Translations under genes and position numbers: made by a program | Notes under the pieces: model-generated | The model's input: the letters and a program-made list of their open reading frames with translations, nothing else | What the model was told of the DNA's origin: nothing | Database searches by the model: none | Shown: piece by piece, positions 1 through 64,000 of the stretch | Layout of the letters: the number at the start of each line of letters is the position of its first letter | Numbering within the stretch: the stretch's first letter is position 1 | NCBI GenBank assembly: GCA_016213405.1 | Contig: JACRAM010000006.1 | Location: 29,731-93,730 of the forward strand | Origin: Bacteroidota bacterium | GTDB lineage: Bacteria > Bacteroidota > Bacteroidia > Palsa-948 | Direction of reading: 5' to 3' | Length of the DNA stretch: 64,000 bases

Positions 1-508
1 CGCCTGTTGTACAATAATTCCGGATGGCAGTAGCTATTATTGAAGTATCATTTACGGGCAATCCCTGTGTGCTGAGATATAAAAGCTGGTGTGTGTTGCC
101 GGCAGCCACCGCCACAGTAGGCATTCCGAAAGAACCGTAATACGCCACCTGTGCCGCACCCGAATCAAACGGAACAGAAGAAAACCCGTTCGTTGCCACC
201 CATGTATTAATATCATGACAGAGTTCAGCGTTATTAAAAGCTGTTTGAAAGTAGCGCACATTGTTTCCGCAAGTGGGTTTCAGATTCTGATACATTACTT
301 CCAGCACACTACCCGCATCCACACAGGACTGGCAGTTGTTCATCCAGAATTCCATGATGATGGCATTGCCTGAATCAAGTTCGCTGTAAAGAGTATGAAC
401 CTGCCCGTTGCAATCCGTCATGGAGAAATCCATAGCGGTGGTTGGCTGGGCATTTGAAAGAACCGAATTCAAGGAGAACAGTAATATGTATAAACCGGTT
501 TTTTGCAT
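1..508 (-). CDS. Thioredoxin-fold (TlpA/redoxin-like) secreted protein, 3' part runs off window start
   Basis: Minus-strand frame from ATG at 508 reads MQKTGLYILLFSLNSVLSNAQ... (signal-peptide-like) then ...IMEFWMNNCQSCVDAG... with a CxxC motif. Open to position 1, no stop seen, so it is absent from the complete-ORF track. Listed ORFs 52..261 and 375..614 are other frames of the same DNA. Confidence 0.5.
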   Translation of the reverse strand, partial: MQKTGLYILLFSLNSVLSNAQPTTAMDFSMTDCNGQVHTLYSELDSGNAIIMEFWMNNCQSCVDAGSVLEVMYQNLKPTCGNNVRYFQTAFNNAELCHDINTWVATNGFSSVPFDSGAAQVAYYGSFGMPTVAVAAGNTHQLLYLSTQGLPVNDTSIIATAIRNYCTTG

Positions 509-689
509 TTGTGTTTATTAGAGGAAACAAATGTACTTTATTTATTTCTTTTCTCAAAATTGCGATTAGTCCGGCACTTGCGGAAACGCATTTTATCATA
601 CGCACGCTGCTCACCTTTTTCGTTTCAACATTTTTCTATATTTACGCCCCGAACTTAAAACATACTATTAATTCTTAAACTTTTTTACA

Positions 690-1628
690 ATGAAAATAAC
701 TGTGGTTGGAGCCGGAAACGTAGGAGCAACCTGCGCTGACGTTATCGCTCAAAGAGATTATGCCAACGAAGTTTGGCTATTGGACATCAAACCAAATTTT
801 GCCGAAGGAAAAGCCCTCGACATCTGGCAGGCGGCTCCCATTCATCTGTATGATTCGCGTGTGAAGGGAAGCACAAATGATTATTCCAAGACAGCGAACT
901 CGGATATTGTTATCATCACATCAGGTCTTCCGCGCAAACCGGGCATGAGCCGCGATGATTTGATTTCTACCAACGCGGGCATTGTGAAATCGGTTACCGA
1001 AAATATTCTGAAGTATTCTCCCAACACCATTCTCATCATTGTGAGCAATCCGCTGGATGTAATGACGTATTGCGCTTATCTCACCGCGAAAAAACCTTCT
1101 TCAAAAGTTTTCGGAATGGCAGGAATTTTAGATACAGCCCGCTTCCGCGCTTTCCTTGCTACGGAATTAGATTGCTCACCCAAAGATATTCAGGCGGTGC
1201 TCATGGGCGGGCATGGCGATACCATGGTTCCGCTGCCGCGCTACACTACCGTTAGCGGAATTCCGGTCACCGAACTTATCGCGAAAGATAAATTAGATGC
1301 CATCATTGACCGCACTAAAAAAGGCGGTGGAGAAATTGTAAACCTTCTTGGCACTTCTGCCTGGTATGCACCGGGCGCTGCTGCCGCTCAAATGGCAGAA
1401 GCCATTGCGCTTGACCAGAAACGGATTTTCCCGGTGTGCGCGCTGCTCAACGGAGAATACGGAATGAAAGACATTTATCTGGGCGTTCCTGTTAAACTCG
1501 GTAAGAACGGTATTGAGCAGATCATCGAACTCAAACTGAATGCCGAAGAGAAAAAATTGTTGGATGATTCAGCAAAAGCCGTGAAGGAAGTGATGGGCGT
1601 GCTGGATAATATGAAAGTAACTGCCTGA
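690..1628 (+). CDS. mdh: Malate dehydrogenase (LDH-like MDH family)
   Basis: MKITVVGAGNVGATCADVIAQRDYANEVWLLDI... Rossmann GxGxxG plus the conserved MDH/LDH core; 312 aa. Confidence 0.9.
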   Translation: MKITVVGAGNVGATCADVIAQRDYANEVWLLDIKPNFAEGKALDIWQAAPIHLYDSRVKGSTNDYSKTANSDIVIITSGLPRKPGMSRDDLISTNAGIVKSVTENILKYSPNTILIIVSNPLDVMTYCAYLTAKKPSSKVFGMAGILDTARFRAFLATELDCSPKDIQAVLMGGHGDTMVPLPRYTTVSGIPVTELIAKDKLDAIIDRTKKGGGEIVNLLGTSAWYAPGAAAAQMAEAIALDQKRIFPVCALLNGEYGMKDIYLGVPVKLGKNGIEQIIELKLNAEEKKLLDDSAKAVKEVMGVLDNMKVTA

Positions 1629-1640
1629 CAGCAGTGCCCC

Positions 1641-1783
1641 ATCCCTAAAGGGAGAAAATGAAAGTCCCAAGCATCAAGCCCCAAGTACCAAGTCCAAAGA
1701 AGCAGCCGACATCGGCTTTCCCTTGGAATTTTGGACTTGGAATTTGGAATTTGGGACTTTATTTCCTTTAGGGATTTAGGGCA
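1641..1783. repeat. About 140-bp imperfect palindrome (MITE-like) with terminal inverted repeats ATCCCTAAAGG / CCTTTAGGGAT; interior made of CCAAGT/ACTTGG-type short repeats; central GCCGACATCGGC hairpin
   Basis: Read directly: atccctaaagggagaaaatgaaagtcccaag ... cttgggactttatttcctttagggat. Inner arms ccaagtaccaagtccaaag vs ctttcccttggaattttggacttgg. Lies between the mdh stop and the next gene. Confidence 0.6.
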
Positions 1784-1792
1784 AGACAACAA

Positions 1793-2218
1793 ATGACTAC
1801 TTCCATTCCAATTCAAATCTTAAAACTCGATGATGGCTTTCATCTTCTGATTTCCATCCGTGTAAACGGAAAAGCTGCCAGAGCGCTGATTGACACAGGC
1901 GCATCGCAAACGGTTTTTGATAACACGCGTATTAAACATTTCCTTAAGTCAGAAAAGCTGGAGAAGCACGACAAACTCTCCACCGGGCTGGGCACGAATG
2001 ATATGAAAAGCCATTTAGTGGTGATGGAGAAGATTTCTCTGGGAAAGATTGAAATCAAAAACTATAAAACCGTTGTGATAGATTTGAGCCATGTGAATGC
2101 AGCGTACAAACAGATGAAACAAAAACCCATTGATGGCGTGCTGGGTTCCGACCTCCTCAAAAAATACAAAGCCGTGATTGATTACGGGAAGAAGAAATTA
2201 GTCATTACAAAAATCTGA
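1793..2218 (+). CDS. Retropepsin-like (clan AA) single-domain aspartic protease
   Basis: 141 aa with LIDTGAS (D-T/S-G-A active-site motif) near the N-terminus. The size is typical of the bacterial retropepsin-like family. Confidence 0.65.
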   Translation: MTTSIPIQILKLDDGFHLLISIRVNGKAARALIDTGASQTVFDNTRIKHFLKSEKLEKHDKLSTGLGTNDMKSHLVVMEKISLGKIEIKNYKTVVIDLSHVNAAYKQMKQKPIDGVLGSDLLKKYKAVIDYGKKKLVITKI

Positions 2219-2310
2219 AATATTAATTAAGGTTGAGGTTAAGGTTAAGTTATACTAAAACAACTCGGCTTTCCGAAATCACTACCAATGGTACAGATAA
2301 CGAATCTCTC

Positions 2311-3534
2311 TTACAAAACCCCCTCATCATACGCTTTCTCACCGTGTTCTGATTCATCCAGCCCTTTATCCTCGCCTGTTTCGTTCACCCGCACTTTGGC
2401 AACCCTATTTATCAAAAAGAGCATTGCGTACGTAAACACAAACGCATAGAGGCAGGCGCCCAGCACGGCAATCACCTGATGCATGAAGAAAGTTGAACCA
2501 CCGTGAAGCAAACCGTCAGCGCCAGCGGCATTTACAAACTTTGATGCGAACACTCCGAGAAGAATGGTGCCGAGGCATCCGCCAATTCCGTGAACGCCCC
2601 ACACATCGAGCGCGTCATCCCATCCCATTTTATTTTTAAGATGCACTGCCAGGTAGCAGATACTTCCTGATGCAATGCCGATGGCTACAGCCGCGTTGAG
2701 CGAAACAAATCCTGCCGCGGGAGTGATGGTGGCAAGTCCCGCCACTGCGCCTGTGAGCAGTCCGACAAACTTTGGCTTCTTCACTAATGACCATTCAATG
2801 ACGAGCCATGTGATGGCAGCGAATGAGGCGGCAACATCTGTATTTAGAAAAGCAAGACCCGTAACTGCATTTACATCCAGCGCGCTGCCTGCATTGAATC
2901 CATACCAGCCGAACCAAAGCAAACCGGTTCCGATGGCGATGAGCGGAATACTGTTCGGAACAGATTCTTTGTCTCTTCGTTTTCCAACATATATAACTGA
3001 AGCCAGTGCAGCAAATCCTGCGGTGGCGTGAACCACAATACCTCCTGCGAAATCAAGCACGCCCCATTGCGCGAGCAATCCGCCTCCCCACACCATGTGC
3101 GCGAACGGATAATAAACGAGCAATTGCCAGAGCACAAGAAATACCAAATACGATTTGAAGGTTACACGATTTACAAAAGCTCCTGTGATAAGCGCAGGCG
3201 TGATAATGGCGAACATCATCTGATACGCCATGAAAACAAACTCAGGAATATTTTTGTTTCCGGAAAATGCTGAATTCAGATTTACTCCGCGCATGAACGC
3301 TTTGTCAAAATTTCCGATTAAGCCGCCCATAGCATCACCGCTGAAGCAGAGCGAGTAGCCGCAGATATACCACATGATGGTGGTGATTCCCATCGAAACA
3401 AAACTCTGAATCATGATTCCGAGAATGTTTCGTTTGCCTGCCAATCCTCCGTAGAAGAAAGCAAGTCCGGGTGTCATGAGCATGACGAGACTTGTTGCAA
3501 GAAGCATAAAGCCGGTGGTTCCTGTGTCAAACAT
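2311..3534 (-). CDS. amt: Ammonium transporter (Amt/MEP family)
   Basis: 407-aa polytopic protein with conserved Amt stretches (MFDTGTTGFMLLATSLVMLMTPGLAFFYGG..., ...HGIGGCLGTILLGVFA...). Confidence 0.9.
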   Translation of the reverse strand: MFDTGTTGFMLLATSLVMLMTPGLAFFYGGLAGKRNILGIMIQSFVSMGITTIMWYICGYSLCFSGDAMGGLIGNFDKAFMRGVNLNSAFSGNKNIPEFVFMAYQMMFAIITPALITGAFVNRVTFKSYLVFLVLWQLLVYYPFAHMVWGGGLLAQWGVLDFAGGIVVHATAGFAALASVIYVGKRRDKESVPNSIPLIAIGTGLLWFGWYGFNAGSALDVNAVTGLAFLNTDVAASFAAITWLVIEWSLVKKPKFVGLLTGAVAGLATITPAAGFVSLNAAVAIGIASGSICYLAVHLKNKMGWDDALDVWGVHGIGGCLGTILLGVFASKFVNAAGADGLLHGGSTFFMHQVIAVLGACLYAFVFTYAMLFLINRVAKVRVNETGEDKGLDESEHGEKAYDEGVL

Positions 3535-3551
3535 GGTGATTGAGATTTAGT

Positions 3552-3577
3552 AGCCCATCCCCAACCCTTCCCGAAGA
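3552..3577. repeat. 26-bp GC-rich element AGCCCATCCCCAACCCTTCCCGAAGA (intergenic copy)
   Basis: 25/26 identical to 35472-35497 inside wzt; it lies in the porin-amt spacer within a larger G/C-rich structured tract. Confidence 0.85.
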
Positions 3578-3662
3578 CAACCATAGGTTGCGACCGCAGG
3601 TAGGAGCTTGAGGGCATATTGTTTTTCTCCTTCCCTTTGGGGAGGCAGGGAGGGGCTTTTTT

Positions 3663-4793
3663 TCAAAATGAAACTCCGAAATGAAATAAGATTTCCAAAC
3701 GGCTGTCTTCGTTTTCTTTCCAGCGGAAAATTTCCTGGTTGGCATCCATCTCTATTTGTCTTGCCTCCAGGCGAACATATGAATTGTCTGTGGGTTTGTA
3801 TTCAACGCCTGCGGTGACTCCCCACAATTTCAATCCGGTTTGTTTATTTTGTTTGTCAATAATAATTCCTCCCATGAATCCCTGCGGGTCATTAAAGATT
3901 TCTTCTCTTGTGTAAACTGCAAACTTTTTCTTCAGTTGATATTTCAATCCAAGCACTCCGCTAAACATGGTTGCGTTGTTCTTATTTAATGTGTCTCCGT
4001 TTTCCTGCATGCAGTAATCTCCTCCCAGTTGCATTTTAAGTTTTCCGAACTGGTAATTGAAAAATAAATTATTGTGAAAGCGCAGGTGCGAAATGCTGTC
4101 GGCAGCTGTTGGTGTGTCATCGCCAATGTAATTGCTGTAGCCGATGTTTCCTTTATCTCCAAGCGCATACGTGGCAAGCAACCCGAATGATTTCATGCTG
4201 TTGTTATCCTCATAGATATTATATCCGTTCAGCACATACGCATTAATGGAAAGTTCAGCAGTAGGATTATAATTCAAACGGAAGCCGCTTTCGTAATACG
4301 GTTCATAAAAAGTATTGACAGAAATAGAACTCGCAATGTTTTCTTTGGGAAGAAGCCCTTCTGTTCCGAAATGCGTTCTGAAAAATCCTGCATCGAACCA
4401 GAGCTTTTTGCATAGCCGGACGCCAACATGCGCTTCCATTATATTATTGTATGTGCCCGACCAGGAGCTTAGCGGAATATCGCCAAACTGAAGCGCAACA
4501 ATTCCCCGGATCTTTTCCGCGTCATATTGTGCCGTGAGCATTGCCGTGTTTAATCCAAATCCGCTTCGCGGACAAACGGAAGGGAACTTCTGGAAACTGC
4601 CATCGCCAACGCTGTCGGTATAATAAGCGTAATAAGCGTCAACATATCCGCTGATAATAATTTTAGCAGAATCTTTTTTTGTACTGACGGAATCTTTTTG
4701 CTGAGCGAAGGAAGTTTTACAAATAAAAAATCCTGCAAGGAGAGCAGGGAAAATCCATCTGAATAAAGAAAAATGTTTCATGGGGGAAAACAA
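3663..4793 (-). CDS. Putative outer-membrane porin (beta-barrel) encoded immediately upstream of amt
   Basis: N-terminal signal peptide (MKHFSLFRWIFPALLAGFFICKTSFAQQ). Alternating aromatic/hydrophilic beta-strand pattern ending in ...HFGVSF. Same strand as amt, 128-bp spacer. Confidence 0.5.
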   Translation of the reverse strand: MFSPMKHFSLFRWIFPALLAGFFICKTSFAQQKDSVSTKKDSAKIIISGYVDAYYAYYTDSVGDGSFQKFPSVCPRSGFGLNTAMLTAQYDAEKIRGIVALQFGDIPLSSWSGTYNNIMEAHVGVRLCKKLWFDAGFFRTHFGTEGLLPKENIASSISVNTFYEPYYESGFRLNYNPTAELSINAYVLNGYNIYEDNNSMKSFGLLATYALGDKGNIGYSNYIGDDTPTAADSISHLRFHNNLFFNYQFGKLKMQLGGDYCMQENGDTLNKNNATMFSGVLGLKYQLKKKFAVYTREEIFNDPQGFMGGIIIDKQNKQTGLKLWGVTAGVEYKPTDNSYVRLEARQIEMDANQEIFRWKENEDSRLEILFHFGVSF

Positions 4794-4931
4794 TTTTGTT
4801 TATGCAAACATAAATGAATTTGTTCGTTTAGCTGATCTATTAATAAAAAGATAGCCACATTGGTTTGTGGATAAACCCTGTAGGATAAAGATTTGCCCAA
4901 AGGGATACATCCGCCTGTTTCATGGAGGAAA

Positions 4932-5336
4932 TTATAAAAACCGATCTTTCACACCATCAGATGGAATCATGCACTCGCTTCTTTTTCCCCACCATTTATA
5001 GCGGTTGCGTGCAATCAGGTTGTAACAAAAATTGCGGATGAAAGCGGGCACAATAATGAAAACAAAAGCAAGAGAATAAATTCCTCCCAGATGATATAAT
5101 ATATGAAGCCCTGCGGATGATTGGAGATATACCTTGTTATTATAGATCAGCACTGCGCTTTCTTCTTTTACAGAAACAGCATGCTCTTTCAGTATTTTTT
5201 TTCCCACCTCCGACTGCAAAGTGGTGAAACGGAATTTCTTTTTCTTATCGTGACGAATGATAAAGTTAACCCAGCGGTTGCAGTAATTGCAGATACCGTC
5301 AAAGAGAAGAACAGGATAGAAATGTTCTGACGCCAT
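4932..5336 (-). CDS. Thiol-disulfide oxidoreductase DCC-family (DUF393) protein
   Basis: N-terminal FDGICNYCNRWVNF motif (DxxCxxC) is characteristic of DUF393/DCC proteins; 134 aa. Confidence 0.7.
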   Translation of the reverse strand: MASEHFYPVLLFDGICNYCNRWVNFIIRHDKKKKFRFTTLQSEVGKKILKEHAVSVKEESAVLIYNNKVYLQSSAGLHILYHLGGIYSLAFVFIIVPAFIRNFCYNLIARNRYKWWGKRSECMIPSDGVKDRFL

Positions 5337-5388
5337 TTTTAATTGTAAAAGTTATAACTCCAGTGGCTATAAAAGTACGGTAAGTTAA

Positions 5389-6195
5389 ATGATTCGTAAA
5401 TTCGCTTCTGATTTGTATTATGTAAAAATGTTTTTCTTCATTTCTAAAATATTATCCTTTCTTATTACTCCGGTCATCTGGGTTTTTGTGCTGCTTTTGT
5501 TTTCACTTCTTTCAAAAAATCCTAAAAGGAAAAAACGAAGTTTAATCTGGGCGCTTTGTTTGTTTTACTTTTTCTCCAACTCATTTATTCTCGAAGAAGT
5601 GAACCGGGTATGGGAAGTTCCCGCCACGCATTACAAAGATTTGAAAACCTATGATGCGGGAATTGTGCTTGGAGGAATGCTGGAATATGATATAGATTTT
5701 GACCGGTTGCAGTTTTTCAGAGGAGCTGACAGATTGTTTCAGGCAGTGGAATTATATAAAACAGGCGTCATCAAAAAAATATTTTTTGTTGGCGGAAGCG
5801 GAAGCATTGAGTTTGCCCATATTAAAGAAGGAATGTTTGTGCGCAGGTATTTGCTTACGATAGGAATTCCTGACAAAGACATCTGGATTGAAAATGAATC
5901 GCGCAACACGCATGAGAATGCCATTAACGCAAAAGGGTTTTTAGAAGAGCACCAATATCAGAGCGGAAAATTTTTGCTTATCACTTCTGCCAGCCATATG
6001 CGCAGGGCATTCGGCTGTTTTAATAAAGTTAGAATTAATGTTTCTCCCTATAGCGTTGACCGCAATGCAAGTCCTGTAAGGCGCTACTCATTTGATCATC
6101 TGTTTATTCCTGATGTTGAAACGCTTCTCAAATGGGATGCTCTCATCCATGAATGGATTGGAATGATTGTTTACAAGATGAAAGGTTACGCATAG
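5389..6195 (+). CDS. DUF218 (ElyC/SanA/YdcF-like) membrane-anchored protein
   Basis: N-terminal TM helix, then GIVLGG ... VGGSGS ... ITSASHMRRA, typical of the DUF218 fold. The true start may be the internal Met at about 5431. Confidence 0.6.
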   Translation: MIRKFASDLYYVKMFFFISKILSFLITPVIWVFVLLLFSLLSKNPKRKKRSLIWALCLFYFFSNSFILEEVNRVWEVPATHYKDLKTYDAGIVLGGMLEYDIDFDRLQFFRGADRLFQAVELYKTGVIKKIFFVGGSGSIEFAHIKEGMFVRRYLLTIGIPDKDIWIENESRNTHENAINAKGFLEEHQYQSGKFLLITSASHMRRAFGCFNKVRINVSPYSVDRNASPVRRYSFDHLFIPDVETLLKWDALIHEWIGMIVYKMKGYA

Positions 6196-6225
6196 AACAT
6201 GTAATAGGGGAGAAGGCAGATGGAA

Positions 6226-6252
6226 ATGACTAATGACTAATGACCAATGACT
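6226..6252. repeat. Heptanucleotide tandem repeat (ATGACTA x ~4) at the 3' end of the M1 peptidase gene
   Basis: atgactaatgactaatgaccaatgact read directly. The minus-strand stop codon TAG of the peptidase lies inside the array. Confidence 0.9.
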
Positions 6253-7967
6253 CTCTTTTTCATTTTTTTATTTTCTTCCACACCGTAAAGAAGCATGAAG
6301 TCGTTAAAGGAAATCTGTTTGTAGGTCTGCTTGGAGATGAATGCTTTCTGAATTGTATTGGAGGGCGTTAAACTTTTCTTAACGATTTCGTCCAGCATGA
6401 GTTCAACAGGCATTTTGAAATCTGCTCCAACATTTTTCCACCGATAATAGAAATTCTCGCCTTCCCAGTAATATTCAAACACGGGAGCTTCCCGCTTATA
6501 GAGATATTGATTAAAGAACCAGTTGTAATTTTCATTTGTTTTTTCGTTCACCACAGAAATAAAATCCTTAGAGCTGGTTGTTTTAAGTTTGTATCTGTCG
6601 AAAAAAGTTTTCAGTATGTCAAAAAATACTGCATCATCATTGATGGTTGAGCGGAGCGTGTGAAGCACCCAAGCGCCTTTCTGGTAGCAATCGCTGTTTC
6701 GGTAATCAAAATATCTTCTGTCAACAGGCCCGACAACTGGCCATTTGTTTTTTATGAAGAGGCGGTAGAAAACCAGGTAGTTTAAATAAGCATTTTTTCC
6801 CTGCGTGCTTTCTACATACAATGCTTCGCTGTATGTTGCAAAACCTTCCTGCAGCCACACATCGGAAAAATCAGATGCGGTGATGGCATTTCCCCACCAT
6901 TCATGAGCGCTTTCGTGAAGAATGATGTAGTCAAAATTTCCACCGAAACTGTTTTTATATCCGTGCCCGTAAGCAATAGCGGTTTGGTGCTCCATTCCTT
7001 CATAGGGAGATTCAATCAGTTTGTAACCATCCATATACCATGGGTATTCTCCAAAAGCTTTTTCGTAGAAAGCAATCTGCTCCTTTGCCTGAGGCAAATG
7101 TTTTTTTGCTTTTTCATAATTGTAAGTCAGCACATAATGATTGATGGGCAGAATTTTTCCGGAAGGCATTGTGTAAGTATCTGCGAGAAGGGAAAACTTT
7201 CCGATATAAATACTCACATCATATAAATTGATGGGATAAGAAATTCGCCATTGGTAAGTAACAAGATTTCCATTTTCTTCCTTTCTGATAAAATGCCCGT
7301 TGCTCACGGCTGTTAAATCTTTTGCAACGGTGATATTTACTGCAGCGCTGTCGGGCTCATCGTTGTTCACATCCTTGCAGGTCCACCAAAGAGACGCGCC
7401 TTCGGTTTCGCAGGCAACGCCTATCCAGGGATTTTTTTCTTTATCTTTTTTCCAGACGAATCCTCCCTTCCAGGGTGGTTTTTTTGCAACAAGCGGTGAA
7501 CCTTCGTAATCAATATTGAGTTTGAATATTTCTCCTGTCTTTTGTTTGAATGCGATGAAGATGGCACCGTGCTTGCGGATGTAAGATGTATTTATGAATT
7601 TTGTATCCTTTTCCTGAATGGAATTTAATGTGGCAAATCCGATAGTATTCACCTTCATGTTCTCATACAAATCAATTTGCAATGTGTCAAAATCAGCAAG
7701 AGCAATGGCACTAATAATTACTTTTCCTTTCAGGTATTTTTTCTTTTCGTCAACAGTTACATTCAATTCATAGTAGGTAGCATCAAAGCAATTGCGGTAT
7801 TTAGTGTTTTCCGTTCCTAAAAGTTTTGTGGTTTCTGAAAACTTTGGGTATTTACCTGCGTGCTTGGGAATGTGAACGCTTTTGTGAATGCCTAATAGAG
7901 AGCAGTCAGAGAAAAATAAGAGGCAAGAGGCAAGAGGTAAGAAGTAATATTTGCTCTTCACTGGCAT
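6237..7967 (-). CDS. M1-family zinc metallopeptidase (aminopeptidase N-like) with signal peptide
   Basis: HESAHEWWGN ... WLQEGFATY (HExxH + E zincin signature of M1) and a GAMEN-like region. The signal peptide carries a CCTCTTG x3 repeat; the stop codon is embedded in a GTCATTA x4 repeat. Confidence 0.8.
   Translation of the reverse strand: MPVKSKYYFLPLASCLLFFSDCSLLGIHKSVHIPKHAGKYPKFSETTKLLGTENTKYRNCFDATYYELNVTVDEKKKYLKGKVIISAIALADFDTLQIDLYENMKVNTIGFATLNSIQEKDTKFINTSYIRKHGAIFIAFKQKTGEIFKLNIDYEGSPLVAKKPPWKGGFVWKKDKEKNPWIGVACETEGASLWWTCKDVNNDEPDSAAVNITVAKDLTAVSNGHFIRKEENGNLVTYQWRISYPINLYDVSIYIGKFSLLADTYTMPSGKILPINHYVLTYNYEKAKKHLPQAKEQIAFYEKAFGEYPWYMDGYKLIESPYEGMEHQTAIAYGHGYKNSFGGNFDYIILHESAHEWWGNAITASDFSDVWLQEGFATYSEALYVESTQGKNAYLNYLVFYRLFIKNKWPVVGPVDRRYFDYRNSDCYQKGAWVLHTLRSTINDDAVFFDILKTFFDRYKLKTTSSKDFISVVNEKTNENYNWFFNQYLYKREAPVFEYYWEGENFYYRWKNVGADFKMPVELMLDEIVKKSLTPSNTIQKAFISKQTYKQISFNDFMLLYGVEENKKMKKRVIGH
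7918..7944. repeat. Heptanucleotide tandem repeat (AAGAGGC x ~3.5) inside the signal-peptide coding region of the M1 peptidase
   Basis: aagaggcaagaggcaagaggtaagaag; encodes ...FLPLASCLLF... on the minus strand. Confidence 0.85.
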
Positions 7968-10585
7968 TACTTTAGAGAGGCAAGTTGTTCTTCAATGGCT
8001 TTGATTTTTGTTTCTGCATCTGCTTGTTTTTTCCTTTCCATTTCAATTACTTCTGGCTTAGCTCTTGAAACAAAACGCTCGTTTGATAATTTTTTCTGAA
8101 CGGATTGGAGGAAACCTTTGTTGTATTCCAATTCTTTCGATAGTTTTTCTTTTTCTTCATTTATATTTATTGAGGTTGAGATAGGAATATAAAATTCTGT
8201 AGCTAAAGAGAGAAAAGAAATCGAGTTGTTTGGTTTTTTAGAATTATGTTTGAATGAACTTAGGTTACACATTTTAATAACAATCGAATCAAATCGTAGT
8301 ACTAATTCAGAAGGTAGAGAAGAATCAGCATGTAATTCTATCTTTTCTTTCGGTGAAATGTTTTGAGATTTACGAACGTTCCTGATTGTTGTAATATGTG
8401 TTTTTATTCCCTCAAAATCTTGAACAAGTTGCTTGTTGAAATCTATAACTTGCGGCCATTCAGAAACAATAATGCATTCTTTTTCTTTTCTGTCTTTTAT
8501 AAGATGCCAGATTTCTTCTGTGATGAACGGCATAAAGGGATGAAGAACTTTCAAAAGCTTCTCAAAGAAATTTATTGTAGCGTCATAAGTTGTTTTGTCA
8601 ATAGGATTTGATTTTCCGTCTACAAATTCCGGCTTTATCATTTCCAGATACCAGGCGCAGAAATCATCCCATAGAAGTTTGTATGTCGCCATCAACGCTT
8701 CAGATAACCTGAACTTTGAATATAAATCGTTTATGTTTTCCAGTTCAGCATTGAACTTTGCATTAAACCATTCTACTGCAATTTTGTTTCCTTCGCTTTG
8801 CGCTGAAGAATTTACTTCCCACATTTTTATCAAACGAAACGCATTCCAAATCTTGTTAGAAAAATTTCTTCCTTGCTCGCAATATGATTCGTCAAACAGC
8901 AAATCATTTCCTGCCGGAGCGCAGAGAAGCATTCCAACCCGCACGCCATCGGCTCCGAATTTTTCCATGAGTTCAATCGGGTCGGGAGAGTTGCCGAGTT
9001 GTTTGCTCATCTTTCTTCCAATCTTGTCGCGCACAATTCCTGTCAGGTAAACATTCTGGAATGGTTTTTCTTTTTTGTATTCGTAACCGGCAATAATCAT
9101 TCTGGCAATCCAGAAAAATAAAATATCAGGCGCTGTTACTAAATCATTTGTGGGATAATAATATTGAATGTCTTTGTTATTCGGGTCTTTGAATCCGTCA
9201 AAAACAGAAATAGGCCAGAGCCAGGAAGAGAACCATGTATCTAATACATCTTCATCTTGTCTTACTTTTTCTGTTTTGAGTTTCGCTATTGCTTCTTCTT
9301 TTGTTTTTGCTACAGCAAAATTTCCTTTGTCATCATACCAAGCCGGAATCCGTTGTCCCCACCAAAGCTGACGCGAAATGCACCAGTCGTGCATGTTCTC
9401 CATCCAGTGCTTGTAAGTGTTGATGAATTTATCAGGAATTAATTTTATTTCTCCGTTCAGAATATTTTCCAGTGCAGGTTTTGAAATCTTATCCATCTTC
9501 AAAAACCATTGCATGGAAAGTTTCGGCTCAATCACCGCGTCTGTCCGTTCGCTGTAGCCGACTTTATTTTTTATATCATCTGTTTTTACAAGCTGCCCTT
9601 TTTCTTCCAGTTCTTTCACGATTTTTTTTCGGACAATAAATCTGTCTTCGCCAATAAATAATTGCGATGACTTACTCATCGTTCCATCAGGATTCAGAAT
9701 GTCTATGGATTCGAGTTTGTGCTTAATTCCAAGATTATAGTCGTTGATATCGTGCGCGGGAGTGACTTTGAGCGCACCTGTTCCGAATTCTTTATCCACA
9801 TACTCATCAAAAATAATCGGAACACTTCTGTTGACGAGCGGAACAATTGCTTTCTTTCCTTTTAATTTTTTGTAACGCTCGTCTTCCGGATGAACGCAAA
9901 TAGCAGTATCACCAAGAATTGTTTCGGGGCGAGTGGTTGCAATCGTAATCCATTCATCAGAAGTTCCTTCAATCTGATATTTTACATAAAACAATCTTGA
10001 ATTTACTTCTTTGTAATTCACTTCTTCATCTGAAAGCGCGGTCAATCCTTTCGGATCCCAGTTCACCATGCGCACTCCGCGGTAGATATATCCTTTCTTA
10101 TGTAAATCAATGAACACATCAATCACCGCTTCGCTCAGAGAATCTTCCATCGTGAAGCGAGTTCTGTCCCAATCGCAGGAGCAACCAAGTTTTTTTAATT
10201 GATCGAGAATGATTCCTCCGTATTTTTCTTTCCATTCCCATGCATAATTGAGAAATTCTTCGCGGGTTATGTCCGACTTCTTTATTTTCTTTTCAGCCAG
10301 CATAGCAACCACTTTTGCTTCTGTTGCAATACTCGCATGATCAGTTCCCGGAACCCAGCATGCATTTTTGCCAAGCAACCTGGCTCTGCGAATCAATACA
10401 TCCTGAATCGTATTATTGAGCATGTGCCCCATGTGCAAAACGCCCGTAACATTTGGCGGAGGAATTACAATGGTGTACGGCTCGCGTTCATCCGGTTTGG
10501 AATGAAAATTTTTTTTCTCCAGCCAATAAGAATACCATTTGGATTCAACTTCTTTTGGAGAATATGTTTTGGGAATGTCAGACAC
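7967..10585 (-). CDS. valS: Valine--tRNA ligase
   Basis: 872 aa. The N-terminal [22 protein letters not shown] (HIGH region), the KMSKQ-like motif ([12 protein letters not shown]) and the C-terminal coiled coil are canonical ValRS. Confidence 0.95.
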
Positions 10586-10626
10586 TAATCAGAGGAATAA
10601 ATGAAAGATAAAAATAGGGAAAAGAT

Positions 10627-11499
10627 TCAGATGGCTGTTAAAGACATATCGAGACTCTTTACGCTATGAGTAAGTGCACCAACGGAAATATAGTCAGCGC
10701 CACAGGAGGCGTACCTACGAATATTTTTTTCATTTATTCCTCCTGAAATTTCGGTTTCAAACTTTCCATTGATGAGATGAAGAACCTTTTTGATTTCAGA
10801 AATTGAAAAATTATCAAGAAGAATCCTGTCAACACTTCCGATGGATATTATTTCTTTTACTTCTTTCTGGTTTCTCGCTTCAATTTCAATCTGAAGTTTT
10901 AATTTTTTCTTTTTGAGATAAGCATTTGCAGATTCAACTGCTTGTTTAATTCCTCCCGCGAAATCAATATGGTTGTTCTTAATGAGAATCATATCATACA
11001 ATCCGAAGCGGTGGTTATATCCTCCGCCAATTCTTACCGCCCATTTTTCCAGATCGCGGAGAAGAGGTGTTGTTTTTCGTGTATCAAGAAGTTTTACTTT
11101 ATATGGTTTGCAAAGAGTAATAAGTTTATTTGTCTGCGTTGCAATTCCGCTCATGCGTTGCATGCAATTGAGAACAAGTCGTTCTGCAGTGAGAATGGAA
11201 CGTGCGCTGCCTTCTACAATAAAAGCAATATCTCCCTTTTTGACTTTTGTTCCATCTGGCAGAAAAAATTTTATCCGCAGATTTTTATCGAAAGAAAGAA
11301 AGATTTTTTCAGCAAGAGAAACTCCTGCAATGATTCCATCGTCTTTAATAATGAGTTTTGATTTTCCTTTAGCATTCTCCGGAATGCAAGAAAGAGTAGT
11401 ATGGTCACCATTACCGATATCTTCTTTCAGTGATGAGAAAACAAATTGATGTAAGTCAAAATTATTTGAGAGAAGAGAGAAGGATTGAAAATTATTCAT
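10627..11499 (-). CDS. nadC: Nicotinate-nucleotide pyrophosphorylase (carboxylating), quinolinate phosphoribosyltransferase
   Basis: 290 aa with EDIGNGDHTT near the N-terminus and a TIM-barrel QPRTase C-terminal half. Confidence 0.85.
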   Translation of the reverse strand: MNNFQSFSLLSNNFDLHQFVFSSLKEDIGNGDHTTLSCIPENAKGKSKLIIKDDGIIAGVSLAEKIFLSFDKNLRIKFFLPDGTKVKKGDIAFIVEGSARSILTAERLVLNCMQRMSGIATQTNKLITLCKPYKVKLLDTRKTTPLLRDLEKWAVRIGGGYNHRFGLYDMILIKNNHIDFAGGIKQAVESANAYLKKKKLKLQIEIEARNQKEVKEIISIGSVDRILLDNFSISEIKKVLHLINGKFETEISGGINEKNIRRYASCGADYISVGALTHSVKSLDMSLTAI

Positions 11500-11890
11500 C
11501 CTGAACTTCGAATCGGAATTGCTGAATAGTTAAACCTGCGCCTTCTTTTTTGAAAAGAAAATAGGAACGGAATTTTTTTCCTGCTGTTGTTTCATAAGTT
11601 CCGATGGCAAACTGGTCACCACTTTTGGAAGTGCCTTTATGCATTACCGCAAATGATTTGATGGGGTTCTTTGAAAAAAAGTCCTTAAGAATCAGTTCTG
11701 CCTGCGCTTTACTGTAAATATCTTCCTTATCAAGAATTTTGAGGTCAACATTGGCAGAGAAAAATTTAGCCACACTTGCAGCGTTTCCTGTTTTAACGGC
11801 AGCAGCAACATCATCGGAGATATCCAAAACCGGTTCAGTTGGTGGCTGAATCAGTGTGAAAAACATCAGTATGGAGAGAAGTGTGTGCAT
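11492..11890 (-). CDS. Hypothetical secreted protein (Bacteroidota-restricted small DUF)
   Basis: 132 aa, N-terminal hydrophobic signal-like segment, no recognised catalytic motif. Confidence 0.4.
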   Translation of the reverse strand: MHTLLSILMFFTLIQPPTEPVLDISDDVAAAVKTGNAASVAKFFSANVDLKILDKEDIYSKAQAELILKDFFSKNPIKSFAVMHKGTSKSGDQFAIGTYETTAGKKFRSYFLFKKEGAGLTIQQFRFEVQDE

Positions 11891-11987
11891 ATATTCGTTT
11901 TCAGATTAAATACAATTATCAAGCCAAAGTGAATGTTATTTTTGCCATGGAACAAATTTATACTTTTTTAGCCCCCGAAAACCAACC

Positions 11988-12446
11988 ATGAATATCGCTC
12001 TTATTTGTATGGGAAAAACATCTGAAAAGCACATTGCTGAAGGAATGAAACAGTATATAGAAAGGATTAACCATTATTGTAAATTCAGTTTGGTGGAGAT
12101 TGAAGCAGGAAGGGGCGATGAAACTCAAATCAGGAAAAAGGAATCAGAAGGTATGCTGAAAAGAGCAGGCGAGAAGGATGTATTGATTCTGCTTGATGAA
12201 AAAGGAAAAGAACTTTCTTCTGTTGAATTTGCGAAAACATTAATTCACCATCAGAATATTTCAACTAAGAATCTTGTCTTTGTGATTGGAGGAGCTTACG
12301 GATTTTCGGAAGAAGTTTATAGTCGGGCGAACATGAAAATCTCATTATCGAAAATGACTTTTCCGCATCAGTTAGTGAGAGTAATTTTCCTTGAACAATT
12401 ATACCGTGCGTTTACGATTCTGAAAGGAGAAAAATACCATCATTGA
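11988..12446 (+). CDS. rlmH: 23S rRNA (pseudouridine1915-N3)-methyltransferase RlmH (SPOUT family)
   Basis: 152 aa with the ...LILLDEKGKELSS...VFVIGGAYGFSEEV... pattern typical of YbeA/RlmH. Confidence 0.85.
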   Translation: MNIALICMGKTSEKHIAEGMKQYIERINHYCKFSLVEIEAGRGDETQIRKKESEGMLKRAGEKDVLILLDEKGKELSSVEFAKTLIHHQNISTKNLVFVIGGAYGFSEEVYSRANMKISLSKMTFPHQLVRVIFLEQLYRAFTILKGEKYHH

Positions 12447-13468
12447 TTAGCACGTGATAAATTCAACTGCCATTTCCATGCGCTCTCCATCATCTGTTCA
12501 ATATTGTATTTGGGCGCCCAGCCAAGAATCCGTTGTGCTTTAGAAGAATCAGAAAAAATGGATTCCACATCACCTTCTCTGCGTGGACCGATAATGTAAT
12601 TTAATTTTTTACCACTGACTTTTTCAAATGCGTTAATCGCTTCCATTACTGAAATGCCTTTCCCTGTCCCGAGATTAATAATTTCAAAATTGTTTTTTAC
12701 TTTTTCTTTCATTAAATATTTCAAGGCAAGTATATGCGCATTTGCAATGTCAGAAACGTGAACATAGTCGCGAATGCAGGAACCATCACGTGTGTTATAA
12801 TTATCACCATGGACAATAAAATGTTCAGCCATACCAATTGCTGTTTCAGTTATTGCAGGAACCAGGTTATCGCATTTTCTTCTGGGATGTTCACCAATCA
12901 ACCCCGAAGTATGCGCACCAACAGGATTAAAGTAACGTAAGGCAATTGAATGAATGTCAGGATTACTTTTTGAAAACTCAGCTATGATTTCTTCTCCCAT
13001 TTGCTTGGTGTGTCCATAGGGGGATTGAGCTTTCTGGAGCGGAGTGTCTTCGTTGACGGGAAGTGTATTTATATTTCCGTAAACGGAACATGAAGAAGAA
13101 AAAATAAAATTTTCAACTCCAAATTCTTTCAAACATGAAAGAACATTTTTTAAGGATTCATTATTATTATGATAATACAATTCAGGATTGGCAACTGACT
13201 CGGGAACTGATTTGAGGGCGGCAAAGTGAATCACTCCTTGTATGTCAGGATTTTCAGAAAAAATCTTTTTCGTGAAGCTTTTATTGCATAGATCAATTTC
13301 ATAATTACTGATTGAATTTCCTGTAATAGTTTTTATTCTATCGAATATGGTCGGAAACGAATTGAAAAAATTATCCGCAGAAAGGATATCCCATGAAGTA
13401 GTTTCAAGCATTTCTATAATAGTGTGTGAGCCAATATAACCTGCTCCGCCTGTGATAAGAATTTTCAT
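12440..13468 (-). CDS. galE: UDP-glucose 4-epimerase
   Basis: MKILITGGAGYIGSHT (GxxGxxG), a YxxxK catalytic region, 342 aa; first gene of the polysaccharide locus. Confidence 0.8.
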   Translation of the reverse strand: MKILITGGAGYIGSHTIIEMLETTSWDILSADNFFNSFPTIFDRIKTITGNSISNYEIDLCNKSFTKKIFSENPDIQGVIHFAALKSVPESVANPELYYHNNNESLKNVLSCLKEFGVENFIFSSSCSVYGNINTLPVNEDTPLQKAQSPYGHTKQMGEEIIAEFSKSNPDIHSIALRYFNPVGAHTSGLIGEHPRRKCDNLVPAITETAIGMAEHFIVHGDNYNTRDGSCIRDYVHVSDIANAHILALKYLMKEKVKNNFEIINLGTGKGISVMEAINAFEKVSGKKLNYIIGPRREGDVESIFSDSSKAQRILGWAPKYNIEQMMESAWKWQLNLSRANQ

Positions 13469-14919
13469 TATTCAAGTATTAAGTTTGCATTCATATTGTT
13501 TTTTATCGAAACAGAATCCAGCGGAATATCCTTCAGAACAGGAAGCGAATCATTAAATAATCCGTTAAAGATAAATCGAAATGAATTGACAGGCGTAATG
13601 TCTGAATAAAGTTTGTCTTTCCATTTATATGGAACATGATAGGCATTTAATATCATGCTTCTGGTGTCGTAGATGTTTCTAAAAGAAGCCGATTGTATCC
13701 ACGGTCCATGGTCTGACTGAACGATAATGATCGGTTTTATTTTGCTGTGCCTGAATACTTCTGATATAAAATTTATTACTTCTTTGTTGATGTATTTCAA
13801 TTGGACTAAATAATCTTCTTTTGGCTCCCACCATGCATTGATAACACGCGGACTTGATTTGAAATTTCCGTTTTCATCACATACGTAAGGCGGGTGCGGA
13901 GAAACAATATGAATGAAAACATATTTAGGTCCCTTCACATAAAAAATATTATACATAACCGATAATTGTTCTTTCAATGTTTTGTAGCGGGCGTATCCCA
14001 ATAAATCATCGAGACGAAAAATCGAATACCGAAGCAATGTTCTTTCAAACTCGCTCAAATTTTCGAGAACAATGGTTGTATCCGCATCATAATTTTCGCG
14101 TGTTACAGCAAATCCCGACCTGACATGAACAATTCTATACCCTTTACTTTTTAAATATTCCGACACCTTGTTGTTATATATGATATTTTTTTTCTCATTG
14201 CTTTCTAAGTAAGAATAATTCAGCGAACTTGAAAGAGAGGGATAGGTGGATATATAATTTGTTCGGCTGTTTTTCGCGATAAAAAAATTATTTCCTGAAA
14301 GATAATCAGTAAGATTATTTTTTTTGTAATGATAAATTTCAGAAAGGACGGAATCATTTGCATAGCCGTCAAGAAGGATGTAGTAAATATCAGGAAGCGA
14401 ATCAGTAGTAAGTGAATTTATTTTTGTGGATGGCTCAGTATCAAAGCTTTTTTCCCCTGCTTTAGAAGTAGAAATGGAAAGCTGAATAATATTAATCAAA
14501 AATAATAGCAGGACGAAAATGTTGAAAGCATAAGTCAGTGAATGGAATGTCCTTTTTGTTCTGAATAAAAAATAACACAATAAAATGACAAATAGAAATA
14601 TGAGAATAAGTATGTAGCGATGTATTTCAGAGAACGGCCACCAGCCTTTATAATATAATTTTTCGGCTAATTCATAAATGAAGCCATAAAAAAACAGTAC
14701 CAGCATAAGAGCAGTTGTAACAACTCCCGCTTTGTGCTTTTGTTTGTTAAAAATATAAGAAACATAGAAGATCAATATGGAAAAGATAAAGGCAATTTCA
14801 TAACTTCTGATAGTGCTTTTGAAAGAAGTAGTTGGATAATTATGAACAAATAGAAAAAATATCAGCGCAGGGACTATCAGAAATGAATGAGAAGGAATAT
14901 TTTTAATAATACTCTTCAC
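13468..14919 (-). CDS. Membrane-anchored sulfatase/phosphoglycerol-transferase-like enzyme (alkaline-phosphatase superfamily)
   Basis: About 5 N-terminal TM helices, then a soluble domain with YYILLDGYAND ... SPHPPY ... QSDHGPW motifs (metal-binding residues of the sulfatase / LTA-synthase fold). Confidence 0.6.
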   Translation of the reverse strand: MKSIIKNIPSHSFLIVPALIFFLFVHNYPTTSFKSTIRSYEIAFIFSILIFYVSYIFNKQKHKAGVVTTALMLVLFFYGFIYELAEKLYYKGWWPFSEIHRYILILIFLFVILLCYFLFRTKRTFHSLTYAFNIFVLLLFLINIIQLSISTSKAGEKSFDTEPSTKINSLTTDSLPDIYYILLDGYANDSVLSEIYHYKKNNLTDYLSGNNFFIAKNSRTNYISTYPSLSSSLNYSYLESNEKKNIIYNNKVSEYLKSKGYRIVHVRSGFAVTRENYDADTTIVLENLSEFERTLLRYSIFRLDDLLGYARYKTLKEQLSVMYNIFYVKGPKYVFIHIVSPHPPYVCDENGNFKSSPRVINAWWEPKEDYLVQLKYINKEVINFISEVFRHSKIKPIIIVQSDHGPWIQSASFRNIYDTRSMILNAYHVPYKWKDKLYSDITPVNSFRFIFNGLFNDSLPVLKDIPLDSVSIKNNMNANLILE

Positions 14920-16316
14920 TTCTTTGTCATTGAATAAAGAATTCTGCCTGAATTTTTCAGAGCAAAAGTCTCATTAATAGAAAAATAATTTCCAAATGCA
15001 GCTATAAAATTCCCGTTGGTGTAATCATTAAAAATATTTTCCCTTCCTGAAATCATTTGCTGAACCATTGCATCGTCTTTTGGAATAAATTCTATTATTA
15101 ATTCTTCTGTAAGCTCTGAAAAATATCTTGCTATTATGGAAAACGGAATATTATTTCCTATGCGAATGTGATGAGTCAATGCCAAGGCAAGAACTGTATC
15201 CGCTTTTCCCCGCTGTGCAATGTTTCTGCGTTCAGCATTTGCCCAGCCGATGGAAGGGGAGGGGTTTGATAAATCAATAACAAGTGGAAGAATATTATTT
15301 GTGGCTGAGTTTTTTAATGCAGTATAAAAGTTTTCTATGCAATAGTGGTCAGCATCCATTGATAAAATATAATTGCAGTGTTTGGAGGCAATCAACGAAA
15401 ATTTGCCTATGTTGCATCCTAAATCCCATAAGGTTTCAGGTTTTAATTTTTCAAGCCAGCTCGTAACGATTTGTTCTTTTAAATGCAGCACTTCTTCCGA
15501 ATAAGTATTTTCTACTTCGTATTTTATCCAGTTACTATTTACTTTTTTTATTTTAAGAGTACGGATACTGTCTTCCATGTGTTGAATCATTAGAAGTAGT
15601 TTGGATTTAGGGAGAACAGTTTTTTTATTTTTAATTGTATTTATTCTGGAATATTTTTTTTGAATTTTTGAGTGGAAGATGATGTGAGCAGCAATTCCGC
15701 TGTTCAGATAGGATGTTGAAGGCAAGAGGGACGAAGCAAGTTCAAGAGGAATACCGTCAATATAGTTAAGAAGTAGTTTTGAGAGTTCTGCGGATTTATA
15801 GCTCATCAAAGCAAGTGGCGCCAGAAAATGCTGGCAGAATTGCCTGTATGCATTCCACGGTTTTCCTTCATCATATTTTTCAAAAGAGAGCGTGTCAATG
15901 AAAATCGGTTTTCCTCCTACGAATTGTACGTTATAGGCAGAAGCATCTTTTAATGTCATCCCATGTTTCAGCGCTTCTTTCTGAACTTTAAGAGTGAGTA
16001 ATGCAGCGTCTTGCAGCTGGCTAAAGCACCATTCGTAGGGATAAGAGATAAATGGAATTTGTTCCGGCTTAATTACTTTATATGCTGTATATTCCTTTGT
16101 CAAGAAATTTTCTATTTCAGAATGTTTAACAACAAACTTCTTTGATGAAAGAGATTGATACAATCCTGAATTAATAAGAAGAGAAAAATTTTCAAAATAG
16201 GAAGGAGCTATTGCCCTGTAAATCTCGTTTTCAAATGTAAATGTAAAGCCGGATGGGTCCCGGAAAGAACCCGGTTCAATCTCAACAGAAGATATATCTT
16301 GGCTGAGCACAGACAT
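14916..16316 (-). CDS. Two-domain protein: N-terminal protein-kinase-like fold + C-terminal class I SAM-dependent methyltransferase (WbdD-like candidate polysaccharide chain terminator)
   Basis: N-terminal half has LKDASAYNVQF...GKPIFIDTLSFE resembling the kinase catalytic loop (D..xxN) and DFG-like ID motif. The C-terminal half has DLGCNIGKFS (methyltransferase motif I). It sits in an ABC-transporter-dependent locus. Confidence 0.5.
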   Translation of the reverse strand: MSVLSQDISSVEIEPGSFRDPSGFTFTFENEIYRAIAPSYFENFSLLINSGLYQSLSSKKFVVKHSEIENFLTKEYTAYKVIKPEQIPFISYPYEWCFSQLQDAALLTLKVQKEALKHGMTLKDASAYNVQFVGGKPIFIDTLSFEKYDEGKPWNAYRQFCQHFLAPLALMSYKSAELSKLLLNYIDGIPLELASSLLPSTSYLNSGIAAHIIFHSKIQKKYSRINTIKNKKTVLPKSKLLLMIQHMEDSIRTLKIKKVNSNWIKYEVENTYSEEVLHLKEQIVTSWLEKLKPETLWDLGCNIGKFSLIASKHCNYILSMDADHYCIENFYTALKNSATNNILPLVIDLSNPSPSIGWANAERRNIAQRGKADTVLALALTHHIRIGNNIPFSIIARYFSELTEELIIEFIPKDDAMVQQMISGRENIFNDYTNGNFIAAFGNYFSINETFALKNSGRILYSMTKK

Positions 16317-16317
16317 T

Positions 16318-16489
16318 ATTCAGAAATCTTTTTCTGATTTTCTTTTTTCCGATCCTTTTTCCAGAAAGAAAAGAGTTTTCTAAAACTGTTTTTGAAAAAT
16401 ATCATAAACGCGGCAAAGCCGGCAATAATTACCTGCGCAGCTAAACTGCCGATGCCCGGATCAATGTATAGAAGATAAAAGGGATGCAT
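16318..16489 (-). CDS. Possible 57-aa small membrane protein
   Basis: Minus-strand ORF MHPFYLLYIDPGIGSLAAQVIIAGFAAFMIFFKNSFRKLFSFWKKDRKKENQKKISE. One TM helix plus a basic tail; it ends 2 nt before the next gene start. Below the 60-aa track cutoff. Confidence 0.25.
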
Positions 16490-16556
16490 CAGTTAAATTA
16501 GCGTGAAGTTAAAGTTTTTTAGCAAAGAGTAATTCTGAAATTGAATTGGATTTACC

Positions 16557-17639
16557 TTAACTCAATAATCTGTTAAATATATTCAGATATTTTTCTTTAT
16601 TTGATTCGACAGAGTATTTTTCTATAACAGTTTTTCTTGCCTCTGTTCCAATTTTTTTTCTTAGTTCAGCATTTTCAATTAACATTGAAATTTTTTCTAC
16701 CCATTCATCCTCTTTATCGGCAAGAAATCCATTTACACCGTCAGAAATTATTTCTGAGTTCACACCAATGGGCGACATCACGCAGGGAATTTCCAGTGCC
16801 ATGTATTGAAGTCCCTTGAAACCACATTTTCCTTTCGTCCATTCATTTTCAGGTAAGGGCATGATTCCTATATCTATTTCAGAAAGCTGTTCAATTTCAT
16901 CCTTTAAGCTCCATTTTATTCCCTGAATAGATAAGTCTGTATTGAAATAATTTTCATCGCCAATAACTTTGAAATAAATTTTGTCACGGTATTTATCTTT
17001 CAGCTTTTTCAGCATCGGAATTGCATATTCAAAATGCTGAATGGTGGTATGGCTTCCCGTCCAGCCGATGCAGATTCGATTATCTTTTTTTATAGTTTTC
17101 TTTTTATGATAATCCGTATCAATAGTAGTAGGAATTATATGTACACATGCATTATGTCTTTTTGCATAATCAGCGAGGTAATTATTACCGGCAATCACTA
17201 AATTAGAGATAGAAATTATTTTTTCAGTTTTTTCGGGATTTTTCAGCCAGCCCAGATTTTTATTCGCTTCCGAAATATCAAAATGCCAAATGGCATCATC
17301 AAAATCAAAAACCAATTTTGCTTTGCTTTTTCTGAATTGTTTTTCAAAGTAAACCGAGCGTGTCATTAATGCTTCTCTGAAAATAAAAATAATATCGTAA
17401 TCATTTTTTTGAAGTAAATTTTTAAAACGAATAAAATAGCTTCGAATAAAGATGACAAGCTTAGAAAAATAATGTCCTGGTTTATAAAATACCTTGTCAC
17501 TTTTTTCGTCAAGTAAAAAACTTAACTCGCAGGTGAAACCGTGTTGGTTTAAATAATCAAAATATTGTTCGAACCTGAATCGTTGACCCGGAGCGCGGTC
17601 TTTGCGGTGCGATGCGATGAAAAGGATTTTTTTTCTCAT
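16557..17639 (-). CDS. Glycosyltransferase family 1 (GT4-type)
   Basis: 360 aa. The C-terminal half has the GT-B EX7E-like region (...EIPCVMSPIGVNSEIISDGVNGFL...). Confidence 0.65.
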   Translation of the reverse strand: MRKKILFIASHRKDRAPGQRFRFEQYFDYLNQHGFTCELSFLLDEKSDKVFYKPGHYFSKLVIFIRSYFIRFKNLLQKNDYDIIFIFREALMTRSVYFEKQFRKSKAKLVFDFDDAIWHFDISEANKNLGWLKNPEKTEKIISISNLVIAGNNYLADYAKRHNACVHIIPTTIDTDYHKKKTIKKDNRICIGWTGSHTTIQHFEYAIPMLKKLKDKYRDKIYFKVIGDENYFNTDLSIQGIKWSLKDEIEQLSEIDIGIMPLPENEWTKGKCGFKGLQYMALEIPCVMSPIGVNSEIISDGVNGFLADKEDEWVEKISMLIENAELRKKIGTEARKTVIEKYSVESNKEKYLNIFNRLLS

Positions 17640-17641
17640 TC

Positions 17642-18655
17642 TTAATTAATACGTTTGCCAATTACATGCCAGTATGGTTCATTAGGCGAGAATGTAAGCT
17701 CTCCTAGTCCGACATTTTCCATCATGACTTTAATTTCTTCTTTGCTAAATCGCTGCTCCAACGGAGTTCCAAATCTATCTAAAGCATCGTTGCGAATTAC
17801 GGTAAAACTCTTTCCTAAGTAATAGGACAAGGGGATTTTTTTGTAATAATTTTTATTTGGAAAAAAAACTTTCATGCATTTTGCAACAATAATAAATGGA
17901 ATGTAAATAAGAACGGCTATTACTTCGCACAAAAAATGTTTTAGAGAAGAAGGCATTTTCGAAATAATAGTTCTTAATAAGTTGGCAGTAGTAAAAATAA
18001 GACGGAATAGAAAATTCCTGTTCTCTAAATTGTAATACAGGTAAAGCAAAAAAAGCCCATTCTTTTTTAATTTCTTAACTGCTTTTGCAAGCGCCATTTC
18101 TGTATGAGGAAGGTGATGCAATACGCCTAAGCAAATGATAAAATCAAAACTTTGGTCAGCAAAAGGAATGTTATCAACTCCTGCTTGAGTAACTCTTACA
18201 TTTTTTTTATCCTGCGTTAATTTCACAGCACTGTAAACCGCTTCGCTTGGGTCAAGTGCTTCAATAAATCCAACCTTATCTGCAAGAAAACGTGACCATC
18301 TTCCGGAACCGCAGCCAAGATCGAGCGCGACCATCTCTTTTGTTAAGTCGGATAGTTTTACAACATCAAAATATTCATTGCCGATATGTTGTATTTCCTC
18401 ATCAGTAAATAAATTAAACTTTTGCCATTCTTCACCAAAAGAATTTATGGTCTCTGTATGTGTGTGTGCATCTTTTTCCTTTACAAAAGATGCGATTTCT
18501 TTACCCTGAAAAGAAATAATTTTTACGGGAGTTTCAATATACGGAAGCATAATCAATCTTTCAGCAATTTTTTTTCGTAAAGATAGCGGATAAATATAAT
18601 TGCCATATAAAAACACCAAACCCCGGGTACTATACTTCACCGGGGTTCGGAACAA
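17642..18655 (-). CDS. Class I SAM-dependent methyltransferase (Methyltransf_11-like) with C-terminal hydrophobic segment
   Basis: LDLGCGSGRWS motif I and DFIICLGVLHH motif; 337 aa. Confidence 0.7.
   Translation of the reverse strand: MFRTPVKYSTRGLVFLYGNYIYPLSLRKKIAERLIMLPYIETPVKIISFQGKEIASFVKEKDAHTHTETINSFGEEWQKFNLFTDEEIQHIGNEYFDVVKLSDLTKEMVALDLGCGSGRWSRFLADKVGFIEALDPSEAVYSAVKLTQDKKNVRVTQAGVDNIPFADQSFDFIICLGVLHHLPHTEMALAKAVKKLKKNGLFLLYLYYNLENRNFLFRLIFTTANLLRTIISKMPSSLKHFLCEVIAVLIYIPFIIVAKCMKVFFPNKNYYKKIPLSYYLGKSFTVIRNDALDRFGTPLEQRFSKEEIKVMMENVGLGELTFSPNEPYWHVIGKRIN
18608..18646 (-). terminator. Rho-independent terminator for the 207-aa GC-rich gene
   Basis: Minus-sense AACCCCGGUGAAGUAUAGUACCCGGGGUU stem-loop followed by GGUGUUUUU. 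Confidence 0.6.
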
Positions 18656-18701
18656 TCACAGTTTACGGACGATGATGTTTTGATTTGAGCCAAGAAGGTT
18701 T

Positions 18702-19325
18702 CTACAGCACCATCAGGTCAATAGGACCATCCCATACTGCGGGACCTTCTTTCAGGACGAGGCGATGACGGAAGAAATAACGCTTCAGGTTATCCAGCCC
18801 GCTAATGGTAACAGTTGCTTTCAAGGTCGAGTCAACTGAAATCCAAGAGGAGGGGTTAGATGCATCAAGCGAATATTCCCACTCGTGAAAACCACGTTCA
18901 GCGCGCTCAGCCAAGAGTACAGCAGTTCCGGGCAATGCACCCCTCTCTACTGTAAACACCCGTTTTTGAGGCGGATTAAACTGCTTCACGATCATCCCGG
19001 CACTGAGAATAATTGCTTCCGCTCCTGTGGCTGCATTCGCAGGGTCGTTGGCTGTATCCTCCACGTAATGTCCTTCAGAAGTGAGTACTCCTTCGAGTAG
19101 CTCACGCTTCTGGTGCATTACGGCTGTCTGCTGGGTGCCTCCGCCTTGCGCCTGGTCAGATGCATTTTGCAGGGCAATGCCTGCATTGTACAAACTTCCA
19201 AGTGAAGGAGAAGGAGTGGGGAAGAAAGCATTGCCTGTCATTTTGGTAACAACATGCAAGGCGAATGCAATCAATTCCGACACACTCATCCCGCTCAGTC
19301 CTAAACTTACTTTAATTCGTCTCAT
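18702..19325 (-). CDS. Hypothetical protein, GC-rich relative to surroundings
   Basis: 207-codon stop-free frame in about 50% GC DNA, with its own terminator; no recognisable motif. Overlapping plus-strand ORFs are interpreted as GC artefacts. Confidence 0.45.
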   Translation of the reverse strand: MRRIKVSLGLSGMSVSELIAFALHVVTKMTGNAFFPTPSPSLGSLYNAGIALQNASDQAQGGGTQQTAVMHQKRELLEGVLTSEGHYVEDTANDPANAATGAEAIILSAGMIVKQFNPPQKRVFTVERGALPGTAVLLAERAERGFHEWEYSLDASNPSSWISVDSTLKATVTISGLDNLKRYFFRHRLVLKEGPAVWDGPIDLMVL

Positions 19326-19459
19326 GACTTTTTAAAGGTTTAGTTGTGCCCTCCCTGTATTCCAGTTGCCGGTGCGGAAAGAACGTAGAGAGGGCTTACT
19401 TTCCCGTCCACCGGAGTGCCTGTTTGCAGCATCAGGCAACTGAATACTATACAACAAAG

Positions 19460-20099
19460 CGCTTGCCAAACTTGTAATTTTCATAGGAGAAAAGTGTTAA
19501 ATGCGACCGGTGATAATAAATGTTCTGCGAATGAATAGAAATGAAATGCAGATGGGCGGATTTCTTCGATGGGGTTTTTGCAAATGTTAAAATTGAAAAT
19601 TTAGCTATGGATTTTTTTTTCGGCACAATCATATTCTGCCAGTGAAAAAACTTAAAAAGTTTCAGAAGATTTCGATAGATCCATTAAGGATATTACATGG
19701 AGTTCAGAACCTATTGAAAGAAGTATTGAAAACAAGATATATTAAATTGAGGATATTGTTCAATGTGTTGAATAAATGGTTTAATGCGTTAATGATATTA
19801 AAAGAAATCTTCTGAATAGTGTTTTATCTGTTGAATTTAGTTAACAAGGTTTTTTACGTTTTATATGAAGTTTAGAATTGATTGTATAATCCCTTCATTT
19901 TTTCTATAAATAAATTGAATAAAAGATATCCTCTTCTGAAAGAATTGAACAATCCCTTTTGGATTTTATATGAATTACTGAGCAGATGGAATAGTGTTCA
20001 GAAAGGAATAAGCGATAAATTGAATATTTGATACGGAGTATCCGGCATCCATACATTTCATATACATCTCGGTAAAATTTTACTTGTAAATTTGTTTAA
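19460..20099. promoter_or_regulatory. About 640-bp AT-rich non-coding region between divergent polysaccharide transcription units; contains a TAAATTTG (-7-like Bacteroidota box) 7 nt before the 20100 ATG
   Basis: No ORF of at least 60 aa. Repeated TTGAAT(A/T) boxes, a 10-bp direct repeat GAATAGTGTT (about 19813 and 19992), and a 10-bp inverted pair ATTGTTCAAT/ATTGAACAAT. Confidence 0.4.
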
Positions 20100-21473
20100 A
20101 TGAACTCCTCCATCATTACCTATCTTGATTGGCTGCTTGCTCCTTTTTATATCCTCGTTATTTATGTTATTGCCTCCATTATTAAAAAAAGGGGAATAAA
20201 AAAGAATCCTATTTATAAATATTTTTTATGGGGGCTTTATGCCAAGATTGGCGGAGCTATTGGTTTGTGTTTGATATATACTTATTATTATGAAGGTGGT
20301 GGAGATACATTGAATTATAATGATGATAGTTCTGCATTACTGAAATTACTATTTTATTCACCTGTTGATTTTTTCAATGCATGGCTATTGCCATTCTCAA
20401 AGGAAACCCCTTCTTATTTCACAAACGAAACCGGGTATCTCATTTTTTGGAATGATTCAAACGCATTCATGGTAGATCGACTTCTTGTACCAATTAAACT
20501 GTTAAGTTTTGACAGTTACCTTGTTTCATCCGTACTTATGGCAGTGGTTAGTTTCACGGGTGTGTGGAAATTATATGAAGTGTTTTGTGATTCTTATCCA
20601 TTCCTGTACAAGTACTTTGCTGTTACTCTTCTTTTTGTTCCTTCCGTTTTGTTCTGGGGTTCAGGAATCCTGAAGGACTCATGGACGCTCGCTGCTGCAG
20701 GGTGGTACTGTTATGCGTTTTACAGAATTTTCATTAAAAGAGATAGAATTATATTCCCACTGACAGCACTTGCTATTTCAATATTCATTTTGATTACTAT
20801 CAAACCCTATATTTTTGTGGGCTTGCTGCCAGGATCTATGCTGTGGATGGTTTGGAACCGTTTGAGCAAAATAAAAAATCTGGCAGTCAGGATTTTTGCT
20901 GCCCCTGTGATTGCTGCTGTGGGAGTTGCGATAGGTGTTGGAATCTGGATGGTCACGAGTTCTAATCTTGGAACATACAGTACCATGGACAGTATGATAG
21001 AAAAAGCGCAAATCGCTTCTTTAGATTTAAAACAGGATTATTACCATGGAAATTCTTTTGACCTTGGAGATTACGACCCCACACTCTCCGGTGTGTTTTC
21101 AAAATTTCCTATTGCGACAGTTACAGGATTATTCAGGCCATTTTTGTGGGAAACAAAAAACATAGTGATGGTTTTATCAGGGATAGAGAATCTTATTATT
21201 TTGGGATTCACTTTTTTTGTTCTGCTCAGAAAACCAGTGAAAGCATTGAGCAATCTTGTTACTATTCCACTTGTTCTTTTCTGCTTAATATTTGCTGTGT
21301 TCTTTGCTTTTTCTGTTGCTATCTCCACTTCAAATTTCGGGGCATTGGTGCGGCTGAGAATACCGATGATTCCATTTTTATTGAGCGGGCTGATGATTGT
21401 AAATTACGGGAAAGCATATATAACTACGCATAAATCTCTTGATAAATTTTCTCCGCAACCTCAAACCCTCTGA
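20100..21473 (+). CDS. Polytopic membrane protein, putative oligosaccharide repeat-unit polymerase (Wzy/EpsG-like)
   Basis: 457 aa, about 10-12 TM helices, a periplasmic loop in the middle; locus context. Confidence 0.4.
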   Translation: MNSSIITYLDWLLAPFYILVIYVIASIIKKRGIKKNPIYKYFLWGLYAKIGGAIGLCLIYTYYYEGGGDTLNYNDDSSALLKLLFYSPVDFFNAWLLPFSKETPSYFTNETGYLIFWNDSNAFMVDRLLVPIKLLSFDSYLVSSVLMAVVSFTGVWKLYEVFCDSYPFLYKYFAVTLLFVPSVLFWGSGILKDSWTLAAAGWYCYAFYRIFIKRDRIIFPLTALAISIFILITIKPYIFVGLLPGSMLWMVWNRLSKIKNLAVRIFAAPVIAAVGVAIGVGIWMVTSSNLGTYSTMDSMIEKAQIASLDLKQDYYHGNSFDLGDYDPTLSGVFSKFPIATVTGLFRPFLWETKNIVMVLSGIENLIILGFTFFVLLRKPVKALSNLVTIPLVLFCLIFAVFFAFSVAISTSNFGALVRLRIPMIPFLLSGLMIVNYGKAYITTHKSLDKFSPQPQTL

Positions 21474-22617
21474 ATCTTTTTGCAATATTTCTGATTTCTT
21501 CTTTCTTTTTTTGCAAGGAAGGTGAATTTAATATTGCATCTATTTTTTTTACTGCAGCAAGATAATTTTCTTTATCGAAATTATACAACACAGCTCCAAT
21601 ATCGTTTTCTTCAATAATGCTGGAATCATCTGAAATGTTTTTTGTAATTACAACAGGCAATCCCATTGCCCAATATTCTCCATCCTTTAGTGAGGTGCAA
21701 TATTGTTTACTTGGAACCGGCTTTACAGGATTTAAGGCAAAATCAGCCAAGCCGAGATAAACCGGCATTTGTTCATATTCTATCGATTCTATAATACAAA
21801 TATCTTTTGGAATTTTTTTTTGCTTCAAATAGATTTCTATTTCACTTTTAGAAATAGTATTAGGCAATAGTATTATTCTGAATTTGTCTTTCCAATAATT
21901 ACAACACACAGAGAAGAAGTCAAAAATTTCTTCCTGAAGATAGATCCCGCCTATTTTGCCGGCATAAACACAAATAATATTGTCATTGTTTAAATTATAT
22001 TTATTTAATAGTTCTTTATTTTTTGAGTATTTAAATGCAAACAAATCAAGGTCTATACAAGCCGGTTTTGAATAAAATTTATTCAGTGCTGCATTATATT
22101 TTTTTAAAGCATAAGATTTCATAGATGCAGTTGCGGCAATAACTGCAAAAGCCCGTTTGGTTTGAAGCTTTTCAAACAGAAAAAGTATTTTGTATGGCAG
22201 TCCATTTTTTTTCCATGTTCCGTTTTCTACCATAGATTCAGCGTGCGGTTCATAGCTGTCAATGATTAATTTCTTTCCTGTGAATATTGATAAAATATAT
22301 CCTATCATGCCTGCGGGAGTGCCCATACAATGAATGGCGCTTACTTTTTTAAATACAATCAGGCACCATAGAGAAATAATTATTCTAATCCATTGAAAAG
22401 AGGCCAATATCCCGAATGAGTAATAATGAAATGGCACCCATTGTATTTGTTCATCTCCTTTTTCATTTATTTGATTGTTATTCCTTTCTAATGTTAGAAG
22501 GTATATTTTACTATTTACCGGAAGATTGTTTTTTATAATTTTTAAGTAGGGAAGAGTGTACGCCTGAACCAGCGCATCGTTATAACTCCAGTAAGTAAGA
22601 ACTAAAATATTCGACAT
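21424..22617 (-). CDS. Glycosyltransferase family 1 (GT4-type)
   Basis: 397 aa GT-B-like protein in the glycosyltransferase cluster. Confidence 0.55.
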   Translation of the reverse strand: MSNILVLTYWSYNDALVQAYTLPYLKIIKNNLPVNSKIYLLTLERNNNQINEKGDEQIQWVPFHYYSFGILASFQWIRIIISLWCLIVFKKVSAIHCMGTPAGMIGYILSIFTGKKLIIDSYEPHAESMVENGTWKKNGLPYKILFLFEKLQTKRAFAVIAATASMKSYALKKYNAALNKFYSKPACIDLDLFAFKYSKNKELLNKYNLNNDNIICVYAGKIGGIYLQEEIFDFFSVCCNYWKDKFRIILLPNTISKSEIEIYLKQKKIPKDICIIESIEYEQMPVYLGLADFALNPVKPVPSKQYCTSLKDGEYWAMGLPVVITKNISDDSSIIEENDIGAVLYNFDKENYLAAVKKIDAILNSPSLQKKKEEIRNIAKRFRGFEVAEKIYQEIYA

Positions 22618-23307
22618 TTACATAGGTGCTGAATAGGAGGAATTACTTTGAAGCGTATTTAATTGTTCAACAGTATCTACCGTGAACCATTTTGATGGGT
22701 AAATATCAGAACAGTATAATTGTTTTTGTTCAATAAGGTATTTCCATAATAAATTAAAATCTTCCACAGGAGATATTGATGAATTAATTTTTGCAGGGTT
22801 TATAATTTGAATGCCTGAACAATAAATATCAGATGTTTTTAAGCGACTCAATTCATGCACAACATTTTTATTATGAAAAATATAATCGCCATCAAGTCCT
22901 TCAACAGGTTTTACGGGAATCACCATGCAGGCAGGTTCGCCATGATGAAAATAATTTTTAGTTAATAAGTCAATGTCTAATTCTACGACATTATCACAGG
23001 TCAATACAATTACCGGTTCATTAATAAATTTTAATAATGTATTGTAAATCCACCAGCAATTACCTTTCCCTTCAGTATTAAAAATGCTTGAAACATTATG
23101 TTCGATTACGTGCTTTGCCAATAAAGCTTTTTGATATCCAACGGTGATATGAACATTTGGAATGTGGAGTTTTAATTTTTCTATGCCATTTGCAATGAGA
23201 GTTGAGCCATCATAGTTTGCCATGGCTTTCGGAAGCTTTTTTGTAAGGGGCATCATTCGCTGTCCTCTGCCGGCAGCAATAATTACTGCATGGTTAATGT
23301 TTTGCAT
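22618..23307 (-). CDS. Sugar-phosphate nucleotidyltransferase family protein
   Basis: AVIIAAGRGQRMMPLT (the G-x-G-x-R signature of NTP_transferase / MobA-like folds); 229 aa. Confidence 0.6.
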   Translation of the reverse strand: MQNINHAVIIAAGRGQRMMPLTKKLPKAMANYDGSTLIANGIEKLKLHIPNVHITVGYQKALLAKHVIEHNVSSIFNTEGKGNCWWIYNTLLKFINEPVIVLTCDNVVELDIDLLTKNYFHHGEPACMVIPVKPVEGLDGDYIFHNKNVVHELSRLKTSDIYCSGIQIINPAKINSSISPVEDFNLLWKYLIEQKQLYCSDIYPSKWFTVDTVEQLNTLQSNSSYSAPM

Positions 23308-23308
23308 G

Positions 23309-24259
23309 CTAGTTTTCTTCTAAGGGTGGGAAATTAATAATATTAGTTATTTCCTCTTTTGTTAATTTGTCTGTATTCGCTGAAGAAAGTCCGAAAGCAA
23401 TAGGTTTTTTTACCTTATGGTTAAAAGAAATCAGATAATGAGTTATGTTATTATACATTACTTCTTCAGTATAAGGCAATTCAAGTTCACCTATTAAAAA
23501 TTCATCATCACGCTCACCCGGTCTTCCTTCTATTTTTTCATATCTGCCGCCATTTAATTCAGTCCATAGTTTTAAAATATCTTCTATCTGCGCAGCTTTC
23601 ATTTTTCTTGACAGCACTTTTCCTTTTACATCTTGAATTTTGTTAAGCGATGTTAAAACTAAATTTACAGCTTCATCTACAGTAAAAAAGAATCTTCGCA
23701 TTTCAGGACCTGTTGTGCCAATTACTCCGGTTTCTTCATGCATCTTTTTCCATATTGGAAGAACAGAACCAGTTGACCATGCCACATTCCCATAGCGTAC
23801 ACAAGCAAATTTGGTAGAAGATTTCTCATTCATGGAGCAAAAGAGTCGTTCCATTAAAGCTTTTGTTAATCCGTAAGTATTGCGAACCGGGGGAGATGCT
23901 TTGTCTGTGGAAATTCCAATAACAACTTCTACATTTTTATCAACAGCAACTCTAGCAATATTTTGACTTCCGATAACATTAACATCAACACATTCCATAG
24001 GAAATATTTCAGACAAGTCAACAAATTTAGTGGCGGCAGCATGAATGATTATTTGAGGTTTATATTCGTTTACAACATCCCTTACTGCCTCTATGTTTGT
24101 TACATCAAGTGGAGTTACATGACATCCGGAGAATTTTTGCGCAAATAGATTTTGCTTATTATTTCTGCCCGAAAGAATTACTTTATAATTATTTTTAAGA
24201 GCCAAACCTAATCTTCTTCCTAAAAAGCCGGTGCCTCCGGTTATTAAAATTGTTTTCAT
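23309..24259 (-). CDS. NAD-dependent epimerase/dehydratase (CapD/PseB-like polysaccharide biosynthesis protein)
   Basis: MKTILITGGTGFLG Rossmann motif, short-chain dehydrogenase architecture, 316 aa. Confidence 0.6.
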   Translation of the reverse strand: MKTILITGGTGFLGRRLGLALKNNYKVILSGRNNKQNLFAQKFSGCHVTPLDVTNIEAVRDVVNEYKPQIIIHAAATKFVDLSEIFPMECVDVNVIGSQNIARVAVDKNVEVVIGISTDKASPPVRNTYGLTKALMERLFCSMNEKSSTKFACVRYGNVAWSTGSVLPIWKKMHEETGVIGTTGPEMRRFFFTVDEAVNLVLTSLNKIQDVKGKVLSRKMKAAQIEDILKLWTELNGGRYEKIEGRPGERDDEFLIGELELPYTEEVMYNNITHYLISFNHKVKKPIAFGLSSANTDKLTKEEITNIINFPPLEEN

Positions 24260-24322
24260 TAATTATAATTAGTTTATAAATAACAATAGTAGGTATTTTT
24301 ATGTACTTCGCATTAAGGTTAC

Positions 24323-25048
24323 TCATTTCTTTCGGGCAACAATGATATTATTGATGAAAATATCCTTATTAACCGGTAAAATAAAGGAGAAGAATAGTTC
24401 AACAAGGGTTAAGGGGAAAATAATAAGTAGAGTAAAAAAGAATTTAATGAGTTTTATATTGGGCATTGCTGTAAATAAATAATCATTGAATAATTGTGCT
24501 ACTACCAGCAAGTAGTTGCCTTTTTTTTCCTGAACAATAATTTCAAATCCATTTTTTTTCAATAAATATTTAATTCCAAAAGAAGTATAGCGTACGCTGT
24601 CATTGGGCTTTTCATTTTCCTTCCATACAAAAGGAACGGTAAGTAAAAAACAGCCATTCTTTTTGAGTACCCGGTTTAATTCAGGAATTATTTCTTCCAC
24701 ATTAAAAATATGGGTCAACGCCTCGGAACTAAATAGTGAATCAAAATATTCATCATCGAAAGGAATCTTTTTTCCATCATAAAATTTATCAACAAAAGAA
24801 ATATCATTGTTGTGTGCAGAGTTCTTTATTTCAACCCCTATATGATGTTTTACATTAAACAGTGAATGATATGGTTTCGTCCCGCATCCAAAGTCAAGCA
24901 TCGTCCCTACCATATAGTGTGCATTTTTTTTAATACCTGATGATATGCCTCTTGAGATGATATAATTAGAATTAATTACAATAGAATACCATGCGGGAAT
25001 AAAAACCTGCCTACGATAATATTTTTTTAATGAATCTATCAGCTTCAT
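24323..25048 (-). CDS. Class I SAM-dependent methyltransferase
   Basis: LDFGCGTKPY motif I; 241 aa with a C-terminal hydrophobic tail. Confidence 0.6.
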   Translation of the reverse strand: MKLIDSLKKYYRRQVFIPAWYSIVINSNYIISRGISSGIKKNAHYMVGTMLDFGCGTKPYHSLFNVKHHIGVEIKNSAHNNDISFVDKFYDGKKIPFDDEYFDSLFSSEALTHIFNVEEIIPELNRVLKKNGCFLLTVPFVWKENEKPNDSVRYTSFGIKYLLKKNGFEIIVQEKKGNYLLVVAQLFNDYLFTAMPNIKLIKFFFTLLIIFPLTLVELFFSFILPVNKDIFINNIIVARKK

Positions 25049-25075
25049 ATTATTTTAAAAGTAAGCATTTAGAAT

Positions 25076-26065
25076 TTAGCCATCATAATCTATAGGGAGC
25101 AAGTTCCAGTTTTTTATATCGGTAATGAAATTCGAAGGGGATACATTGATATTCTCAAAAACTGAAAAGTAAAAGGGATAAGTCATAATGCCTTTATTAA
25201 AAGGATTTTTCATAAAGAGCCGTTGTTTTAATAATTTAGAAAAAAATGAATTTTTATTTGACCAGCAATAAATTCCTTTTAATTTATTATTAATAGTTAT
25301 TTGATATATTTTATTAAACAACATTGAATAAGCATCATTTTCTAATGAATAGATATCTTTAATTAATAGAAGTAAATTTTTTTCAATACAATAAATGCAA
25401 TATCCCACTAGCGTTTCATTTTTGTAACAATAAATGATTCTATGCGAAGCAGAAGGATCTTTGAAACGCCATTCTAAATAAGATTTGTCCCTTGCTTTCG
25501 CAATAGGAAATTGCATAGAAATTACTTTATCCAAATCATTTATTGCTTCGCTGATGATATCTGTATCGGTAAAATGAAATAGTGGATTCGATGGAATTAT
25601 TTTACTTAATAGAATTTCAATTTTTAATTGTAAAGATATTTTAAAATGAGGCTTGATTCTTCCCAATCCTTTCCAATGAAGTTTTTTAATGTAACCCGAG
25701 TAGGGAATTTCTCCGGGAAACACCTTAGCAAGTGATTTGCCTTGTCTTTTCAATTCGTCACATGTCAGTGCAGCTAATTTTTCAAAGATGCCCATTCTTC
25801 TATAGTTTGGGTGTGTCATTGTATCGCAGGCAAGATACATGACATTTTTTTTTCCATTAATATAATATGCATCCGGTATTGCACCCCAATATCCGACTAA
25901 TTCGCCCTCTTCATTTTTTGCAACATATCCAATCACATTGCCTTCGGAGTTTTCATAATATTTCCAATGATAAAAATCTATTGTTGAGGCTCTGCCAAAA
26001 CATAATAAGGTTAATGCTGGCATTTCTTTTAAATCTGCTTGCGAAAATTTATGAAAGGATAGCAT
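25076..26065 (-). CDS. GNAT-family acyl/acetyltransferase-like protein
   Basis: 329 aa; ...NYRRMGIFEKLAALTCDELKRQGKSL... resembles the acyl-CoA binding R-x-x-G-x-G/A segment of GNAT folds. Confidence 0.4.
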   Translation of the reverse strand: MLSFHKFSQADLKEMPALTLLCFGRASTIDFYHWKYYENSEGNVIGYVAKNEEGELVGYWGAIPDAYYINGKKNVMYLACDTMTHPNYRRMGIFEKLAALTCDELKRQGKSLAKVFPGEIPYSGYIKKLHWKGLGRIKPHFKISLQLKIEILLSKIIPSNPLFHFTDTDIISEAINDLDKVISMQFPIAKARDKSYLEWRFKDPSASHRIIYCYKNETLVGYCIYCIEKNLLLLIKDIYSLENDAYSMLFNKIYQITINNKLKGIYCWSNKNSFFSKLLKQRLFMKNPFNKGIMTYPFYFSVFENINVSPSNFITDIKNWNLLPIDYDG

Positions 26066-26086
26066 GAATTTTAAAACGATTGTATT

Positions 26087-27067
26087 CTATTTGCGAATAA
26101 ATTTGTGAAATCCGTTTATTCTGAAAAATAGTTCATATGGATTTTTGTCATGCACATTAAATCTTGGGATTGCATATTTATAAGGAGTATCGTTCACTTT
26201 TTTTAAATCCACTAATTCATTATTTACTGCAAAACCTGCTTTATAGTATTTTAGAACAAGATGCAAAACTCTGCCGGAATAATTTCCTGCCGGATAAGCA
26301 ATGTAATCAACATTGTTTTCTAGTTTGGCAGTGAGTAGATTTTTAGACTCATACAGTTCATAATCAAGTGTTGCCTCGTCTTCTATCATTGACAATGCCG
26401 GATGAGTCATTGAGTGAGACTCATATTTTACATCAGCCAATGTTTCTTTTATTTCTGACCAGGACATACTATTGGCATTCGTGTCATCCTTGTATCCCAA
26501 AGTTTGCATAATAGTTGAGACATATATTCTGCGCTGCTTATCCGGTAAGCGTATTAAAAGTTTCCTGACTGCAAATGCTGCTTTACTTCTTTGCTTTTCG
26601 CTTTCAAGTTTTAAAAATATTTGTTCATTATTGATGTTTAAACATAATTCAGTTTTGTTTGTGAATTTGAAGCAATTGTCTAATTGAGATGTCCAGATAA
26701 TCTGATTTTTATTTACGCAATCAACCGGAACAAACATAGTGACCGGAACCTGATGTTTCTTTATTATGGGAAGAGCATGTTCATGGAAATCTTTAAATGC
26801 ATCGTCAAATACTACAGCGCAGCAATCACGCAACTGTTCTTTTTTTTTATCGAATAAATTATTAAGAGAAATAAAGCGATATTTTTTTGATAAGAACTTT
26901 ATGTGAGATTCAAATTGTTTTGGTGTAAGTGGGGACCAGAATCCATCGGGATAAGGACTAATTCTGTGAAAAATTAAAATTGGAATTCTTAAATTCATTC
27001 TATGATAATGCATTAATAAGTACCCCAATCCTGTATAATATAAAATTTTAAAAATAATGTTTCTCAT
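26087..27067 (-). CDS. Polysaccharide deacetylase (CE4, NodB-homology domain)
   Basis: VVFDDAFKD (TFDDG-like motif 1) and HSMTHP (H-S/T-x-x-H-P motif 2). Confidence 0.7.
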   Translation of the reverse strand: MRNIIFKILYYTGLGYLLMHYHRMNLRIPILIFHRISPYPDGFWSPLTPKQFESHIKFLSKKYRFISLNNLFDKKKEQLRDCCAVVFDDAFKDFHEHALPIIKKHQVPVTMFVPVDCVNKNQIIWTSQLDNCFKFTNKTELCLNINNEQIFLKLESEKQRSKAAFAVRKLLIRLPDKQRRIYVSTIMQTLGYKDDTNANSMSWSEIKETLADVKYESHSMTHPALSMIEDEATLDYELYESKNLLTAKLENNVDYIAYPAGNYSGRVLHLVLKYYKAGFAVNNELVDLKKVNDTPYKYAIPRFNVHDKNPYELFFRINGFHKFIRK

Positions 27068-27094
27068 ATTTTATAGAACTGCACTACATTTTTT

Positions 27095-27997
27095 TTATTT
27101 TAACTTCCTGATAATGTTGTTTCCAATTAATATTTTGAAAAATAAAATAATCAAATTAATATTAATACCAATTTTAGCAGTTGTTTTAATAAGGTATTTA
27201 ATTGCATAAATTCTATTTTCATCTATATAATTATGAATAGCGCAAAAGTAGAATGAATAGCCCTCCACTATCCTAATCTGTTTGTTGCTTAATGGCAGGT
27301 TTTGTTTGATCCATTCTACAGCCAAAAGTTTTTTTGAAATAATATCCTGGTTATTTCCCCTCATGGTTCTTTCATCGTGATCATTGAGTGTGATGGTTAT
27401 TTTATCAGCAATATAAATCTTTTCTTTCATAAGATTTTGCATGAGAAACATCCAATCTTCTACCACAGTATATTTGCTATCCTCGTTAAAAAGATGAAGT
27501 TCTGAATTGTTTTTTTTGATGCAAAAGGATATGGCAAGCGGATTCCCCTTTAAAAGCAGTTCTATTCCATGCCATCCTTCTTTAACTCCTGCAAGCGATG
27601 AGGGATAAAATATTTTATTATTTCTTTTAATGTTATATTTTGTGGCAAGAAAATTTATTTCAGGATTAGTTTTTATAATAGAAAACAAGGTGCTTAAATG
27701 GTCTGGATGCATGGTATCATCCGAATCAAGAAAAGTAAGAAACGCGCCTTTTGCATTTTTGATTCCGGTATTTCGTGAAACAGCGCGTTCATAATTTTTA
27801 TCATGTTGAATAAATATTATTTTTCCTGAATCATGCAGGGGTTTTAATATTTCAGCAGTAGTATCCGTTGAGCAATTGTCAACTACAATAACTTCATAAT
27901 CAGGATAAGTTTGTGAGAAAACACTATCAAGTGTTTTTAAGATTAAAGAACTCCTGTTATAAGTAGGAATTATTATACTAAAAAATGGTTTATTCAT
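27095..27997 (-). CDS. Glycosyltransferase family 2
   Basis: FSIIIPTYNRSS...YEVIVVDNCSTD...DSDD; canonical GT-A/GT2 N-terminus. Confidence 0.85.
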   Translation of the reverse strand: MNKPFFSIIIPTYNRSSLILKTLDSVFSQTYPDYEVIVVDNCSTDTTAEILKPLHDSGKIIFIQHDKNYERAVSRNTGIKNAKGAFLTFLDSDDTMHPDHLSTLFSIIKTNPEINFLATKYNIKRNNKIFYPSSLAGVKEGWHGIELLLKGNPLAISFCIKKNNSELHLFNEDSKYTVVEDWMFLMQNLMKEKIYIADKITITLNDHDERTMRGNNQDIISKKLLAVEWIKQNLPLSNKQIRIVEGYSFYFCAIHNYIDENRIYAIKYLIKTTAKIGININLIILFFKILIGNNIIRKLK

Positions 27998-28045
27998 TAT
28001 AAAGATTTTCTAAGTCATATACCAGATAAATTAGCCAGAAAGTCT

Positions 28046-29170
28046 TTAATAATGCTTCTTTCTATTCAGCATTCGATAAACTTTGTATATAAATTCAAGT
28101 TTTTTCTTATCGTTGGGATAGTCCTTGTATGTTTTTGGAGGCAACATCATCATTGCATCAAACTCATCAATGGTTATTCCCAGTTTTTTACATATATATT
28201 CTTTTTCTTTGGCTACATTGCCCGGGTCATAGGGTTTTTTAGCCAGTTCCAGCAAAGCTTCCTCACGCGTGATTGTACCATCGCATATCTTTGAGGAAAA
28301 TGTTACCAGACGATAATCTATTTGAAATTTTTCAGGTAAAATATATGATTGCACAAATCCTGTGAATGTTGATTCATGATGTTTTTTACCATAATATTTC
28401 CATCCAAAATTTTGTTCAAGAATTTTTATTGCATCTTTTTTGCTGTAAGGGAAATAATTCAGCAAATAGATAATTCGTATGCCCTTTACATATTTGTAAT
28501 ATATTTCACTTAAAGCGTTAAATGCGGGTAAGGTTTTCAATTTTTTGTTACCAAATTTTTTGTAAATGGCTTTTACATACTTCAGGTCTTTGGCATTATA
28601 ATGCCAGCTTTTTGGAAGAATTCCTTCTGTGGCATAGTTGCCCCCGCTGATTATGTATTTAATATTATACGTTGCGGCAACTTTATGCAACACTTCATAA
28701 ATTGCAATATCAGTGGGAGTTTCTATTTCAGGCACTGATGCTTTGAAAAATGCTAACTGGATGTTTTTAAATTCTTCCCAGTCCAGAATGTAATTTTGAT
28801 AGTTGAAACCTAATAATTCAATAACTTGTTTTATGTTATTAACTGATATTTCTGAATCCCAGCCGTTATCCATGTGTACAGCCAACACCCGTAACCCAAA
28901 GGTTTTGGAAATATAGGCAGCGTAACAACTGTCAACTCCTCCGCTGATTCCCAACACGCAATCGTACTCCTTATTTTTGCCTGATTGTTTGATCGTATCA
29001 ACAAGTTGAGGCAGTAGGTTATTGTTGTTTTCTGTTTTATAGGGCAAACTGGAAATATTTTTATAATTTTCCTTGCAATGATTGCAATAACCGTTTTCAT
29101 CAAATACAATTTCAGTATCTGATGTGTCCATCACACACCTGGTGCATTGCTGATATTTTCTGGCATCCAT
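28046..29170 (-). CDS. N-acetyl sugar amidotransferase (WbpG-like, PP-loop ATP pyrophosphatase)
   Basis: N-terminal Cys-rich CTRCVMDTSD...CNHC, then LGISGGVDSCY (SGGxDS PP-loop); 374 aa. Confidence 0.7.
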   Translation of the reverse strand: MDARKYQQCTRCVMDTSDTEIVFDENGYCNHCKENYKNISSLPYKTENNNNLLPQLVDTIKQSGKNKEYDCVLGISGGVDSCYAAYISKTFGLRVLAVHMDNGWDSEISVNNIKQVIELLGFNYQNYILDWEEFKNIQLAFFKASVPEIETPTDIAIYEVLHKVAATYNIKYIISGGNYATEGILPKSWHYNAKDLKYVKAIYKKFGNKKLKTLPAFNALSEIYYKYVKGIRIIYLLNYFPYSKKDAIKILEQNFGWKYYGKKHHESTFTGFVQSYILPEKFQIDYRLVTFSSKICDGTITREEALLELAKKPYDPGNVAKEKEYICKKLGITIDEFDAMMMLPPKTYKDYPNDKKKLEFIYKVYRMLNRKKHY

Positions 29171-29395
29171 TTGGACAAAAATACTTTAATTCTTTCCCCG
29201 ATGATAACTATCGGGGCAGGTTTCTGAAATTAAAAATTCCTCTCAGCCTGTTCCTAATTAACGGAATGTATAAGAATTTGGTATTTTGATGTTTAAAAAC
29301 AATTTGGTATTAGTTTTTATTTTGCATTGCATTGCGGATTAATGTTACAAACATAGTATCATTATTTCTGTTATTGAATTTAAACCCTGCTTCGG

Positions 29396-29434
29396 CTAAG
29401 TAGGAATAATGATGCTAAAAAAGGGATTATTCAT
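29396..29434 (-). pseudogene. Relic of a GT2 gene 5' end (MNNPFFSIIIPT-stop) duplicated from the 27997 start region
   Basis: 29397-29441 is about 89% identical to 27961-28004, which holds the real GT2 start MNKPFFSIIIPTYN. The copy reads ATG AAT AAT CCC TTT TTT AGC ATC ATT ATT CCT ACT TAG on the minus strand. Confidence 0.6.
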
Positions 29435-30539
29435 TATAAAGCTTTTCCAGATCATTTATCATTCGTTCCAGATTAAATTTCTGAACAAATTGTTTTCCAT
29501 TGAGAGCGATTGTATTTGCCAAATCTTTATCAGATTGCAGACGAATCATTTCCTTATAAATTTCGTTTGAGTTTTTAAAATTAACCACAAGTGCATTTTT
29601 TTCATGTTCGATGAATTCGCAAGCAATTCCTGATAATGTAAAAACAGAAGGCACTCCTGCCGCCAATGCTTCAATGTAGGTTTGACCGAATGCTTCGCAT
29701 AATGAATCAATGGGAGTATGTATATAAATGTCGAACAGCTTATATAAAGCAGCCACATCTTCTTCAAATGGAATAATTCTATAATTTGACTCAGGAATAG
29801 TTTCCAACTGCTGTACTATTTGATTATGGTAGGGTCCATAAGCATTGGCTAATATCAATGTGGCATCAGGATATTTTTTTAAAAAATCTTTAAACGCTGG
29901 AATAATATATTGTATGCCTTTCCATTCAATGTAGCGGGCAATAACACCAATTCGTGGATGGTTGTCCGGAATATTCCATTTTAGCTTTATCTTGTTACTG
30001 TTTTTTATATCAATTGAATCAAAATGCCTGAGGTCAAACCCATGATAAATAGTTCGGATTTTTTCAGGGTTAACATTTTCAAATTCAACTAATGTTTTGT
30101 AAGTTGCCTGGCTGATAGAAATAATATGTGTAGCCATTTTATTGCACCATAAATCATATTTCACTCCTTTTGGAAAATACCGACGATGGTAGGTACTGTC
30201 GTGGCGGGTGTAAATTCTTTTTTTTATCCCACATAATCTCCCGGCAGTTAATGCAATTAAGTTCGCATCAAAAACATGCGTGTGAATAATGTCAGGTTTT
30301 AATTTGAGAAAGAACCAGAAAACTTTAATAAAGGCAGTAACAATATTTTGTTTTCCATTATAATAAATCCGTATAACATTTATTTTATTCTTAGTGAGGA
30401 AATCTTCAAATGAAGAATTCTCAATATTCAATAATAATACTGTCAATTCATATTTTTTTTTTAATTCTGATAAAGTCCACTCTAATCCAAGTGATTTATT
30501 GACATGAGAAATGATATAAATAATATGTTGTTTCGGCAT
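29427..30539 (-). CDS. Glycosyltransferase family 1 (GT4-type)
   Basis: 370 aa GT-B protein with ...EAFGQTYIEALAAGVPSV... (EX7E-like). Confidence 0.65.
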   Translation of the reverse strand: MPKQHIIYIISHVNKSLGLEWTLSELKKKYELTVLLLNIENSSFEDFLTKNKINVIRIYYNGKQNIVTAFIKVFWFFLKLKPDIIHTHVFDANLIALTAGRLCGIKKRIYTRHDSTYHRRYFPKGVKYDLWCNKMATHIISISQATYKTLVEFENVNPEKIRTIYHGFDLRHFDSIDIKNSNKIKLKWNIPDNHPRIGVIARYIEWKGIQYIIPAFKDFLKKYPDATLILANAYGPYHNQIVQQLETIPESNYRIIPFEEDVAALYKLFDIYIHTPIDSLCEAFGQTYIEALAAGVPSVFTLSGIACEFIEHEKNALVVNFKNSNEIYKEMIRLQSDKDLANTIALNGKQFVQKFNLERMINDLEKLYNE

Positions 30540-30542
30540 GAA

Positions 30543-31406
30543 TTATCGGGCTATAATATCATAGTGGCAATTAGTGAAATCAGTATCAACTGAAACTGCC
30601 ATTCCGGATTCAGCGTTGGTAATAGTGCGGTATTGCAAACTGGAGAGAAAGGCAATTAATGCTTTTACGGAGTCACCCTGAACATTGAGATTGTTTTCAT
30701 CGACTTCAATGAATAATACGGGTTTGAATTTTTTTAACAGCTGTTCTGCTCCTTTAAGCACTTTTAATTCATAACCTTCCACATCAATTTTAATAAGATT
30801 TACTTGAGGGAAATGATTAATCTGTTCAATATCATCCAATCTTCTTATTTCTACAGTTTCATTTGCATTTTTTTTTTCAACTGCGATTCGATTTCCTCCT
30901 CGATTTGATGCAGCGCGCACTTCTATCTGCGCTTGTTGAGGAATTTCTCCCAGTCCGTACGGCAAAAGAGTAACATTTGTCATCTTGTTTAATTCAATAT
31001 TTTTTTTGCACTGAATGAAATTATACGGATCCGGCTCAAAGCCAATAACCCTTCCTGTTTTGCTTAATCGTCCAAGGTTAAGCACTGTCCAGCCAATGTT
31101 TGCACCTACATCAATCACATAATAGCCCTCTTTACATAAATTAAAAAGCTGTGAAGATTCATTTTTAAAAGCAAAATAATACAGATAGCCCATCCAGTCA
31201 CTTATGTCAATATGCATAGTAATATCGTCTCTTGTAATTTTACGCCATGAAGGATGTTGGTATTGATAATAATTTGGCGCAAGTTTACACCAGAAATTAG
31301 TTGAGGGATTTCCCTTGGTTTTGCTCACAAGGAATCTTTCTAACGATGGTATTTTAAAAACATTTCTGAATAAATTTAATAAACGAGTTTTTGCTGGCAA
31401 TTCCAT
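30543..31406 (-). CDS. FkbM-family methyltransferase
   Basis: YVIDVGANIGWTVLNL motif typical of FkbM methyltransferases; 287 aa. Confidence 0.7.
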   Translation of the reverse strand: MELPAKTRLLNLFRNVFKIPSLERFLVSKTKGNPSTNFWCKLAPNYYQYQHPSWRKITRDDITMHIDISDWMGYLYYFAFKNESSQLFNLCKEGYYVIDVGANIGWTVLNLGRLSKTGRVIGFEPDPYNFIQCKKNIELNKMTNVTLLPYGLGEIPQQAQIEVRAASNRGGNRIAVEKKNANETVEIRRLDDIEQINHFPQVNLIKIDVEGYELKVLKGAEQLLKKFKPVLFIEVDENNLNVQGDSVKALIAFLSSLQYRTITNAESGMAVSVDTDFTNCHYDIIAR

Positions 31407-31408
31407 TT

Positions 31409-32329
31409 TTATTTTTTATTATATCCTTCAAAGATACTCACTGCCTGCAATGTTAATACCAACCGAAAATAAATTTTATTCGCCCATCTCGCATTGGGAA
31501 TTGATTTGACTAACAACATTAATAATGGCTTTATCCGAATAAAGAATCTTAAAACAAATTTCTTGAAAGCGGGATATGTAATTGCTAATTCTGAATAACC
31601 GATTTTTACCCCATGCTTTCTTGTTGCAGCTACTTCCTTCTGTTTTTTCAGCCATAATTCTATACTGTCAACTTTGTCAGCCTCATTGTGGTAAACCAAT
31701 ATTCTTGTATCAATCAAAAACCTCATTCCCATTTTATTTAACCGAACGGGGAAATCATAATCTTCAAAACCGCTATGCTGAAAACTCTCATTGTATCCGC
31801 CCGATTTTAAAAACGAATCTTTATCCATAGACAGATGAAAACTTGCTATCATCAGTGATTCAAATAGAGCATTGTTCTTCCAACGTGGATTTTTATACCA
31901 TCCCTTAAAATTTGTGAGGTTGTGTTTCAGCAAATACCTGCCAAAAGAGTATTCATCTAAATGGGCAGTTAGTTCCGGTGGATAAATCCAGTCAGGATTA
32001 ACACAAATATTTTTTTCTTGCCTGTGAACGGAGAGGGTTTGCTCAATTGTTTTAGTGCTGATAAGAATATCATCATCAAGAAATAACAACAAATCCGATT
32101 TTGCGATAGCTGCACCAGCATTTCGTGCGGAAGCCACACCGGATTTAACATTATCAATTAATATAATCGGTGCATTTATCCATTTTTCTATTTCAGGATG
32201 CGAGGTTTTAGAATCATTAACAACAATTATTTCAGCGTGTATATGCTTTATTGCGTTTACTGAATGTTCTAATGTTTTATAAAAAATATTTCCTCTTTCT
32301 TTGGTGGGTATGATGATGCTTAAATCCAT
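31409..32329 (-). CDS. Glycosyltransferase family 2
   Basis: MDLSIIIPTKERGN...EIIVVNDSKTS...LDDD. Confidence 0.75.
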   Translation of the reverse strand: MDLSIIIPTKERGNIFYKTLEHSVNAIKHIHAEIIVVNDSKTSHPEIEKWINAPIILIDNVKSGVASARNAGAAIAKSDLLLFLDDDILISTKTIEQTLSVHRQEKNICVNPDWIYPPELTAHLDEYSFGRYLLKHNLTNFKGWYKNPRWKNNALFESLMIASFHLSMDKDSFLKSGGYNESFQHSGFEDYDFPVRLNKMGMRFLIDTRILVYHNEADKVDSIELWLKKQKEVAATRKHGVKIGYSELAITYPAFKKFVLRFFIRIKPLLMLLVKSIPNARWANKIYFRLVLTLQAVSIFEGYNKK

Positions 32330-32383
32330 TTGCTATTTATTTCATAGAATAGTGTTCGCCAATATGGTAATTCCGTTTACAGA

Positions 32384-34354
32384 TTATTTCAAAAGAAAAA
32401 ACCGTTCACCTGTTTTTTCATCTCTTATTTCTCTTTTAATTTCATGTTCAAGGAGGGAGTCAAGGATTACATCTTTGGTAGTAATCAGGTAATTAATTTT
32501 ATACTCATGAATAAAATCCAAACGACTTAGATTTATATTTTTAAATTTTTCACTTGCTTTTTGTTTTTCGACATACTGGTAAAAAGGAGAACCTTTCAAA
32601 CTTTGTTCTTCCAAAGCCAATTGCCTTTTTTCTTTTGAAAATGGATAATCGTTAACAGAAATGCTTATAGGGAAAGTACGAGATTCAGTATAAGCCAAAT
32701 AATTTCCGATGGTTGTCATGACGGGAATATAACCAAAATCTGTATTTCGATAATATTCTTTGTCAAGCATGAATGCACCGTGTGAAGATAAATCCGGTGC
32801 TATTTTATTAATTTCTTTTAAAAAAATTATTGATCGTGTCTGTCGAAAGACCTCATGGGTATAAGTATAAAAAATACTTTGCAGCAAAGTGCTGAATATA
32901 ACAAAGGTGCCTATGTAAAACACCCCTTTATTATTAGGATTCTTTATAAAAAGAAAAAAAATACATGCAGCTATGCTGATTAAATTAAACATCGAAACTG
33001 AAATGTAAATAAATATAGTGACAGCAAAACCAGGCAGCGGATTCATGAAAGCCCACCCTAATAGAGAAAAAATCACTATCAGAGGAACAAATAGAATAAA
33101 AATATTATTTTCTATAAATATTTTAATTTTAAATCTGGTCAATAAGAATATAGTTATCATGATTGCTGGAAAATAAACCAAAAAAAGTTGAATGGTTGTT
33201 TTGCCTATGATGTTTATTATAGTTCTGAGATTGGATGAATCTATAATAGCCGGAATTAAATCTTTCAAGCTTGTAGGAACAACAGTAGGAGTATTTTCTC
33301 CAAATGTTTTATAAAATAGCCAGATGTAAATAACTAGTAATATAGCAGCAGCAGTTATATAGACATAAAAATCATTTGCATCCTTTTTATTCGATTTGTT
33401 TTTAGCAAAAATAAAGTAATGAAAAATTGGAAAAGAAAGAACAGAACACAGTATCCCGATTGAAGTAGTTATGTTTGCAACAGGCAAGCACAATAATGAA
33501 AGAACAGCGAGTTTATATTTATTATTAAGAAAGAGAAGTAGGGCACTCAAGAGGAAGATGTAAATAGGAAATAGTTTACAGTAGTTGAAAATATTTGCAG
33601 AAAACAATTCCGATGACTTTAAAAAATCTGCTTCCGAGAAAAATCCGAACCAAATCCCAGATAAGAACAAGAAAAAAAAGCATGCTGTTTTGTGATAGAT
33701 ATTTATTTTTTTAAAAAATGAAAATAATGCGACCAAACCAAACCATAGAATTACTGTTGCTGATGAATAGCTTACCAATACAAGGCATAATAATGGATTA
33801 ACATTGAAGAAACATAAACCGACATTAAGCCAAAGATCAAAAAAATGGTAGGGACTAACACCCATTTCATTAGCATAAATGAAGTTTAGAGAAGCATTTT
33901 CTTGACCGGTTTTAACTAAAAAATTTGAAAGATGAGCATATATTGTATAATCAATATGCGACACGATAGGAATTCCGCTAGAATTGTAAATGAAATAAAA
34001 TCTTAGTGCAAAAATCAATAATGAAATAATTCCTACTTCCGCGAATAAGCGCGGATAAGATGGTCTTTCAGAATCGCAAGCTGTTATATATTCTCTTTTG
34101 TTTTTGAAATAATCTATTAAAAAAAATAATGCTATTATAAAAAATCCACATTGAAGAGTTTTAAACTTTGTATAGTAGAGTGAAGTAATAATAACAAAAA
34201 CAATCATTCCTGAAAATAATTTTGTGAATGTATCCGTAGAAGAATATAGAATTTTTATTTTTAATAAATAGAGTAAGCCGTTTCCAATTAAATAGAATAG
34301 TAAAAGAACTAATAAAAGAAAAATGTAATAGTTGATAAAAATTGTTAGCATCAC
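32384..34354 (-). CDS. Large polytopic membrane protein (at least 12 TM) with C-terminal soluble domain; possible GT-C-fold glycosyltransferase/polymerase
   Basis: 656 aa, very hydrophobic N-terminal 470 aa, about 180-aa hydrophilic C-terminal domain; locus context only. Confidence 0.3.
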   Translation of the reverse strand: MMLTIFINYYIFLLLVLLLFYLIGNGLLYLLKIKILYSSTDTFTKLFSGMIVFVIITSLYYTKFKTLQCGFFIIALFFLIDYFKNKREYITACDSERPSYPRLFAEVGIISLLIFALRFYFIYNSSGIPIVSHIDYTIYAHLSNFLVKTGQENASLNFIYANEMGVSPYHFFDLWLNVGLCFFNVNPLLCLVLVSYSSATVILWFGLVALFSFFKKINIYHKTACFFFLFLSGIWFGFFSEADFLKSSELFSANIFNYCKLFPIYIFLLSALLLFLNNKYKLAVLSLLCLPVANITTSIGILCSVLSFPIFHYFIFAKNKSNKKDANDFYVYITAAAILLVIYIWLFYKTFGENTPTVVPTSLKDLIPAIIDSSNLRTIINIIGKTTIQLFLVYFPAIMITIFLLTRFKIKIFIENNIFILFVPLIVIFSLLGWAFMNPLPGFAVTIFIYISVSMFNLISIAACIFFLFIKNPNNKGVFYIGTFVIFSTLLQSIFYTYTHEVFRQTRSIIFLKEINKIAPDLSSHGAFMLDKEYYRNTDFGYIPVMTTIGNYLAYTESRTFPISISVNDYPFSKEKRQLALEEQSLKGSPFYQYVEKQKASEKFKNINLSRLDFIHEYKINYLITTKDVILDSLLEHEIKREIRDEKTGERFFLLK

Positions 34355-34363
34355 TTGTTGGAA

Positions 34364-35611
34364 TTAGTATTCTATTTTCCAATTTATATCGCTGATAAAA
34401 AATTTGTTGAATCGTTTGTCAGGTAATTCACCTGAGGGAGCAAACTTTATCGGGTCAACTGTTAACTGGAAACATTCGCGATATACTTCTAAATCTTTAT
34501 AGGCATTACCAAAATGCATATCAATATAATAAGTTCCTTCAAATAAAGTTAGGCAAGGAATGGACATTGAAATGCATCCGCTGGTCAAAGATATGGCTGC
34601 GATGTTGCCCGAGTAATGTTTGTTGTTTATTCCTAACAAGGGCGTGTTTTGATTGTCTTTAAAAATCAGACCCAATACAGGAAACTCTAATGAAAAAGAG
34701 GATTTAAAATGCACTTTGATTTCAAGACGACAACCCATGTATGCAGTTCCTGATAACTTTCCGTCACAAAATATCTCAATCTTTTTTATGATGCCGCTAA
34801 CGTTATCTTTAGCAGGCATAATGATTCCGGCATGCTGTGTGGATGCTGCTGCCAATACGGTTTGGTAATGATAGATCACATCTGTTGAAGAGCCATTTTT
34901 TGCTATTTCACCTTCATGTAAAAGAATGGATTTAGCGCAAAGATTTTCAACTGCTGCCATATTATGACTCACAAACAATACCGTCTTCCCTTCTTTCTTC
35001 GTAACATCATCCATTTTCCCTAAACATTTTCTCTGAAACTCTGCATCACCTACCGCCAGCACTTCATCAATCAATAAAATTTCCGGCTCAAGAAATGCGG
35101 CAACAGCAAATGCCAGCCGCAACTGCATCCCGCTTGAATAATGTTTCAATGGAGTATCCAGAAATTTTTCCACTCCGCTGAAATCAACAATCTCATCAAA
35201 CTTGTTTTGAATTTCTTTCCGATTCATACCGAGAATGGAGCCATTCAAAAAAACATTTTCTCTTCCTGTCAGTTCGGGATGAAACCCTGTTCCGACTTCC
35301 AGTAAACTTGCGATTCTTCCTCTTGAAATAATTTTTCCTTCGGTGGGAGGAGTTATCTTTGAAAGAATTTTCAGAAGAGTGGATTTTCCTGCTCCGTTCT
35401 TGCCGATGATTCCAATTGATTCTCCGGGATAAACATTGAAGGAAATATCCTTCAGCGCCCAGAAGTCTTCAAGCCCATCCCCATCCCTTCCCGAAGAGAA
35501 GGGAGATTTAAAAAAACTTGTAACACTATCCCGTAAACTTAAATAGGGTTGCTGTTCGTGTTGGATACGAAATTTTTTGGATATATTTTTTATTTCAAGA
35601 ATGGGTAGCAT
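34364..35611 (-). CDS. wzt: Polysaccharide ABC exporter ATP-binding protein (Wzt/TagH-like) with C-terminal carbohydrate-binding-type extension
   Basis: GKNGAGKSTLLK (Walker A), LSGGMQ-like YSSGMQLRLAFA signature, LLIDEVLAVGD Walker B, plus about 170-aa extra C-terminal domain. It carries an in-frame 26-bp repeat element near the N-terminus. Confidence 0.8.
   Translation of the reverse strand: MLPILEIKNISKKFRIQHEQQPYLSLRDSVTSFFKSPFSSGRDGDGLEDFWALKDISFNVYPGESIGIIGKNGAGKSTLLKILSKITPPTEGKIISRGRIASLLEVGTGFHPELTGRENVFLNGSILGMNRKEIQNKFDEIVDFSGVEKFLDTPLKHYSSGMQLRLAFAVAAFLEPEILLIDEVLAVGDAEFQRKCLGKMDDVTKKEGKTVLFVSHNMAAVENLCAKSILLHEGEIAKNGSSTDVIYHYQTVLAAASTQHAGIIMPAKDNVSGIIKKIEIFCDGKLSGTAYMGCRLEIKVHFKSSFSLEFPVLGLIFKDNQNTPLLGINNKHYSGNIAAISLTSGCISMSIPCLTLFEGTYYIDMHFGNAYKDLEVYRECFQLTVDPIKFAPSGELPDKRFNKFFISDINWKIEY
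35472..35505. repeat. Same 26-bp element plus GAGAAGGGA arm, inserted in frame in wzt
   Basis: agcccatccccatcccttcccgaagagaaggga forms a CCCTTC/GAAGGG hairpin; minus-strand translation is SSGRDGDGL within the Wzt N-terminus. Confidence 0.85.
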
Positions 35612-35683
35612 CTGCGATTAATACCCTTCGACTTCTCCCTCGACTCCGCTCGGGATGACATTGCTCAGGGTGACAATATGAAT

Positions 35684-36892
35684 TTATGAATACAGAAAGT
35701 CATTTAAGTGAATATGTTTTATGCCATTTATGTCCTTGGGAGCATATTCGTCTAATGAAACAACCATTTTAGGATAATTATCCTGTATAGCTGACAAATT
35801 TCCAAACTCCCTTTTTTTTACTTTCTCGTCAGAAATTAAATACGATGCCTGAATATACAATTTCTCCCCTTGTTTTTCACAAACAAAATCAATTTCCTTG
35901 TCCTCATCTTTCCCCACCATTACCTCGTACCCATTTATTTTCAAATGGATAAAAATAACATTCTCTATAATTTTTCCCACATCGGTATTTGAAAATCCTA
36001 CGATGGAATTCATGATTCCCCAGTCCTCAAAATAAAACTTTTCATTAACTTCAAAAATTTTTTTTCCTGAAATTTCTTTTCTCTTTACATTATAAATCAG
36101 AAACGCCTGCTTTAAATAATCCATATAATTCAAAACAATCTGTGGCGACATATTAATCCTTTGTGATTTGAGATAATCGCTTATTTTTTTTGCTGAAATT
36201 ATGCTTCCTACATTTCCTGCCAGGAATCTTACTAAGTTTTCGAGAAAACGGGTATTTCGGATTTGATGACGGGAAATAATATCTTTATAAATAATTGTTG
36301 TATAAATATTTTCGAGGTATTCTGAAATTATTTCATCTGTTTTATTAAGATTCCTGATAAAAGGAAGTCCACCCCATAACATATATTTTTTTAACGCTTC
36401 GCGGTTGTGCTGAAAATCATGAAAGAGCAAAAATTCGTTGTATGATAAACCATATACCTTAAATTCAATATATCTCCCGCTTAAATAAGTTGCCAGTTCG
36501 CCCGAGAGCAGATCAGCATTGCTTCCTGTACAGTAAATATCCAGTTTTTTATCCAAAGCAAAATGACGAAGCGCTTTTTCAAATTCACTTATGTCCTGAA
36601 TTTCATCTATGAATAAATAATTGCCAACTTTCAGTTTTATTAATTCGTTCACATACTTGACAAGGTGTTTGTAATTTTGAATATTTTCAAACTCATAATT
36701 TTCCTTATTAATATAAATAATGTTTGCGTGAGGTTCATTGCCCTTAATAATGTCCATTAACTGAAACAACAGGTAGCTTTTTCCAACTCTTCGCTGTCCG
36801 ACAATCACTTTAATGAGATTTTTTCCGATGAAAGGTTTTATTTTTTCAATATACCCGCTTCGGTTTATGTAAGATGGAAACTCAGATTTCAT
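35684..36892 (-). CDS. AAA+ ATPase of the AAA_14/DUF4143 family inserted between wzt and wzm
   Basis: VGQRRVGKSYLL Walker A, LFIDEIQ Walker B; the C-terminal about 100 aa carries a DUF4143-like acidic/lysine motif (EIDFVCEK). Confidence 0.75.
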   Translation of the reverse strand: MKSEFPSYINRSGYIEKIKPFIGKNLIKVIVGQRRVGKSYLLFQLMDIIKGNEPHANIIYINKENYEFENIQNYKHLVKYVNELIKLKVGNYLFIDEIQDISEFEKALRHFALDKKLDIYCTGSNADLLSGELATYLSGRYIEFKVYGLSYNEFLLFHDFQHNREALKKYMLWGGLPFIRNLNKTDEIISEYLENIYTTIIYKDIISRHQIRNTRFLENLVRFLAGNVGSIISAKKISDYLKSQRINMSPQIVLNYMDYLKQAFLIYNVKRKEISGKKIFEVNEKFYFEDWGIMNSIVGFSNTDVGKIIENVIFIHLKINGYEVMVGKDEDKEIDFVCEKQGEKLYIQASYLISDEKVKKREFGNLSAIQDNYPKMVVSLDEYAPKDINGIKHIHLNDFLYS

Positions 36893-36982
36893 GTATGAAT
36901 GAAATTTTACAAATATATGTAATAAGTTTCATGTACGAATGAAAGTGTAAAAAATTTCTTATTTCTCTGTTTCTTTTTCTGT

Positions 36983-37834
36983 TTACGCGAGGTCGGCAAA
37001 GTAATACTCTGTTTTCCGGAAGTAAAACAAGCCGGCAAAAAATAAAAAAAAAGAAATAATTATACTTATCACAACCAATTGAACGTTTAATGCGGAATGT
37101 GCAACAGGCGAGCGAAGCAGTTCAATGGCACCTGCCATAGGATTAAGCATAAGGATTTTTTGTGCCCAGGGAATTTTAATTATTGATACAGGATAAATGA
37201 CTGGTGTGATAAAAAAAAGCATCTGGATAAAAAATGGAATCACATACCTGAAATCGCGGTACTTCACATTCAGCGCGGCAAGCATGGTTCCTAATCCAAA
37301 GGTTGACAGTACGGTGATAAAAATACTGAGCGGGAGATAAAATACAATCACTACATCAATGGGCTGGCGATAGTAAATGAGTATGCCGATGTAAATGATA
37401 AATGCCATGATGAAATCAAACAGCGCAACCAATATGGCAGACATTGGAATTATTAATCTTGGGAAATAAATTTTTTTAATGATGCCCGCGTTTGTCACCA
37501 TGCTGTTGGATGCATTGGAAAGCCCGGAAGAAAATATGTTCCATAGCAATAAGCCGGAAAAAACAAAAACAGGGTAGGGGAGGTTATTGTCAGTGGGAAC
37601 ACCCAGCGCATGCCCGAAGAAAAGAGTAAATACTATCATGAGTATAAAGGGCTGGAGAATTGCCCAAAGCACACCAAGCACAGTTTGCTTGTATTTCACT
37701 TTAATATCTCTCCAAGTAAAGAAATAGAATAATTCCCTGAATTCCCAAAGTTCTTTTAATCCAAGTGAGATTTTGCTGACCGGTTTAATTTCGTATTGCA
37801 TATTCTTTAAAAACGTACAGTTGCATGAATGCAA
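36983..37834 (-). CDS. wzm: Polysaccharide ABC exporter permease (ABC-2 type, Wzm-like)
   Basis: 6-TM ABC-2 permease pattern. The probable true start is the internal Met (MQYEIKP...) at about 37801. Confidence 0.75.
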   Translation of the reverse strand: MHSCNCTFLKNMQYEIKPVSKISLGLKELWEFRELFYFFTWRDIKVKYKQTVLGVLWAILQPFILMIVFTLFFGHALGVPTDNNLPYPVFVFSGLLLWNIFSSGLSNASNSMVTNAGIIKKIYFPRLIIPMSAILVALFDFIMAFIIYIGILIYYRQPIDVVIVFYLPLSIFITVLSTFGLGTMLAALNVKYRDFRYVIPFFIQMLFFITPVIYPVSIIKIPWAQKILMLNPMAGAIELLRSPVAHSALNVQLVVISIIISFFLFFAGLFYFRKTEYYFADLA

Positions 37835-37858
37835 ATTTAAAATAATTAACTTTGTAAT

Positions 37859-40800
37859 ATGTTCAATTCCTCAAAGCTGTGTTTTTGCTTTAAGAGAGCC
37901 ATCAGGATTTACTTTCTGATTATTTGTTTATGTAATAGTAATATTAGTTTTTCTCAGGCATTTAGTCCCTCAGATATTAATGGTTTAAGATTATGGTTGA
38001 GGTCAGATACCAATAATTTTCTATTAAGTGGAAGTTTAATTGACCAATGGAATGATATAAGTGGCAATGGGAATAATGCTTTTCAAGCTACAAGTGGGTT
38101 GAGACCATCTTTGATTAGTTCTGATACATTGTTATTTAATTATCCGGTTGTAAAATTTGATGGTGTAAATACAAGACTGGAAACGATGTTTACGCAACCC
38201 GATGCATACAGCATATTTATTATATATGCACATCGAAATGGTGACCGTGGTTCATTTTATAGTACCAATACATCTGGTTATCCATTGCAAAGGGATACAT
38301 TGATATGGCCGAGTACCAATGCTGCATATTACGTCTTGACAGATTCACTCAATTTAAGAAACCTATATGTTGATGTTCACGATTTTCAAAATAATAATTA
38401 TGCTACCTATTTAAACGGAATATACCGAGGAGGATCTCTCAGCCCACGCTTAAAGAGTGGAGGGACTTTTAATATAGGACATGCTATTATTGAACCTCTT
38501 GATGGTAATATTGCTGAATTTTTAATTTATGATGTTGCACTTTCTGATTCCTTAAGAGGATTAGTAGAAATATATTTAATGAACAGGTATGCTCCGCCTG
38601 TAAATCTTGGAGCAGACATTAACATTCCTTATGGTTTCTGTGATACAACACTTGCTGCAGGAAAAAGATTTACTTCTTTTTTATGGAGCACCGGAGCCAC
38701 AACCCAAACAATTCAGGTAAATCAATCAGGTGTTTATTGGGTAACTGTTACAGATATTTTTGGGCGCACATCTTCTGATACAATCAACATAACCTATCCC
38801 GGCAATTTTTCCCCTTTTCCTGATACAATCATTTGTTATGGCACATCAATTCAATGGAACACACAATTAGATACGCTGGGTTATGATTTTCTCTGGAGCA
38901 ATGGTTCTACCGATTCTGTTATTACCATCACACAAGCCGGCACCTATTCCGTTCAGGTAACCGACACAAACGGATGTGCTTTTTATTCTGCCCCGATAAA
39001 TGTTTCTGTTGATTCATTTTCCATCACCGCTTCCTTCGGTCCCGATACTTCTATTTGTTCCGGAGCAAGCATTGGTTTGGTTTCAGGCGCAAGCACGGCA
39101 TTTTCATATTCATGGTCAACAGGAGAAAGTACTTCTTCGATAATTGTTGCACCAACTTCTGCGGGCACCTATTCATTTTCTCTTACGGTTCAGAATATAA
39201 ACGGCTGTACTGCAAAGGATACAATTAATGTAAATGTTAAGGGATTCAAACCCACTGTTGGTTTTATTGTGAATGATGTTTGCTTAGGTGATTCAATGAG
39301 TTTCATTGATACGTCAAGCGCTACTTTTCCAGATGGAATTGACACATGGTTGTGGAATTTTGGAGATGGCAATAATTCTTCTGTACCAAACCCATCACAC
39401 ACTTATACCGCCACAGGAACTTACACCACTTCGCTTACAATAACTACTGATTCCTTATGCACAGCTACCATACAAAAAACAGATACGGTAAATGTTTTAC
39501 CAATTGCCAATTTTAATTTAAGTCCTCCTTACTGCTCCGGATTGGTCTCTTATTTTATGAATGCGTCTTCTATTTCTTCTGGCGCAATTATTCAATGGAA
39601 TTATGATTTCGGTGATGGCTTCACCGGCACTGGTCCGAATGTATCGCATACGTATTCTGCTGCCGGAACTTACTCTGTGCAATTAATAGTTACTTCTGAT
39701 AAGGGTTGCAAGGATACAATTGTAAAAACAATAACTGTTTTTCAATCGCCAACTGCATCTATCACATCCACTTCTGTTTGTGAGGGAAGCAGTACTTCTT
39801 TTTCCGGAAGCGGAGGAGGAAGCTATCTATGGAATTTTGGTGATGGTTCTCCTAATGCTACTTTACAAAATCCTACCCATTTTTATTCTTCCGGAGGAAC
39901 TTATTATGCAACGCTTACTGTTACCGGATCAAATGGATGTTCAAATAAGGATACGGATACTGTGGCTGTTTATTTTTTGCCAAACGCTGCCTTCACCGGC
40001 AACTCTGTTTGTAAGAACAGCCCCTTGCAGTTTACAGATATCAGCACGGTAACAGGAAGCACTATCATTGCATGGAACTGGGGTTTTATAAACGGAACTC
40101 CTTCTTCTTCAATATTGCAGAATCCAACCACCACTTATACTGCTACAGGAACGTATTTTCCTTCACTCACTGTAACTTCCGCGCTGGGATGTTCTTCTTT
40201 AACAACTACACAAACGGTTACAGTTCAGCCATTGCCAACGGCAAACTTTTCTTTTTCACCTAACTATGGAGCGCCACCGCTGACTGTGGATTTTAATAGC
40301 AGCTTATCATCCGGAGCAACAGGATATCAATGGAGTTTTGGAGATGGAGGGCAAAGCGCCCAGCAAAACCCTTCCTATACTTATCTGGATACAGGATTGT
40401 TTCCAATTACTCTCATTGCACAGAATCAATTTGTATGCGTTGATACTGTTTGGGATACTATATATGTTGCTTTGCCTGTTTTAGATATTGCAGTAAAAAC
40501 TGTGAGTACTGTTCAATCAAACAATACTGTTCAGGTGACTGCATGGTTATATAATGCCGGCACGCTTGATGTAAATATGGTAGAACTCTCTGCCTATCTT
40601 GATAACGGAACTCCTGTTCATGAATTCAGAACAGGATTAATCAAACCTCATTTTCCGGCAACATATACTTTCAATTCATCTTTTGAAAATGTGAATGACC
40701 AGCACAGTGTGGTGTGCGTTGATGTGAAAAAAGTAAACGGAAAAGAGGATGATGTTTTTCCCAACAATCATTCGTGCTCGCCAATTACAAATGAGTTTAC

Positions 40801-41050
40801 CGTGCTTGACCCTTTTCCGAATCCTGCAGATGATGAGATTTACTTTTTGTTTATTCTTCCTTCGTCAGGAAAAGTGCTGGCGCAGGTCTATGATGTCAGG
40901 GGAAGGTTAGTGGAGATATTGCTTGATAAAGAAATTTCTAAAGGATTAAGTTCTATAACTTACAATACTATAAAATTGAATAAAGGAATGTATTTTCTTA
41001 AACTCATCTTTGAGGATAAGTCAGTAACAAAAATTTTCCTGAAGAAATAG
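37859..41050 (+). CDS. Secreted LamG-like + multi-PKD-repeat protein with T9SS C-terminal sorting domain
   Basis: Signal peptide, N-terminal concanavalin/LamG-like region, at least 6 repeats of WNFGDG...NPSHTY..GTY (PKD signature), C-terminal ...KGMYFLKLIFEDKSVTKIFLKK typical T9SS CTD. Confidence 0.8.
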   Translation: MFNSSKLCFCFKRAIRIYFLIICLCNSNISFSQAFSPSDINGLRLWLRSDTNNFLLSGSLIDQWNDISGNGNNAFQATSGLRPSLISSDTLLFNYPVVKFDGVNTRLETMFTQPDAYSIFIIYAHRNGDRGSFYSTNTSGYPLQRDTLIWPSTNAAYYVLTDSLNLRNLYVDVHDFQNNNYATYLNGIYRGGSLSPRLKSGGTFNIGHAIIEPLDGNIAEFLIYDVALSDSLRGLVEIYLMNRYAPPVNLGADINIPYGFCDTTLAAGKRFTSFLWSTGATTQTIQVNQSGVYWVTVTDIFGRTSSDTINITYPGNFSPFPDTIICYGTSIQWNTQLDTLGYDFLWSNGSTDSVITITQAGTYSVQVTDTNGCAFYSAPINVSVDSFSITASFGPDTSICSGASIGLVSGASTAFSYSWSTGESTSSIIVAPTSAGTYSFSLTVQNINGCTAKDTINVNVKGFKPTVGFIVNDVCLGDSMSFIDTSSATFPDGIDTWLWNFGDGNNSSVPNPSHTYTATGTYTTSLTITTDSLCTATIQKTDTVNVLPIANFNLSPPYCSGLVSYFMNASSISSGAIIQWNYDFGDGFTGTGPNVSHTYSAAGTYSVQLIVTSDKGCKDTIVKTITVFQSPTASITSTSVCEGSSTSFSGSGGGSYLWNFGDGSPNATLQNPTHFYSSGGTYYATLTVTGSNGCSNKDTDTVAVYFLPNAAFTGNSVCKNSPLQFTDISTVTGSTIIAWNWGFINGTPSSSILQNPTTTYTATGTYFPSLTVTSALGCSSLTTTQTVTVQPLPTANFSFSPNYGAPPLTVDFNSSLSSGATGYQWSFGDGGQSAQQNPSYTYLDTGLFPITLIAQNQFVCVDTVWDTIYVALPVLDIAVKTVSTVQSNNTVQVTAWLYNAGTLDVNMVELSAYLDNGTPVHEFRTGLIKPHFPATYTFNSSFENVNDQHSVVCVDVKKVNGKEDDVFPNNHSCSPITNEFTVLDPFPNPADDEIYFLFILPSSGKVLAQVYDVRGRLVEILLDKEISKGLSSITYNTIKLNKGMYFLKLIFEDKSVTKIFLKK

Positions 41051-41059
41051 TGAGAGAGA

Positions 41060-41485
41060 TTATTTCTCTACCAGTTCCGGCTTGCCGGCAGAGGTTTTAG
41101 AAGAATCGGTTTCTACAGCAGTTAAAGCAGCTTCAGTTTCATCTTTCATTTCATCAATCTTGGCTTTCTTGCCGATGGCCCCGCGCAGATAGAAAAGTTT
41201 CGCTCTTCGGACTTCTCCTCTCTTTTCTACCGAAATTAATTCAATGAACGGAGAGTAAAGAGGGAAAATACGTTCAACGCCCACGCCATTTGAAATTTTT
41301 CTTACAGTAAATGTTTTCACGTTGCCATCACCATGTATTTGGATAACCGCGCCTGTAAACTGCTGCACGCGTTCTTTGTCGCCTTCTTTGATTTTATAGT
41401 TAACCGTAACCGTATCGCCAGCCCTGAAAGGGGGAATGTTAGTCTTGGTGATTAATTGCTGCTCAGCGTATTTGAGTAAGTTCAT
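41060..41485 (-). CDS. rplS: 50S ribosomal protein L19 (with short C-terminal extension)
   Basis: [48 protein letters not shown]... canonical L19. The listed ORF starts 20 codons upstream at a non-conserved Met. Confidence 0.9.
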
Positions 41486-41689
41486 AGCCGTAAGTTTTAT
41501 AAAAGGGACGCAAAGATAATAGATATTTCTAATTGAAAGCACCAAATCTCAAAATCCAATTTTCAAATAAATCCCCAAGAAAACACCTAAAATTCAAATT
41601 CAAAATAGAGCAACAAAAACTGCGTTTGGATTGTTTGGTGTTTAATAATTTTTATTGGTATTTATTTGAGATTTAGGATTTGATTTTTG

Positions 41690-42391
41690 TTATTTCAGAA
41701 GATTTGGTCTTCGCATTTCAGTTCTTTCTATCGATTTTTCCTGTCTCCATTCTTCTACTTGTTTTGTGTTTCCGGAAAGAAGTATGCCCGGTACTTTCAT
41801 TCCTTTATAATCCGCAGGACGGGTATAAGCTGGAGGTGAGAGAAGCCCATCCTGAAAGGAATCTGTGAGGGCAGAGGTTTCGTCAGAAATAACCCCGGGG
41901 AGCAGGCGGATAATAGAATCGCAAACCACCGCGGCAGGAAGTTCTCCTCCGCTCAGCACATAATCCCCAACTGAAATTTCTTTTGTGATGAAATGCTCCC
42001 GCACGCGTTCATCCACGCCTTTGTAATGCCCGCAAAGAATAATGAGGTTTTTTGCAAGCGAAAGTTTATTCGCCATTTTTTGATTGAACAATGCTCCGTC
42101 AGGCGACATATAAATCACTTCATCATAATCTCTTTTCCCCTTAAGTTTGTTAATGCATTTTGCAATCGGCTCAATCATCATCACCATCCCGGCACCGCCT
42201 CCGTACATATAATCATCCACATGTTTGTATTTGTCTGAAGCATAATTCCGAAGGTTGATGATATTGATCTTTACAAGTTTTTTATCAATAGCTCGCTTTA
42301 CAATTGAATTCTTAAACGGACTTTCAAGCAGTTTTGGAAGAACTGTTATAATGTCAATTTGTAATGGCGTATTTTTTTTACCTTTTTTCAC
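41690..42391 (-). CDS. trmD: tRNA (guanine37-N1)-methyltransferase
   Basis: [15 protein letters not shown]...[13 protein letters not shown]... SPOUT TrmD signature; classic trmD-rplS order. Confidence 0.9.
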
Positions 42392-42669
42392 GTGCCCCGT
42401 TGGATTTTACTATTCATATTTGAAAAATAGTGTTTTAATCGATTTCCAATATAGATTTTTCCATTTCCTGATTTAAGATATTTCTCTCTTCTTAATGCGT
42501 CTTTTTGATTTAAGCAAACTTCATGATAAACTAAAACAAAAGGTCTTCGGTGCTTTGTTGATGCAACAAGTCCTTCGTTATGTTCTGATAATCTTTTTTG
42601 AATATCACTAGTATAACCTGTATACAAATGACTGTCTTTCAAGCTAAATAAAACGTAAGTATAATACAT
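42388..42669 (-). CDS. GIY-YIG nuclease-superfamily protein (UPF0213/YhbQ-like)
   Basis: [30 protein letters not shown] (GIY-x10-YIG pattern). Confidence 0.75.
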
Positions 42670-42757
42670 CTCAAAAATCCTACGGGGCAAGCGAAAGTAA
42701 TCAACATATCTGATTTTCATTTGAGAAATTTGATTTCGTTAAACCGAAACAAAACCT

Positions 42758-42765
42758 TACATTTG
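42758..42765 (+). promoter_or_regulatory. Candidate Bacteroidota -7 promoter box (TACATTTG) upstream of bioB
   Basis: Matches the TAnnTTTG consensus about 20 nt upstream of the bioB ATG. Confidence 0.3.
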
Positions 42766-42784
42766 TCTTTACAATCAATTCTTT

Positions 42785-43768
42785 ATGAAAAAATTTACTA
42801 CTGCGGAGATAAAAGAAATTTACAACACACCATTACTGGATTTAGTTTTCAGGTCGGCAAGTGTGCACCGGATGTTTCATGACCCTTCTGAAGTTCAGGT
42901 GAGTTCCTTGCTATCCATTAAGACAGGCGGTTGTACGGAAGATTGTGGCTATTGTCCGCAGTCAGCGCGCTACCAAACGGATGTTGACGTTCACAAGATG
43001 ATTTCGGTTAATGATGTGATGGATGCAGCTTCAAATGCAAAATCAAGCGGTGCAACGCGCATGTGCCTCGGTGCTGCATGGAGAGAAGTTCGCGATAATT
43101 CTGATTTCGAAAGTGTTCTTCAAATGGTAAAAGGAATAAATGAAATGGGCATGGAAGTCTGTTGCACGCTCGGAATGCTCACAAAAGAGCAGGCGCAGAA
43201 ACTTGCGGATGCAGGACTTTACGCTTACAATCATAATCTGGATTCATCAGAGGATTTCTACAAAAAAATAATCACCACAAGAAAATATGATGACCGCCTA
43301 AACACAATTGAAAATGTGAGAAAGGCAAAGGTCACTGTTTGTTCCGGTGGGATTATCGGAATGGGGGAATCAGCAGATGACAGGATAGAAATGCTGTACA
43401 CGCTTTCCAATTTAAATCCACCGCCTGAATCTGTTCCCATCAACGCATTAGTTCCTGTGGAAGGAACTCCTCTTGAAAAACAAAAACTTGTTTCTATCTG
43501 GGAAATGCTTAGAATAATTGCGACCACCAGAATTGTGATGCCGAAATCAGTAGTGCGATTATCCGCTGGCAGAACGCAGATGTCCTTGGAAGGACAAGCG
43601 CTTTGTTTTTTGGCAGGAGCAAATTCGATTTTTGCAGGAGATAAATTACTGACAACCCCTAATCCGGATTTTAATGAGGATATGGAAATGTTCAAACTCT
43701 TCGGATTGAAATCCCGTGAAGCATTCAAATACGAAAAGGAAAAAATATCAGAAACAGTTTCTGCATGA
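42785..43768 (+). CDS. bioB: Biotin synthase (radical SAM)
   Basis: [11 protein letters not shown] (CxxxCxxC radical-SAM cluster) and the conserved BioB C-terminal region. Confidence 0.95.
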
Positions 43769-44478
43769 CGAAAATTTTACTAGTAGTTTTTTCTTTTATT
43801 GCAACCGCTGGGTTTTCCCAGTCAGGATATTACTTTCATCCCAAGGGCGATGGAGATAAATATTTTGTAGCGCTGGGTTACGGACAAGGAACCGCTCACT
43901 GGAGCTCACTTTTCAAAAGCACTGAGTTTTACGATAAAGATGGCAGAGTGATTAACACAGGCGATTTGGAATTCGCAGCAAACAGTCCGACCAAACAGTA
44001 TGATGTGCATGTGCTGGCGCCTATCAAGCACATTCGTTTGGGTTTAGGAATTTCATTTGAACATCATTATTTGTCCCAATTAAAAATTTATACAAAGAGC
44101 GGAGAAGAATATCTTTTGTTCGATGAAAGTTTACGCTTTGATAAGATTAATTTTATTGCAGAAGTTCCTTTTAACTATGAATCAAAGAAAAAATATTCCT
44201 TCAGCTGGAATTTTAATTGCGGATGGTTTGGCTATACCAATGTGAAGCGTTTTAATTTCATTGGAGAAAAACCTTTTCCTGTTGCGCTGCACGGTGCAAC
44301 CGGTATTACAGTGGATTACCAGTTGTATCCGCAGGTATATGTTTTCGCGTTTCCGAATGTTGAATATAAATACTACAGCAATTCGCATACTGAAGCGCCT
44401 GTTGATATCACTCACCGTGTTTTCTCAGCAAGTGTTATTGCAGGAATACGTGTTGACTTAGGAGCATTTAATTATTGA
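43765..44478 (+). CDS. Uncharacterized secreted, probable outer-membrane beta-barrel-like protein embedded in the bio operon
   Basis: Signal peptide [19 protein letters not shown], alternating beta-pattern, C-terminal ...DLGAFNY. ATGA overlaps with both bioB (stop) and bioF (start). Confidence 0.5.
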
Positions 44479-45665
44479 TTCCATTGAGCGAAGACTTTCT
44501 ACATCACCGTTTGAAGAGCAGAGAAGAACAAGATTTGCTCAGAAAACTTTCTCCCGAAAATAATCTCGTAGATTTTTCTTCCAATGATTATTTAGGATTT
44601 GCTCGCTCCGAAGAATTACAAAAATTTATTACCGCTGAACTCCAAACTCCAAACTCCAAACTCCGAACTGGTTCCACGGGCTCTCGTCTTCTTACCGGCA
44701 ATTCACAGTACGCAGAAGACTTAGAGAAGTTTATTGCTGAATATCATAAAGCGGAAGCAGGCTTGATTTTTAATTCCGGCTATAACGCTAACCTTGGTTT
44801 GATTTCTTCGGTGGCACAAAAAGGAGATGTTATTTTCTATGATGAACTTTCTCATGCTTCCATTTACGATGGAGTGCGTTTGTCAAAGGCAGAATCATTT
44901 CCGTTCAGACACAATGATATATCACATCTTGAAGAAAGATTGAAATTTTACAGAAGCAATCATGACAGCAATTCAAATTGCTTTGTGATTGTTGAAAGTG
45001 TTTATTCTATGGATGGAGATTTTTCTCCTTTGAAAGAAATTACTTCTCTTTGTGAAGAGTATAATGCAAACTTAATTGTTGATGAAGCGCACGCCACCGG
45101 AATCTTTGGACCGAAAGGTGAGGGAAGAGTTGTTGAATTGAATCTCCATGAAAAATTTTTTGCACGTGTTCATACGTTCGGCAAAGCGCTTGGATGCCAC
45201 GGAGCGATTGTTTTAGGAAGTGAATACCTGCGTAATTACCTTATCAATTATGCCCGCTCATTTATCTATACAACTGCACTACCGGTTCATAGTTTAGTGG
45301 TAATAAAATCGTCTTATAATTATCTTTTAAATAGTTATGATAGAATGCTTAAAACCAATGATTTGATAAAATCATTCAAATCGTTAGTAAAGGATAAAAG
45401 TGTTACAGGATTTTTAGAAAGTTCAAGCCCGATTCAGTCATTGGTTGTTGAAGGAAACGAAGAAGTAAAAAGGATTTCTTTGCTTGTTCGGAAAGACGGA
45501 TTTGATGTTCGACCGATTCTCAGTCCAACAGTTCCCAAAGGAAAAGAAAGAATCAGAATTTGTTTGCATACTTTCAATACGCTGGAAGAAATAAAAGGAC
45601 TGCTTTCTTCCTTGAAAAAAAATAGTAATCTTGCCGTTGTAAAGCAAGAGCTAATTTCTGAATGA
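44475..45665 (+). CDS. bioF: 8-amino-7-oxononanoate synthase
   Basis: Class-II aminotransferase fold with ...DEAHATG... and the PLP lysine region (...TFGKALG...). It contains an in-frame AACTCCA x4 heptamer repeat. Confidence 0.85.
   Translation: MIPLSEDFLHHRLKSREEQDLLRKLSPENNLVDFSSNDYLGFARSEELQKFITAELQTPNSKLRTGSTGSRLLTGNSQYAEDLEKFIAEYHKAEAGLIFNSGYNANLGLISSVAQKGDVIFYDELSHASIYDGVRLSKAESFPFRHNDISHLEERLKFYRSNHDSNSNCFVIVESVYSMDGDFSPLKEITSLCEEYNANLIVDEAHATGIFGPKGEGRVVELNLHEKFFARVHTFGKALGCHGAIVLGSEYLRNYLINYARSFIYTTALPVHSLVVIKSSYNYLLNSYDRMLKTNDLIKSFKSLVKDKSVTGFLESSSPIQSLVVEGNEEVKRISLLVRKDGFDVRPILSPTVPKGKERIRICLHTFNTLEEIKGLLSSLKKNSNLAVVKQELISE
44638..44671. repeat. Heptanucleotide tandem repeat (AACTCCA x ~4.7) in frame within bioF
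   Basis: aactccaaactccaaactccaaactccgaactgg; encodes ELQTPNSKLRTG. Confidence 0.9.
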
Positions 45666-46273
45666 GAAAATTTTTTGTCACAGGAATCGGAACGGATGTC
45701 GGTAAAACTGTCACTTCAGCAATTCTTGTTGAAGCGTTGAAAGCAGATTACTGGAAACCCGTTCAGGCGGGAACTTACTACGCAACAGATTCTGAAAATG
45801 TGAAGAAATGGATCAGCAACGAAACAAGTGTCATTCATCCCGAAGCATACAAACTACGCGAACATAAATCTCCTCATGAAGCTTCTGAGATGGAAGGAGT
45901 CACAGTTGATTTTGATAAAATAGTTTTACCTCAAACAAATAACACATTGGTGATTGAAGGCGCAGGTGGAGTGATGGTGCCTGTGAATAAACAATATTAC
46001 ATTATTGATTTGATAAAAAAATTTGACACAGAAACAATTGTGGTAATTCAGAATTATCTTGGAAGTATCAATCATTCCCTCCTTACAATAGACGCCCTCA
46101 AACAGAGAGGAATAAAAATCATCGGACTTGTGTTTAATGGCTCCCCTCACGAACCTTCCAGACAAATCATTGAAAGCTATAGCGGATTGAAAACTATTTC
46201 ATGGATTGTTAATGAGCCGACAATTAACAAAGAAGTGATTTTGAAGTACGCGAAAGATTTTCAGAACATCTGA
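45662..46273 (+). CDS. bioD: Dethiobiotin synthetase
   Basis: MRKFFVTGIGTDVGKTVTSAIL (P-loop), 203 aa. Confidence 0.9.
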   Translation: MRKFFVTGIGTDVGKTVTSAILVEALKADYWKPVQAGTYYATDSENVKKWISNETSVIHPEAYKLREHKSPHEASEMEGVTVDFDKIVLPQTNNTLVIEGAGGVMVPVNKQYYIIDLIKKFDTETIVVIQNYLGSINHSLLTIDALKQRGIKIIGLVFNGSPHEPSRQIIESYSGLKTISWIVNEPTINKEVILKYAKDFQNI

Positions 46274-46309
46274 CTTCTCTCCTGATTTGTATATTCGCTT
46301 TTCCATTCT

Positions 46310-47590
46310 ATGTCACTCTCATCGCGCGATAAAAACATCATCTGGCATCCATACTCGCAGCATCAGCTCAATCCTGATTCTATTGGAATTGTAAAAGCTA
46401 AAGGTGCTTATGTGTATGATCAGAAAGGGAAAAAATACATTGACGCGCTTTCATCCTGGTGGACTTCCATTCACGGACACACTCATCCTTACATCGCAAA
46501 AAAAGTTTTTACCCAATTAAAAAAACTAGAGCATGTCATCTTTGCCGGATTCACTCACGAACCCGCTGTTGAATTGGCTGAACGACTTTTGAAAAAACTT
46601 CCTAAGAATCAAAAAAGAATTTTCTTTTCTGATAATGGTTCTACTGCCGTTGAAGTTGCATTGAAGATGAGTTTTCAATACTGGTATAACAAGGGAACAC
46701 CAAAAACAAAAGTGATTGCGTTCGAGAACGCCTATCACGGAGATACATTCGGAGCGATGTCTGTGAGTGAACGTGGAGCATTCACAAAGCCGTTTGATTT
46801 TGGATTGTTTGATGTGGCTTTTATTGATGCGCCTATTAAAGGAAAAGAAACAGAATCTATTCAACAACTCACATCAGCCATCAACCATCAACCATCAACC
46901 ATTGCAGCATTTATCTTTGAGCCAATTGTGCAGGGAGTTGCCGGAATGGTAATTCACGAAGCCAAAGCACTCAGCGAAATGATTAGGATTTGTAAGGCGA
47001 ATAATATTTTCACAATTGCGGATGAAGTGTTTACGGGATTTGGCAGAACAGGAAAGTTTTTTGCATCAGATTATCTTTCTGAAAAACCTGATATGGTTTG
47101 TCTTTCAAAAGGATTAACGGGCGGAACGATGGCGATGGGTGTTACTTCCTGTACTGCAGAAATCTTCAATGCCTTTCTTTCCGAAGACAGGATGAAAACT
47201 TTTTTTCACGGACATTCATTCACGGCAAACCCTGTTGCTTGTTCAGCTTCTCTCGCAAGTTTGGATTTGATTGAAAAGAAATCTACTAAGGAAAGTATAA
47301 AGAGAATTACAAAGCGACATGAGAAATTTTCAAAAGCACTTATTGGAAATAAGTCAATAAAGGAAATAAGGAAAATTGGTGTTGTTCTTGCGATAGAACT
47401 TAAAACATCTGGCGAAACGTCTTACTTTAATTCCATTCGTGATAAGGCAACTAAGTTTTTTCTTGGCAAAGGAATTTTACTTCGCCCGCTTGGAAATGTG
47501 ATTTATCTTGTTCCGCCTTATTGCATATCCGATAAAGATTTGGATTACATTTACAATTCAATAGAAGAATTCATAGGAATATTAAAATGA
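46310..47590 (+). CDS. bioA: Adenosylmethionine-8-amino-7-oxononanoate aminotransferase
   Basis: Class-III aminotransferase with the [18 protein letters not shown] region. The N-terminal WHPYSQ... is typical of BioA. It carries an in-frame CATCAAC x4 repeat. Confidence 0.9.
46872..46905. repeat. Heptanucleotide tandem repeat (CATCAAC x ~4.8) in frame within bioA
   Basis: catcagccatcaaccatcaaccatcaaccattgc; encodes [12 protein letters not shown]. Confidence 0.9.
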
Positions 47591-47668
47591 TGTTGTTCGA
47601 CCCTGAAAGGGTCGGATATGAATAGCAGCGTTAATTCTATTCATGTTCGACCCCGAAGGGGTCGAATA
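47590..47668. repeat. Tandem pair of GAA-loop hairpins (GTTCGACCCYGAARGGGTCGRA) flanking a small central palindrome, bioA-accC spacer
   Basis: gttcgaccctgaaagggtcgga ... gaatagcagcgttaattctattc ... gttcgaccccgaaggggtcgaa. Confidence 0.8.
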
Positions 47669-47687
47669 CATACGATAAAAATAACTT

Positions 47688-49178
47688 GTGATAATAAAAA
47701 AGGTTCTTATTGCTAACCGCGGAGAGATTGCTCTTCGCATTATGCGTTCGTGCAGGGAAATGGGCATTTCTACCGTTGCGGTTTTTTCTGAAGCGGACAG
47801 GAATGCTCCGTTTGTTCGCTATGCGGATGAAGCGGTTTGTATCGGTCCGCCTCCTTCTTCACAATCTTATCTCAACGGAAAAAAGATTATTGAAGTATGT
47901 AAACAGTTAAAAGTTGACGCTGTTCATCCCGGCTATGGTTTTCTTTCCGAGAATGCTGAGTTTGCCCGTTCAGTTGATAAAGCCGGAATTATTTTCATCG
48001 GACCTCCTGCTGAAGCAATGGAAATGATGGGCGACAAACTTTCTGCAAAAGCTACAGCGAAGAAACATAACGTTCCAATGGTGCCCGGAACTGAAGGAGC
48101 AATAGATGATATTAAAGAAGCAAAAAAAGTCGCTAAAGAAATTGGATTTCCAATTCTCATCAAAGCAAGCGCTGGAGGTGGTGGAAAAGGAATGCGCATA
48201 GTGGAAAAAGAAAATGACCTGGAAGAAGAAGTCAAGCGTGCATCCAGCGAAGCGAAATCTGCTTTTGGAGATGGATCAGTGTTCATTGAAAAATATGTTG
48301 AGAAGCCAAGGCATGTGGAAATTCAAATTCTCGCGGATAAGCACGGCAATGTGGTTTATCTTTTTGAGCGTGAGTGTTCAGTTCAGCGTAGACATCAAAA
48401 GGTTGTGGAGGAAGCGCCATCAACCGTTCTCACTCCTGAAATCAGAAAGAAGATGGGCGAGTGTGCTGTGAGTTTGTCAAAAGCCTGCGGATATGTTGGA
48501 GCGGGAACGGTTGAGTTCCTTGTTGACGCAAAAAAGAATTTCTATTTTCTTGAAGTAAATACGCGCCTACAGGTTGAACACCCGGTCACAGAAATGATAA
48601 CAGGAACTGATCTGGTGAAAGAACAAATCAAAGTTGCTCAAGGAGAAAAACTTTCTTTCAAACAGGAGGATTTAAAAATCAATGGACACTCCATTGAGGT
48701 GCGGGTGTATGCTGAGGACCCGGCAAATAATTTTCTTCCTGATATAGGCAGGCTGGTTTCGTATAAAATTCCTCAAGGAGTTGGAGTGCGTGTAGATGAT
48801 GGCTTTGAAGAAGGAATGGATATTCCGATTTATTATGACCCGATGATTGCCAAACTGATTTCTTACGGAAAGAATAGAGAAGAGGCAATTGCAAGAATGA
48901 TTCGCGCGATTGATGAATATAAAATCATTGGCGTTGAAACTACTTTGCCGTTCTGCAAGTTTGTTCTTAAGCATGAAGCATTCACCTCTGGAAATTTCGA
49001 CACGCATTTTGTAAGCAAATATTTTATTCCTAAAAAATTGTTTCCTGAATCAGAAGACGAGGCATTTGTTGCTGCACTTGTTTCTTCCCGACTTATGAAA
49101 ACTGCAAAGTCAAACATTTCAAATAATCATTCAGCTTCTGTTTCTAAATGGAAAAAGAACCGAATTACTGAAGAATAA
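47688..49178 (+). CDS. accC: Acetyl-CoA carboxylase biotin carboxylase subunit (GTG start)
   Basis: [27 protein letters not shown]..., ATP-grasp core, 496 aa, no BCCP domain. Confidence 0.85.
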
Positions 49179-49292
49179 TACATCATTCTTTTCAGATTTT
49201 GCATTTGTTGGTAATTTCCCTACCTTTGAAGTAACATTTCAGGCATTCGTTCGTTAAATTAGTGGCATAGTTCTTGAAATGATTCAGATCAA

Positions 49293-49934
49293 ATGACAAA
49301 ATTCGCTTACATAGTTCGGGTAATTTCAGCAATGATTCTTTTACTCTTGTTCGTTTCAGACGGAGTTTTCGCTCAGCTAAAAAATATTTCACAGAATGAT
49401 ATGAATATTCCTTTTCAGAATAATATCATGCTGACTGCATTTCCTTATCATGGTGAAACTCTTCCTACGCTTACTCTTAAAGAGTTTCCTGTTATAGCAG
49501 TTCGCACTTTCAAAAGTGAAAAAGATAAACTTGCTTATTTTAAACTGAAGCGCGATGTGCGAAAAGCATACCCTTACGCTGTGCTTGCATCCATTAAGCT
49601 AAAAGAGTATGACGCGATTCTTGTCAACGTTCCTGAAAATAAGCGCGCACCTTTTTTGAAAAAAACAGAGAAAGAACTTAAAGAGCAGTTTGAAGCCGAT
49701 TTAAAAAATCTTACCATGAACCAGGGAAGAATTCTGATCCGTCTGATCAATCGTGAAACAGGAATGACAACTTATAAAGTGATAAAAGATTATCGCGGTG
49801 GATTCTCCGCATTTATGTGGCAGTCGCTCGGGCTTTTATGGGGAAATAATCTAAAGTGGACATACGATCCTTCCAAAGGAGAAGACATGCTGATTGAAGG
49901 AATCATTCAGGAAATTCAGGACAAAGAAGTTTGA
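49293..49934 (+). CDS. Hypothetical secreted protein (Bacteroidota DUF)
   Basis: Signal peptide MTKFAYIVRVISAMILLLLFVSDGVFAQ; 213 aa; no motif recognised. Confidence 0.4.
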   Translation: MTKFAYIVRVISAMILLLLFVSDGVFAQLKNISQNDMNIPFQNNIMLTAFPYHGETLPTLTLKEFPVIAVRTFKSEKDKLAYFKLKRDVRKAYPYAVLASIKLKEYDAILVNVPENKRAPFLKKTEKELKEQFEADLKNLTMNQGRILIRLINRETGMTTYKVIKDYRGGFSAFMWQSLGLLWGNNLKWTYDPSKGEDMLIEGIIQEIQDKEV

Positions 49935-50824
49935 TTCTTTCTGAATCTTTCAGCAACTACCAACTCTTTACTTCCGGCAGAATACTGATAAAACCCTTTT
50001 CCGGATTTAACTCCAAAATTTCCTTCAGCAACCATATTTACTAGCAGAGGACAAGGAGCATATTTAAGAGAGCTGAATCCATCTTCAAGAACTTTCATGA
50101 TTGAAAGACAAACATCCAGCCCGATGAAATCTGCAAGCTGGAGCGGACCCATCGGATGAGCCATTCCGAGTTTCATTACTGTATCAATTTCTTCAACGCC
50201 TGAAACGCCTTCGTGCAGGGCATAAATTGCTTCGTTGATCATGGGCATTAAAATTCTGTTTGCAACAAATCCGGGCGCGTCATTTACTTCAACAGGAATT
50301 TTTTTCAGCTTGCGGGAAAGTTCCATTACAATTTTCGTTACCTCATCTGAAGTAGCTTTCCCGCGAATCACTTCCACTAATTTCATTAATGGCACAGGAT
50401 TCATAAAATGCATTCCGATTACTTTGTCAGCACGTTTGGTTACAGATGAGATTTTCGTAATGGAGATAGAAGAAGTATTGCTGGCAAGAATTGCATCGGG
50501 CTTGCAGATGGAATCCAATTGTTTGAAGATATTCAGTTTTAATTCTGAATTTTCTGTTGCAGCTTCTACAACCAAATCTGCATTCTTTGCTCCGTCTTCC
50601 AGTTTTATAAAAGTGGAAATATTTTTTAATGTATTCTGCTTATCCGCTTCTGTAATGCTTCCTTTCGCAACTTGCCTGTCAATATTTTTTGTGATGGTTG
50701 CAATTGCTTTATCCAGAAATTCCTGCTTGATGTCAACCAGCGAAACTTTATATCCGAACTGCGCAAAAGTGTGGGCAATTCCGTTGCCCATAGTTCCGCA
50801 TCCGATAACTGATATTTGCTGCAT
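49916..50824 (-). CDS. hbd: 3-hydroxybutyryl-CoA / 3-hydroxyacyl-CoA dehydrogenase
   Basis: MQQISVIGCGTMGNGIAHTFAQFGYKVSLVD (NAD Rossmann) and the C-terminal 3HCDH domain; 302 aa. Confidence 0.85.
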   Translation of the reverse strand: MQQISVIGCGTMGNGIAHTFAQFGYKVSLVDIKQEFLDKAIATITKNIDRQVAKGSITEADKQNTLKNISTFIKLEDGAKNADLVVEAATENSELKLNIFKQLDSICKPDAILASNTSSISITKISSVTKRADKVIGMHFMNPVPLMKLVEVIRGKATSDEVTKIVMELSRKLKKIPVEVNDAPGFVANRILMPMINEAIYALHEGVSGVEEIDTVMKLGMAHPMGPLQLADFIGLDVCLSIMKVLEDGFSSLKYAPCPLLVNMVAEGNFGVKSGKGFYQYSAGSKELVVAERFRKNQTSLS

Positions 50825-50840
50825 TGCTTATCCTTTTTTA

Positions 50841-51488
50841 TCAAACAAATTCATCAGGATTTATTATACGATAGACGATTGCCGCAACCGTGCTGCCTGT
50901 AAATGGTCCGGCAATGTAAATCCATAGAAATTGCTCAGGATGACAAGGGCATGAGCCGAAAATTGTGTCCACGAGAATAGGTCCCATGCCAACTGCGGGA
51001 TTAAATGCTCCGCCAGATATCGGTCCCGCAATAATTGCTCCTGCTAAAACAGTAAATCCAATTGCAAGACCATAATAACTATTGCCTGCAGTTTTCTTTG
51101 AAGTGGCTACAGACAGCACAACCAAAGCAAGCGCAAAGGTGAAAACCATTTCAACAGCAAGCGGCTTGAGGATGTTGATTTCAGTTGCCGGTTTCGGTCC
51201 GCCAATGCTTCTTCCCCAAATGAGAAAGAAAAAATAAGCTGCGGCAAACGCAGCAATAAACTGAACCAGCATATAGAACAAAGAATCTTTCGGGCTTATT
51301 TTTCCTCTTAGCCAAACGGCAAATGTTACCGCAGGATTATAATGAGCGCCAGAAATATGCCCGCCCATATACACCATCACCATCAGTGTAGCGCCAATGC
51401 CAAGGGGGGCAAGAAAGTTGCCGCCAGAAAGACATACAGCAAGAACAAGAAAAAATGTTCCGATGAATTCAACAATATATTTTCTCAT
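50841..51488 (-). CDS. aqpZ: MIP-family channel (aquaporin Z-like)
   Basis: Two NPA boxes (HYNPAVTFA and FNPAVGMG); 215 aa. Confidence 0.85.
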   Translation of the reverse strand: MRKYIVEFIGTFFLVLAVCLSGGNFLAPLGIGATLMVMVYMGGHISGAHYNPAVTFAVWLRGKISPKDSLFYMLVQFIAAFAAAYFFFLIWGRSIGGPKPATEINILKPLAVEMVFTFALALVVLSVATSKKTAGNSYYGLAIGFTVLAGAIIAGPISGGAFNPAVGMGPILVDTIFGSCPCHPEQFLWIYIAGPFTGSTVAAIVYRIINPDEFV

Positions 51489-51579
51489 GATATATATTTA
51501 AAAGTTTGTGACAAAGGTAAATTTTTTACTTTCGCCTCTCTTAAAAGAATTTCACAATCAAATCCTAATACATATTTCT

Positions 51580-52053
51580 ATGCCAATCACCATCGGACAG
51601 AAAGCGCCCAACTTCAATCTTCCTGATCAGGAGAAGAATATGGTTTCATTGGAGGGATTAAAAGGAAAAAATGTTGTTCTTCTTTTCTTTCCTGCCGCGT
51701 TTACGGGCGTGTGTACAAAAGAATTGTGCCAGACACGCGATGAGCTTTCTTTTTATAATGGAATGAATGCAAAAGTTTATGGTGTGTCTGTTGACATGCC
51801 ATTTTCTCTTGGAAAATTCAAGGAGATGAATGGAATTACTTTTCCGCTTCTTTCTGATTTTAATAAGGAAGCTATCACCGCTTACGATGTGTGCAATGAA
51901 AATTTTTCTGTTGGATTGAAAGGCGTTGCCAAGCGCGCTTCGTTTGTGATTGATAAAGAAGGCACCGTTGTTTTTGCAGAAGTTCTCCCGAACCCTGGCG
52001 ACTACCCGAACTTTGACGGAATCAAGAAAGCGCTGGAAACAGCTAAGCAGTAA
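51580..52053 (+). CDS. Peroxiredoxin (AhpC/TSA family, BCP/PrxQ-like)
   Basis: FPAAFTGVCTKELC (P-x3-T-x2-C peroxidatic Cys with a resolving Cys 5 residues later). The track ORF starts 24 codons upstream at a weaker Met. Confidence 0.75.
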   Translation: MPITIGQKAPNFNLPDQEKNMVSLEGLKGKNVVLLFFPAAFTGVCTKELCQTRDELSFYNGMNAKVYGVSVDMPFSLGKFKEMNGITFPLLSDFNKEAITAYDVCNENFSVGLKGVAKRASFVIDKEGTVVFAEVLPNPGDYPNFDGIKKALETAKQ

Positions 52054-52753
52054 TTATCGCCAGCCCCATTCCTGCAAGAATCGTAACAAGTTTCATGATG
52101 TGAAAGCGGTGCTGTTCGCTGCTTTCAAACAGGATGGTGGTGGATACATGAAGAAAAATTCCTACCACCACTGCCATCAGGTAATTTGAATAGTTGGTAA
52201 TCAAATGCATATTTCCTTCCAGAAGATTTCCGGTGAGCGCTCCGAGCGGGGTCATGAGCGCGAAAACAAATAACCAGAAAAAAGCAATGCCCTTTTTTTG
52301 TCCTGATTGAATGAGCATGCTCATCAGTGCGATGGCAATAGGCACGTTGTGAAGCATGATTCCGGTTGCGAGAGATTTTTTTGTCTCGGTAAATTCACCA
52401 GCCAGCGGCATTCCTTCAATAAAAGAGTGAACAGAAAGAGCAAGCATCACAGCGATGGGGAAAGTTTTTTCTTCGTGCTGGTGAACGTGAATGTGCCCGT
52501 GCTCAATGCCCTCAGAAAAATATTCAATGAGGATTTGAAGAAGAAAGCCAGCGAGAATAAAAATTCCCGTCTTGACATTTGCATTTGAATATATTTCAGG
52601 AATAAGGTGAAGAACGGCAATGGCAAGAAGATAGGCTCCGCTGAAGGCAAGAATCAGTTTCAGTGTTTTGCCTCCGATCTGAAAAAATAAAACGCTGCTT
52701 CCGCTGATGATAACTGTAATGAAGAGGAGTATGTAAATCAATTCGCCTGACAT
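52043..52753 (-). CDS. ZIP-family divalent metal transporter (ZupT-like)
   Basis: 8-TM protein with a His-rich loop (HGHIHVHQHEE) and HSFIEGM in TM4/5. Confidence 0.7.
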   Translation of the reverse strand: MSGELIYILLFITVIISGSSVLFFQIGGKTLKLILAFSGAYLLAIAVLHLIPEIYSNANVKTGIFILAGFLLQILIEYFSEGIEHGHIHVHQHEEKTFPIAVMLALSVHSFIEGMPLAGEFTETKKSLATGIMLHNVPIAIALMSMLIQSGQKKGIAFFWLFVFALMTPLGALTGNLLEGNMHLITNYSNYLMAVVVGIFLHVSTTILFESSEQHRFHIMKLVTILAGMGLAIITA

Positions 52754-53481
52754 TATTTCTTTTTCCCTATGAGGATTAATCTTTCGGATTTTGTTTCATC
52801 AAATTTATTTAAGCTGTAATCGCCAAACAAATGTAGCACCTCCAGTCCGTTTTCAGCGAAAAAGTTTTCAAGGTCTCTTTGAGTATATGCTTTAACCTGT
52901 TCCCGGAATGAAAAACCTTTTCCGTTATCAGTAACAGAAATTTCTTTTACGATGGAATTATCCTCAATGAATCGTTTGATTTCAAACGCAACCTCTTTGC
53001 ATTCCATTTTCTCGTTCGGAATAAGTTCTTTTATTTCTTTATAGGAGTTCATGAAGTCCAGTATAAGCCATCCGTCTTTTTTCAGAGCGCTGGTCATTGA
53101 TTTCACCGCCTTGTTGTTTTCAGCATCTCTTTCAAAATATCCGAAGCTGGTGAATAAACTCAGCACCGCGTTGTAATAATTTATTCTGAAAAAATTTCTT
53201 TGGTCGTGAATATAAAAGGTAAGGTTTTCCTTTTCCGATTTTTTAGCTTCGGCAATATTTTTTTCGCTGATGTCAATGCCCGTAACATCAAATTCTTTTT
53301 CGGCAAGATAAATGGAATGCCTTCCCCGCCCGCAGCCGCAATCAAGAATTTTGTTTTTGGGAGAAAGCTTTAGCAAGGATACCAGATTGCCGAGAAACAA
53401 CTTGGCTTCATCCGCATTGCGGTGCTTGTAAAGCATGCAATAATATTCCGAGCCGAACCAGTCCTGAATCCAGCCGGTCAT
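52753..53481 (-). CDS. Class I SAM-dependent methyltransferase
   Basis: ILDCGCGRGRHS motif I, DVTGIDIS motif II. Confidence 0.75.
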   Translation of the reverse strand: MTGWIQDWFGSEYYCMLYKHRNADEAKLFLGNLVSLLKLSPKNKILDCGCGRGRHSIYLAEKEFDVTGIDISEKNIAEAKKSEKENLTFYIHDQRNFFRINYYNAVLSLFTSFGYFERDAENNKAVKSMTSALKKDGWLILDFMNSYKEIKELIPNEKMECKEVAFEIKRFIEDNSIVKEISVTDNGKGFSFREQVKAYTQRDLENFFAENGLEVLHLFGDYSLNKFDETKSERLILIGKKK

Positions 53482-53520
53482 TGAGAAAGTATTATCAGTA
53501 AATTTGAAAAATGCATTTGC

Positions 53521-53832
53521 TTGAAAACTAACTTAAAGATAAAGTTCTTCATTTTTTTTGTTTCGGCAACATTATTTTCAGTTCAATGCTATTCGCAGCG
53601 CGCCAGCGGGGAGAGCCCGATCATATCAGGAGCAAAAAACATTGTTAAAGCTGCAGCGCCTGTAGTGAAAGACGGTTACAGAAGAATTGAAAAAAGATCG
53701 GGAGCCGTGCGCGCTATTAATGGCGCTGTTTCACAGGCAAAGCCGATGATAGACAAAGCTATTCCTATGGTGCAAAAAGGTTTTATCATCGGCAAGAAAA
53801 TATATAAGATTCTTAAAAAGATTTTAAGGTGA
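53521..53832 (+). CDS. Small secreted protein with cationic amphipathic C-terminus
   Basis: Signal peptide then ...KGFIIGKKIYKILKKILR; 103 aa. Its stop overlaps the downstream GTG start. Confidence 0.35.
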   Translation: MKTNLKIKFFIFFVSATLFSVQCYSQRASGESPIISGAKNIVKAAAPVVKDGYRRIEKRSGAVRAINGAVSQAKPMIDKAIPMVQKGFIIGKKIYKILKKILR

Positions 53833-55037
53833 CCAACCGCCAGTTGTTTTTCAACCATCTGGCGCAGACCTCCGCTGCGCCTCCCGCTCTTGAAATTAAA
53901 AGCGCGAAGGGAATTTATCTCTATGGCGCTGACGGAAAAAAATACATGGATTTGATTGCTGGAATTTCTGTTAGTAATGTGGGGCATGGAAATCCGAAAG
54001 TGCTGAGCGCGATAAAAAAGCAGTTAGACAAGCACAGTTACCTGATGGTTTACGGAGAATATACTGTTGCCCCGCAGGTGGAATACGCAAATCTTCTGTT
54101 CAACTATCTGCCAAAGAAATTGAACAATATCTATTTCGTTAATTCAGGAAGCGAAGCGGTGGAAGGCGCGCTTAAACTTGCCAAGCGGTTTTCGGGCAGA
54201 ACAGAAATCATCGCTTTTAAAAATGCGTATCACGGAAGCACACACGGAGCGCTGAGCGTGATGGGAAATGAAACGATGAAGCAGGCATTCCGCCCATTGC
54301 TGCCTGATGTGCGCTTTATCGAATTCAATAATGAAAAACATCTTGAACAAATTACAAACAAGACTGCATGTGTAATTGTGGAGCCGATTCAGGGAGAAGC
54401 AGGGGTAATAAGTCCCAAGTCCCAAGTCCCAAGTCCTAAGTCTCAAGGCAAAAACTTTCTTCAACTGCTAAGAGAAAGATGCGATGAAACCGAAACGCTT
54501 TTAATCTTTGATGAGATACAAACCGGAATGGGCAGAACAGGAACTTTATTTGCGTTTGAGAAATACAAAGTGGTGCCTGATATTCTTTGTCTGGCGAAAG
54601 CGTTTGGCGGAGGAATGCCGCTTGGCGCGTTCATCTCTTCGAAAGAAATCATGTCAACGCTTTCTCATCATCCGGCACTGGGGCACATCACTACTTTTGG
54701 CGGTCATCCGCTGAGTTGTGTGGCAGGAATGGAGACGTTGAAAATTACGAATGACGAATTACGAATGGCGAATTCAAAATCAAAGCTCTTCAAAAAACTT
54801 TTAGTTCATCCGCGCATTAAAGAAGTGAGGGGAGAGGGCTTGCTTCTCGCGGTTCAGTTTGGGAGCGAAGAGGAAAACAAAAAAATAATTTCACGGTGTA
54901 TGGAGAACGGTGTGATAACCGATTGGTTTCTTTTCTGCCCTTCTGCCATGCGCATTGCGCCTCCGCTTATTATTACAGAAAAAGAAATAAGGAAAGCGTG
55001 TGAGGTGATTTTGAAAAGTATTGAAGAAGTAATTTAG
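53829..55037 (+). CDS. Class-III (acetylornithine/ArgD-like) PLP aminotransferase, GTG start
   Basis: SGSEAVEGALKLAKR..., DEIQTGMGRTG, LAKAFGGGMPLGA (PLP-Lys region). It carries two in-frame heptamer-repeat insertions. Confidence 0.8.
   Translation: MTNRQLFFNHLAQTSAAPPALEIKSAKGIYLYGADGKKYMDLIAGISVSNVGHGNPKVLSAIKKQLDKHSYLMVYGEYTVAPQVEYANLLFNYLPKKLNNIYFVNSGSEAVEGALKLAKRFSGRTEIIAFKNAYHGSTHGALSVMGNETMKQAFRPLLPDVRFIEFNNEKHLEQITNKTACVIVEPIQGEAGVISPKSQVPSPKSQGKNFLQLLRERCDETETLLIFDEIQTGMGRTGTLFAFEKYKVVPDILCLAKAFGGGMPLGAFISSKEIMSTLSHHPALGHITTFGGHPLSCVAGMETLKITNDELRMANSKSKLFKKLLVHPRIKEVRGEGLLLAVQFGSEEENKKIISRCMENGVITDWFLFCPSAMRIAPPLIITEKEIRKACEVILKSIEEVI
54411..54448. repeat. Heptanucleotide tandem repeat (AGTCCCA x ~5.4) in frame within the aminotransferase
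   Basis: agtcccaagtcccaagtcccaagtcctaagtctcaagg; encodes SPKSQVPSPKSQ right after the conserved IQGEAGVI. Confidence 0.9.
54747..54774. repeat. Heptanucleotide tandem repeat (ACGAATK x 4) in frame within the aminotransferase
   Basis: acgaatgacgaattacgaatggcgaatt; encodes TNDELRMAN. Confidence 0.9.
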
Positions 55038-55423
55038 TAAACTCCTGTAGTAAGCATCACTAGCGTGCAGGCTTCGAGGGATTCAATTCCTGCATCACGA
55101 ATTATTTTTGCAAACTCAGGATTTTCAGCGCCCGGATTAAAGATAACGCGCCTGGGTTTTAAGGAAAGAATATAATCGTAATAAACGGGCTGGTTCTTTG
55201 CTCCCACATACAGCGAAACAGAATCAACCCCTTCAATCTTCGGAAAACCTGTTTGAATTATCACACTATCAAACCCGAGGGCACCATTTGCAATGCCTGA
55301 AATTCTTCCTTGCTTTAAACCAATGGCAATTACATTATGGTTGTGCTCCCGCAGTTTTCTCACCGCACGGTTTGAATACCGCTCACGATTTTCTGATGCG
55401 CCTATTACTACGGTTGTCTTCAT
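55034..55423 (-). CDS. CoA-binding domain protein (YccU-like)
   Basis: MKTTVVIGASENRERYSNRAVRKL... Rossmann-like CoA-binding fold; 129 aa. Confidence 0.8.
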   Translation of the reverse strand: MKTTVVIGASENRERYSNRAVRKLREHNHNVIAIGLKQGRISGIANGALGFDSVIIQTGFPKIEGVDSVSLYVGAKNQPVYYDYILSLKPRRVIFNPGAENPEFAKIIRDAGIESLEACTLVMLTTGVY

Positions 55424-55504
55424 CTGCGAATACGAATATGTACGAATCTACTAATTTTTCTTTGTTTTTATTCGTTTATTCGTATTGATTCGTATTCGTA
55501 GATG
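55421..55504. repeat. Inverted repeat built from CGAATAC-type heptamers around a T-rich centre (intergenic hairpin)
   Basis: catctgcgaatacgaatatgtacgaatctac ... cgtttattcgtattgattcgtattcgtagatg are near reverse complements. It spans from the CoA-binding gene start to the MFS stop. Confidence 0.8.
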
Positions 55505-56731
55505 TTATTCCACTTCAATATAATCCAAGTCCTTTCCGTATGTTTCTTTCAGTTTGAAAAGGGAGAAGAAGGCGAGAATCATTACCACTGCTCCAACAAT
55601 TATTGCAGATGATAAAATTCCCAGCGATACTGCCATAGCATTCCATGCCAGCGTCATCACTACCAAAGAACCGCGCACAAAATTAGGAACGGTGGTGGTG
55701 ACTGTGGAGCGTATGTTTGTGCCGAACTGTTCAGAAGCCACGGTGACGAACACTGCCCAATATCCTTGCGCAAGTCCGAGTATGAAAATGATGAGATAGA
55801 AAAGTCCGGTCGATGCACCGAATGAAGAAAAATATCCTGTGATGGAAAAAGTGAGCGCAATGAGCGCGATTAAAATCGCCATCCTTCTCGACTTCAGCCA
55901 TTGGCTCATGAATCCGGTTATTAAACTTCCGAGCGCTGCGCCAATGTAATGATACATGACCGCTCTGCCCGGATTGATTGCATCGGTAATTCCAAGATAT
56001 TCTCCAAACTCTTTCGAGAAGGTTACCAGTATTCCGATCACGAACCAGATAGGAAGCCCGAGCATGATACAGTAGATGTACTTGAAAAGTTTTTCTCGCG
56101 TGCTGAAGAGGGAAAAGAAATTACCGCGGCTTGCTTTTGATTCTTTCACTTTGTCAAACATTCCTGATTCGCTCACATACACGCGCAATCCTAAAAGAAA
56201 AAGTCCGAGCACTCCGCCTGCCCAATACGCTTCGCGCCATCCCCATTCTGCAACAGCGAAGGCAAGCACCGCGCCCGCAATCCCCACTCCCGATACAATG
56301 CTGGTTCCCCATCCGCGCGTTTCTTTTGTCATCACTTCAGATACGAGCGTGATGCCAATGCCCAGTTCTCCTGCTAATCCAAACCCTGCAACCACCCGAA
56401 GCCAGGCGTATTGTTCAAAGGTGTGCACAAATCCGTTGGCGATGTTGGCGAGCGAGTAGAGGAGTATGGTGAGAAATAATACAGCCAGTCTTCCTTTTTT
56501 ATCACCGAGAATGCCCCAAACGATTCCGCCAAGCAGCATTCCGATCATCTGCATGTTGATGAGAAATATTCCTGAGTTCTTTATCTGCTCTGCAGGAATT
56601 CCGATTTCTTTCAAACTCGGAACGCGCACAATGCTGAACAGGATCAGATCATAAATATCCACGAAGTAGCCGAGCGCGGCAACAATTACAATGATGTTGA
56701 ATGGATTTTTTGTGCCGGATAATCTGGACAT
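55505..56731 (-). CDS. MFS transporter
   Basis: 12-TM protein with the MFS loop motif ...GILGDKKGRL... between TM2 and TM3. Confidence 0.8.
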   Translation of the reverse strand: MSRLSGTKNPFNIIVIVAALGYFVDIYDLILFSIVRVPSLKEIGIPAEQIKNSGIFLINMQMIGMLLGGIVWGILGDKKGRLAVLFLTILLYSLANIANGFVHTFEQYAWLRVVAGFGLAGELGIGITLVSEVMTKETRGWGTSIVSGVGIAGAVLAFAVAEWGWREAYWAGGVLGLFLLGLRVYVSESGMFDKVKESKASRGNFFSLFSTREKLFKYIYCIMLGLPIWFVIGILVTFSKEFGEYLGITDAINPGRAVMYHYIGAALGSLITGFMSQWLKSRRMAILIALIALTFSITGYFSSFGASTGLFYLIIFILGLAQGYWAVFVTVASEQFGTNIRSTVTTTVPNFVRGSLVVMTLAWNAMAVSLGILSSAIIVGAVVMILAFFSLFKLKETYGKDLDYIEVE

Positions 56732-56976
56732 GAAAAAATACCCGAAACATATTTGTTTCTGGATTTGCGGGCTGGCGTTTACAACTTGATGACAACGAAT
56801 CGATACACTTCGATGCCTTCCCTTCCAACCCTGAAATTAGTTTTCAAGTGACGAAGATACAACTTCCTGACGATTTCGTTCCCGAATTGGACAAAATAGA
56901 GAACTTTTATGACTTGCATTTGCAGGAGTTGCTTCCGATTTCAGTTGGAGAGCAAGGCAACAATGGGAGTATTACC

Positions 56977-57014
56977 CAACAGGCAAAAGAAAACCCCTGT
57001 TATGCGAACAGGGG
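56977..57014 (-). terminator. Rho-independent terminator closing the phage-derived operon
   Basis: Minus-sense GCCCCUGUUCGCAUAACAGGGG stem-loop followed by UUUUCUUUUG. Confidence 0.65.
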
Positions 57015-57042
57015 CAAACTGGTGGGGTGATTTCGCTAAGAA

Positions 57043-58257
57043 TTACCTCCCCTTTTTCTTTGCTTTTGCGTTGGCTGTTTTGGCAGGGCGTTTTGAGAAT
57101 TTCTCAACCTCTTCCCTTAATGCCTGTATCCTTCGCTGAATAGTTTTCAGGGAGGCGTTTTTCAGGTATGCCCCCAATTCATCATCGTCCAGTTTCTTTG
57201 CAATGTCCATCGCCTCTTGCCTCAAGGAATTTTCAGGAGTGACGATTGCCTTTTCCACTCCCTTTTTATTCTGCACCCATGCTGTGATTTGCTGGCGTAG
57301 CTCCTGTCCGAATTGCTCGGAATATCCTTTGCCTAAATCCTCCCACTTGGGATATTTGCCATTGTCTATTTTGAATTTATAAGGCTTCCATCCTAAATTT
57401 TCAATCACACCATCAATTTGTTTTTCCGTTGCGGTGTCATACCATACTTCCCCTCCAATTTCTTTTTCTTCATTGTTTTCTTCCTGCTTCAACCGATCCA
57501 CGATTGAATACCTTTCCTTGATTTTTTTCATGTCCTCTGCCGAAAGTTGTCTGTTTCCATTTATTAACTCAGAAGCCCAAGAAGAAACTGCATGGCTTTG
57601 TGAATACTCTTTTATTTCCTGAAGCATTTTTTTTATTTCAGGTGTAATGTGTAGCGGGGTTTCTTTGGAATCAATTTTGACAAGAACACCACGAAACCCC
57701 TCCAACAAATCAGAGAAGAAATTTCTCCATCTTATTAAATCAGGCAGGTGTTTCTTCGGGTCAAGGTTTTGTATTTCGCTCTCTGCCTGAAGCCATAAAT
57801 TTTGCGATGCTTCTATATGGCGGTTCATTCCTTCCTCAATAGATTTGGAATACCCTGTATGTTTATCGTACTTTTCATAAAGTTTCTCTCCCAATGCTTC
57901 GTGAATGTGCGCCAGCGTTCCCACATCACCCCAATTGGGATTTTTATTTGAGGCGAAATATTCAATGACCTTTTTCAAATCAGTCATCATTTTTTTGATG
58001 TCGTCTTTGGGATTGCCTTTTACACCCCTAACTAATCTTTCCTTCTCCCATTGATTTGTGGCATCATCAAGCATCATTAGCAAGCCCATCATATCGTTCA
58101 CAAATCTCTGTGCGTGTTTAAAAAGCCCTGTTTCCATTTTAATCGCTTCGTTAAAAATTTCGTTGAACTCTTCATCAGAAAATTTTCTGCCGATGTTTTC
58201 TTCGTGCAGTTGTTTCAAATCAGCGAGTTCATCTGAATAATCGATTGTATTTGTCAT
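57043..58257 (-). CDS. Hypothetical 404-aa helical, Lys/Glu-rich protein (phage-module gene)
   Basis: Long ORF with a basic C-terminal tail (KRPAKTANAKAKKKGR); no recognisable motif; last gene of the module. Confidence 0.45.
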   Translation of the reverse strand: MTNTIDYSDELADLKQLHEENIGRKFSDEEFNEIFNEAIKMETGLFKHAQRFVNDMMGLLMMLDDATNQWEKERLVRGVKGNPKDDIKKMMTDLKKVIEYFASNKNPNWGDVGTLAHIHEALGEKLYEKYDKHTGYSKSIEEGMNRHIEASQNLWLQAESEIQNLDPKKHLPDLIRWRNFFSDLLEGFRGVLVKIDSKETPLHITPEIKKMLQEIKEYSQSHAVSSWASELINGNRQLSAEDMKKIKERYSIVDRLKQEENNEEKEIGGEVWYDTATEKQIDGVIENLGWKPYKFKIDNGKYPKWEDLGKGYSEQFGQELRQQITAWVQNKKGVEKAIVTPENSLRQEAMDIAKKLDDDELGAYLKNASLKTIQRRIQALREEVEKFSKRPAKTANAKAKKKGR

Positions 58258-58314
58258 TGGTAATTAGTTTTAATTTGGACAACAGTAACACACATATTTG
58301 GAACACGCAAGTCT

Positions 58315-59556
58315 TTAATAAATGGGGTCTTTCGTTTCGCTTTCTTCTGAATTTGGTTCCTCAAAAATCTGCATCTCTCCGCCCTGATTGAATCTTCCGA
58401 ACTGAACCGCCTTGCCTTGCTCCGGTATTTCGATCACTACATCCACATCGTGCTGAAATTCGTTTCTCCCTCTGAAAGCGCCTTGCTTGGTGGTTTGGAA
58501 AATGAATATGAACGACTTGCCCGGATTGTCGGCTCGCAACTTGTCCAGGTCTTTCGGAGTTAATCCAAGTTTGTTGACACTGTCAAGGATGATGAAATCA
58601 TACTTCGATAAATCTTCCGGCAGATAATCGCTCACATATAAATTAGGATTGGCGACTTCTTTATCAGCGAGTTTTTTATGAAGCGTAGCATCTAATTTTT
58701 CTTCCTTCGCCACATAGAGCGTGCCCCCATGATGACGGGCAAGGTATCCGGCAAAGTCCATGCAGAGGTATGACTTGCCTGTTTTGGGTTTGCCAAAAAC
58801 CATCGCTGTAAATCCTTTACTGGGATCTCCAATCAAATCTCTCCACTTTTTTGAAAAACCAAGCGATTCAAATTTCATTTCAGCGAAGTCAACGCTGCTC
58901 ATCAGGTTGTGATCCTGCGGGGGAGCCGGAGTATCTTCTTTGGGTTGCTCATCAATTCCTCTTAACCCAACGGAGCCAACTTTTTCAGGCAGAGATTTAT
59001 CGGGTAGAGGTTCATCGTACTCTTTGGATTTCTTAATCGCCTCCCGAAGCATCAGTATTGTCGCTTCCTTTAATTGAATTCTTACAGAATGCGCTTTCAT
59101 TCCGTTATAGATATGAAGCAGGGATTTCTGAATGAAGCCGATCTCCCTTGCAAAGACGGAGGACTTGCGAATTTTCTTGCTCACAATTGCAGACTGCAAC
59201 TGCTCTATTGTTTTCAAAAGAACAGGTTTTGCAATTTCTTCATCCCTCCAGTCAAGCAGCAGTTTGAAATACTTTACTTCCTCTTTAAACTTGTGATACA
59301 TCTTTCTGTATTTCCGTTTGGCTGGCATTCCATCCACTCCTGCAAGATTTTTATTCGCTTTGATGTATTCACCGAGTTTTTCAAAAGCAAGGTCAGCGAC
59401 CTTTTTAAACTCCGCATCCTGCTTGTAAAACTTCCAATCCTTGCCTTGATCTGTTTTAGTCATTAGAACGAGATGCGTTTTCTTCAGCACCTCAGGCAGA
59501 TTCTCAAAGCCAATGCGTTTGACTTCTGAAAAGTAATTTTTCTTTGTAATTTTCAT
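58315..59556 (-). CDS. RecA-superfamily P-loop ATPase (KaiC/RadA/DnaB-C/Sak4-like core) with unknown about 230-aa N-terminal domain
   Basis: ...LGFSKKWRDLIGDPSKGFTAMVFGKPKTGKSYL (RecA-fold lead-in plus Walker A), DFIILDSV (Walker B), and a short core after it. Confidence 0.6.
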   Translation of the reverse strand: MKITKKNYFSEVKRIGFENLPEVLKKTHLVLMTKTDQGKDWKFYKQDAEFKKVADLAFEKLGEYIKANKNLAGVDGMPAKRKYRKMYHKFKEEVKYFKLLLDWRDEEIAKPVLLKTIEQLQSAIVSKKIRKSSVFAREIGFIQKSLLHIYNGMKAHSVRIQLKEATILMLREAIKKSKEYDEPLPDKSLPEKVGSVGLRGIDEQPKEDTPAPPQDHNLMSSVDFAEMKFESLGFSKKWRDLIGDPSKGFTAMVFGKPKTGKSYLCMDFAGYLARHHGGTLYVAKEEKLDATLHKKLADKEVANPNLYVSDYLPEDLSKYDFIILDSVNKLGLTPKDLDKLRADNPGKSFIFIFQTTKQGAFRGRNEFQHDVDVVIEIPEQGKAVQFGRFNQGGEMQIFEEPNSEESETKDPIY

Positions 59557-60419
59557 CGCTTGACGATTTTTAATTTTTTGAGTTGTGATTGTAAATCCTT
59601 CAGCATCTTTCTGTCCAATTCATAAATGCCTGTGTCCTTCTCATCGTAGTTAAACACCATCACCTCAGTTTTTATTTTGTCGGTGAGTTTTGTAACTGCA
59701 ATTTTCTTAGTAACCGAATAAACATTCCATTTATATTTCTTAATGTATTTTTTCAGGATGGCATTCGGATAACTGCTGAGTAAGAACTTTCCTTTGATTT
59801 TTGTCAGCGCATTCAACAATCGGATGTAATCCGCTTCCATGTATCCTTTGTAATGCCCTTGATGCGTGTTGATGTATGGCGGGTCGCAGTAAAAGAATGC
59901 TTTATTGAAGTCGCGGAGCTTAATAACACGGATTGCATCGTTGCATTCAATCTGCACCTTCTTCAATCGGTCAGCATATATTTTTGAAAAATCGTCCCGC
60001 TTCTTTGCAACCGAATCTTCCTTTGAATCATCCTTTCCGAAGCTCCAAGAAGTCAGCAGTCCTGCAAATCCCTGATTGGCGAGCGTCCAAAACGCCCATG
60101 CTCGTTTCACATCGGAAAACATTTCAGAGTTTTCATATATCACTCTTGCTTTTTTCCAAAGCATCCTGCTGTGCAGAGTGGATTTGATTTCTTTTTCCAG
60201 TTCTTTGAACTTTGTCTGCACCACTTTGAAAAATATCATCACTTCTCCGTTCGTGTCGTTGATGACTTCAACATTGGATGGAGGTTTTGCAAAGAACAAT
60301 GCGCCTCCTCCGAAAAATGGTTCGCAGTACAAAACGTGCTGTGGAATTAAAGCCAGCAAACGCTTCACAAGCGTTTGTTTCCCTCCGTAATATGTAATCG
60401 GTGTTTTCATAGAAGCCAA
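59553..60419 (-). CDS. dam: DNA adenine methyltransferase (Dam / D12 class, alpha group)
   Basis: KTPITYYGGKQTLVKRL..., CEPFFGGGALFF (motif I), FYCDPPY (motif IV DPPY). Confidence 0.85.
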   Translation of the reverse strand: MASMKTPITYYGGKQTLVKRLLALIPQHVLYCEPFFGGGALFFAKPPSNVEVINDTNGEVMIFFKVVQTKFKELEKEIKSTLHSRMLWKKARVIYENSEMFSDVKRAWAFWTLANQGFAGLLTSWSFGKDDSKEDSVAKKRDDFSKIYADRLKKVQIECNDAIRVIKLRDFNKAFFYCDPPYINTHQGHYKGYMEADYIRLLNALTKIKGKFLLSSYPNAILKKYIKKYKWNVYSVTKKIAVTKLTDKIKTEVMVFNYDEKDTGIYELDRKMLKDLQSQLKKLKIVKR

Positions 60420-60431
60420 AGCCCCTCCTAA

Positions 60432-60448
60432 TCCTCCCCGAAGGGGAG
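60432..60448. repeat. Perfect GAA-triloop hairpin CCTCCCCGAAGGGGAGG between the two methylase genes
   Basis: cctccccgaaggggagg read directly; same CCC-GAA-GGG core as the hairpins at 47.6 kb. Confidence 0.8.
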
Positions 60449-60453
60449 GACTT

Positions 60454-61971
60454 TCAGGCTGCTTGTTTTAGTTTGATATTATTTTTCATTGTTTCATCAA
60501 GATTTTTTCGTGCGATGTTGCAATATTCTTTTTTGCCGTCTATGCCGATAAAATTCCTACCGAGTTCTATGGCGCGAACGCCAGTCGTTCCTGTTCCACA
60601 AAAAGGGTCAAGGATGATTCCACCTTCGGGACAACCGGCAAGGATGGGTTTTGTAATCAGTTCAGTATTGAAGGTTGCATAGTGTTTGTCAGCACCACGC
60701 TTGGTGGAGATCACCCAAAAGTCCGTTATATCACCTGGATTCTTTCCTTTGGGATTAAGTTTGACTGTTGTTTGTTTCCCGCCACCTTTTTTTCCTTTGC
60801 CAAAGGGTCCCTTAGTATTTTTTGAATCCCCTCCGTAAGCAGTCATTCCATATTGCACTCTGTCATACGAAGATGCTTTGTAGGGATCCCGAACCGCATC
60901 CAAGTCAAAATAATAATCGGGATTTTTTGTAAGAAATAAAATATGTTCGTGTTTTTTGGAAAATCGGTCACGAACGCTTTCAGGAAGAGAATTCGGTTTC
61001 GCCCAAATGATATCGTTCCGCACAATCCATCCCCGCTCCACGCATCCACAGGCGAAACGATGCGGAATCAGGGTCAAACACTTTGTACGGAGATTATTTG
61101 CCTTGTCGTTATTCGCATCCTTCGGAACAATTTTCCTTACCTGTACTTTAATGAGCGTTTGGGCATTATCGTAAGGACTCTTTCCGCTTCCGTTCCCACT
61201 TCCGAAATAACTGTCGCCAAGGTTCACCCAAACCGTGCCTTCAGGTTTCAATACGCGGTAAATCTCATCCATCAGCAAGAGCATATTTTCGAGATACTGC
61301 ATATAGGTTTTTTCTAACCCCCACTGCCCTTTGAATCCATAGTCGCGGAGTTGCCAGTAGGGAGGGGAAGTGATCACGCAGTCAACACTCTCATCGGGAA
61401 ATGTTTTTAATACTTTCAGGGAATCTCCTTCAATAATAGTATTGGCGATCTTTTCAATTTCTTTGCTGGGAGGAGTTTTTTTCTTGACTCCCATCAAACC
61501 TTCATTCGAGAAAGAGAAAAAAGAATCTTTTGTTATTATCAGGTGGTCAAGAACAATAATATCCATTGAAGCTGCTGCTGTTTTAATTTTACTGGTAAGC
61601 ATTTTATCTAAATCGCTTGGCTTGATAGTCCCACTTGGATGATTGTGGGCGAGAATAATTGAAACAGAACCGCTTTTTAGCGCGGTGCCAAGAACCAAGC
61701 GGATATCAACTGGCGCGGAAGTCATCGTTCCTTTAGAATGCTTGTAGTATCCGGTGATTTTATTCGCCTGATCGAGATAAAGGACAAAAAACTGCTCCTG
61801 TAGCTCCAGTTCGCCCTTTGGAAAAAGGTTACGAACGAAATCAGCCACTTGCTGTGGATTGGTAACCGCCCCTCCGAAGATTTTTTTATCGGATCGGTGG
61901 TAGCTGATTTTGATTTCAGGTACCACCATATCCGCCACTTCACCGAGAACGATTTCTGCAACTGCCGTCAT
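60454..61971 (-). CDS. Fusion protein: N-terminal RadC-like JAB/MPN domain + C-terminal beta-class N6/N4 DNA methyltransferase
   Basis: ILAHNHPSG (JAMM-like HxHPSG of RadC/DUF2466) at about aa 95-105. Then DCVITSPPYW (motif IV, SPPY) and later DPFCGTGTTG (motif I), the order typical of beta-class N6_N4_MTases. Confidence 0.75.
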   Translation of the reverse strand: MTAVAEIVLGEVADMVVPEIKISYHRSDKKIFGGAVTNPQQVADFVRNLFPKGELELQEQFFVLYLDQANKITGYYKHSKGTMTSAPVDIRLVLGTALKSGSVSIILAHNHPSGTIKPSDLDKMLTSKIKTAAASMDIIVLDHLIITKDSFFSFSNEGLMGVKKKTPPSKEIEKIANTIIEGDSLKVLKTFPDESVDCVITSPPYWQLRDYGFKGQWGLEKTYMQYLENMLLLMDEIYRVLKPEGTVWVNLGDSYFGSGNGSGKSPYDNAQTLIKVQVRKIVPKDANNDKANNLRTKCLTLIPHRFACGCVERGWIVRNDIIWAKPNSLPESVRDRFSKKHEHILFLTKNPDYYFDLDAVRDPYKASSYDRVQYGMTAYGGDSKNTKGPFGKGKKGGGKQTTVKLNPKGKNPGDITDFWVISTKRGADKHYATFNTELITKPILAGCPEGGIILDPFCGTGTTGVRAIELGRNFIGIDGKKEYCNIARKNLDETMKNNIKLKQAA

Positions 61972-62198
61972 TTTGATTTTGGGTTTAGTGATTTGTTGCC
62001 GGGTTGTTTTTCGTATCCCTCGTTGCAGAAAGAGTGAGCGATTGCTTCACCGATGAGTGCACCGATGAATCCGCCTACCATTACATAGGGCATTACTTCC
62101 TTCTCCTTACTCTTTGCGTAATAAAATCCTGTGAGGGATGATATCAGCGTAAAATAGGAAACAATCGCTTTTTCTTTTAATGAAACCTTAGTCGTCAT
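61968..62198 (-). CDS. Small membrane protein (2 hydrophobic segments)
   Basis: 76 aa, translationally coupled (ATGA overlap) on both sides. Confidence 0.4.
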   Translation of the reverse strand: MTTKVSLKEKAIVSYFTLISSLTGFYYAKSKEKEVMPYVMVGGFIGALIGEAIAHSFCNEGYEKQPGNKSLNPKSK

Positions 62199-62848
62199 TT
62201 TTGCAATAATAATGTTGCTGTAGCTCCTGATAAAATCAATATCCCAGCGGAGAGGATTTTTGTTTTCAGGTTAGACCTGTGGATTTTCTTATCCGCAAGT
62301 TTCAGCTTCTCCGTAAGTTCGCTTTGCTGTGCAAGGGAAGAATCTGCTACCTGCCTAAGCATCGAAAAGCTATTTTCACAAACCGCTACCAGCGAGTCCT
62401 TGTTCTGAATGACGCATTTCAGGTCAGCGATTTCATTGTCGCATAAACTATCTCGCATATTAGTTTCAGAAATAAACTGCATAACCTGCGTTTTCAGGGA
62501 ATCGCAATTGGTAATGATATCGCTGGTATCCTTCAGGATTTTACTTTCTGAAATAAGTAGCTGTATTTTCCCTTGCAGGAAATTCACTTTTTGGGTGGAC
62601 TGCGTGAGGGCAACTTCTGTATTCTGAATCTGATTTACCAGCGCATTATTCTTTACCACCCAGTATTGAATCTGATTTTTGTAGTTCTCCTCAATGTTGC
62701 TGACCTGTACTTTAAGTTCCTTGACAACATTTTTTGATTCCCTGATTTCTGTTTTGAATCCTTCCATTGAATTAAACAGGAGGTAAGTTGAAATTGCCGA
62801 TAGCAAGCTGAATAAAATGGTTATGATGATTGTCTTTTTCATTTTCAT
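62195..62848 (-). CDS. Membrane-anchored coiled-coil protein (i-spanin-like topology)
   Basis: N-terminal TM/signal (IIITILFSLLSAISTYLLF), a long heptad-rich middle, C-terminal hydrophobic segment. Confidence 0.45.
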   Translation of the reverse strand: MKMKKTIIITILFSLLSAISTYLLFNSMEGFKTEIRESKNVVKELKVQVSNIEENYKNQIQYWVVKNNALVNQIQNTEVALTQSTQKVNFLQGKIQLLISESKILKDTSDIITNCDSLKTQVMQFISETNMRDSLCDNEIADLKCVIQNKDSLVAVCENSFSMLRQVADSSLAQQSELTEKLKLADKKIHRSNLKTKILSAGILILSGATATLLLQK

Positions 62849-63090
62849 GGTTGTTCGTTTTTAGTTTCGTTAGTGTTTGTTTTTGCTTTTTTCTCTATTG
62901 AATAACCGAAACATCCCGCTCCGATGATGCTGACGAAAGAGTAAAACATATACTCAGGTACTGCGATTCCAAAAAACTGCTGTCCAATCCAACTTATGAG
63001 CGTTACCACTACAAAAACAAGCGTTACTAATTCCCGCAGGTTGTAACTGCCGTCTTTGTCTTTCAGTATTTGTTTTCCAAATTCATTCAT
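62845..63090 (-). CDS. Holin-like small membrane protein
   Basis: 81 aa, two TM helices, a charged C-terminal tail (EKKAKTNTNETKNEQP); located next to the amidase. Confidence 0.45.
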   Translation of the reverse strand: MNEFGKQILKDKDGSYNLRELVTLVFVVVTLISWIGQQFFGIAVPEYMFYSFVSIIGAGCFGYSIEKKAKTNTNETKNEQP

Positions 63091-63751
63091 TGGTGTCGTA
63101 GTTTATGTATCCGATTAATCCCAGTCCGAGCGTGAGTGTTCCTATTACGATTCTTTTAATTGATTCCCTCCGCATCGCACGGAAGTCAAGCAGCGTATAG
63201 GTGAATCGGTTTCCATACAAACTGCTGTGGTTGTCGCACATCGACATGAACTCATTAAAATCACTTGCATTCTGAAAGACCTGGCATCCTGCGGAAAATT
63301 TATCAATGACTTTTGTTTTCCCTTTTGCCATCGCCCTGTGAATGTTGATTCCAAAAATTCCTGTGTCCTTTCTTCCATTGAAAAAATCAAGCCTCGCATT
63401 TCGGTCGTAGTCCCGCATAATGGTCACAGGAGCCATCTGCACAAGGGCTTTGTATTGCCCGAGGTGCATTCCGATTTTGTAGGCATTTACATATTGCCCT
63501 TGTGCGAGGATGGCTGTGCCCTGCGGTTGCATCGGGTTCTTCAGCCAGTAAGTTCCGGGATCGGTCGTTCCTTTGAAAATGTGATAGTTCCATTTTAATG
63601 GTTTTGCTTTGTAGAAAACGTGTATCTCATCATCAAAGCGGTTAGGCACAACGCTACGTGTGCGGATTCCCACGATGTTCAGTTCATAAGGGCGTGTGTT
63701 CAGCACAAAGCCTTTGTCGCGGAGAATGGATTTTACTCTCGGAAGTATCAT
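63083..63751 (-). CDS. YkuD/L,D-transpeptidase-fold-like protein with C-terminal TM anchor (putative peptidoglycan-active enzyme); start at the internal Met overlapping the amidase stop
   Basis: INIHRAMAKGKTKVIDKFSAGCQVF matches H-x(17)-S-x-G-C of the YkuD catalytic pair. C-terminal IVIGTLTLGLGLIGYI. ATGA overlap with the upstream gene if started at 63751 (MILPRV...). Confidence 0.4.
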   Translation of the reverse strand: MILPRVKSILRDKGFVLNTRPYELNIVGIRTRSVVPNRFDDEIHVFYKAKPLKWNYHIFKGTTDPGTYWLKNPMQPQGTAILAQGQYVNAYKIGMHLGQYKALVQMAPVTIMRDYDRNARLDFFNGRKDTGIFGINIHRAMAKGKTKVIDKFSAGCQVFQNASDFNEFMSMCDNHSSLYGNRFTYTLLDFRAMRRESIKRIVIGTLTLGLGLIGYINYDTNE

Positions 63752-64000
63752 GCTGCCTGTTTGAAATCGGGTTTGTAGTTTTTGAGCCACTCTCTCACAT
63801 CAAAGCTTGGACAGGCTTTATGCACGCCCGGAAAATCCCTGTGTCCGAGAAACTTTGCCTTCGGATATTTTTCTCCGAGTTCCATCAGCTTGTTAAACAT
63901 GGAGTGAATCTGTCTTTCAGATCGGTTATCCATTGGATTGCCTTCTTTGTCAACTCCTCCGATGTAGGAGATATGAATGCACTCCTGATTATGACCGTAT
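63748..64000 (-). CDS. N-acetylmuramoyl-L-alanine amidase (Amidase_2/PGRP-type endolysin), 5' part beyond window end
   Basis: ...CIHISYIGG...KFLGHRDFPGVHKACPSFD... (conserved Amidase_2 His / Cys-Pro region). The frame stays open to position 64000. Confidence 0.65.
   Translation of the reverse strand, partial: YGHNQECIHISYIGGVDKEGNPMDNRSERQIHSMFNKLMELGEKYPKAKFLGHRDFPGVHKACPSFDVREWLKNYKPDFKQAA

Follow-up and report, generated by a model that had tools for sequence, protein, structure and literature searches.

A GC-rich sequence of 26 nt occurs twice in the window (the whole 64-kb stretch of DNA that was analysed), once between genes, ahead of amt, and once inside a wzt gene, where it is translated. 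What kind of sequence can occupy both sites? The sequence-only reading proposed a small dispersed element of the REP/MITE kind that is tolerated in coding frame, and the two copies were examined here together with their relatives in other genomes.

A 34-nt repeat with four members in the window

As had been read, both copies are present on the + strand, at 3552-3577 (AGCCCATCCCCAACCCTTCCCGAAGA) and 35472-35497 (AGCCCATCCCCATCCCTTCCCGAAGA), and are identical at 25 of 26 positions. With up to three mismatches allowed, the 26-mer matches twice in the window and never in 100 dinucleotide-preserving shuffles, and a repeat search of the window extends the pair to 29 nt at 93% identity (family D15). 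The 26-mer is the outer two-thirds of a sharply bounded dispersed repeat of 34 nt, one variant of which we named type A. In the type-A consensus, A[G/T]-CCCATCCC-CAN-CCCTTCCC-GAA-GGGAAGGG-AG, a tail of 8 nt is joined by a 3-nt linker to a homopyrimidine/homopurine hairpin of 8 bp, whose loop is GAA/TTC, and 2 nt stand at either end. Flank conservation is confined to these end bases, A[G/T] before the tail and AG after the purine arm; the sequences beyond are unrelated. The last base of the 26-mer (A after GAAG) lies outside this consensus, which reads GAAGG. That both window copies carry it is weak evidence for a sister relationship, a chance match having a probability of about 0.25-0.3. The variant ending in GAAGA has no match in metagenome contigs, so the truncated 26-mer does not propagate as a unit of its own.

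Further members were sought with a triplex-motif test, in which a pyrimidine stem, a complementary purine stem and a mirroring purine block are separated by loops of 1-6 nt. This three-block scan of the window detected copies b, c and d with at most one mismatch and gave no match in 30 shuffles. Together with copy a, the family has four members in the 64-kb window:

3552..3577, + strand: copy a, a truncated type-A element (sequence, and comparison with canonical copies)
3627..3657, + strand: copy b, partner in the opposite (G) orientation (three-block scan, 0 matches in 30 shuffles)
3552..3657, no strand: inverted doublet a + b with tails outward, 106 nt, spacer of about 49 nt
34364..35611, - strand: host gene of copy c, a Wzt-type polysaccharide ABC-transporter ATPase (ABC_tran and Wzt_C domains)
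35472..35505, - strand: copy c, a full 34-nt type-A element in wzt (three-block scan, folding)
60420..60452, - strand: copy d, a perfect copy of another variant (three-block scan)

Copy a reads AG, tail CCCATCCC (3554-3561), CAA, pyrimidine arm CCCTTCCC (3565-3572), GAA and GA, where canonical copies continue as GGGAAGGGAG. Because the purine arm is absent, copy a forms no hairpin (fold 0 kcal/mol), and for want of a purine stem it fails the triplex-motif test. It is intergenic, following a porin-like ORF and preceding the amt start (ATG at 3534, minus strand) by 17 nt. Copy b reads CT, CCTTCCC (3629-3635), TTT, GGGGAGG, CAG, mirror tail GGAGGGG (3649-3655) and CT, with one T.G wobble in its stem, and on the minus strand it starts 5 nt past the stop codon of the porin-like gene. 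The doublet of which copy a is the left, tail-outward member thus sits between the porin-like gene (3663..4793, minus) and amt (2311..3534, minus). In the RNA fold of this amt leader doublet the outer tails pair together, with a z of -1.3 that is not significant.

Copy d, on the + strand AG-CCCCTCCT-AA-TCCTCCCC-GAA-GGGGAGGA-CT, lies between two minus-strand DNA methyltransferase-like genes with its G strand in mRNA sense; its tail AGGAGGGGCT stops 9 nt upstream of the ATG at 60411, and its folding energy is -8.2 and -8.3 kcal/mol. Among the GAA-loop hairpins that had been proposed as kin, the hairpin at 60420-60452 truly belongs to the family, but the palindrome near 47645-47667, for lack of a pyrimidine-only arm and a tail, does not.

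The copy inside wzt and the occupancy of reading frames

The wzt copy runs on as GAGAAGGGAG to 35505 and folds into the expected hairpin on either strand (-6.4 and -5.7 kcal/mol for the two strands, z about -2.7). Its G-rich strand, CT-CCCTTCTC-TTC-GGGAAGGG-ATG-GGGATGGG-CT, is in mRNA sense and codes for S36-L47 (SPFSSGRDGDGL); its stem contains a single mismatch, a T.G wobble on the G strand. The copy is indeed translated in frame, being read as ..FFK-SPFSSGRDGDGL-EDFWAL.. in a variable linker between LSLRD and EDFWAL, with the Walker A motif GKNGAGKST about 25 residues further on. In the Wzt structural model the element falls in the coil between helix 26-34 and strand 47-60, where residues 39-43 are the sole stretch with pLDDT below 50, and the peptide is predicted to lie in a disordered loop.

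The sequence-only reading had expected an insertion of 9 residues, and had named as the contrary outcome a 26-mer unique to its two sites with the peptide native in Wzt orthologs. The peptide is absent from all 119 other Wzt homologs compared (120 including the window protein), and the linker of the window protein has 19 residues against a mode of 13 in a naturally variable stretch, so the contrary outcome does not hold. The insertion is not a clean one, however: the element encodes 12 residues and the net gain relative to most orthologs is about 4-6. Since this gain is smaller than the 12 residues encoded, and since the native linker of the homolog P0036 equals that of the window protein in length and likewise starts KSPF, the native linker seems to have been partly replaced rather than simply interrupted. 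An insertion or a conversion would have brought the copy in, at the expense of some 15-27 nt of the native linker. At the DNA level, the P0036 linker and the window have only AAATC.CC.TTC (KSPF) in common, with no similarity past the first 9 nt, and on this sequence comparison we lean against the P0036 linker being a decayed copy of the element.

Beyond the window, the 23-nt type-A core occurs exactly in 60 stretches of other genomes, mostly Bacteroidota, against a chance expectation of about 0.07 (22 specified bases, 596 Gb, uniform composition), and a 30-mer of the element occurs in 46 metagenome stretches. The identical type-A sequence is common to different classes of Bacteroidota. The 23-mer has no match in viral contigs, which therefore give no evidence of phage carriage. 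These counts bear on the simplest alternative, that the wzt copy is a coincidence, native low-complexity coding, or an assembly artefact or chimera. The variable length of the Wzt linker and the equally long P0036 linker beginning KSPF are what such an origin would lead one to expect, but no chance match of the 26-mer is expected, the 60 + 46 exact copies stand in unrelated contexts, the peptide is confined to the window protein among the homologs, and the P0036 DNA is dissimilar after the first 9 nt. In addition, contig 31 of an independent Logan assembly (SRR12113407) equals window positions 24364-41291 with 1 mismatch in 16,928 nt, and carries the wzt copy, identical across the site. We regard this alternative as hardly credible.

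The element contains no stop codon in any of the six reading frames. Of the copies with enough flanking sequence, about half are located far inside long open frames, chiefly in the same two reading frames, and the peptides PSP[AT]LPEGKG and PFPSGR[VA]GDG recur in long ORFs. There is no bias between sense and antisense among the in-ORF copies (36 G-sense, 33 C-sense). Stop-free frames, flexible peptides rich in Pro, Gly and Ser, and tolerant loops account for the persistence of elements inside genes. In kind, therefore, the proposal of a REP/MITE-like small dispersed element tolerated in coding frame is supported by the 60 + 46 stretches with the core, the stop-free frames and a peptide unique to the window Wzt. 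Conservation of the element relative to its flanks (64-74% identical at orthologous sites) was considered as evidence of selection and rejected, because the loci had been collected through their exact match to the element.

The tail-outward doublet of the amt leader is also a frequent arrangement elsewhere. A G-oriented partner follows within 160 nt 3' of the purine arm in 22 of 62 type-A copies, the other configurations being found 3, 3 and 4 times; in a replication the figures were 18 of 41 versus 1, 1 and 1.

A tail that mirrors the hairpin arm

Among 26 distinct variants whose arms are not self-mirroring, the tail matches the mirrored arm at 0.938, compared with 0.815 for a direct repeat. 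When tails were permuted among variants the match fell to 0.804 +/- 0.020, and the observed value was reached in none of 2000 permutations. The third-block base facing a purine-arm A is A in 128 cases, T in 91, G in 5 and C in none (A or T in 219 of 224), and this preference is the purine-motif rule. The third block thus tracks the stem across variants, as in the triplex-motif class. Since the tail mirrors the hairpin arm, the three blocks of the G-rich strand fit an intrastrand purine-motif triple helix, and judging from sequence such a triplex may form in vivo; the ViennaRNA folding energies cover the hairpin only, not the triplex. In E. coli, the evidence for a triplex at the motif of this architecture is limited to single-stranded DNA in vitro and does not extend to the living cell (PMC4666352). 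With regard to a strand-specific wobble bias, the stems show T.G in 10 cases and C.A in 4, numbers too small to establish one.

Type A also fits a G-quadruplex motif, with four G tracts, GGGAAGGGNTGGGGATGGG, so the mirror rule may not be the sole constraint on this variant. As a motif common to the family (four runs of at least 3 G, loops of 1-7 nt) the G-quadruplex was rejected: copies b, d and most variants have only GG runs mid-element.

A conserved structure next to genes might be a signal selected by the host and not a selfish repeat: it could stabilise or terminate mRNA 3' ends, regulate translation, or act as a regulatory triplex or G-quadruplex. The amt and wzt copies would then be functional. 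The structure kept through covariation and the four G tracts of type A agree with this, as does the placement of copies: in about 20 of 64 cases the C-oriented element starts 0-5 nt past the stop of an upstream ORF on the same strand, and copies a and d, whose G strand is in the mRNA, precede start codons by 17 and 9 nt. However, the neighbouring genes are functionally unrelated (amt, wzt, methyltransferases, tRNA synthetases, RibD, MetH), many copies are intragenic in either orientation, copy a is unable to fold, and other variants lack four G3 tracts. Rfam yields no match at gathering thresholds for the window as a whole, nor at E <= 1 for 3300-3900. The triplex motif of E. coli, moreover, showed no promoter or terminator activity (PMC4666352). 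A host-selected signal is thus an unlikely explanation of the family, if the least unlikely of the three weighed against our own.

DUF559 cassettes and known repeat systems

In other genomes, elements with tails outward flank a DUF559 reading frame (PF04480, E 1e-32 to 1e-35) that lies in the host frame of IleRS (L006, L033), MetH (L013) and LeuRS (L042). The IleRS and MetH insertion sites are also occupied in other database proteins (P0175, P0195, P0156), and stand-alone DUF559 genes have elements on both sides in this arrangement too. One site in RibD offers an allelic series: 32 sequences are empty, about 50 carry solos (+10 to +16 aa), 11 carry doublets (about +42 aa) and 4 carry DUF559, with a subterminal motif common to doublets and cassettes at the same site. 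The terminal inverted repeats of doublets are therefore common to longer, DUF559-coding cassettes, as in MITEs. The cassettes in IleRS, MetH, LeuRS and RibD lie in frame at conserved sites of essential genes in several lineages, as homing-type elements do; this likeness concerns the cassettes and not the window copies.

The junctions ..RN|GPSPAL.., ..GGAS|RKI.., ..YPF|SLSQTL.. and ..GDGL|DGLY.. lack protein-splicing residues (Cys/Ser at the N-end, His-Asn plus Cys/Ser/Thr at the C-end), so the insert would remain in the mature protein. Judged from the filled sites, neither the window copies nor the RibD junctions show an evident direct repeat of the kind left by target-site duplication. The 64-kb window contains no DUF559 gene, and DUF559 adjoins only about 5% of type-A copies; the link to cassettes hence rests on other genomes. 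DUF559 has a nuclease fold and is no known transposase, which counts against spread by cassettes. The literature searched on DUF559, in-frame homing elements and ycjD/BoxC, subscription journals lying outside the search, does not describe the cassette.

A C-GAA-G loop favours stable single-stranded DNA hairpins, and the loop of the element is of this type. This would suit a classical REP, mobilised by a RAYT (an IS200/IS605-like Y1 transposase) that recognises a single-stranded hairpin plus a conserved tail. Like REP, BIME and REPIN sequences with RAYT, the element is a short, high-GC imperfect palindrome with conserved flanking sequence, often occurs in inverted pairs, often lies against a stop codon or contributes one, which is also reported of GTAG REPs, and has intragenic copies, which are already known for REPs (Di Nocera et al. 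2013, PMC3733652; Bertels and Rainey 2011, PMC3116915). Unlike them, it has no conserved GTAG/CGTC tetranucleotide at either end (the GTAG overlapping copy a at 3550-3553 is not common to other copies), and it has a mirror tail, whose covariation with the stem is not needed for RAYT recognition. The exact sequence spans classes of Bacteroidota, whereas REPs are usually species-specific, and the gene between inverted copies in the other genomes is a PD-(D/E)XK nuclease gene, DUF559, instead of a Y1 transposase. The REP analogy stands for the kind, a small intragenic repeat, and fails for a REP in the strict sense, which we consider a quite improbable origin.

We favour, with a probability of about 0.7, the reading that the 26-mer is part of a triplex-type 34-nt repeat of Bacteroidota, and that the window members are non-autonomous remnants of a DUF559 cassette family. 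A cassette would consist of two elements, tails outward, around a reading frame for DUF559 (a Vsr-like PD-(D/E)XK nuclease). The window would hold a decayed inverted doublet before amt, interpreted as a MITE-like remnant, and solo copies in wzt and at 60.4 kb, interpreted as lone cassette ends. We infer that the DUF559 nuclease, or repair of the breaks made by it, spreads the elements, and that solos and doublets would arise from cassettes through internal deletion; the elements are presumably mobile, and their insertion boundaries are provisional. More tentatively, at a little under even odds, an as yet undescribed class of selfish element may have triplex-type mini-repeats as its inverted termini. 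Its cassette of about 450-500 nt, with a DUF559 frame that has no start or stop of its own, would enter conserved sites of essential genes (IleRS, LeuRS, MetH, RibD) in frame, be read through without splicing, and decay to MITE-like doublets and 34-nt solos like those of the window.

Intrastrand triplex motifs, including the PIT elements of E. coli, were reportedly described by Hoyne et al. in 2000. The class comprises PIT / TM_ECO / BoxC of E. coli and the G/C-rich TMs of cyanobacteria (Holder et al. 2015, PMC4666352). The element resembles class II of these motifs in its C-rich stem, 3-6 nt loop, G-rich stem, 3-nt loop and mirroring second G-rich block, and further in a length of 30-37 nt, near-identical copies scattered over genomes, frequent inverted pairs of two variants, and in having no known function. 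It differs in sequence, with CCCTTCCC / GGGAAGGG / GGGATGGG here against CCCTCNCCC / GGGNGAGGG there, in its host phylum, Bacteroidota, in the in-frame translation of many copies, and in the position of some at the ends of DUF559 cassettes; E. coli TM copies are reported to be always intergenic and without a link to mobile elements (PMC4666352). Membership of the TM_ECO family itself was rejected: its consensus, CCCTCNCCC-N3-6-GGGNGAGGG-N3-GGGNGAGGG, is not matched, the stem being different and the architecture common. In E. coli K-12, the DUF559 gene that was examined is ycjD, and a TM_ECO lies some 170 nt away from it; the ycjD + TM stretch is kept in 3346 of 5426 E. coli genomes, and the remaining genomes have another island and offer no clean empty site.

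Rickettsia palindromic elements (RPE) and in-frame-fusing MITEs (PMC10969869) are likewise non-autonomous palindromes in unrelated housekeeping genes, translated as extra peptide. RPE are, however, about 100-150 bp long (solo units here have 34 nt and doublets about 80-130 nt), occur in Alphaproteobacteria, are unrelated in sequence and have no known nuclease-carrying full-length form. DUF559 belongs to the same PD-(D/E)XK clade as the Vsr-like nucleases (PMC3424549), and Vsr-like (EDxHD) homing endonucleases such as I-Bth0305I and intein-type elements (PMC3239194, PMC2677866) also place a nuclease of the Vsr/DUF559 fold in conserved sites of essential genes, the same site across lineages. The cassettes differ from these in having no intron or intein context, no splicing residues, and triplex-type inverted-repeat ends.

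Bacterial intrastrand triplex repeats have been on record since 2000 with no origin, function or route of spreading assigned to them. In the Bacteroidota family the covariation of third strand and stem gives comparative evidence for maintenance of the three-block structure as such, and the family offers examples of triplex-type repeats routinely translated in housekeeping proteins as Pro/Gly-rich loops. Within the window the effect is probably small, amounting to a 12-residue Wzt loop predicted to be disordered and a decayed doublet in the amt leader. For annotation, the 34-nt units matter as a source of many spurious small ORFs, of C-terminal extensions and of seeming indels in conserved proteins. 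The cassettes also supply a candidate partner protein in DUF559, a very common domain with no known function. Should the tentative selfish-element reading apply outside Bacteroidota as well, the long-unexplained BoxC / PIT / TM_ECO repeats of E. coli would be relics of the same system, as the TM_ECO close to ycjD may suggest.

Members of the family in the window

The 26-mer picked out by the sequence-only reading does occur twice on the forward strand, at 3552-3577 and 35472-35497; the two copies agree at 25 of 26 bases, whereas 100 dinucleotide-preserving shuffles of the window (G+C about 37%) gave no match at up to three mismatches. The copy in wzt extends to 35505 as a hairpin and is translated as SPFSSGRDGDGL, directly ahead of EDFWAL and the Walker A motif. 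The observation itself is confirmed. The Logan assembly of run SRR12113407 matched window positions 24364-41291, the wzt copy included, with one mismatch in 16,928 nt.

When CCCATCCCCANCCCTTCCCGAAG was scanned against one genome per species, 60 stretches were obtained, mostly from Flavobacteriia, Chitinophagia and Bacteroidia; a few came from MAGs labelled Ignavibacteria, Chloroflexota or Saccharibacteria, in which binning errors are possible. Nearly all of the aligned stretches continue identically with GGAAGGGAG, while their flanks are unrelated. Position counts showed conservation only between A[G/T] two bases upstream and AG two bases downstream, and therefore the unit is 34 nt long, with the layout A[G/T]-CCCATCCC-CAN-CCCTTCCC-GAA-GGGAAGGG-AG, namely a tail, a pyrimidine arm and a purine arm. 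This variant is referred to as type A. A longer 30-mer pattern found 46 further stretches in metagenomes; viral contigs gave no matches, and Rfam holds no counterpart. In the window, a scan for the three blocks returned exactly three sites, and none in 30 shuffles. Together with a truncated copy, the window contains four family members:

Members of the three-block family in the window
3552-3577, forward strand: copy a, truncated; flanked by a porin-like ORF (3663..4793, minus) and by the ammonium-transporter ORF amt (2311..3534, minus)
3627-3657, opposite orientation to copy a: copy b (scan site 3629-3655)
35472-35505: copy c, full unit inside wzt (scan site 35475-35503)
60420-60452: copy d (scan site 60423-60450)

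Copy a lies 17 nt upstream of the amt ATG, ends after the loop and is unable to fold. Copies a and b form an inverted pair of 106 nt with tails outward and a spacer of about 49 nt, right after the porin stop and ahead of amt; the outer tails pair in the predicted fold, which is no better than that of shuffles (z = -1.3). Copy c has a single stem change, seen as a T.G wobble on the G-rich (mRNA) strand. Copy d is all that separates two neighbouring DNA methyltransferase-like genes (59553-61971, minus), the upstream of which has a RadC-like region at its N-terminus; the tail of copy d contains AGGAGG, upstream of the ATG of the downstream gene.

Several other repeats were seen in the window. The palindrome at 47645-47667, which the sequence-only reading had placed in its GAA-loop hairpin set, is a perfect 10-bp palindrome (GTTCGACCCC-GAA-GGGGTCGAAT) with a mixed-base arm and no tail, and does not belong to the family. 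An isolated G-rich tract at 15244-15265, GATGGAAGGGGAGGGGT, looks like a tail joined to a purine arm, with the pyrimidine arm missing, and could be a further decayed element. Two AT-rich repeats are unrelated to the family: a 65-nt direct repeat (27960-28024 and 29397-29461), whose copies are 83% identical and lie 1437 nt from each other, and an inverted repeat of 35 nt (55421-55504, 80% complementary) around a 14-nt spacer.

Mirror tails and inverted pairs

Among the fetched loci are many other GC-rich hairpins, in which a 5' arm of pyrimidines only is combined with a loop of 3-5 nt and a C-rich tail (G-rich on the other strand). Comparing these side by side revealed that the tail mirrors the hairpin arm at a distance of about three bases, as at 60422-60450 of the window: CCCCTCCT-AA-TCCTCCCC-GAA-GGGGAGGA. 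In the 26 distinct variants with an arm that differs from its own mirror image, 0.938 of tail positions match the mirrored arm, against 0.815 for the arm taken as a direct repeat and 0.804 +/- 0.020 when tails were permuted among variants, where none of 2000 permutations reached 0.938. On the G-rich strand, the third-block base facing an A of the purine arm is A in 128, T in 91, G in 5 and C in no case. By established nucleic-acid chemistry, the antiparallel purine-motif triple helix has G opposite G, and A or T opposite A, and the 41% T would disrupt a pyrimidine-motif triplex on the C-rich strand. When single-stranded, the G-rich strand may be able to form a triplex. By sequence comparison, these loci establish a 34-nt three-block repeat family with covarying mirror tails.

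The elements also tend to pair. With each type-A copy written C-rich tail left and partners counted within 160 nt, a G-oriented member (hairpin first, tail last) lies to the right in 22 of 62 copies, and the other configurations number 3, 3 and 4; an independent metagenome set gave 18 of 41 in the same layout versus 1, 1 and 1. The preferred layout is an inverted pair with tails outward. In Gillisia (L056, L057, L009 and L019), type-A elements sit inside tandem arrays of a composite unit that also carries a second family variant, with successive type-A copies 135 and 221 nt apart, resembling BIME-like mosaics. At two loci from Chloroflexota MAGs (L004 and L047), 27-28 nt of unrelated sequence take the place of the GAA loop and part the tail and pyrimidine arm from the purine arm, representing either an insertion into the loop or a separate long-loop variant.

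The sequence-only reading had proposed a REP/MITE-like insertion, which is right in kind, the copies being dispersed and many of them in frame; however, the GTAG or CGTC tag defining REP superfamilies is absent at the element flanks in the position counts of the aligned loci. The same test counts against RAYT-driven REP, the main mechanistic alternative, which also leaves the mirror rule unexplained. Intrastrand triplex motifs are reportedly the subject of work by Hoyne et al. from 2000. Later, Holder et al. (2015) catalogued such motifs in 5246 prokaryotic genomes, among them TM_ECO (PIT or BoxC), with the pattern CCCTCNCCC-N3-6-GGGNGAGGG-N3-GGGNGAGGG; E. coli K-12 carries 23 copies that are nearly identical and without exception intergenic, including five inverted pairs, each of two variants (PMC4666352). 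The TM_ECO triplex is stable in vitro on single-stranded DNA, with no in vivo evidence; promoter or terminator activity and a link to mobile elements were not found, and the motif is associated with local genome variability (PMC4666352). The Bacteroidota element is alike in architecture and inverted-pair tendency, but differs in sequence, phylum and location. In-frame palindromic insertions are likewise known from the Rickettsia RPEs (PMC10969869). The kind of repeat is already known, and in the searchable literature the Bacteroidota family, comparative third-strand evidence and the bracketing of in-frame DUF559 cassettes appear undescribed.

Copies inside genes

The 34-mer is free of stops in all six frames, whatever the bases at its two variable positions. 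In the genome set many copies lie within or at the end of long ORFs, and in about 20 of 64 cases the element begins 0-5 nt past a stop codon; in one set of related loci from flavobacteria, the C-terminal residues ..VIPSPALPEGKGE come from it. Among 41 metagenome copies with adequate flanks, the element is traversed by 22 open frames of 200 codons or more, each extending 50 codons or more to either side. The dominant frames read PSP[AT]LPEGKG in the C-rich strand sense and PFPSGR[VA]GDG in the G-rich, and the window peptide is the latter with two substitutions. Elements may survive in genes because CCN and GGN codons yield flexible Pro/Gly-rich linkers. Taken together, the compared genomes document doublets with their tails outward, frames free of stops and frequent translation of the element within genes.

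The host gene wzt (ORF 34364..35611, minus) encodes an ABC ATPase of the Wzt type with an ABC_tran and a Wzt_C domain. The sequence-only reading had expected a 9-aa insertion. Among the 120 best of 8000 Wzt homologs, the closest being 70% identical, the peptide occurs in the window protein only; the element, however, encodes 12 residues for a net linker gain over most orthologs of just 4-6, so that an insertion or conversion would have replaced part of the native linker. In the same 120, the LR[DE]-EDFWAL linker has a mode of 13 residues and is 19 long in the window protein and in the database protein P0036, the linker DNA of which is like the window in its first nine bases only (KSPF), the rest being unrelated. 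In an AlphaFold2 model (mean pLDDT 86), residues 35-46 are coil between helix 26-34 and strand 47-60, and residues 39-43 are the sole stretch under pLDDT 50, consistent with a tolerated loop. Chance, native sequence and assembly artefact were excluded by the shuffles, the 60 genome stretches, the independent assembly and the 120 homologs.

An AAA_14/DUF4143 ATPase gene (35684-36892, minus) lies between wzm (36983..37834) and wzt; since wzm adjoins wzt at the P0036 locus (L062), this gene suggests a second insertion in the operon. Between it and the wzt start, a further GC-rich repeat-like stretch (35615-35682, ..CCCTTCGACTTCTCCCTCGACTCCGCTCGGGATGACATTGCTCAGGGTGACA..) has two GTCA[TC]CC[CT]GAGC half-sites on the minus strand and is not a three-block element.

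That elements sit beside stop and start codons, and that type A has a pattern of G tracts, suggests that they could instead be a host-selected RNA or DNA signal. However, the neighbouring genes are unrelated, in-ORF copies occur in both orientations (36 vs 33), copy a is unfoldable, and reporter data for the E. coli motif are negative (PMC4666352).

DUF559 cassettes and a proposed derivation of solo elements

Type-A copies deep in very long ORFs are hosted by housekeeping enzymes. In four hosts the element forms an end of a larger insertion that is in frame and encodes a DUF559 domain:

Type-A hosts with DUF559 cassettes
L006 and L033: IleRS
L013: MetH
L042: LeuRS

The inserted domain matches PF04480 at E 1e-32 to 1e-35, and its closest solved structure is 3HRL, an 'endonuclease-like protein'. 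Each cassette runs from host coding sequence through a 34-nt element with tail outward, 15-40 nt and DUF559 (about 360 nt, read in the frame of the host and lacking both a start and a stop of its own) to an inverted 34-nt element, of the same or a different variant and again tail outward, and back into the host in frame; the junctions are without protein-splicing residues. Most homologs of the domain in the database are stand-alone proteins 117-150 aa long, and element-encoded peptides form the start or end of many. Among them, P0156, P0175 and P0195 are MetH or IleRS fragments interrupted at the same sites as the cassettes. Three stand-alone genes inspected at the DNA level have family members on both sides, C-oriented left and G-oriented right, two of them between korA and korB. 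There are two DUF559 insertions in the MetH of Flavobacterium covae, and the same sites in IleRS, MetH, LeuRS and RibD are filled in different lineages. As far as the assembled loci go, DUF559 reading frames are physically bracketed by the elements, and particular essential-gene sites are reused.

In-frame DUF559 insertions of this layout were seen at L092 and L093 as well, and, besides P0156, P0175 and P0195, in the proteins P0265, P0284, P0296 and P0312. In different Bacteroidaceae-like contigs (L064-L069), two distinct DUF559 genes, sharing 53-61% identity with the query domain, are found in one and the same spacer, which separates the alpha subunit gene of a 2-oxoacid:ferredoxin oxidoreductase from the beta subunit gene; family elements bracket each of the two. 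In E. coli K-12 (L073, NC_000913.3 1351039-1351760; locus coordinates 11040-11761), a canonical TM_ECO/BoxC lies about 170 nt downstream of the DUF559 gene ycjD, and the 20 kb around it contain no other motif of this kind. Decayed copies and a degenerate duplicate of the ycjD 3' end lie between them, the ycjD 3' end has a hairpin of the same style, and about 38% of E. coli genomes lose homology some 50 nt from the TM_ECO/BoxC motif. As a single instance, this proximity is a lead only.

The RibD of L050 carries a solo type-A copy (AHPQPFPKGRE), and its 120 best homologs (58-72% identical) vary at one site, from KWAQT.NGKIA to RL.ISNE.TNR.VHKWRSEE:

RibD alleles among the 120 best homologs
Shortest form: 32
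+10 to +16 residues: about 50, solo elements of several variants
About +42 residues: 11, element peptide at both ends
+150 to +190 residues: four, DUF559 included

Doublets and full cassettes share the subterminal motif (H/N)TQP(S/L)L after the left element. At the DNA level, one full cassette, one doublet and one solo start at an identical host position, and the insert ends are recognisable elements, some decayed. The simplest reading is that doublets and solos derive from the cassette by internal deletion and relate to it as MITEs to transposons; the reverse order, in which the nuclease gene entered a pre-existing doublet, is possible.

Vsr-like nucleases are known to act as homing endonucleases (PMC3239194, PMC2677866) and are grouped with DUF559 (PMC3424549). 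The DUF559 nuclease may break target sites or element ends, whereupon repair would copy the cassette, and deletion in the cassette would leave doublets and solos. No DUF559 gene was found within the 64-kb window. Within the window, copies a and b are taken to be a doublet, now decayed, between the porin gene and amt. Copy c is read as a solo element of the right-end type that took the place of some of the Wzt linker, and copy d as a solo element lying between two methyltransferase genes.

Follow-up and report, generated by a model that had tools for sequence, protein, structure and literature searches.

A family of small outer-membrane beta-barrel proteins encoded within biotin operons of uncultured Bacteroidota

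Introduction

Few vitamin pathways have been mapped as thoroughly as that of biotin. In the window, which is the whole stretch of 64,000 nucleotides analysed here, an open reading frame of 237 amino acids (43765-44478, + strand), referred to below as X, is located between bioB and bioF. This raises the question what an apparently exported protein contributes from within a biotin operon. A sequence-only reading of the window had described the product as a secreted, beta-barrel-like protein encoded in bioB-X-bioF-bioD-bioA, and had proposed two possible roles: a channel for uptake of biotin or a precursor, or a non-canonical step in pimeloyl-ACP ester processing. Here we describe the gene, its operon, its family and its predicted structure, and we weigh these and other roles.

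Results

X is a gene of the biotin operon

The proposed gene order was confirmed by the coordinates of the open reading frame and by family profiles of its neighbours, all on the + strand. Upstream lies bioB, encoding biotin synthase (42785..43768; TIGR00433, 401 bits against a cutoff of 225; Radical_SAM and BATS domains). Downstream are a bioF-like 8-amino-7-oxononanoate synthase gene (44475..45665; TIGR00858, 345 bits, which is below the equivalog cutoff of 426; Aminotran_1_2 domain), bioD, encoding dethiobiotin synthase (45662..46273; TIGR00347, 128 bits against a cutoff of 83), and bioA, encoding adenosylmethionine-8-amino-7-oxononanoate transaminase (46310..47590; TIGR00508, 545 bits against a cutoff of 405). 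A biotin carboxylase gene (accC-like; 47688..49178; Biotin_carb_N, CPSase_L_D2 and Biotin_carb_C domains) follows, so that the order at this locus is bioB-X-bioF-bioD-bioA-accC. In the near clade the cluster ends with the carboxylase gene, which is syntenic in loci with and without X. X is a real gene and not a chance open reading frame, because it has 54 homologues at 54-78% identity as well as distant ones down to about 20%; no paralogue is present in the window.

X overlaps its neighbours by 4 nt on each side. ATGA overlaps had been reported for both ends of the gene. This is correct for the start, where the bioB stop and the X start share ATGA (gcATGAcg), but the overlap of the X stop (44476-44478) with bioF is TTGA, with bioF starting at a TTG codon at position 44475. 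A candidate Bacteroidota-type -7 promoter box, TACATTTG, which matches TAnnTTTG (motif definition from PMC6847099 and PMC9723704), is located at 42758..42765 (+ strand), 27 nt upstream of the bioB ATG. In 16 of 17 related loci, TAnnTTTG was found in the 80 nt preceding bioB, with a distance of 26-36 nt in 14 loci; the chance rate in shuffled 80-mers is 5%. The box is conserved in a sequence alignment and is the only one of its type found ahead of the operon. No terminator-like site was detected on the + strand from 42785 to 48709, an interval that includes bioB to bioA. With its shared strand, its conserved adjacency and no terminator or promoter inside the operon, X belongs to the biotin operon as a co-transcribed gene. 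It would be transcribed from the promoter upstream of bioB, its translation would be coupled to that of bioB and bioF, and it would be produced only while the bio operon is on. The earlier claim of obligatory co-expression therefore holds for the window locus, with its overlaps, single promoter box and uninterrupted transcription unit, but not as a general rule, as X is dispensable in close relatives (see below). Regulation of X by biotin is assumed here; against it, no E. coli-like bioO palindrome (BirA operator) was identified upstream of bioB, where only ACAAA(A)-N6-(A)TTTGT, an inverted repeat that is imperfect, overlaps the -7 box.

X carries an export signal and folds as an outer-membrane barrel

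The N-terminus of X is signal-peptide-like, as the sequence-only reading had stated. The predicted signal peptide comprises residues 1-18 (43765..43818, + strand), with a putative signal peptidase I cleavage site before Gln19. A hydrophobic run followed by Q, at an [S/A]-Q site, is present in 74 of the 79 full-length family members, and 70 of the 79 have a K or R within the first six residues. The family thus shows the sequence pattern of the Sec signal peptide that outer-membrane barrels carry, and the N-terminus agrees with the Q-rule for signal peptidase I sites in Bacteroidetes (PMC5837995). In the predicted model this region forms a helix, and a disordered linker comes next. X would be exported via Sec, signal peptidase I would expose the N-terminal Gln, and the mature protein would then be inserted into the outer membrane.

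Mature X (43819..44478, + strand; about 218 residues) is an eight-stranded transmembrane beta-barrel, and the predicted model places the strands at residues 34-56, 62-87, 90-101, 124-135, 144-157, 173-188, 191-205 and 214-231. In strands beta3 to beta8 the mean KD hydropathy ranges from +0.7 to +3.0 on the outer face and from -2.1 to -0.1 on the inner face; in beta3, the residues I/L/L/I/F average +3.0 and the residues R/G/G/S/E/H -2.1. In beta1 and beta2 the amphipathic pattern is limited to the membrane-proximal halves, and in the model the long strands extend past the membrane. Across the family the hydrophobic face is variable and the polar face, which lines the lumen, is more conserved, with a conserved charged core consisting of R91, E99, K127, E133, D184, E200, K202, H217 and R229. 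X therefore has amphipathic strands in an even number (eight main strands), as expected of outer-membrane barrels, and it is structurally similar to solved members of that class, with 7-16% sequence identity in the structural alignments. In the structure comparison, outer-membrane barrels scored far above the barrels of avidin and streptavidin, which bears out the description of X as beta-barrel-like. The aromatic-ended C-terminal beta pattern (…GAFNY) on which that description had partly relied is not a family feature, since an F, Y or W is the final residue in only 13 of the 79 full-length members. What is conserved is the last strand (xGhRhDh), and a variable tail comes after it. The missing aromatic beta-signal has limited weight, because Proteobacteria were the main basis for defining it.

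Conservation is highest in the predicted surface loops

Inside and outside were assigned to the barrel according to standard OMP topology, by which four loops (all on the + strand) are predicted to be extracellular. Loop L1 (residues 57-61, DKDGR; 43933..43947) belongs to the family motif FYDKDG and has a mean information content of 3.81 bits. Loop L2 with an extra hairpin (residues 102-123; 44068..44133) leads into the motif LLFDEgLRFDK; the close family shows no variation at F119, E121, R124, F125, D126 and K127. Loop L3 (residues 158-172; 44236..44280) is the most conserved segment of the protein (3.84 bits), with R162, N164 and F165 invariant, and residues 160-169 have a pLDDT below 50. 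Because L3 is highly conserved yet modelled with low confidence, it may be a flexible lid or an interaction loop. Loop L4 (residues 206-213; 44380..44403) follows the motif EYKxYxN. No other part of X is as well conserved as these four predicted loops: L1 and L3 reach 3.8 bits, versus 2.5-3.0 bits in the periplasmic turns. Invariant across the whole family are G60, E99, K127 and G153 together with several Gly and Pro residues.

X founds an unclassified family that is confined to bio clusters

The best Pfam match of the window X was DUF7840 (E 0.066; 13 bits against a cutoff of 27). Among 33 members of the wide alignment, OMP_b-brl was matched at E 0.02 in two and OmpA_membrane at E 0.076 in one, and OmpW was not matched, so that X did not reach the gathering threshold of any of these three families. 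Pfam avidin matched neither the window X nor any of the 33 members, NCBIfam gave no match to X, and a PDB profile search with X returned nothing below E 0.1. The family comprises 42 clusters among 1.84 billion representatives. These data are best explained by X founding an unclassified family of small eight-stranded outer-membrane beta-barrels, and we regard the structural and genomic claims, taken by themselves, as very likely to hold.

Homologues of X outside bio operons would have spoken against a link to biotin. All 15 genomic contexts that were read are bio clusters, including those of members at 22-23% identity that have other flanking genes. In one genome only nadK-X-bioF are found together, without bioB, bioD and bioA, and another contains bioB-X with no bioF downstream. 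All genomes with X, among them the HY841 MAG, GCA_023251675.1, GCA_964481195.1, GCA_043804035.1 and GCA_001769385.1, belong to a single lineage of uncultured Bacteroidota, and the conserved position of X could for this reason partly reflect inherited synteny.

X is absent from closely related operons

Related loci were gathered by a metagenome scan with BioB. Four of them (L022, L023, L026 and L031), whose BioB proteins are 82-92% identical to that of the window, have the order bioB-bioF-bioD-bioA(-accC), with bioB abutting bioF and no X. In these relatives the bioB stop is overlapped by the same TTG start of bioF. Sisters without X include the MAGs that correspond to Ga0247727_10000754 and Ga0114940_10001532. 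Loci with and without X are interleaved in the BioB tree. As the closest relatives lack X and both kinds of loci are interleaved, X is an accessory that was repeatedly lost. Judged at these sister loci, X is not required for biotin synthesis: it cannot be a required step encoded here, since otherwise identical operons lack it, although a gene located elsewhere in those genomes might compensate. X is thus probably an optional accessory of the biotin operon and not a biosynthetic enzyme.

An accessory that is lost repeatedly without visible effect on the operon might also be an ordinary small OMP, for instance an OmpX/NspA-type adhesin or structural protein. A single ancestral insertion between bioB and bioF would then have been kept by synteny and translational coupling, with no function in biotin metabolism. 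The restriction to one lineage, where most loci have trmD-rplS neighbours, is in line with such a hitch-hiker, and so is the faster evolution of X: identities of 22-33% for X stand beside 67-73% for BioB and 43-59% for BioF. However, clean loss is easy, yet X has remained under strong purifying selection at the exact site while BioF diverged to 43%. Rearrangements that left it with only bioF or only bioB did not remove it either, it has no paralogues or other contexts among those read, and the conservation of its predicted surface loops is the opposite of what is typical for adhesins and surface antigens. We therefore consider a hitch-hiker unlikely.

X is not an enzyme of the pimelate arm

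In a non-exhaustive scan of the window ORFs, with about ten of the larger ones outside it, none reached the family cutoff for BioC, BioH or BioG, in agreement with the sequence-only reading. The top BioC score (26 bits against a cutoff of 185) was that of a generic methyltransferase at 52753-53481. Two more generic SAM methyltransferases, also below the BioC cutoffs, are encoded at 17642-18655 and 24323-25048 and sit within a polysaccharide cluster. The scanned ORFs did not include an alpha/beta-hydrolase, and a motif search showed that X indeed lacks GxSxG.

It had been proposed that X processes pimeloyl-ACP methyl ester as a non-canonical cytoplasmic enzyme in place of BioH or BioG. In favour of this, the bioF-adjacent site hosts esterase genes in some bio operons, and no canonical esterase was found in the window. 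Known esterases of this step act in the cytoplasm, have an alpha/beta-hydrolase fold and use a G-x-S-x-G nucleophile elbow. X, in contrast, has a signal peptide in 74 of 79 members, a membrane-barrel fold with a hydrophobic exterior, no alpha/beta-hydrolase family match and no such elbow, and sister operons that are otherwise identical do without it. We reject this proposal as extremely improbable. X is no enzyme of the pimelate arm and does not solve the 'missing pimelate arm'.

X could instead import a pimelate-type dicarboxylate or fatty-acid-derived precursor for BioF across the outer membrane, and so provide the pimeloyl arm, in genomes without recognisable BioC, BioH or BioG. None of these three, nor BioW, turned up among the window ORFs scanned or around any X locus, the nadK-X-bioF arrangement retains X with bioF alone, and genomes with BioF/A/D/B and an unknown source of pimeloyl form a recognised class (PMC6593275). 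Against this, free pimelate needs a BioW-like activating ligase and none is linked, the X-less sisters keep bioF with no compensating gene at that position, and the genome with bioB-X has no bioF downstream. The lumen residues are moreover polar or charged, unlike those of OmpW. We regard precursor import as improbable.

Discussion

The best-supported reading is that X binds a biotin-related molecule at the cell surface or passes it across the outer membrane; judged from sequence and predicted structure, we give this a little less than an even chance. Candidate ligands would be biotin, dethiobiotin or another vitamer, or a pimelate-type precursor, and an inner-membrane transporter encoded elsewhere would then import the molecule. 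The uptake channel proposed in the sequence-only reading would be consistent with all observations made here. The conservation of loops L1 and L3 over the periplasmic turns points to a functional surface, and the exclusive bio linkage in the contexts read points to biotin. Weak hints at uptake come from a gene of the Vut_1 'vitamin uptake transporter' family after bioA in locus L017 and from an SSF symporter upstream of bioB in locus L021. There is also precedent, as the transporter genes bioYMN belong to biotin regulons (PMC5343134). On the other side, an open pore is not obvious in an eight-stranded barrel whose lumen is charged and looks packed, most loci have no linked inner-membrane biotin transporter, and the residues conserved without exception throughout the family seem to serve the structure rather than a specific ligand. 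Barrels of the OmpA, OmpX and NspA type, which have eight strands and a charged interior, are usually without an open pore, and a passive barrel is unable to concentrate a picomolar vitamin.

A more specific form of this reading, possible but rather unlikely, is that X is the first dedicated outer-membrane component of biotin acquisition, whose conserved and in part flexible loops would capture biotin or dethiobiotin at the surface of the cell and hand it across the membrane, and which would be made only upon derepression of the bio operon. If so, X would parallel BtuG/BtuB of B12 uptake in Bacteroides, with a different fold, and a dedicated capture role would explain why X is kept in some lineages and dropped in close relatives. 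X is encoded only in bio operons and exported to the outer membrane, and operons that are nearly identical have gained or lost it; this makes the family a concrete candidate for the outer-membrane layer of biotin acquisition.

Alternatively, X may be an envelope adaptation to biotin shortage, for example an enzyme modifying outer-membrane lipids that is co-regulated with bio and accC. The structural matches of X include PagL, OmpW, FadL and omptins, conserved polar loop residues could make an active site, and the operon ends with a biotin carboxylase gene. In some bacteria BirA regulons take in fatty-acid synthesis genes (PMC5343134). X does not have the conserved catalytic residues of known outer-membrane enzymes. 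PagL and OMPLA use His-x-Ser with Glu or Asn, PagP uses His/Asp/Ser, and omptins use Asp-x-Asp with Asp-x-His. The sole HxS of X is H45-W-S47, and its histidine is variable across the wide alignment. The four most distant members have lost H217, distant members do not retain D57-K-D59, and the wide alignment preserves no other known motif of outer-membrane enzymes. The lumen is polar rather than hydrophobic, and bulk lipid flux would fit poorly because X is embedded in a bio operon, which is expected to be weakly expressed. We consider an envelope adaptation quite improbable. Should X have no part in uptake, it would still indicate an envelope response linked to biotin status that has so far gone unrecognised.

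Compared with known systems, X shares with the pimeloyl-ACP methyl ester esterases BioH, BioG, BioK, BioJ, BioV and BtsA a patchy occurrence and a place adjacent to bioF. These esterases are described as patchy, non-orthologous and often encoded beside bioF or bioC (PMC4751477, PMC6733898, PMC7026016). They are cytoplasmic alpha/beta-hydrolases with a Ser nucleophile, whereas X is exported, all-beta and membrane-embedded. The barrels of avidin and streptavidin are soluble proteins with short strands around a hydrophobic core, and X has neither this architecture nor the avidin sequence signature; its resemblance to avidin is generic to eight-stranded meander barrels.

In architecture X is close to the NspA/OmpX/OmpA transmembrane class, with which it has in common eight long antiparallel strands, some of which project past the membrane, a polar or charged interior and a hydrophobic exterior. 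There is no detectable sequence relationship with this class. X is about 60 residues larger and has the extra L2 hairpin, and its loops are conserved where those of the class are hypervariable. Unlike members of that class, X is encoded within a vitamin biosynthesis operon, and it adds an unclassified family of eight-stranded outer-membrane barrels with unusually conserved surface loops.

To our knowledge, BioY and YigM are the only known biotin transporters, both are located in the inner membrane, and no outer-membrane component has been described; none was found in the literature searched. In E. coli a biotinylated compound crosses the outer membrane via the general porin OmpC (PMC8589159). 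X differs from BioY (an ECF S-component) and YigM in being an outer-membrane beta-barrel and not an alpha-helical inner-membrane protein. If X transports, the likeness would lie in scavenging being expressed along with synthesis, and transport genes do occur within biotin operons and regulons or under shared control with them (PMC5343134, PMC6593275).

Of the systems compared, the OmpW/OprG/AlkL group differs from X in its hydrophobic lumen, as opposed to the polar or charged lumen of X. AlkL, one of these small outer-membrane barrels for hydrophobic substrates, is encoded within the alk operon for alkane degradation. Its pathway is catabolic and that of X biosynthetic, but AlkL provides a precedent for a small outer-membrane barrel gene inside the operon of the pathway that the barrel serves.

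Organization and Transcription of the Biotin Operon

The 237-aa ORF X (43765-44478, + strand) lies between bioB (42785-43768, +; TIGR00433, 401 bits) and a gene for a BioF-like synthase (44475-45665, +), which scores 345 bits against TIGR00858, below the 426-bit equivalog cutoff yet well over every other subfamily. The genes bioD (45662-46273, +) and bioA (46310-47590, +) follow, and the next gene after bioA encodes an accC-like biotin carboxylase (47688-49178, +), all three assigned with family models. The accC-like gene is found directly 3' of bioA in every near-clade locus, overlapping it in some, and has no adjoining accB (biotin carrier) gene. A biotin-using enzyme is thereby tied to the operon making biotin.

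The sequence-only reading had described ATGA overlaps at both ends of X. The overlap of the bioB stop with the X start was borne out, whereas the X stop overlaps bioF in TTGA, the bioF start being TTG at 44475. No terminator-like site was found on the + strand from bioB to the end of bioA, and a Bacteroidota-type TAnnTTTG box (motif as defined in PMC6847099 and PMC9723704) is located 27 nt 5' of the bioB ATG. Of 17 related loci, 16 have the box no more than 80 nt 5' of bioB and 14 have it at 26-36 nt, while it is present in just 5% of shuffled sequences. Based on the gene overlaps, the lack of an internal terminator-like site and the box before bioB, we conclude that X is co-transcribed with the biotin genes and probably also translationally coupled to them.

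An alignment of 12 loci upstream of bioB revealed a conserved GAAACAAAA directly 5' of the box (42740-42770 in the window). It gives rise to an imperfect inverted repeat (ACAAA(A)-N6-(A)TTTGT) across the -7 element, in loci with and without X alike, which could be an operator for a biotin-responsive repressor; an E. coli-type bioO palindrome was not seen in the same region. Biotin-dependent regulation of X is assumed here. Between trmD and bioB, the window also has a 110-aa GIY-YIG domain ORF (42388-42720, - strand; Pfam E 8e-18), which is peculiar to the window and looks like a small insertion in the divergent promoter region, as related loci have ~110 nt of intergenic DNA at that place.

Distribution and Genomic Context of X

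A search of 5.8 billion proteins identified 54 homologues of X (54-78% identity), all unnamed and from uncultured Bacteroidota MAGs or metagenomes; X of the window is itself annotated as 'hypothetical protein HY841_00760'. In total, 42 clusters among all 1.84 billion cluster representatives match the X profile, with identity down to ~20%, and the 185,579 GTDB species representatives contain X at just seven loci in six genomes. No paralogue is present inside the window. Searches with X of Pfam, of NCBIfam and, by sequence and by profile, of the PDB gave nothing significant, and neither did the 33 members of the wide alignment when all were scanned against Pfam. X is a real gene of an unclassified family. 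The profile match P0078 (2848 aa), in which 38 short stretches match profile positions ~39-73 (the first hairpin), is probably a beta-hairpin repeat protein outside the true family.

Co-occurrence with biotin genes had been proposed as a check, and linkage was found in all 15 independent contexts examined. The order (bioB-)X-bioF occurs in 13, including one short contig (L019) on which the sequence 5' of X is cut off; one context has nadK-X-bioF with the remaining bio genes elsewhere, and one has bioB-X followed by a convergent gene. The linkage persists at 22-23% identity to X of the window, as in P0092, where the flanking genes are wholly different. At the same loci X is 22-33% identical, compared to 67-73% for BioB and 43-59% for BioF; X evolves faster than the biotin enzymes.

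Metagenome contigs were scanned with BioB of the window, and every ORF was labelled using the X profile and the bio proteins. The nearest BioB relatives, L022 and L023 (92%), L026 (88%) and L031 (82%), show full synteny, rplS-trmD / bioB-bioF-bioD-bioA(-accC), and lack X. Three of them (L022, L026 and L031) have the bioF TTG start overlapping the stop of bioB (cTTGAaa), the same TTGA overlap that follows X in the window, indicating that the coupling junction is kept when X is absent. Loci with and without X are interleaved in a BioB neighbour-joining tree, which pairs the window with L022 and L023, L001 with L031, and L017 with L032. Since the most divergent lineages hold X in the same slot, several independent clean losses would be the simplest reading. 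X is accessory: given its absence from sister operons, it cannot be a required pathway step encoded at that position, and its value must depend on the niche. We also keep, as a rival reading, that X may be a functionless hitch-hiker.

X Is a Predicted Outer-Membrane Beta-Barrel Protein

In an AlphaFold2 model of X (54-sequence alignment; pLDDT 81.7, pTM 0.75), an N-terminal helix and a disordered linker precede eight long antiparallel strands, and the second long loop holds an additional hairpin. In the alignments, strands beta3-beta8 have a variable hydrophobic face and a more conserved polar face (for beta3, mean KD +3.0 for I/L/L/I/F vs -2.1 for R/G/G/S/E/H); in beta1 and beta2 this pattern is confined to the membrane-proximal halves. 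The polarity seen in the alignments is that of a membrane barrel, opposite to that of a soluble barrel, and supports the modelled barrel independently. The proposed beta-barrel is confirmed and refined to a predicted outer-membrane barrel with eight strands, which belongs to a new sequence family. In 74 of the 79 full-length members the N-terminus has a basic start followed by a hydrophobic run and Ser/Ala-Gln, a pattern fitting the Bacteroidetes signal-peptidase-I 'Q-rule' (PMC5837995). No conserved Cys occurs at the cleavage site, which rules out a lipoprotein. The aromatic C-terminal residue, earlier taken as a feature, occurs in only 13 of the 79; apart from this and the TTGA overlap, the earlier observation was essentially right.

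Assuming standard OMP orientation, the four strongest motif segments would sit in surface loops; they include FYDKDG, LLFDEgLRFDK and EYKxYxN, plus a motif in L3, the third predicted extracellular loop. The information content is 3.8 bits per position in L1 and L3 vs 2.5-3.0 in periplasmic turns. L3 is conserved in sequence and modelled with low confidence, as would be expected of a flexible lid. G60, E99, K127 and G153 are invariant throughout the family, and W46, S48, P86, G93, G95, F98, E133, P135, G167, G227 and R229 are near-invariant; these resemble a structural core made up of salt bridges in the lumen and glycines in the strands. None of the known outer-membrane enzyme motifs is conserved across the whole family.

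Putative Role of X

The suggestion that X processes a pimeloyl-ACP ester is refuted, since X is predicted to be exported, membrane-embedded and all-beta, lacks GxSxG, as had been noted before, and sister operons can do without it. A gene for a class I SAM methyltransferase (52753-53481, - strand), syntenic in L001 and in no other locus with X, is the sole conceivable bioC candidate among the scanned ORFs of the window and an unlikely one, its similarity to BioC being weak (26 bits vs a cutoff of 185).

Our leading inference is that X is a putative outer-membrane protein binding or admitting a biotin-related molecule, which best fits its exclusivity to bio operons, conserved surface loops, expression from the bio promoter and optional presence. 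Against passage, eight-stranded barrels with a charged interior are not obvious pores. A weak hint in favour of uptake comes from inner-membrane transporter genes beside the bio cluster in two distant loci with X: a Vut_1 ('putative vitamin uptake transporter') family gene starting 57 nt past bioA (L017, 12222-12932, +) and an SSF sodium:solute symporter gene just 5' of bioB (L021, 276-1757, +). Import of a precursor serving BioF and an adaptation to biotin shortage at the level of the envelope or fatty acids are both retained as alternatives to binding or admission of a biotin-related molecule.

Elsewhere in the window, a gene for an OmpL-like beta-barrel porin (3663-4793, - strand; Pfam BBP2, E 5e-57) lies directly 5' of the ammonium transporter gene amt (2311-3534, -), the second instance here of a nutrient-specific gene paired with an outer-membrane barrel. 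A long polysaccharide-biosynthesis cluster (~12400-37900, -) encodes glycosyltransferases, FkbM-type and class I methyltransferases, epimerases/dehydratases, a polysaccharide deacetylase and an ABC-2 exporter permease. A further gene (37859-41050, +) encodes a 1063-aa protein in which five PKD repeats are combined with a C-terminal sorting domain for type IX secretion (Por_Secre_tail), confirming that the DNA is of Bacteroidota origin.

In a full-text literature search, no outer-membrane protein emerged with a link to biotin operons or biotin uptake. The arrangement resembles that of AlkL, a small outer-membrane barrel embedded in a pathway operon. BioY and YigM are the known biotin transporters (PMC6593275), and a biotinylated dye enters E. 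coli across the outer membrane through the general porin OmpC (PMC8589159). The position of X in the bio operon also resembles that of the transporter genes inside biotin regulons, as in bioYMN (PMC5343134).

Follow-up and report, generated by a model that had tools for sequence, protein, structure and literature searches.

Heptanucleotide repeats have reportedly been known in bacteria since 1990, the year in which Mazel et al. are said to have described the short tandemly repeated repetitive sequences (STRR) of cyanobacteria. Such repeats are usually treated as intergenic. In most genomes, as summarized elsewhere, long simple repeats are more often heptanucleotides than any other class, and these heptanucleotide long SSRs have been suggested to arise by polymerase slippage (Mrazek 2007, via PMC4679880). 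Where the unit length of such repeats cannot be divided by 3, they are described as lying mostly between genes and as under-represented in ORFs (PMC4692102).

Several more specific systems have been described. TAACTGA and other heptamer direct repeats are reported from five Bacteroidetes (MacGregor 2015, PMC4679880), and the TAACTGA repeats, in 2-43 copies, are distributed among Beggiatoaceae, Cyanobacteria and these five Bacteroidetes (PMC4679880). Repeats of 7 bp between the hupS and hupL genes of cyanobacteria form hairpins (PMC2670836). The AAGACTC repeat of neuO in E. coli K1 is present in 3-53 copies in the 5' region of the gene, which is OFF in 66% of genomes (PMC13001214). Finally, the Rickettsia palindromic elements (RPE) are palindromes of ~150 bp with a conserved encoded peptide (review PMC10969869).

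Here we describe heptanucleotide arrays in a stretch of 64,000 nucleotides (64 kb, hereafter called the window) from a metagenome-assembled genome (MAG) of an uncultured Bacteroidota bacterium. Two of the arrays reside in genes for biotin synthesis, as follows.

44475-45665, + strand: bioF-like gene of the 8-amino-7-oxononanoate synthase family, with a TTG start overlapping the upstream stop
44638-44669, + strand: bioF array, AACTCCA x4.6, period 7, 96% matches (TRF), sequence AACTCCAAACTCCAAACTCCAAACTCCGAACT, encoding ELQTPNSKLRT (E55-T65, residues 55-65 of 396)
46310-47590, + strand: bioA gene, adenosylmethionine-8-amino-7-oxononanoate transaminase (TIGR00508, 545 bits)
46872-46902, + strand: bioA array, CATCAAC x4.4, period 7, 95% matches (TRF), sequence CATCAGCCATCAACCATCAACCATCAACCAT, encoding 11 aa (T188-I198, residues 188-198 of 426)

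The operon has the order bioB - ORF - bioF - bioD - bioA - accC. BioA exceeds the NCBIfam equivalog cutoff for this family (405 bits for TIGR00508) and is 100% identical to an NCBI protein named 'MAG: Bacteroidetes bacterium'. The best model for BioF is TIGR00858, whose score of 345 bits is under its equivalog cutoff of 426. This bioF-like gene sits between bioB and bioD, and its product matches AONS homologs in the PDB with E values down to 3e-60. Both arrays have at least three head-to-tail copies of high identity, as expected of heptanucleotide microsatellites, and include exact repeat runs of 27 nt (bioF) and 25 nt (bioA). They are direct repeats throughout, have no inverted partner or terminal repeats, and lack the palindrome that is typical of RPE-like or MITE elements. 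TRF and the predicted ORFs confirm the initial annotation of genuine 7-nt tandem arrays in frame within intact BioF and BioA coding sequence, and a slip of one unit would indeed shift the frame by simple arithmetic. The accompanying argument that the array lengths are multiples of 3 was a miscount, since neither 34 nt (its own delimitation) nor 32 and 31 nt (TRF) can be divided by 3. Maintenance of the reading frame depends on the whole gene rather than on array length.

Period 7 is the only over-represented repeat period in the 64-kb window. When 21-position windows with at least 18 matches at a given lag were sought, lag 7 gave five segments, lags 4-6 and 8-14 gave 0 each, and 20 dinucleotide shuffles of the window gave 0.0. 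A looser threshold yields nine overlapping period-7 segments that represent eight separate arrays, and this tandem-repeat census of the window, of a kind already suggested with the initial annotation, finds period 7 alone to be enriched. The bioF and bioA arrays are therefore not isolated, with six further period-7 arrays located in the same 64 kb. Other Bacteroidota loci totalling 1.35 Mb carry 80 period-7 arrays, compared with 0-8 for periods 5, 8, 10, 11 and 13. The array units in the window are AACTCCA, CATCAAC, AAGTCCC, AATGACK and AAGAGGC (TRF). Scans of the whole window gave 0 matches to Rfam families and 0 to tRNAs. The other features to which we refer below are the following.

1640-1775, + strand: intergenic composite hairpin with outer stem CCCTAAAGGG/CCTTTAGGG and central mini-hairpin AGCCGAcaTCGGCT
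6225-6252, strand not assigned: M1 peptidase 3' array, AATGACT/AATGACC x4, overlapping the stop codon of the ORF
7918-7947, - strand: M1-family peptidase 5' array, AAGAGGC on the + strand (CCTCTTG when read along the coding strand), located in the first 17 codons (predicted start) of ORF 6237-7967
54410-54447, + strand: aminotransferase array 1, AAGTCCC x5.4, in class-III aminotransferase ORF 53829-55037, encoding SPKSQVPSPKSQ
54743-54774, + strand: aminotransferase array 2, AATTACG/AATGACG x4.4, in the same ORF 53829-55037, encoding ITNDELRMAN
55421-55504, strand not assigned: intergenic inverted repeat with arms of ACGAAT-type units, the unit family seen at 54743-54774

Like the cyanobacterial STRR, the repeats of the window have 7-bp units, and inverted arrays form an intergenic hairpin, although this applies to positions 1640-1775 and not to the bioF and bioA arrays. 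The likeness to STRR proposed by the initial annotation is apt, and this hairpin with its heptamer arms is itself STRR-like. Some units of the window resemble STRR consensus sequences (AGTCCCC compared with AAGTCCC, and TGACCAA at 6243-6249), and the units do not follow the three consensus sequences of STRR1-3. Unlike STRR, the arrays have diverse units, those in bioF and bioA are coding, and the host belongs to Bacteroidota rather than to the heterocystous cyanobacteria, given that proteins of the window are 100% identical to proteins named 'Bacteroidetes bacterium'. The arrays also resemble the long simple sequence repeats (LSSR) of prokaryotes, in which tandem 7-nt units of many different sequences are scattered through the genome and period 7 prevails over neighbouring periods (Mrazek, Guo and Shah 2007, via PMC4679880 and PMC4692102). 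In contrast to that picture, at least four arrays are located mid-gene in conserved enzymes, persist at orthologous codons across families, and evolve in concert without length change. The TAACTGA system, whose report in five Bacteroidetes shows that heptamer repeats were not new to Bacteroidota as had been assumed, likewise consists of heptamer direct repeats, some of which overlap stops or form part of ORFs and are translated into a peptide of 7-residue period (LSVISYQ). However, it has a single favoured unit that in most cases directly precedes a start codon, the coding examples involve protein termini or hypothetical proteins, and neither persistence at orthologous sites nor turnover of units is described for it (PMC4679880).

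Heptamer arrays are present at the same codons in orthologs of 57-87% protein identity, often with a different unit. At the BioF site, the units are AACTCCA in the window, AACTTTA/AACTTGA in relative L083 and AACTTGT/AACTTGA in L084. At the BioA site, they are ATCAACC (window, L081 and L083), ATCTCAG (L088) and ATCTCAA (L086 and the Mucilaginibacter MAGs L004 and L006). The repeated peptides of 7-residue period also differ between orthologs (e.g. KSQISNL, INHQPST and ISDLRSQ), with only the structurally required residues (Ile, Leu, Thr) being kept. The 24-nt core of the bioA array is identical between the window and L083, where synonymous third positions are 53% identical. Close relatives were obtained by exact protein look-ups, whereas a scan of the genome collection with the BioA alignment gave relatives of at most 61% identity among the matches listed, which served as controls. 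An exact look-up of the window's own BioA gave no match, although the homolog database contains a protein of 100% identity. Nearly all members of the clade carry the bioF and bioA arrays, some close relatives (L081, L087, L089) have degenerate arrays or none, and the same is true of all distant homologs.

The length of the segment is equal at the bioF and bioA sites in close orthologs, and all eight loci that were aligned at the DNA level are in frame. Compared to array-free homologs, the net gain is 2-3 codons in BioA (+2 aa relative to array-free Bacteroidota homologs, +3 aa locally relative to E. coli BioA) and about 1-6 codons in BioF, where the segment from SNDYLG to GSTGSR measures 36-38 aa with an array and 32-35 aa in array-free homologs. 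Among the 120 homologs listed, ~105 of which were parsed at this site and which are a sample biased to intact proteins, the BioA segment is nearly invariant in length, with rare variants of +5, +7 or +12 aa and never a frameshift. Two pairs of contigs (L084/L085 and L081/L082) are 100% identical over 17-18 kb and thus uninformative on polymorphism. The initial annotation had considered the repeats to be inserted and perhaps recent unless orthologs carried the same peptides. Relatives L081 and L083 do carry TSAINHQQSTISS and a 13-aa peptide, the net gain in length is slight, and the distribution of arrays, which extends to orthologs of about 57-65% protein identity, Mucilaginibacter MAGs among them, shows that these repeats are old and not recent insertions.

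Residues separated by seven positions match within single proteins at 189 of 630 comparisons for BioA (128 +/- 8 in permutations) and at 61 of 208 for BioF (31 +/- 4), and in both proteins offsets of 5, 6 and 8 residues give far fewer matches than does an offset of 7. Third-codon-position identity to the closest relatives is 0.53-0.55, with synonymous sites near saturation. Neutral decay over such a distance would erase perfect repeats, and therefore continual re-homogenisation is required. The copies of an array co-vary within one genome, as would be expected for concerted evolution without length change. We rejected selection for a heptad at the protein level as the cause, because the repeats are exact in the DNA even at synonymous positions and their translation involves all three frames.

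In an AF2 model, the bioF array covers the last two residues of helix 46-56 and continues as coil. This coil belongs to the block modelled with the lowest confidence (61-70, pLDDT 53) and is located just before the conserved GSTGSR. The bioA array takes in the end of helix 180-193 together with loop 194-197 and reaches one residue into strand 198-203. Local pLDDT values are 86-95 in this AF2 model, which draws on 44 similar sequences, is poor overall (mean pLDDT 64) and was used only for the locally confident stretch 171-200. Both arrays are thus predicted to occupy tolerated positions, namely a helix C-terminus and a loop.

The repeats in bioF and bioA are probably long-lived heptanucleotide microsatellites of the LSSR or STRR kind that arise by slippage or template switching, are filtered by selection, and persist as neutral or slightly costly passengers. 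Replication slippage or template switching with a 7-nt register, general in the lineage and detectable across Bacteroidota, would copy neighbouring units onto each other such that the copies in an array stay near-identical while the unit sequence drifts between lineages. Selection would then remove out-of-frame length changes of one or two units as well as units that create in-frame stop codons. Survival of an array would require a site, such as a helix end or a surface loop, at which any peptide of 7-residue period is acceptable to the protein and at which a required residue recurs at positions i and i+7, as might be the case for the Ile codon ATC in BioA. The arrays would accordingly be passengers, neither switches nor functional peptides. 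Copying of the opposite strand by the same process would yield inverted units, which could give rise both to the heptamer-armed intergenic hairpins and to the mini-hairpins inside arrays of relatives. Slippage is something that we infer rather than observe, because the length of the BioA segment is almost invariant and no unit polymorphism is seen.

The aminotransferase arrays provide evidence on both sides of this model. Compared with PDB homologs and with relatives L083 and L086, array 54410-54447 forms a clean insertion of +10 aa that follows EPIQGEAGV. It is base-for-base identical in L241, a strain of the same species represented by an independent contig of 98.4% nucleotide identity, and so there is no whole-unit length change between the two strains at the sole array that can be compared. 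Inserts at this site measure +27, +30 and +33 nt, and their presence differs among homologs. Both the lack of whole-unit polymorphism and insert sizes that are not multiples of 7 count against slippage. The unit at this site (GT CCC AAG) corresponds to the sequence ancestral to the locus (CTT CCT AAA or TTA CCG CAA), which points to local amplification and not to the import of foreign DNA. At the second site (54743-54774), units turn over even between strains, with L241 carrying (AAAGTCA)x4 inside a divergent tract of ~300 nt; relative L086 has AAGGCAG x4.6 at this position. The array swap in L241, being within a recombination tract, looks more like replacement than slippage. The aminotransferase gene of L081 has an inverted-repeat (palindromic) structure. 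Some aminotransferase homologs have in-frame inserts with the peptides SHPGPKGR...SPLGVGGKG, which, judging from the peptides alone, may be a translation of the palindrome CCCTAAAGGG/CCCTTTAGGG.

The arms of the hairpin at 1640-1775 are formed by an AAGTCCC-type array (1662-1697) and an inverted TTGGAAT-type array (1723-1754), and the predicted RNA fold has an energy of -71 kcal/mol (z = -7.0). Relative L083 has two homologs of this hairpin, both at non-orthologous sites. The composite hairpin is therefore a dispersed family common to two species, and this dispersal hints at mobility. Moreover, the bioA gene of L091 contains an exact 21-nt palindrome (CCTGCCTGCCGGCAGGCAGG) between two array units that is missing from the 94.5%-identical L242, and the same palindrome is found in two unrelated contigs. 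Its presence and absence looks more like discrete insertion than slippage, but no target-site duplication is visible at this insertion. By size alone, the palindrome is in the same class as the hairpins of the small dispersed repeats (SDR) of Nostoc, which Elhai et al. reportedly described in 2008 as being 21-27 nt long.

These hairpins might indicate that the arrays are members of a family of selfish or mobile micro-elements, consisting of STRR-like heptamer-armed palindromes and 21-nt mini-hairpins that colonise genes in frame and spread through horizontal transfer or with the help of dedicated machinery. In that case, the arrays in bioF and bioA would be one-armed remnants or landing pads. 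We regard this possibility as doubtful, even though the putative palindrome translations in aminotransferase homologs, the recurrence of CATCAAC, TTGGAAT and ATCTCAA units at unrelated loci, and the in-frame (AAGTYYC)n arrays and inverted pairs in diverse putative proteins from contigs of 21-69% GC would be consistent with it. The bioF and bioA arrays of the window lack inverted partners and terminal repeats and add almost no length, unit sequences are related to the local ancestral sequence at a given site, and no transposase or reverse transcriptase is present among the 20 of ~60 window ORFs that were scanned. In addition, viral contigs contain scrambled heptamers about as often as AAGTYYC, with 11 matches for (AAGTYYC)x4 compared with 9 and 9 for two scrambled units. 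These counts rule out AAGTYYC as a special unit with sequence-specific machinery; any heptamer unit will do.

With RPE and intragenic MITEs, the arrays share the property of repeat DNA that is tolerated in frame in unrelated metabolic genes at sites compatible with the fold. The hairpin-bearing inserts in the bioA and aminotransferase genes of relatives are close analogues, whereas the window's own bioF and bioA arrays consist of direct 7-nt repeats over ~30 nt, have no palindrome and contribute almost no length. A broader proposal, which is if anything a little less likely, places heptamer arrays, the hairpins derived from them by inversion and the 21-nt mini-palindromes in one self-propagating class of micro-elements that crosses phyla, with units written and rewritten in place by template switching in a 7-nt register or by an activity encoded by the element. 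Such a class would be a Bacteroidota-centred counterpart of RPE with single-unit turnover, would colonise in frame even the catalytic cores of housekeeping enzymes, and would explain the nature of the cyanobacterial STRR.

Very unlikely, in our assessment, is that the arrays are contingency loci in which gain or loss of one unit reversibly switches biotin synthesis off and on. The neuO repeat demonstrates that an in-frame heptanucleotide repeat can act as a switch (PMC13001214), and like neuO the arrays are 7-nt coding repeats that are translated into a 7-residue periodic peptide only if the frame is kept. A change of one unit would shift the frame of both genes, and the arrays have stayed near-perfect over long times, as expected under selection for slippability. 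However, switches of the neuO type are long arrays near the 5' end of surface or accessory genes, with copy numbers that differ among strains as well as inside a single strain, and they occur in ON as well as OFF frames. The arrays described here have only 4-5 units in the middle of genes for housekeeping enzymes of biotin synthesis (codons 55-65 of 396 and 188-198 of 426), all orthologous loci are in frame with equal segment length, and no OFF alleles or frameshifts are seen among the homologs listed. Furthermore, some close relatives have only degenerate arrays or lack them (L081, L087, L089), and the one array that can be compared between strains (54410-54447) does not vary.

It is equally improbable that the arrays have a function of their own, whether by providing a peptide of some use, for instance a linker or heptad, or by acting in RNA or DNA as a signal, for instance a regulator site or translational pause. 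Persistence of an array at the same site across deep divergence and the identity of the bioA array DNA between the window and L083 would be in keeping with such a role, and MacGregor has proposed that TAACTGA repeats bind a regulator (PMC4679880). Nevertheless, orthologs differ in unit sequence and hence in peptide, some relatives, like all distant homologs, have a decayed array or none, and the window has no Rfam match anywhere. Short repeats from a MAG are prone to mis-assembly, but the arrays are almost certainly not assembly or sequencing artefacts, given the intact ORFs, the recurrence of the same arrays at identical codons in many independent assemblies (NCBI, JGI, ENA, Logan), and an aminotransferase array that is unchanged to the base in the independent same-species contig.

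If the arrays are passengers of slippage or template switching, as we favour, then the reading frame inside conserved enzymes serves as a built-in filter through which only length-neutral outcomes survive. Homogenising would consequently be visible as co-variation of copies at fixed positions in hundreds of orthologs. This offers a natural system in which repeat turnover can be measured apart from length change, and in which one can ask why the period is 7 and how much non-adaptive repeat DNA a protein fold tolerates. The peptides encoded by such repeats are also lineage-specific alignment noise and possible frameshift hot spots in MAG annotation.

The bioF and bioA arrays belong to a wider family of 7-base repeats and tiny hairpins inside working genes. 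A metagenome scan for AAGTYYC arrays returned at least 120 contigs. Arrays of the (AAGTYYC)n type and inverted pairs are located in frame in genes for putative DapF, PriA, DnaE-like polymerase, LpxB and other proteins, as assigned from sequence motifs.

Heptanucleotide arrays are present within the long ORFs of two biotin genes, as reported in the initial annotation, and direct inspection of the sequence agrees with Tandem Repeats Finder on this point. The bioF array (44638-44669) reads AACTCCA AACTCCA AACTCCA AACTCCG AACT (period 7, 4.6 copies, 96% matches) and the bioA array (46872-46902) reads CATCAGC CATCAAC CATCAAC CATCAAC CAT (period 7, 4.4 copies, 95% matches). The total lengths had been described as multiples of three, which neither the 34 nt initially assigned to each array nor the 32 nt and 31 nt found by Tandem Repeats Finder turn out to be. 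The bioF array encodes the peptide ELQTPNSKLRT within ORF 44475-45665, and the bioA array encodes an 11-residue peptide within ORF 46310-47590. The latter ORF is BioA according to an NCBIfam equivalog model (545 bits versus a cutoff of 405). The top NCBIfam model for the former is bioF, yet its score of 345 bits falls below the cutoff of 426; the protein aligns with solved 8-amino-7-oxononanoate synthases. Chance does not explain the arrays because, in a scan requiring at least 18 matches per 21-position window, only lag 7 among lags 4 to 14 scored (five segments in the window, against zero at each of lags 4-6 and 8-14), and 20 dinucleotide-preserving shuffles of the window contained no period-7 segments.

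The operon order is bioB, a 237-residue ORF, bioF, bioD, bioA and accC. The 237-residue ORF (43765-44478) is translationally coupled to both of its neighbors, and this synteny is kept in most relatives. Pfam, NCBIfam and PDB gave no significant match, only a non-significant likeness to alpha/beta hydrolases. The ORF may encode an undescribed pimeloyl-ACP methyl ester esterase that serves biotin synthesis.

The arrays were initially interpreted as inserted low-complexity peptides, a view that ortholog alignment does not bear out. Syntenic loci of relatives (L081, L083, L084 and L086-L091) were gathered through exact protein look-ups. The BioA segment from QL to FIFEP has the same length in all eight sequences aligned (the window, L081, L083, L084 and L086-L089), L090 and L091 carry +7-residue variants at the site, and BioA of array-free Bacteroidota homologs is 2 residues shorter. 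Among solved structures, E. coli BioA has 3 fewer residues at the site and 7 more just upstream. The BioF site matches the window in length in L081 and L083, is 2 residues longer in L084, L087 and L089, and is shorter by 2 residues in L086 and by 9 in L088. The conserved BioF segment that holds the array spans 36-38 residues, versus 32-35 in array-free homologs, and the site exceeds solved structures by 1 to 4 residues. Differences this small indicate that the bioF and bioA arrays are not inserted peptides. The observation made in the initial annotation is confirmed, and its interpretation is supported only in part.

AlphaFold models BioF with confidence (mean pLDDT 89.9), and array residues 55-65 comprise the final two positions of helix 46-56 followed by coil. 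This coil falls within the lowest-confidence block (61-70, pLDDT 53), directly before the conserved GSTGSR. The BioA model is poor overall and confident at 171-200, where array residues 188-198 run from the end of helix 180-193 through a four-residue loop to the opening residue of strand 198-203. Judging from these models, the sequence is free at both array positions provided that a few residues recur.

Codon-level DNA alignments also contradict the suggestion that the arrays are recent, because relatives bear heptamer arrays, in part built from other units, at the same codons. The BioF units are AACTCCA in the window, AACTTTA/AACTTGA in L083 and AACTTGT/AACTTGA in L084; the array is decayed in L081 and L089 and there is none in L087. 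The BioA units are ATCAACC in the window, L081 and L083, ATCTCAA in L086, and ATCTCAG (5.4 copies) in L088 (65% protein identity; 52% GC). An ATCTCAA array occupies this site in two Mucilaginibacter MAGs as well, at a BioA identity of only 57-61%, and 7-residue-periodic peptides occur there in dozens of 120 homologs. Separately, L083 has a second array of the bioA unit CATCAAC (3634-3664) inside an unrelated TPR/SpoIIE gene.

The copies within an array co-vary. Those of BioA change jointly (KSQISSLKSQVSS, KSHISRHKSHISS, KFQISNLKFQISS, KSKVQSLKSKVAA and ISTISHHPSTIAS), as do those of BioF homologs (ELETLNFKLET, ELSTFNFQLST and EISNLKSHISNL). Residues i and i+7 match in 189 of 630 cases for BioA, versus 128 +/- 8 (maximum 154, 2000 permutations) when the second half is swapped between proteins, and in 61 of 208 for BioF, versus 31 +/- 4, although this permutation ignores phylogeny and the exact significance is therefore approximate. 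Offsets 5, 6 and 8 give far fewer matches. The invariant parts of the unit meet a requirement of the protein: an ATC codon in BioA, which yields Ile at i and i+7, and CTx (Leu) and ACT (Thr) in BioF. At third codon positions even the closest relatives share an identity of only 0.53-0.55 with the window, a divergence at which unconstrained repeats would have decayed. Near-perfect arrays across lineages therefore require ongoing homogenisation (concerted evolution) or repeated re-creation.

We consider it probable that a slippage or template-switching process with a 7-nt register maintains the arrays, while selection filters the outcomes. This reading draws on the period-7 specificity, the persistence at orthologous sites, the co-variation of copies, the conserved length, the tolerant structural positions and, for the aminotransferase insertion at 54410-54447, the likeness of the unit to local ancestral sequence. 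A transient misalignment by one unit would copy bases of the neighboring unit and homogenise the array with its length unchanged, changes by one or two units in either direction would be purged as frameshifts, and opposite-strand copying could yield inverted units and hairpins. The main weakness of the slippage reading is that no unit-number polymorphism was seen. Some turnover events also resemble discrete insertions, which counts against it. Among the long simple repeats of prokaryotes, heptanucleotides are the most frequent class, and a slippage origin has been put forward for them (Mrazek 2007, cited in PMC4679880 and PMC4692102).

The window contains eight period-7 arrays in all. Those outside bioF and bioA, and the associated hairpins, are as follows.

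54410-54447, AAGTCCC x5.4 array in the class-III aminotransferase ORF 53829-55037, encoding SPKSQVPSPKSQ
54743-54774, AATTACG/AATGACG array in the same aminotransferase ORF
7918-7947, heptamer array within codons 1-17 of an M1 peptidase
6225-6252, heptamer array overlapping the stop codon of the same M1 peptidase
1662-1697 and 1723-1754, two intergenic, mutually inverted heptamer arrays that are the arms of a ~135-nt hairpin
1640-1775, composite hairpin with outer stem CCCTAAAGGG/CCTTTAGGG, inverted heptamer-array arms and a central mini-hairpin
47596-47666, larger inverted repeat made up of two mini-hairpins, GACCCTGAAAGGGTC and CGACCCCGAAGGGGTCG, in the gap from the bioA stop codon to the accC start codon
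55421-55504, intergenic inverted repeat with 35-nt arms, 80% complementary, of ACGAAT-type units

The ACGAAT-type units of the last feature belong to the unit family of the coding array 700 nt upstream.

The composite hairpin is one of two findings that favor an origin of the arrays from mobile micro-elements, which we nevertheless regard as doubtful. It is flanked by a malate dehydrogenase gene and an aspartyl-protease-like ORF, folds 7 standard deviations better than shuffles and has no Rfam match. Because two homologous copies lie at non-orthologous sites (250-350 and 1690-1800) in L083, a locus from another species, the hairpin belongs to a dispersed STRR-like or REP-like family.

The other finding is a presence/absence polymorphism, from one of two informative strain comparisons provided by 90%-identity protein clusters. 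Loci L091 and L242, both of another species, are 94.5% identical, and their single gap is exactly 21 nt, ACCTGCCTGCCGGACAGGCAG, which lies between two bioA array units in L091 (5177-5197) and is absent at the L242 site. With the next two bases it makes a perfect 9-bp hairpin. The insertion adds 7 residues to BioA in frame, is found in three members of the 90% protein cluster and missing from one, and has no visible target duplication. Three further BioA homologs likewise gain 7 residues here. The palindrome CCTGCCTGCCGGCAGGCAGG, the same as in L091 bioA, occurs in two unrelated contigs (L088, 18647; L154, 11287), in one of which a T-run follows it in a terminator-like manner; a mini-hairpin motif may thus be shared widely. 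However, the bioF and bioA arrays have neither palindrome nor target duplication and add almost no length. The closest analogue, the Rickettsia palindromic element (PMC10969869), shows such DNA tolerated inside metabolic genes, but it is defined by the palindrome that these arrays lack.

Phase variation of bioF and bioA is very unlikely, given that the arrays hold few copies, lie mid-gene and are invariant in length among orthologs; in the phase-variable E. coli gene neuO, by contrast, copies number 3-53 and 66% of genomes carry the OFF state. A peptide or RNA function is highly improbable as well, since unit and peptide vary among orthologs and some relatives have decayed arrays or none. A sequencing or assembly artefact has a negligible probability and is excluded by independent assemblies.

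The second strain comparison involves L241, from the same species, which is 98.35% identical to window positions 48645-55009. The AAGTCCC array (54410-54447) is base-for-base identical in the two, whereas the second aminotransferase site has (ACGAATK)x4 in the window and (AAAGTCA)x4 in L241. A divergent tract of ~300 nt around this site (54560-54880 in the window, 5920-6240 in L241) holds 51 of the 99 mismatches, and the difference looks like an array allele swapped through recombination, by a short import. Just after the aminotransferase gene is a 6.4-kb indel (window ~55010-55050, L241 6370-12837). The extra ~6.4 kb, present in L241, carries a Por-secretion-tail protein, a GerE-type regulator, a response regulator and a histidine kinase, and identity beyond it is 92%.

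The AAGTCCC array is a clean +10-residue insertion that follows the conserved EPIQGEAGV; L083, L086 and all PDB homologs compared lack it. Its unit resembles local ancestral sequence (CTT CCT AAA to GT CCC AAG). Aminotransferase homologs have many different inserts of 5-60 residues at the two array sites. From the peptides alone, the inserts SHPGPKGR...SPLGVGGKG can be read as translations of the CCCTAAAGGG/CCCTTTAGGG palindrome.

The in-frame array phenomenon extends beyond the lineage of the window. A metagenome scan found (AAGTYYC)x4 in at least 120 contigs, whose GC content ranges from 21 to 69%; in many of them the array has an inverted partner. In-frame (AAGTYYC)n arrays or inverted pairs are present in L161, L096, L164, L144, L135 and L117 (35-60% GC), where protein motifs suggest putative hosts that include DapF (two arrays), PriA, a DnaE-like polymerase (two hairpins), a glycosyltransferase, a prepilin peptidase and LpxB. 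AAGTYYC was rejected as a special unit, as viral contigs have 11 (AAGTYYC)x4 versus 9 and 9 for two scrambled units. ORFs of at least 150 residues contain 27 of 28 period-7 arrays in the close relatives, versus 17 of 80 in 1.35 Mb of other Bacteroidota loci, a contrast inflated by multiple counting of orthologous arrays and by crude ORF calls.

In cyanobacteria, intergenic hairpins built from 7-bp repeats are known (STRR; PMC2670836). Heptamer repeats had been thought undescribed in Bacteroidota, which is incorrect because TAACTGA and other heptamer repeats, some inside ORFs, were reported in five Bacteroidetes (PMC4679880). The literature searched contains no description of heptamer arrays kept at the same core-enzyme codons across families, of concerted evolution of units at constant length, or of in-frame mini-hairpins inside such arrays. 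Three Chitinophagaceae loci, L051 (Chitinophagaceae bacterium 26-R-25), L073 and L076, have a very high density of period-7 arrays (17, 8 and 8 per ~21 kb, respectively), mostly outside ORFs.
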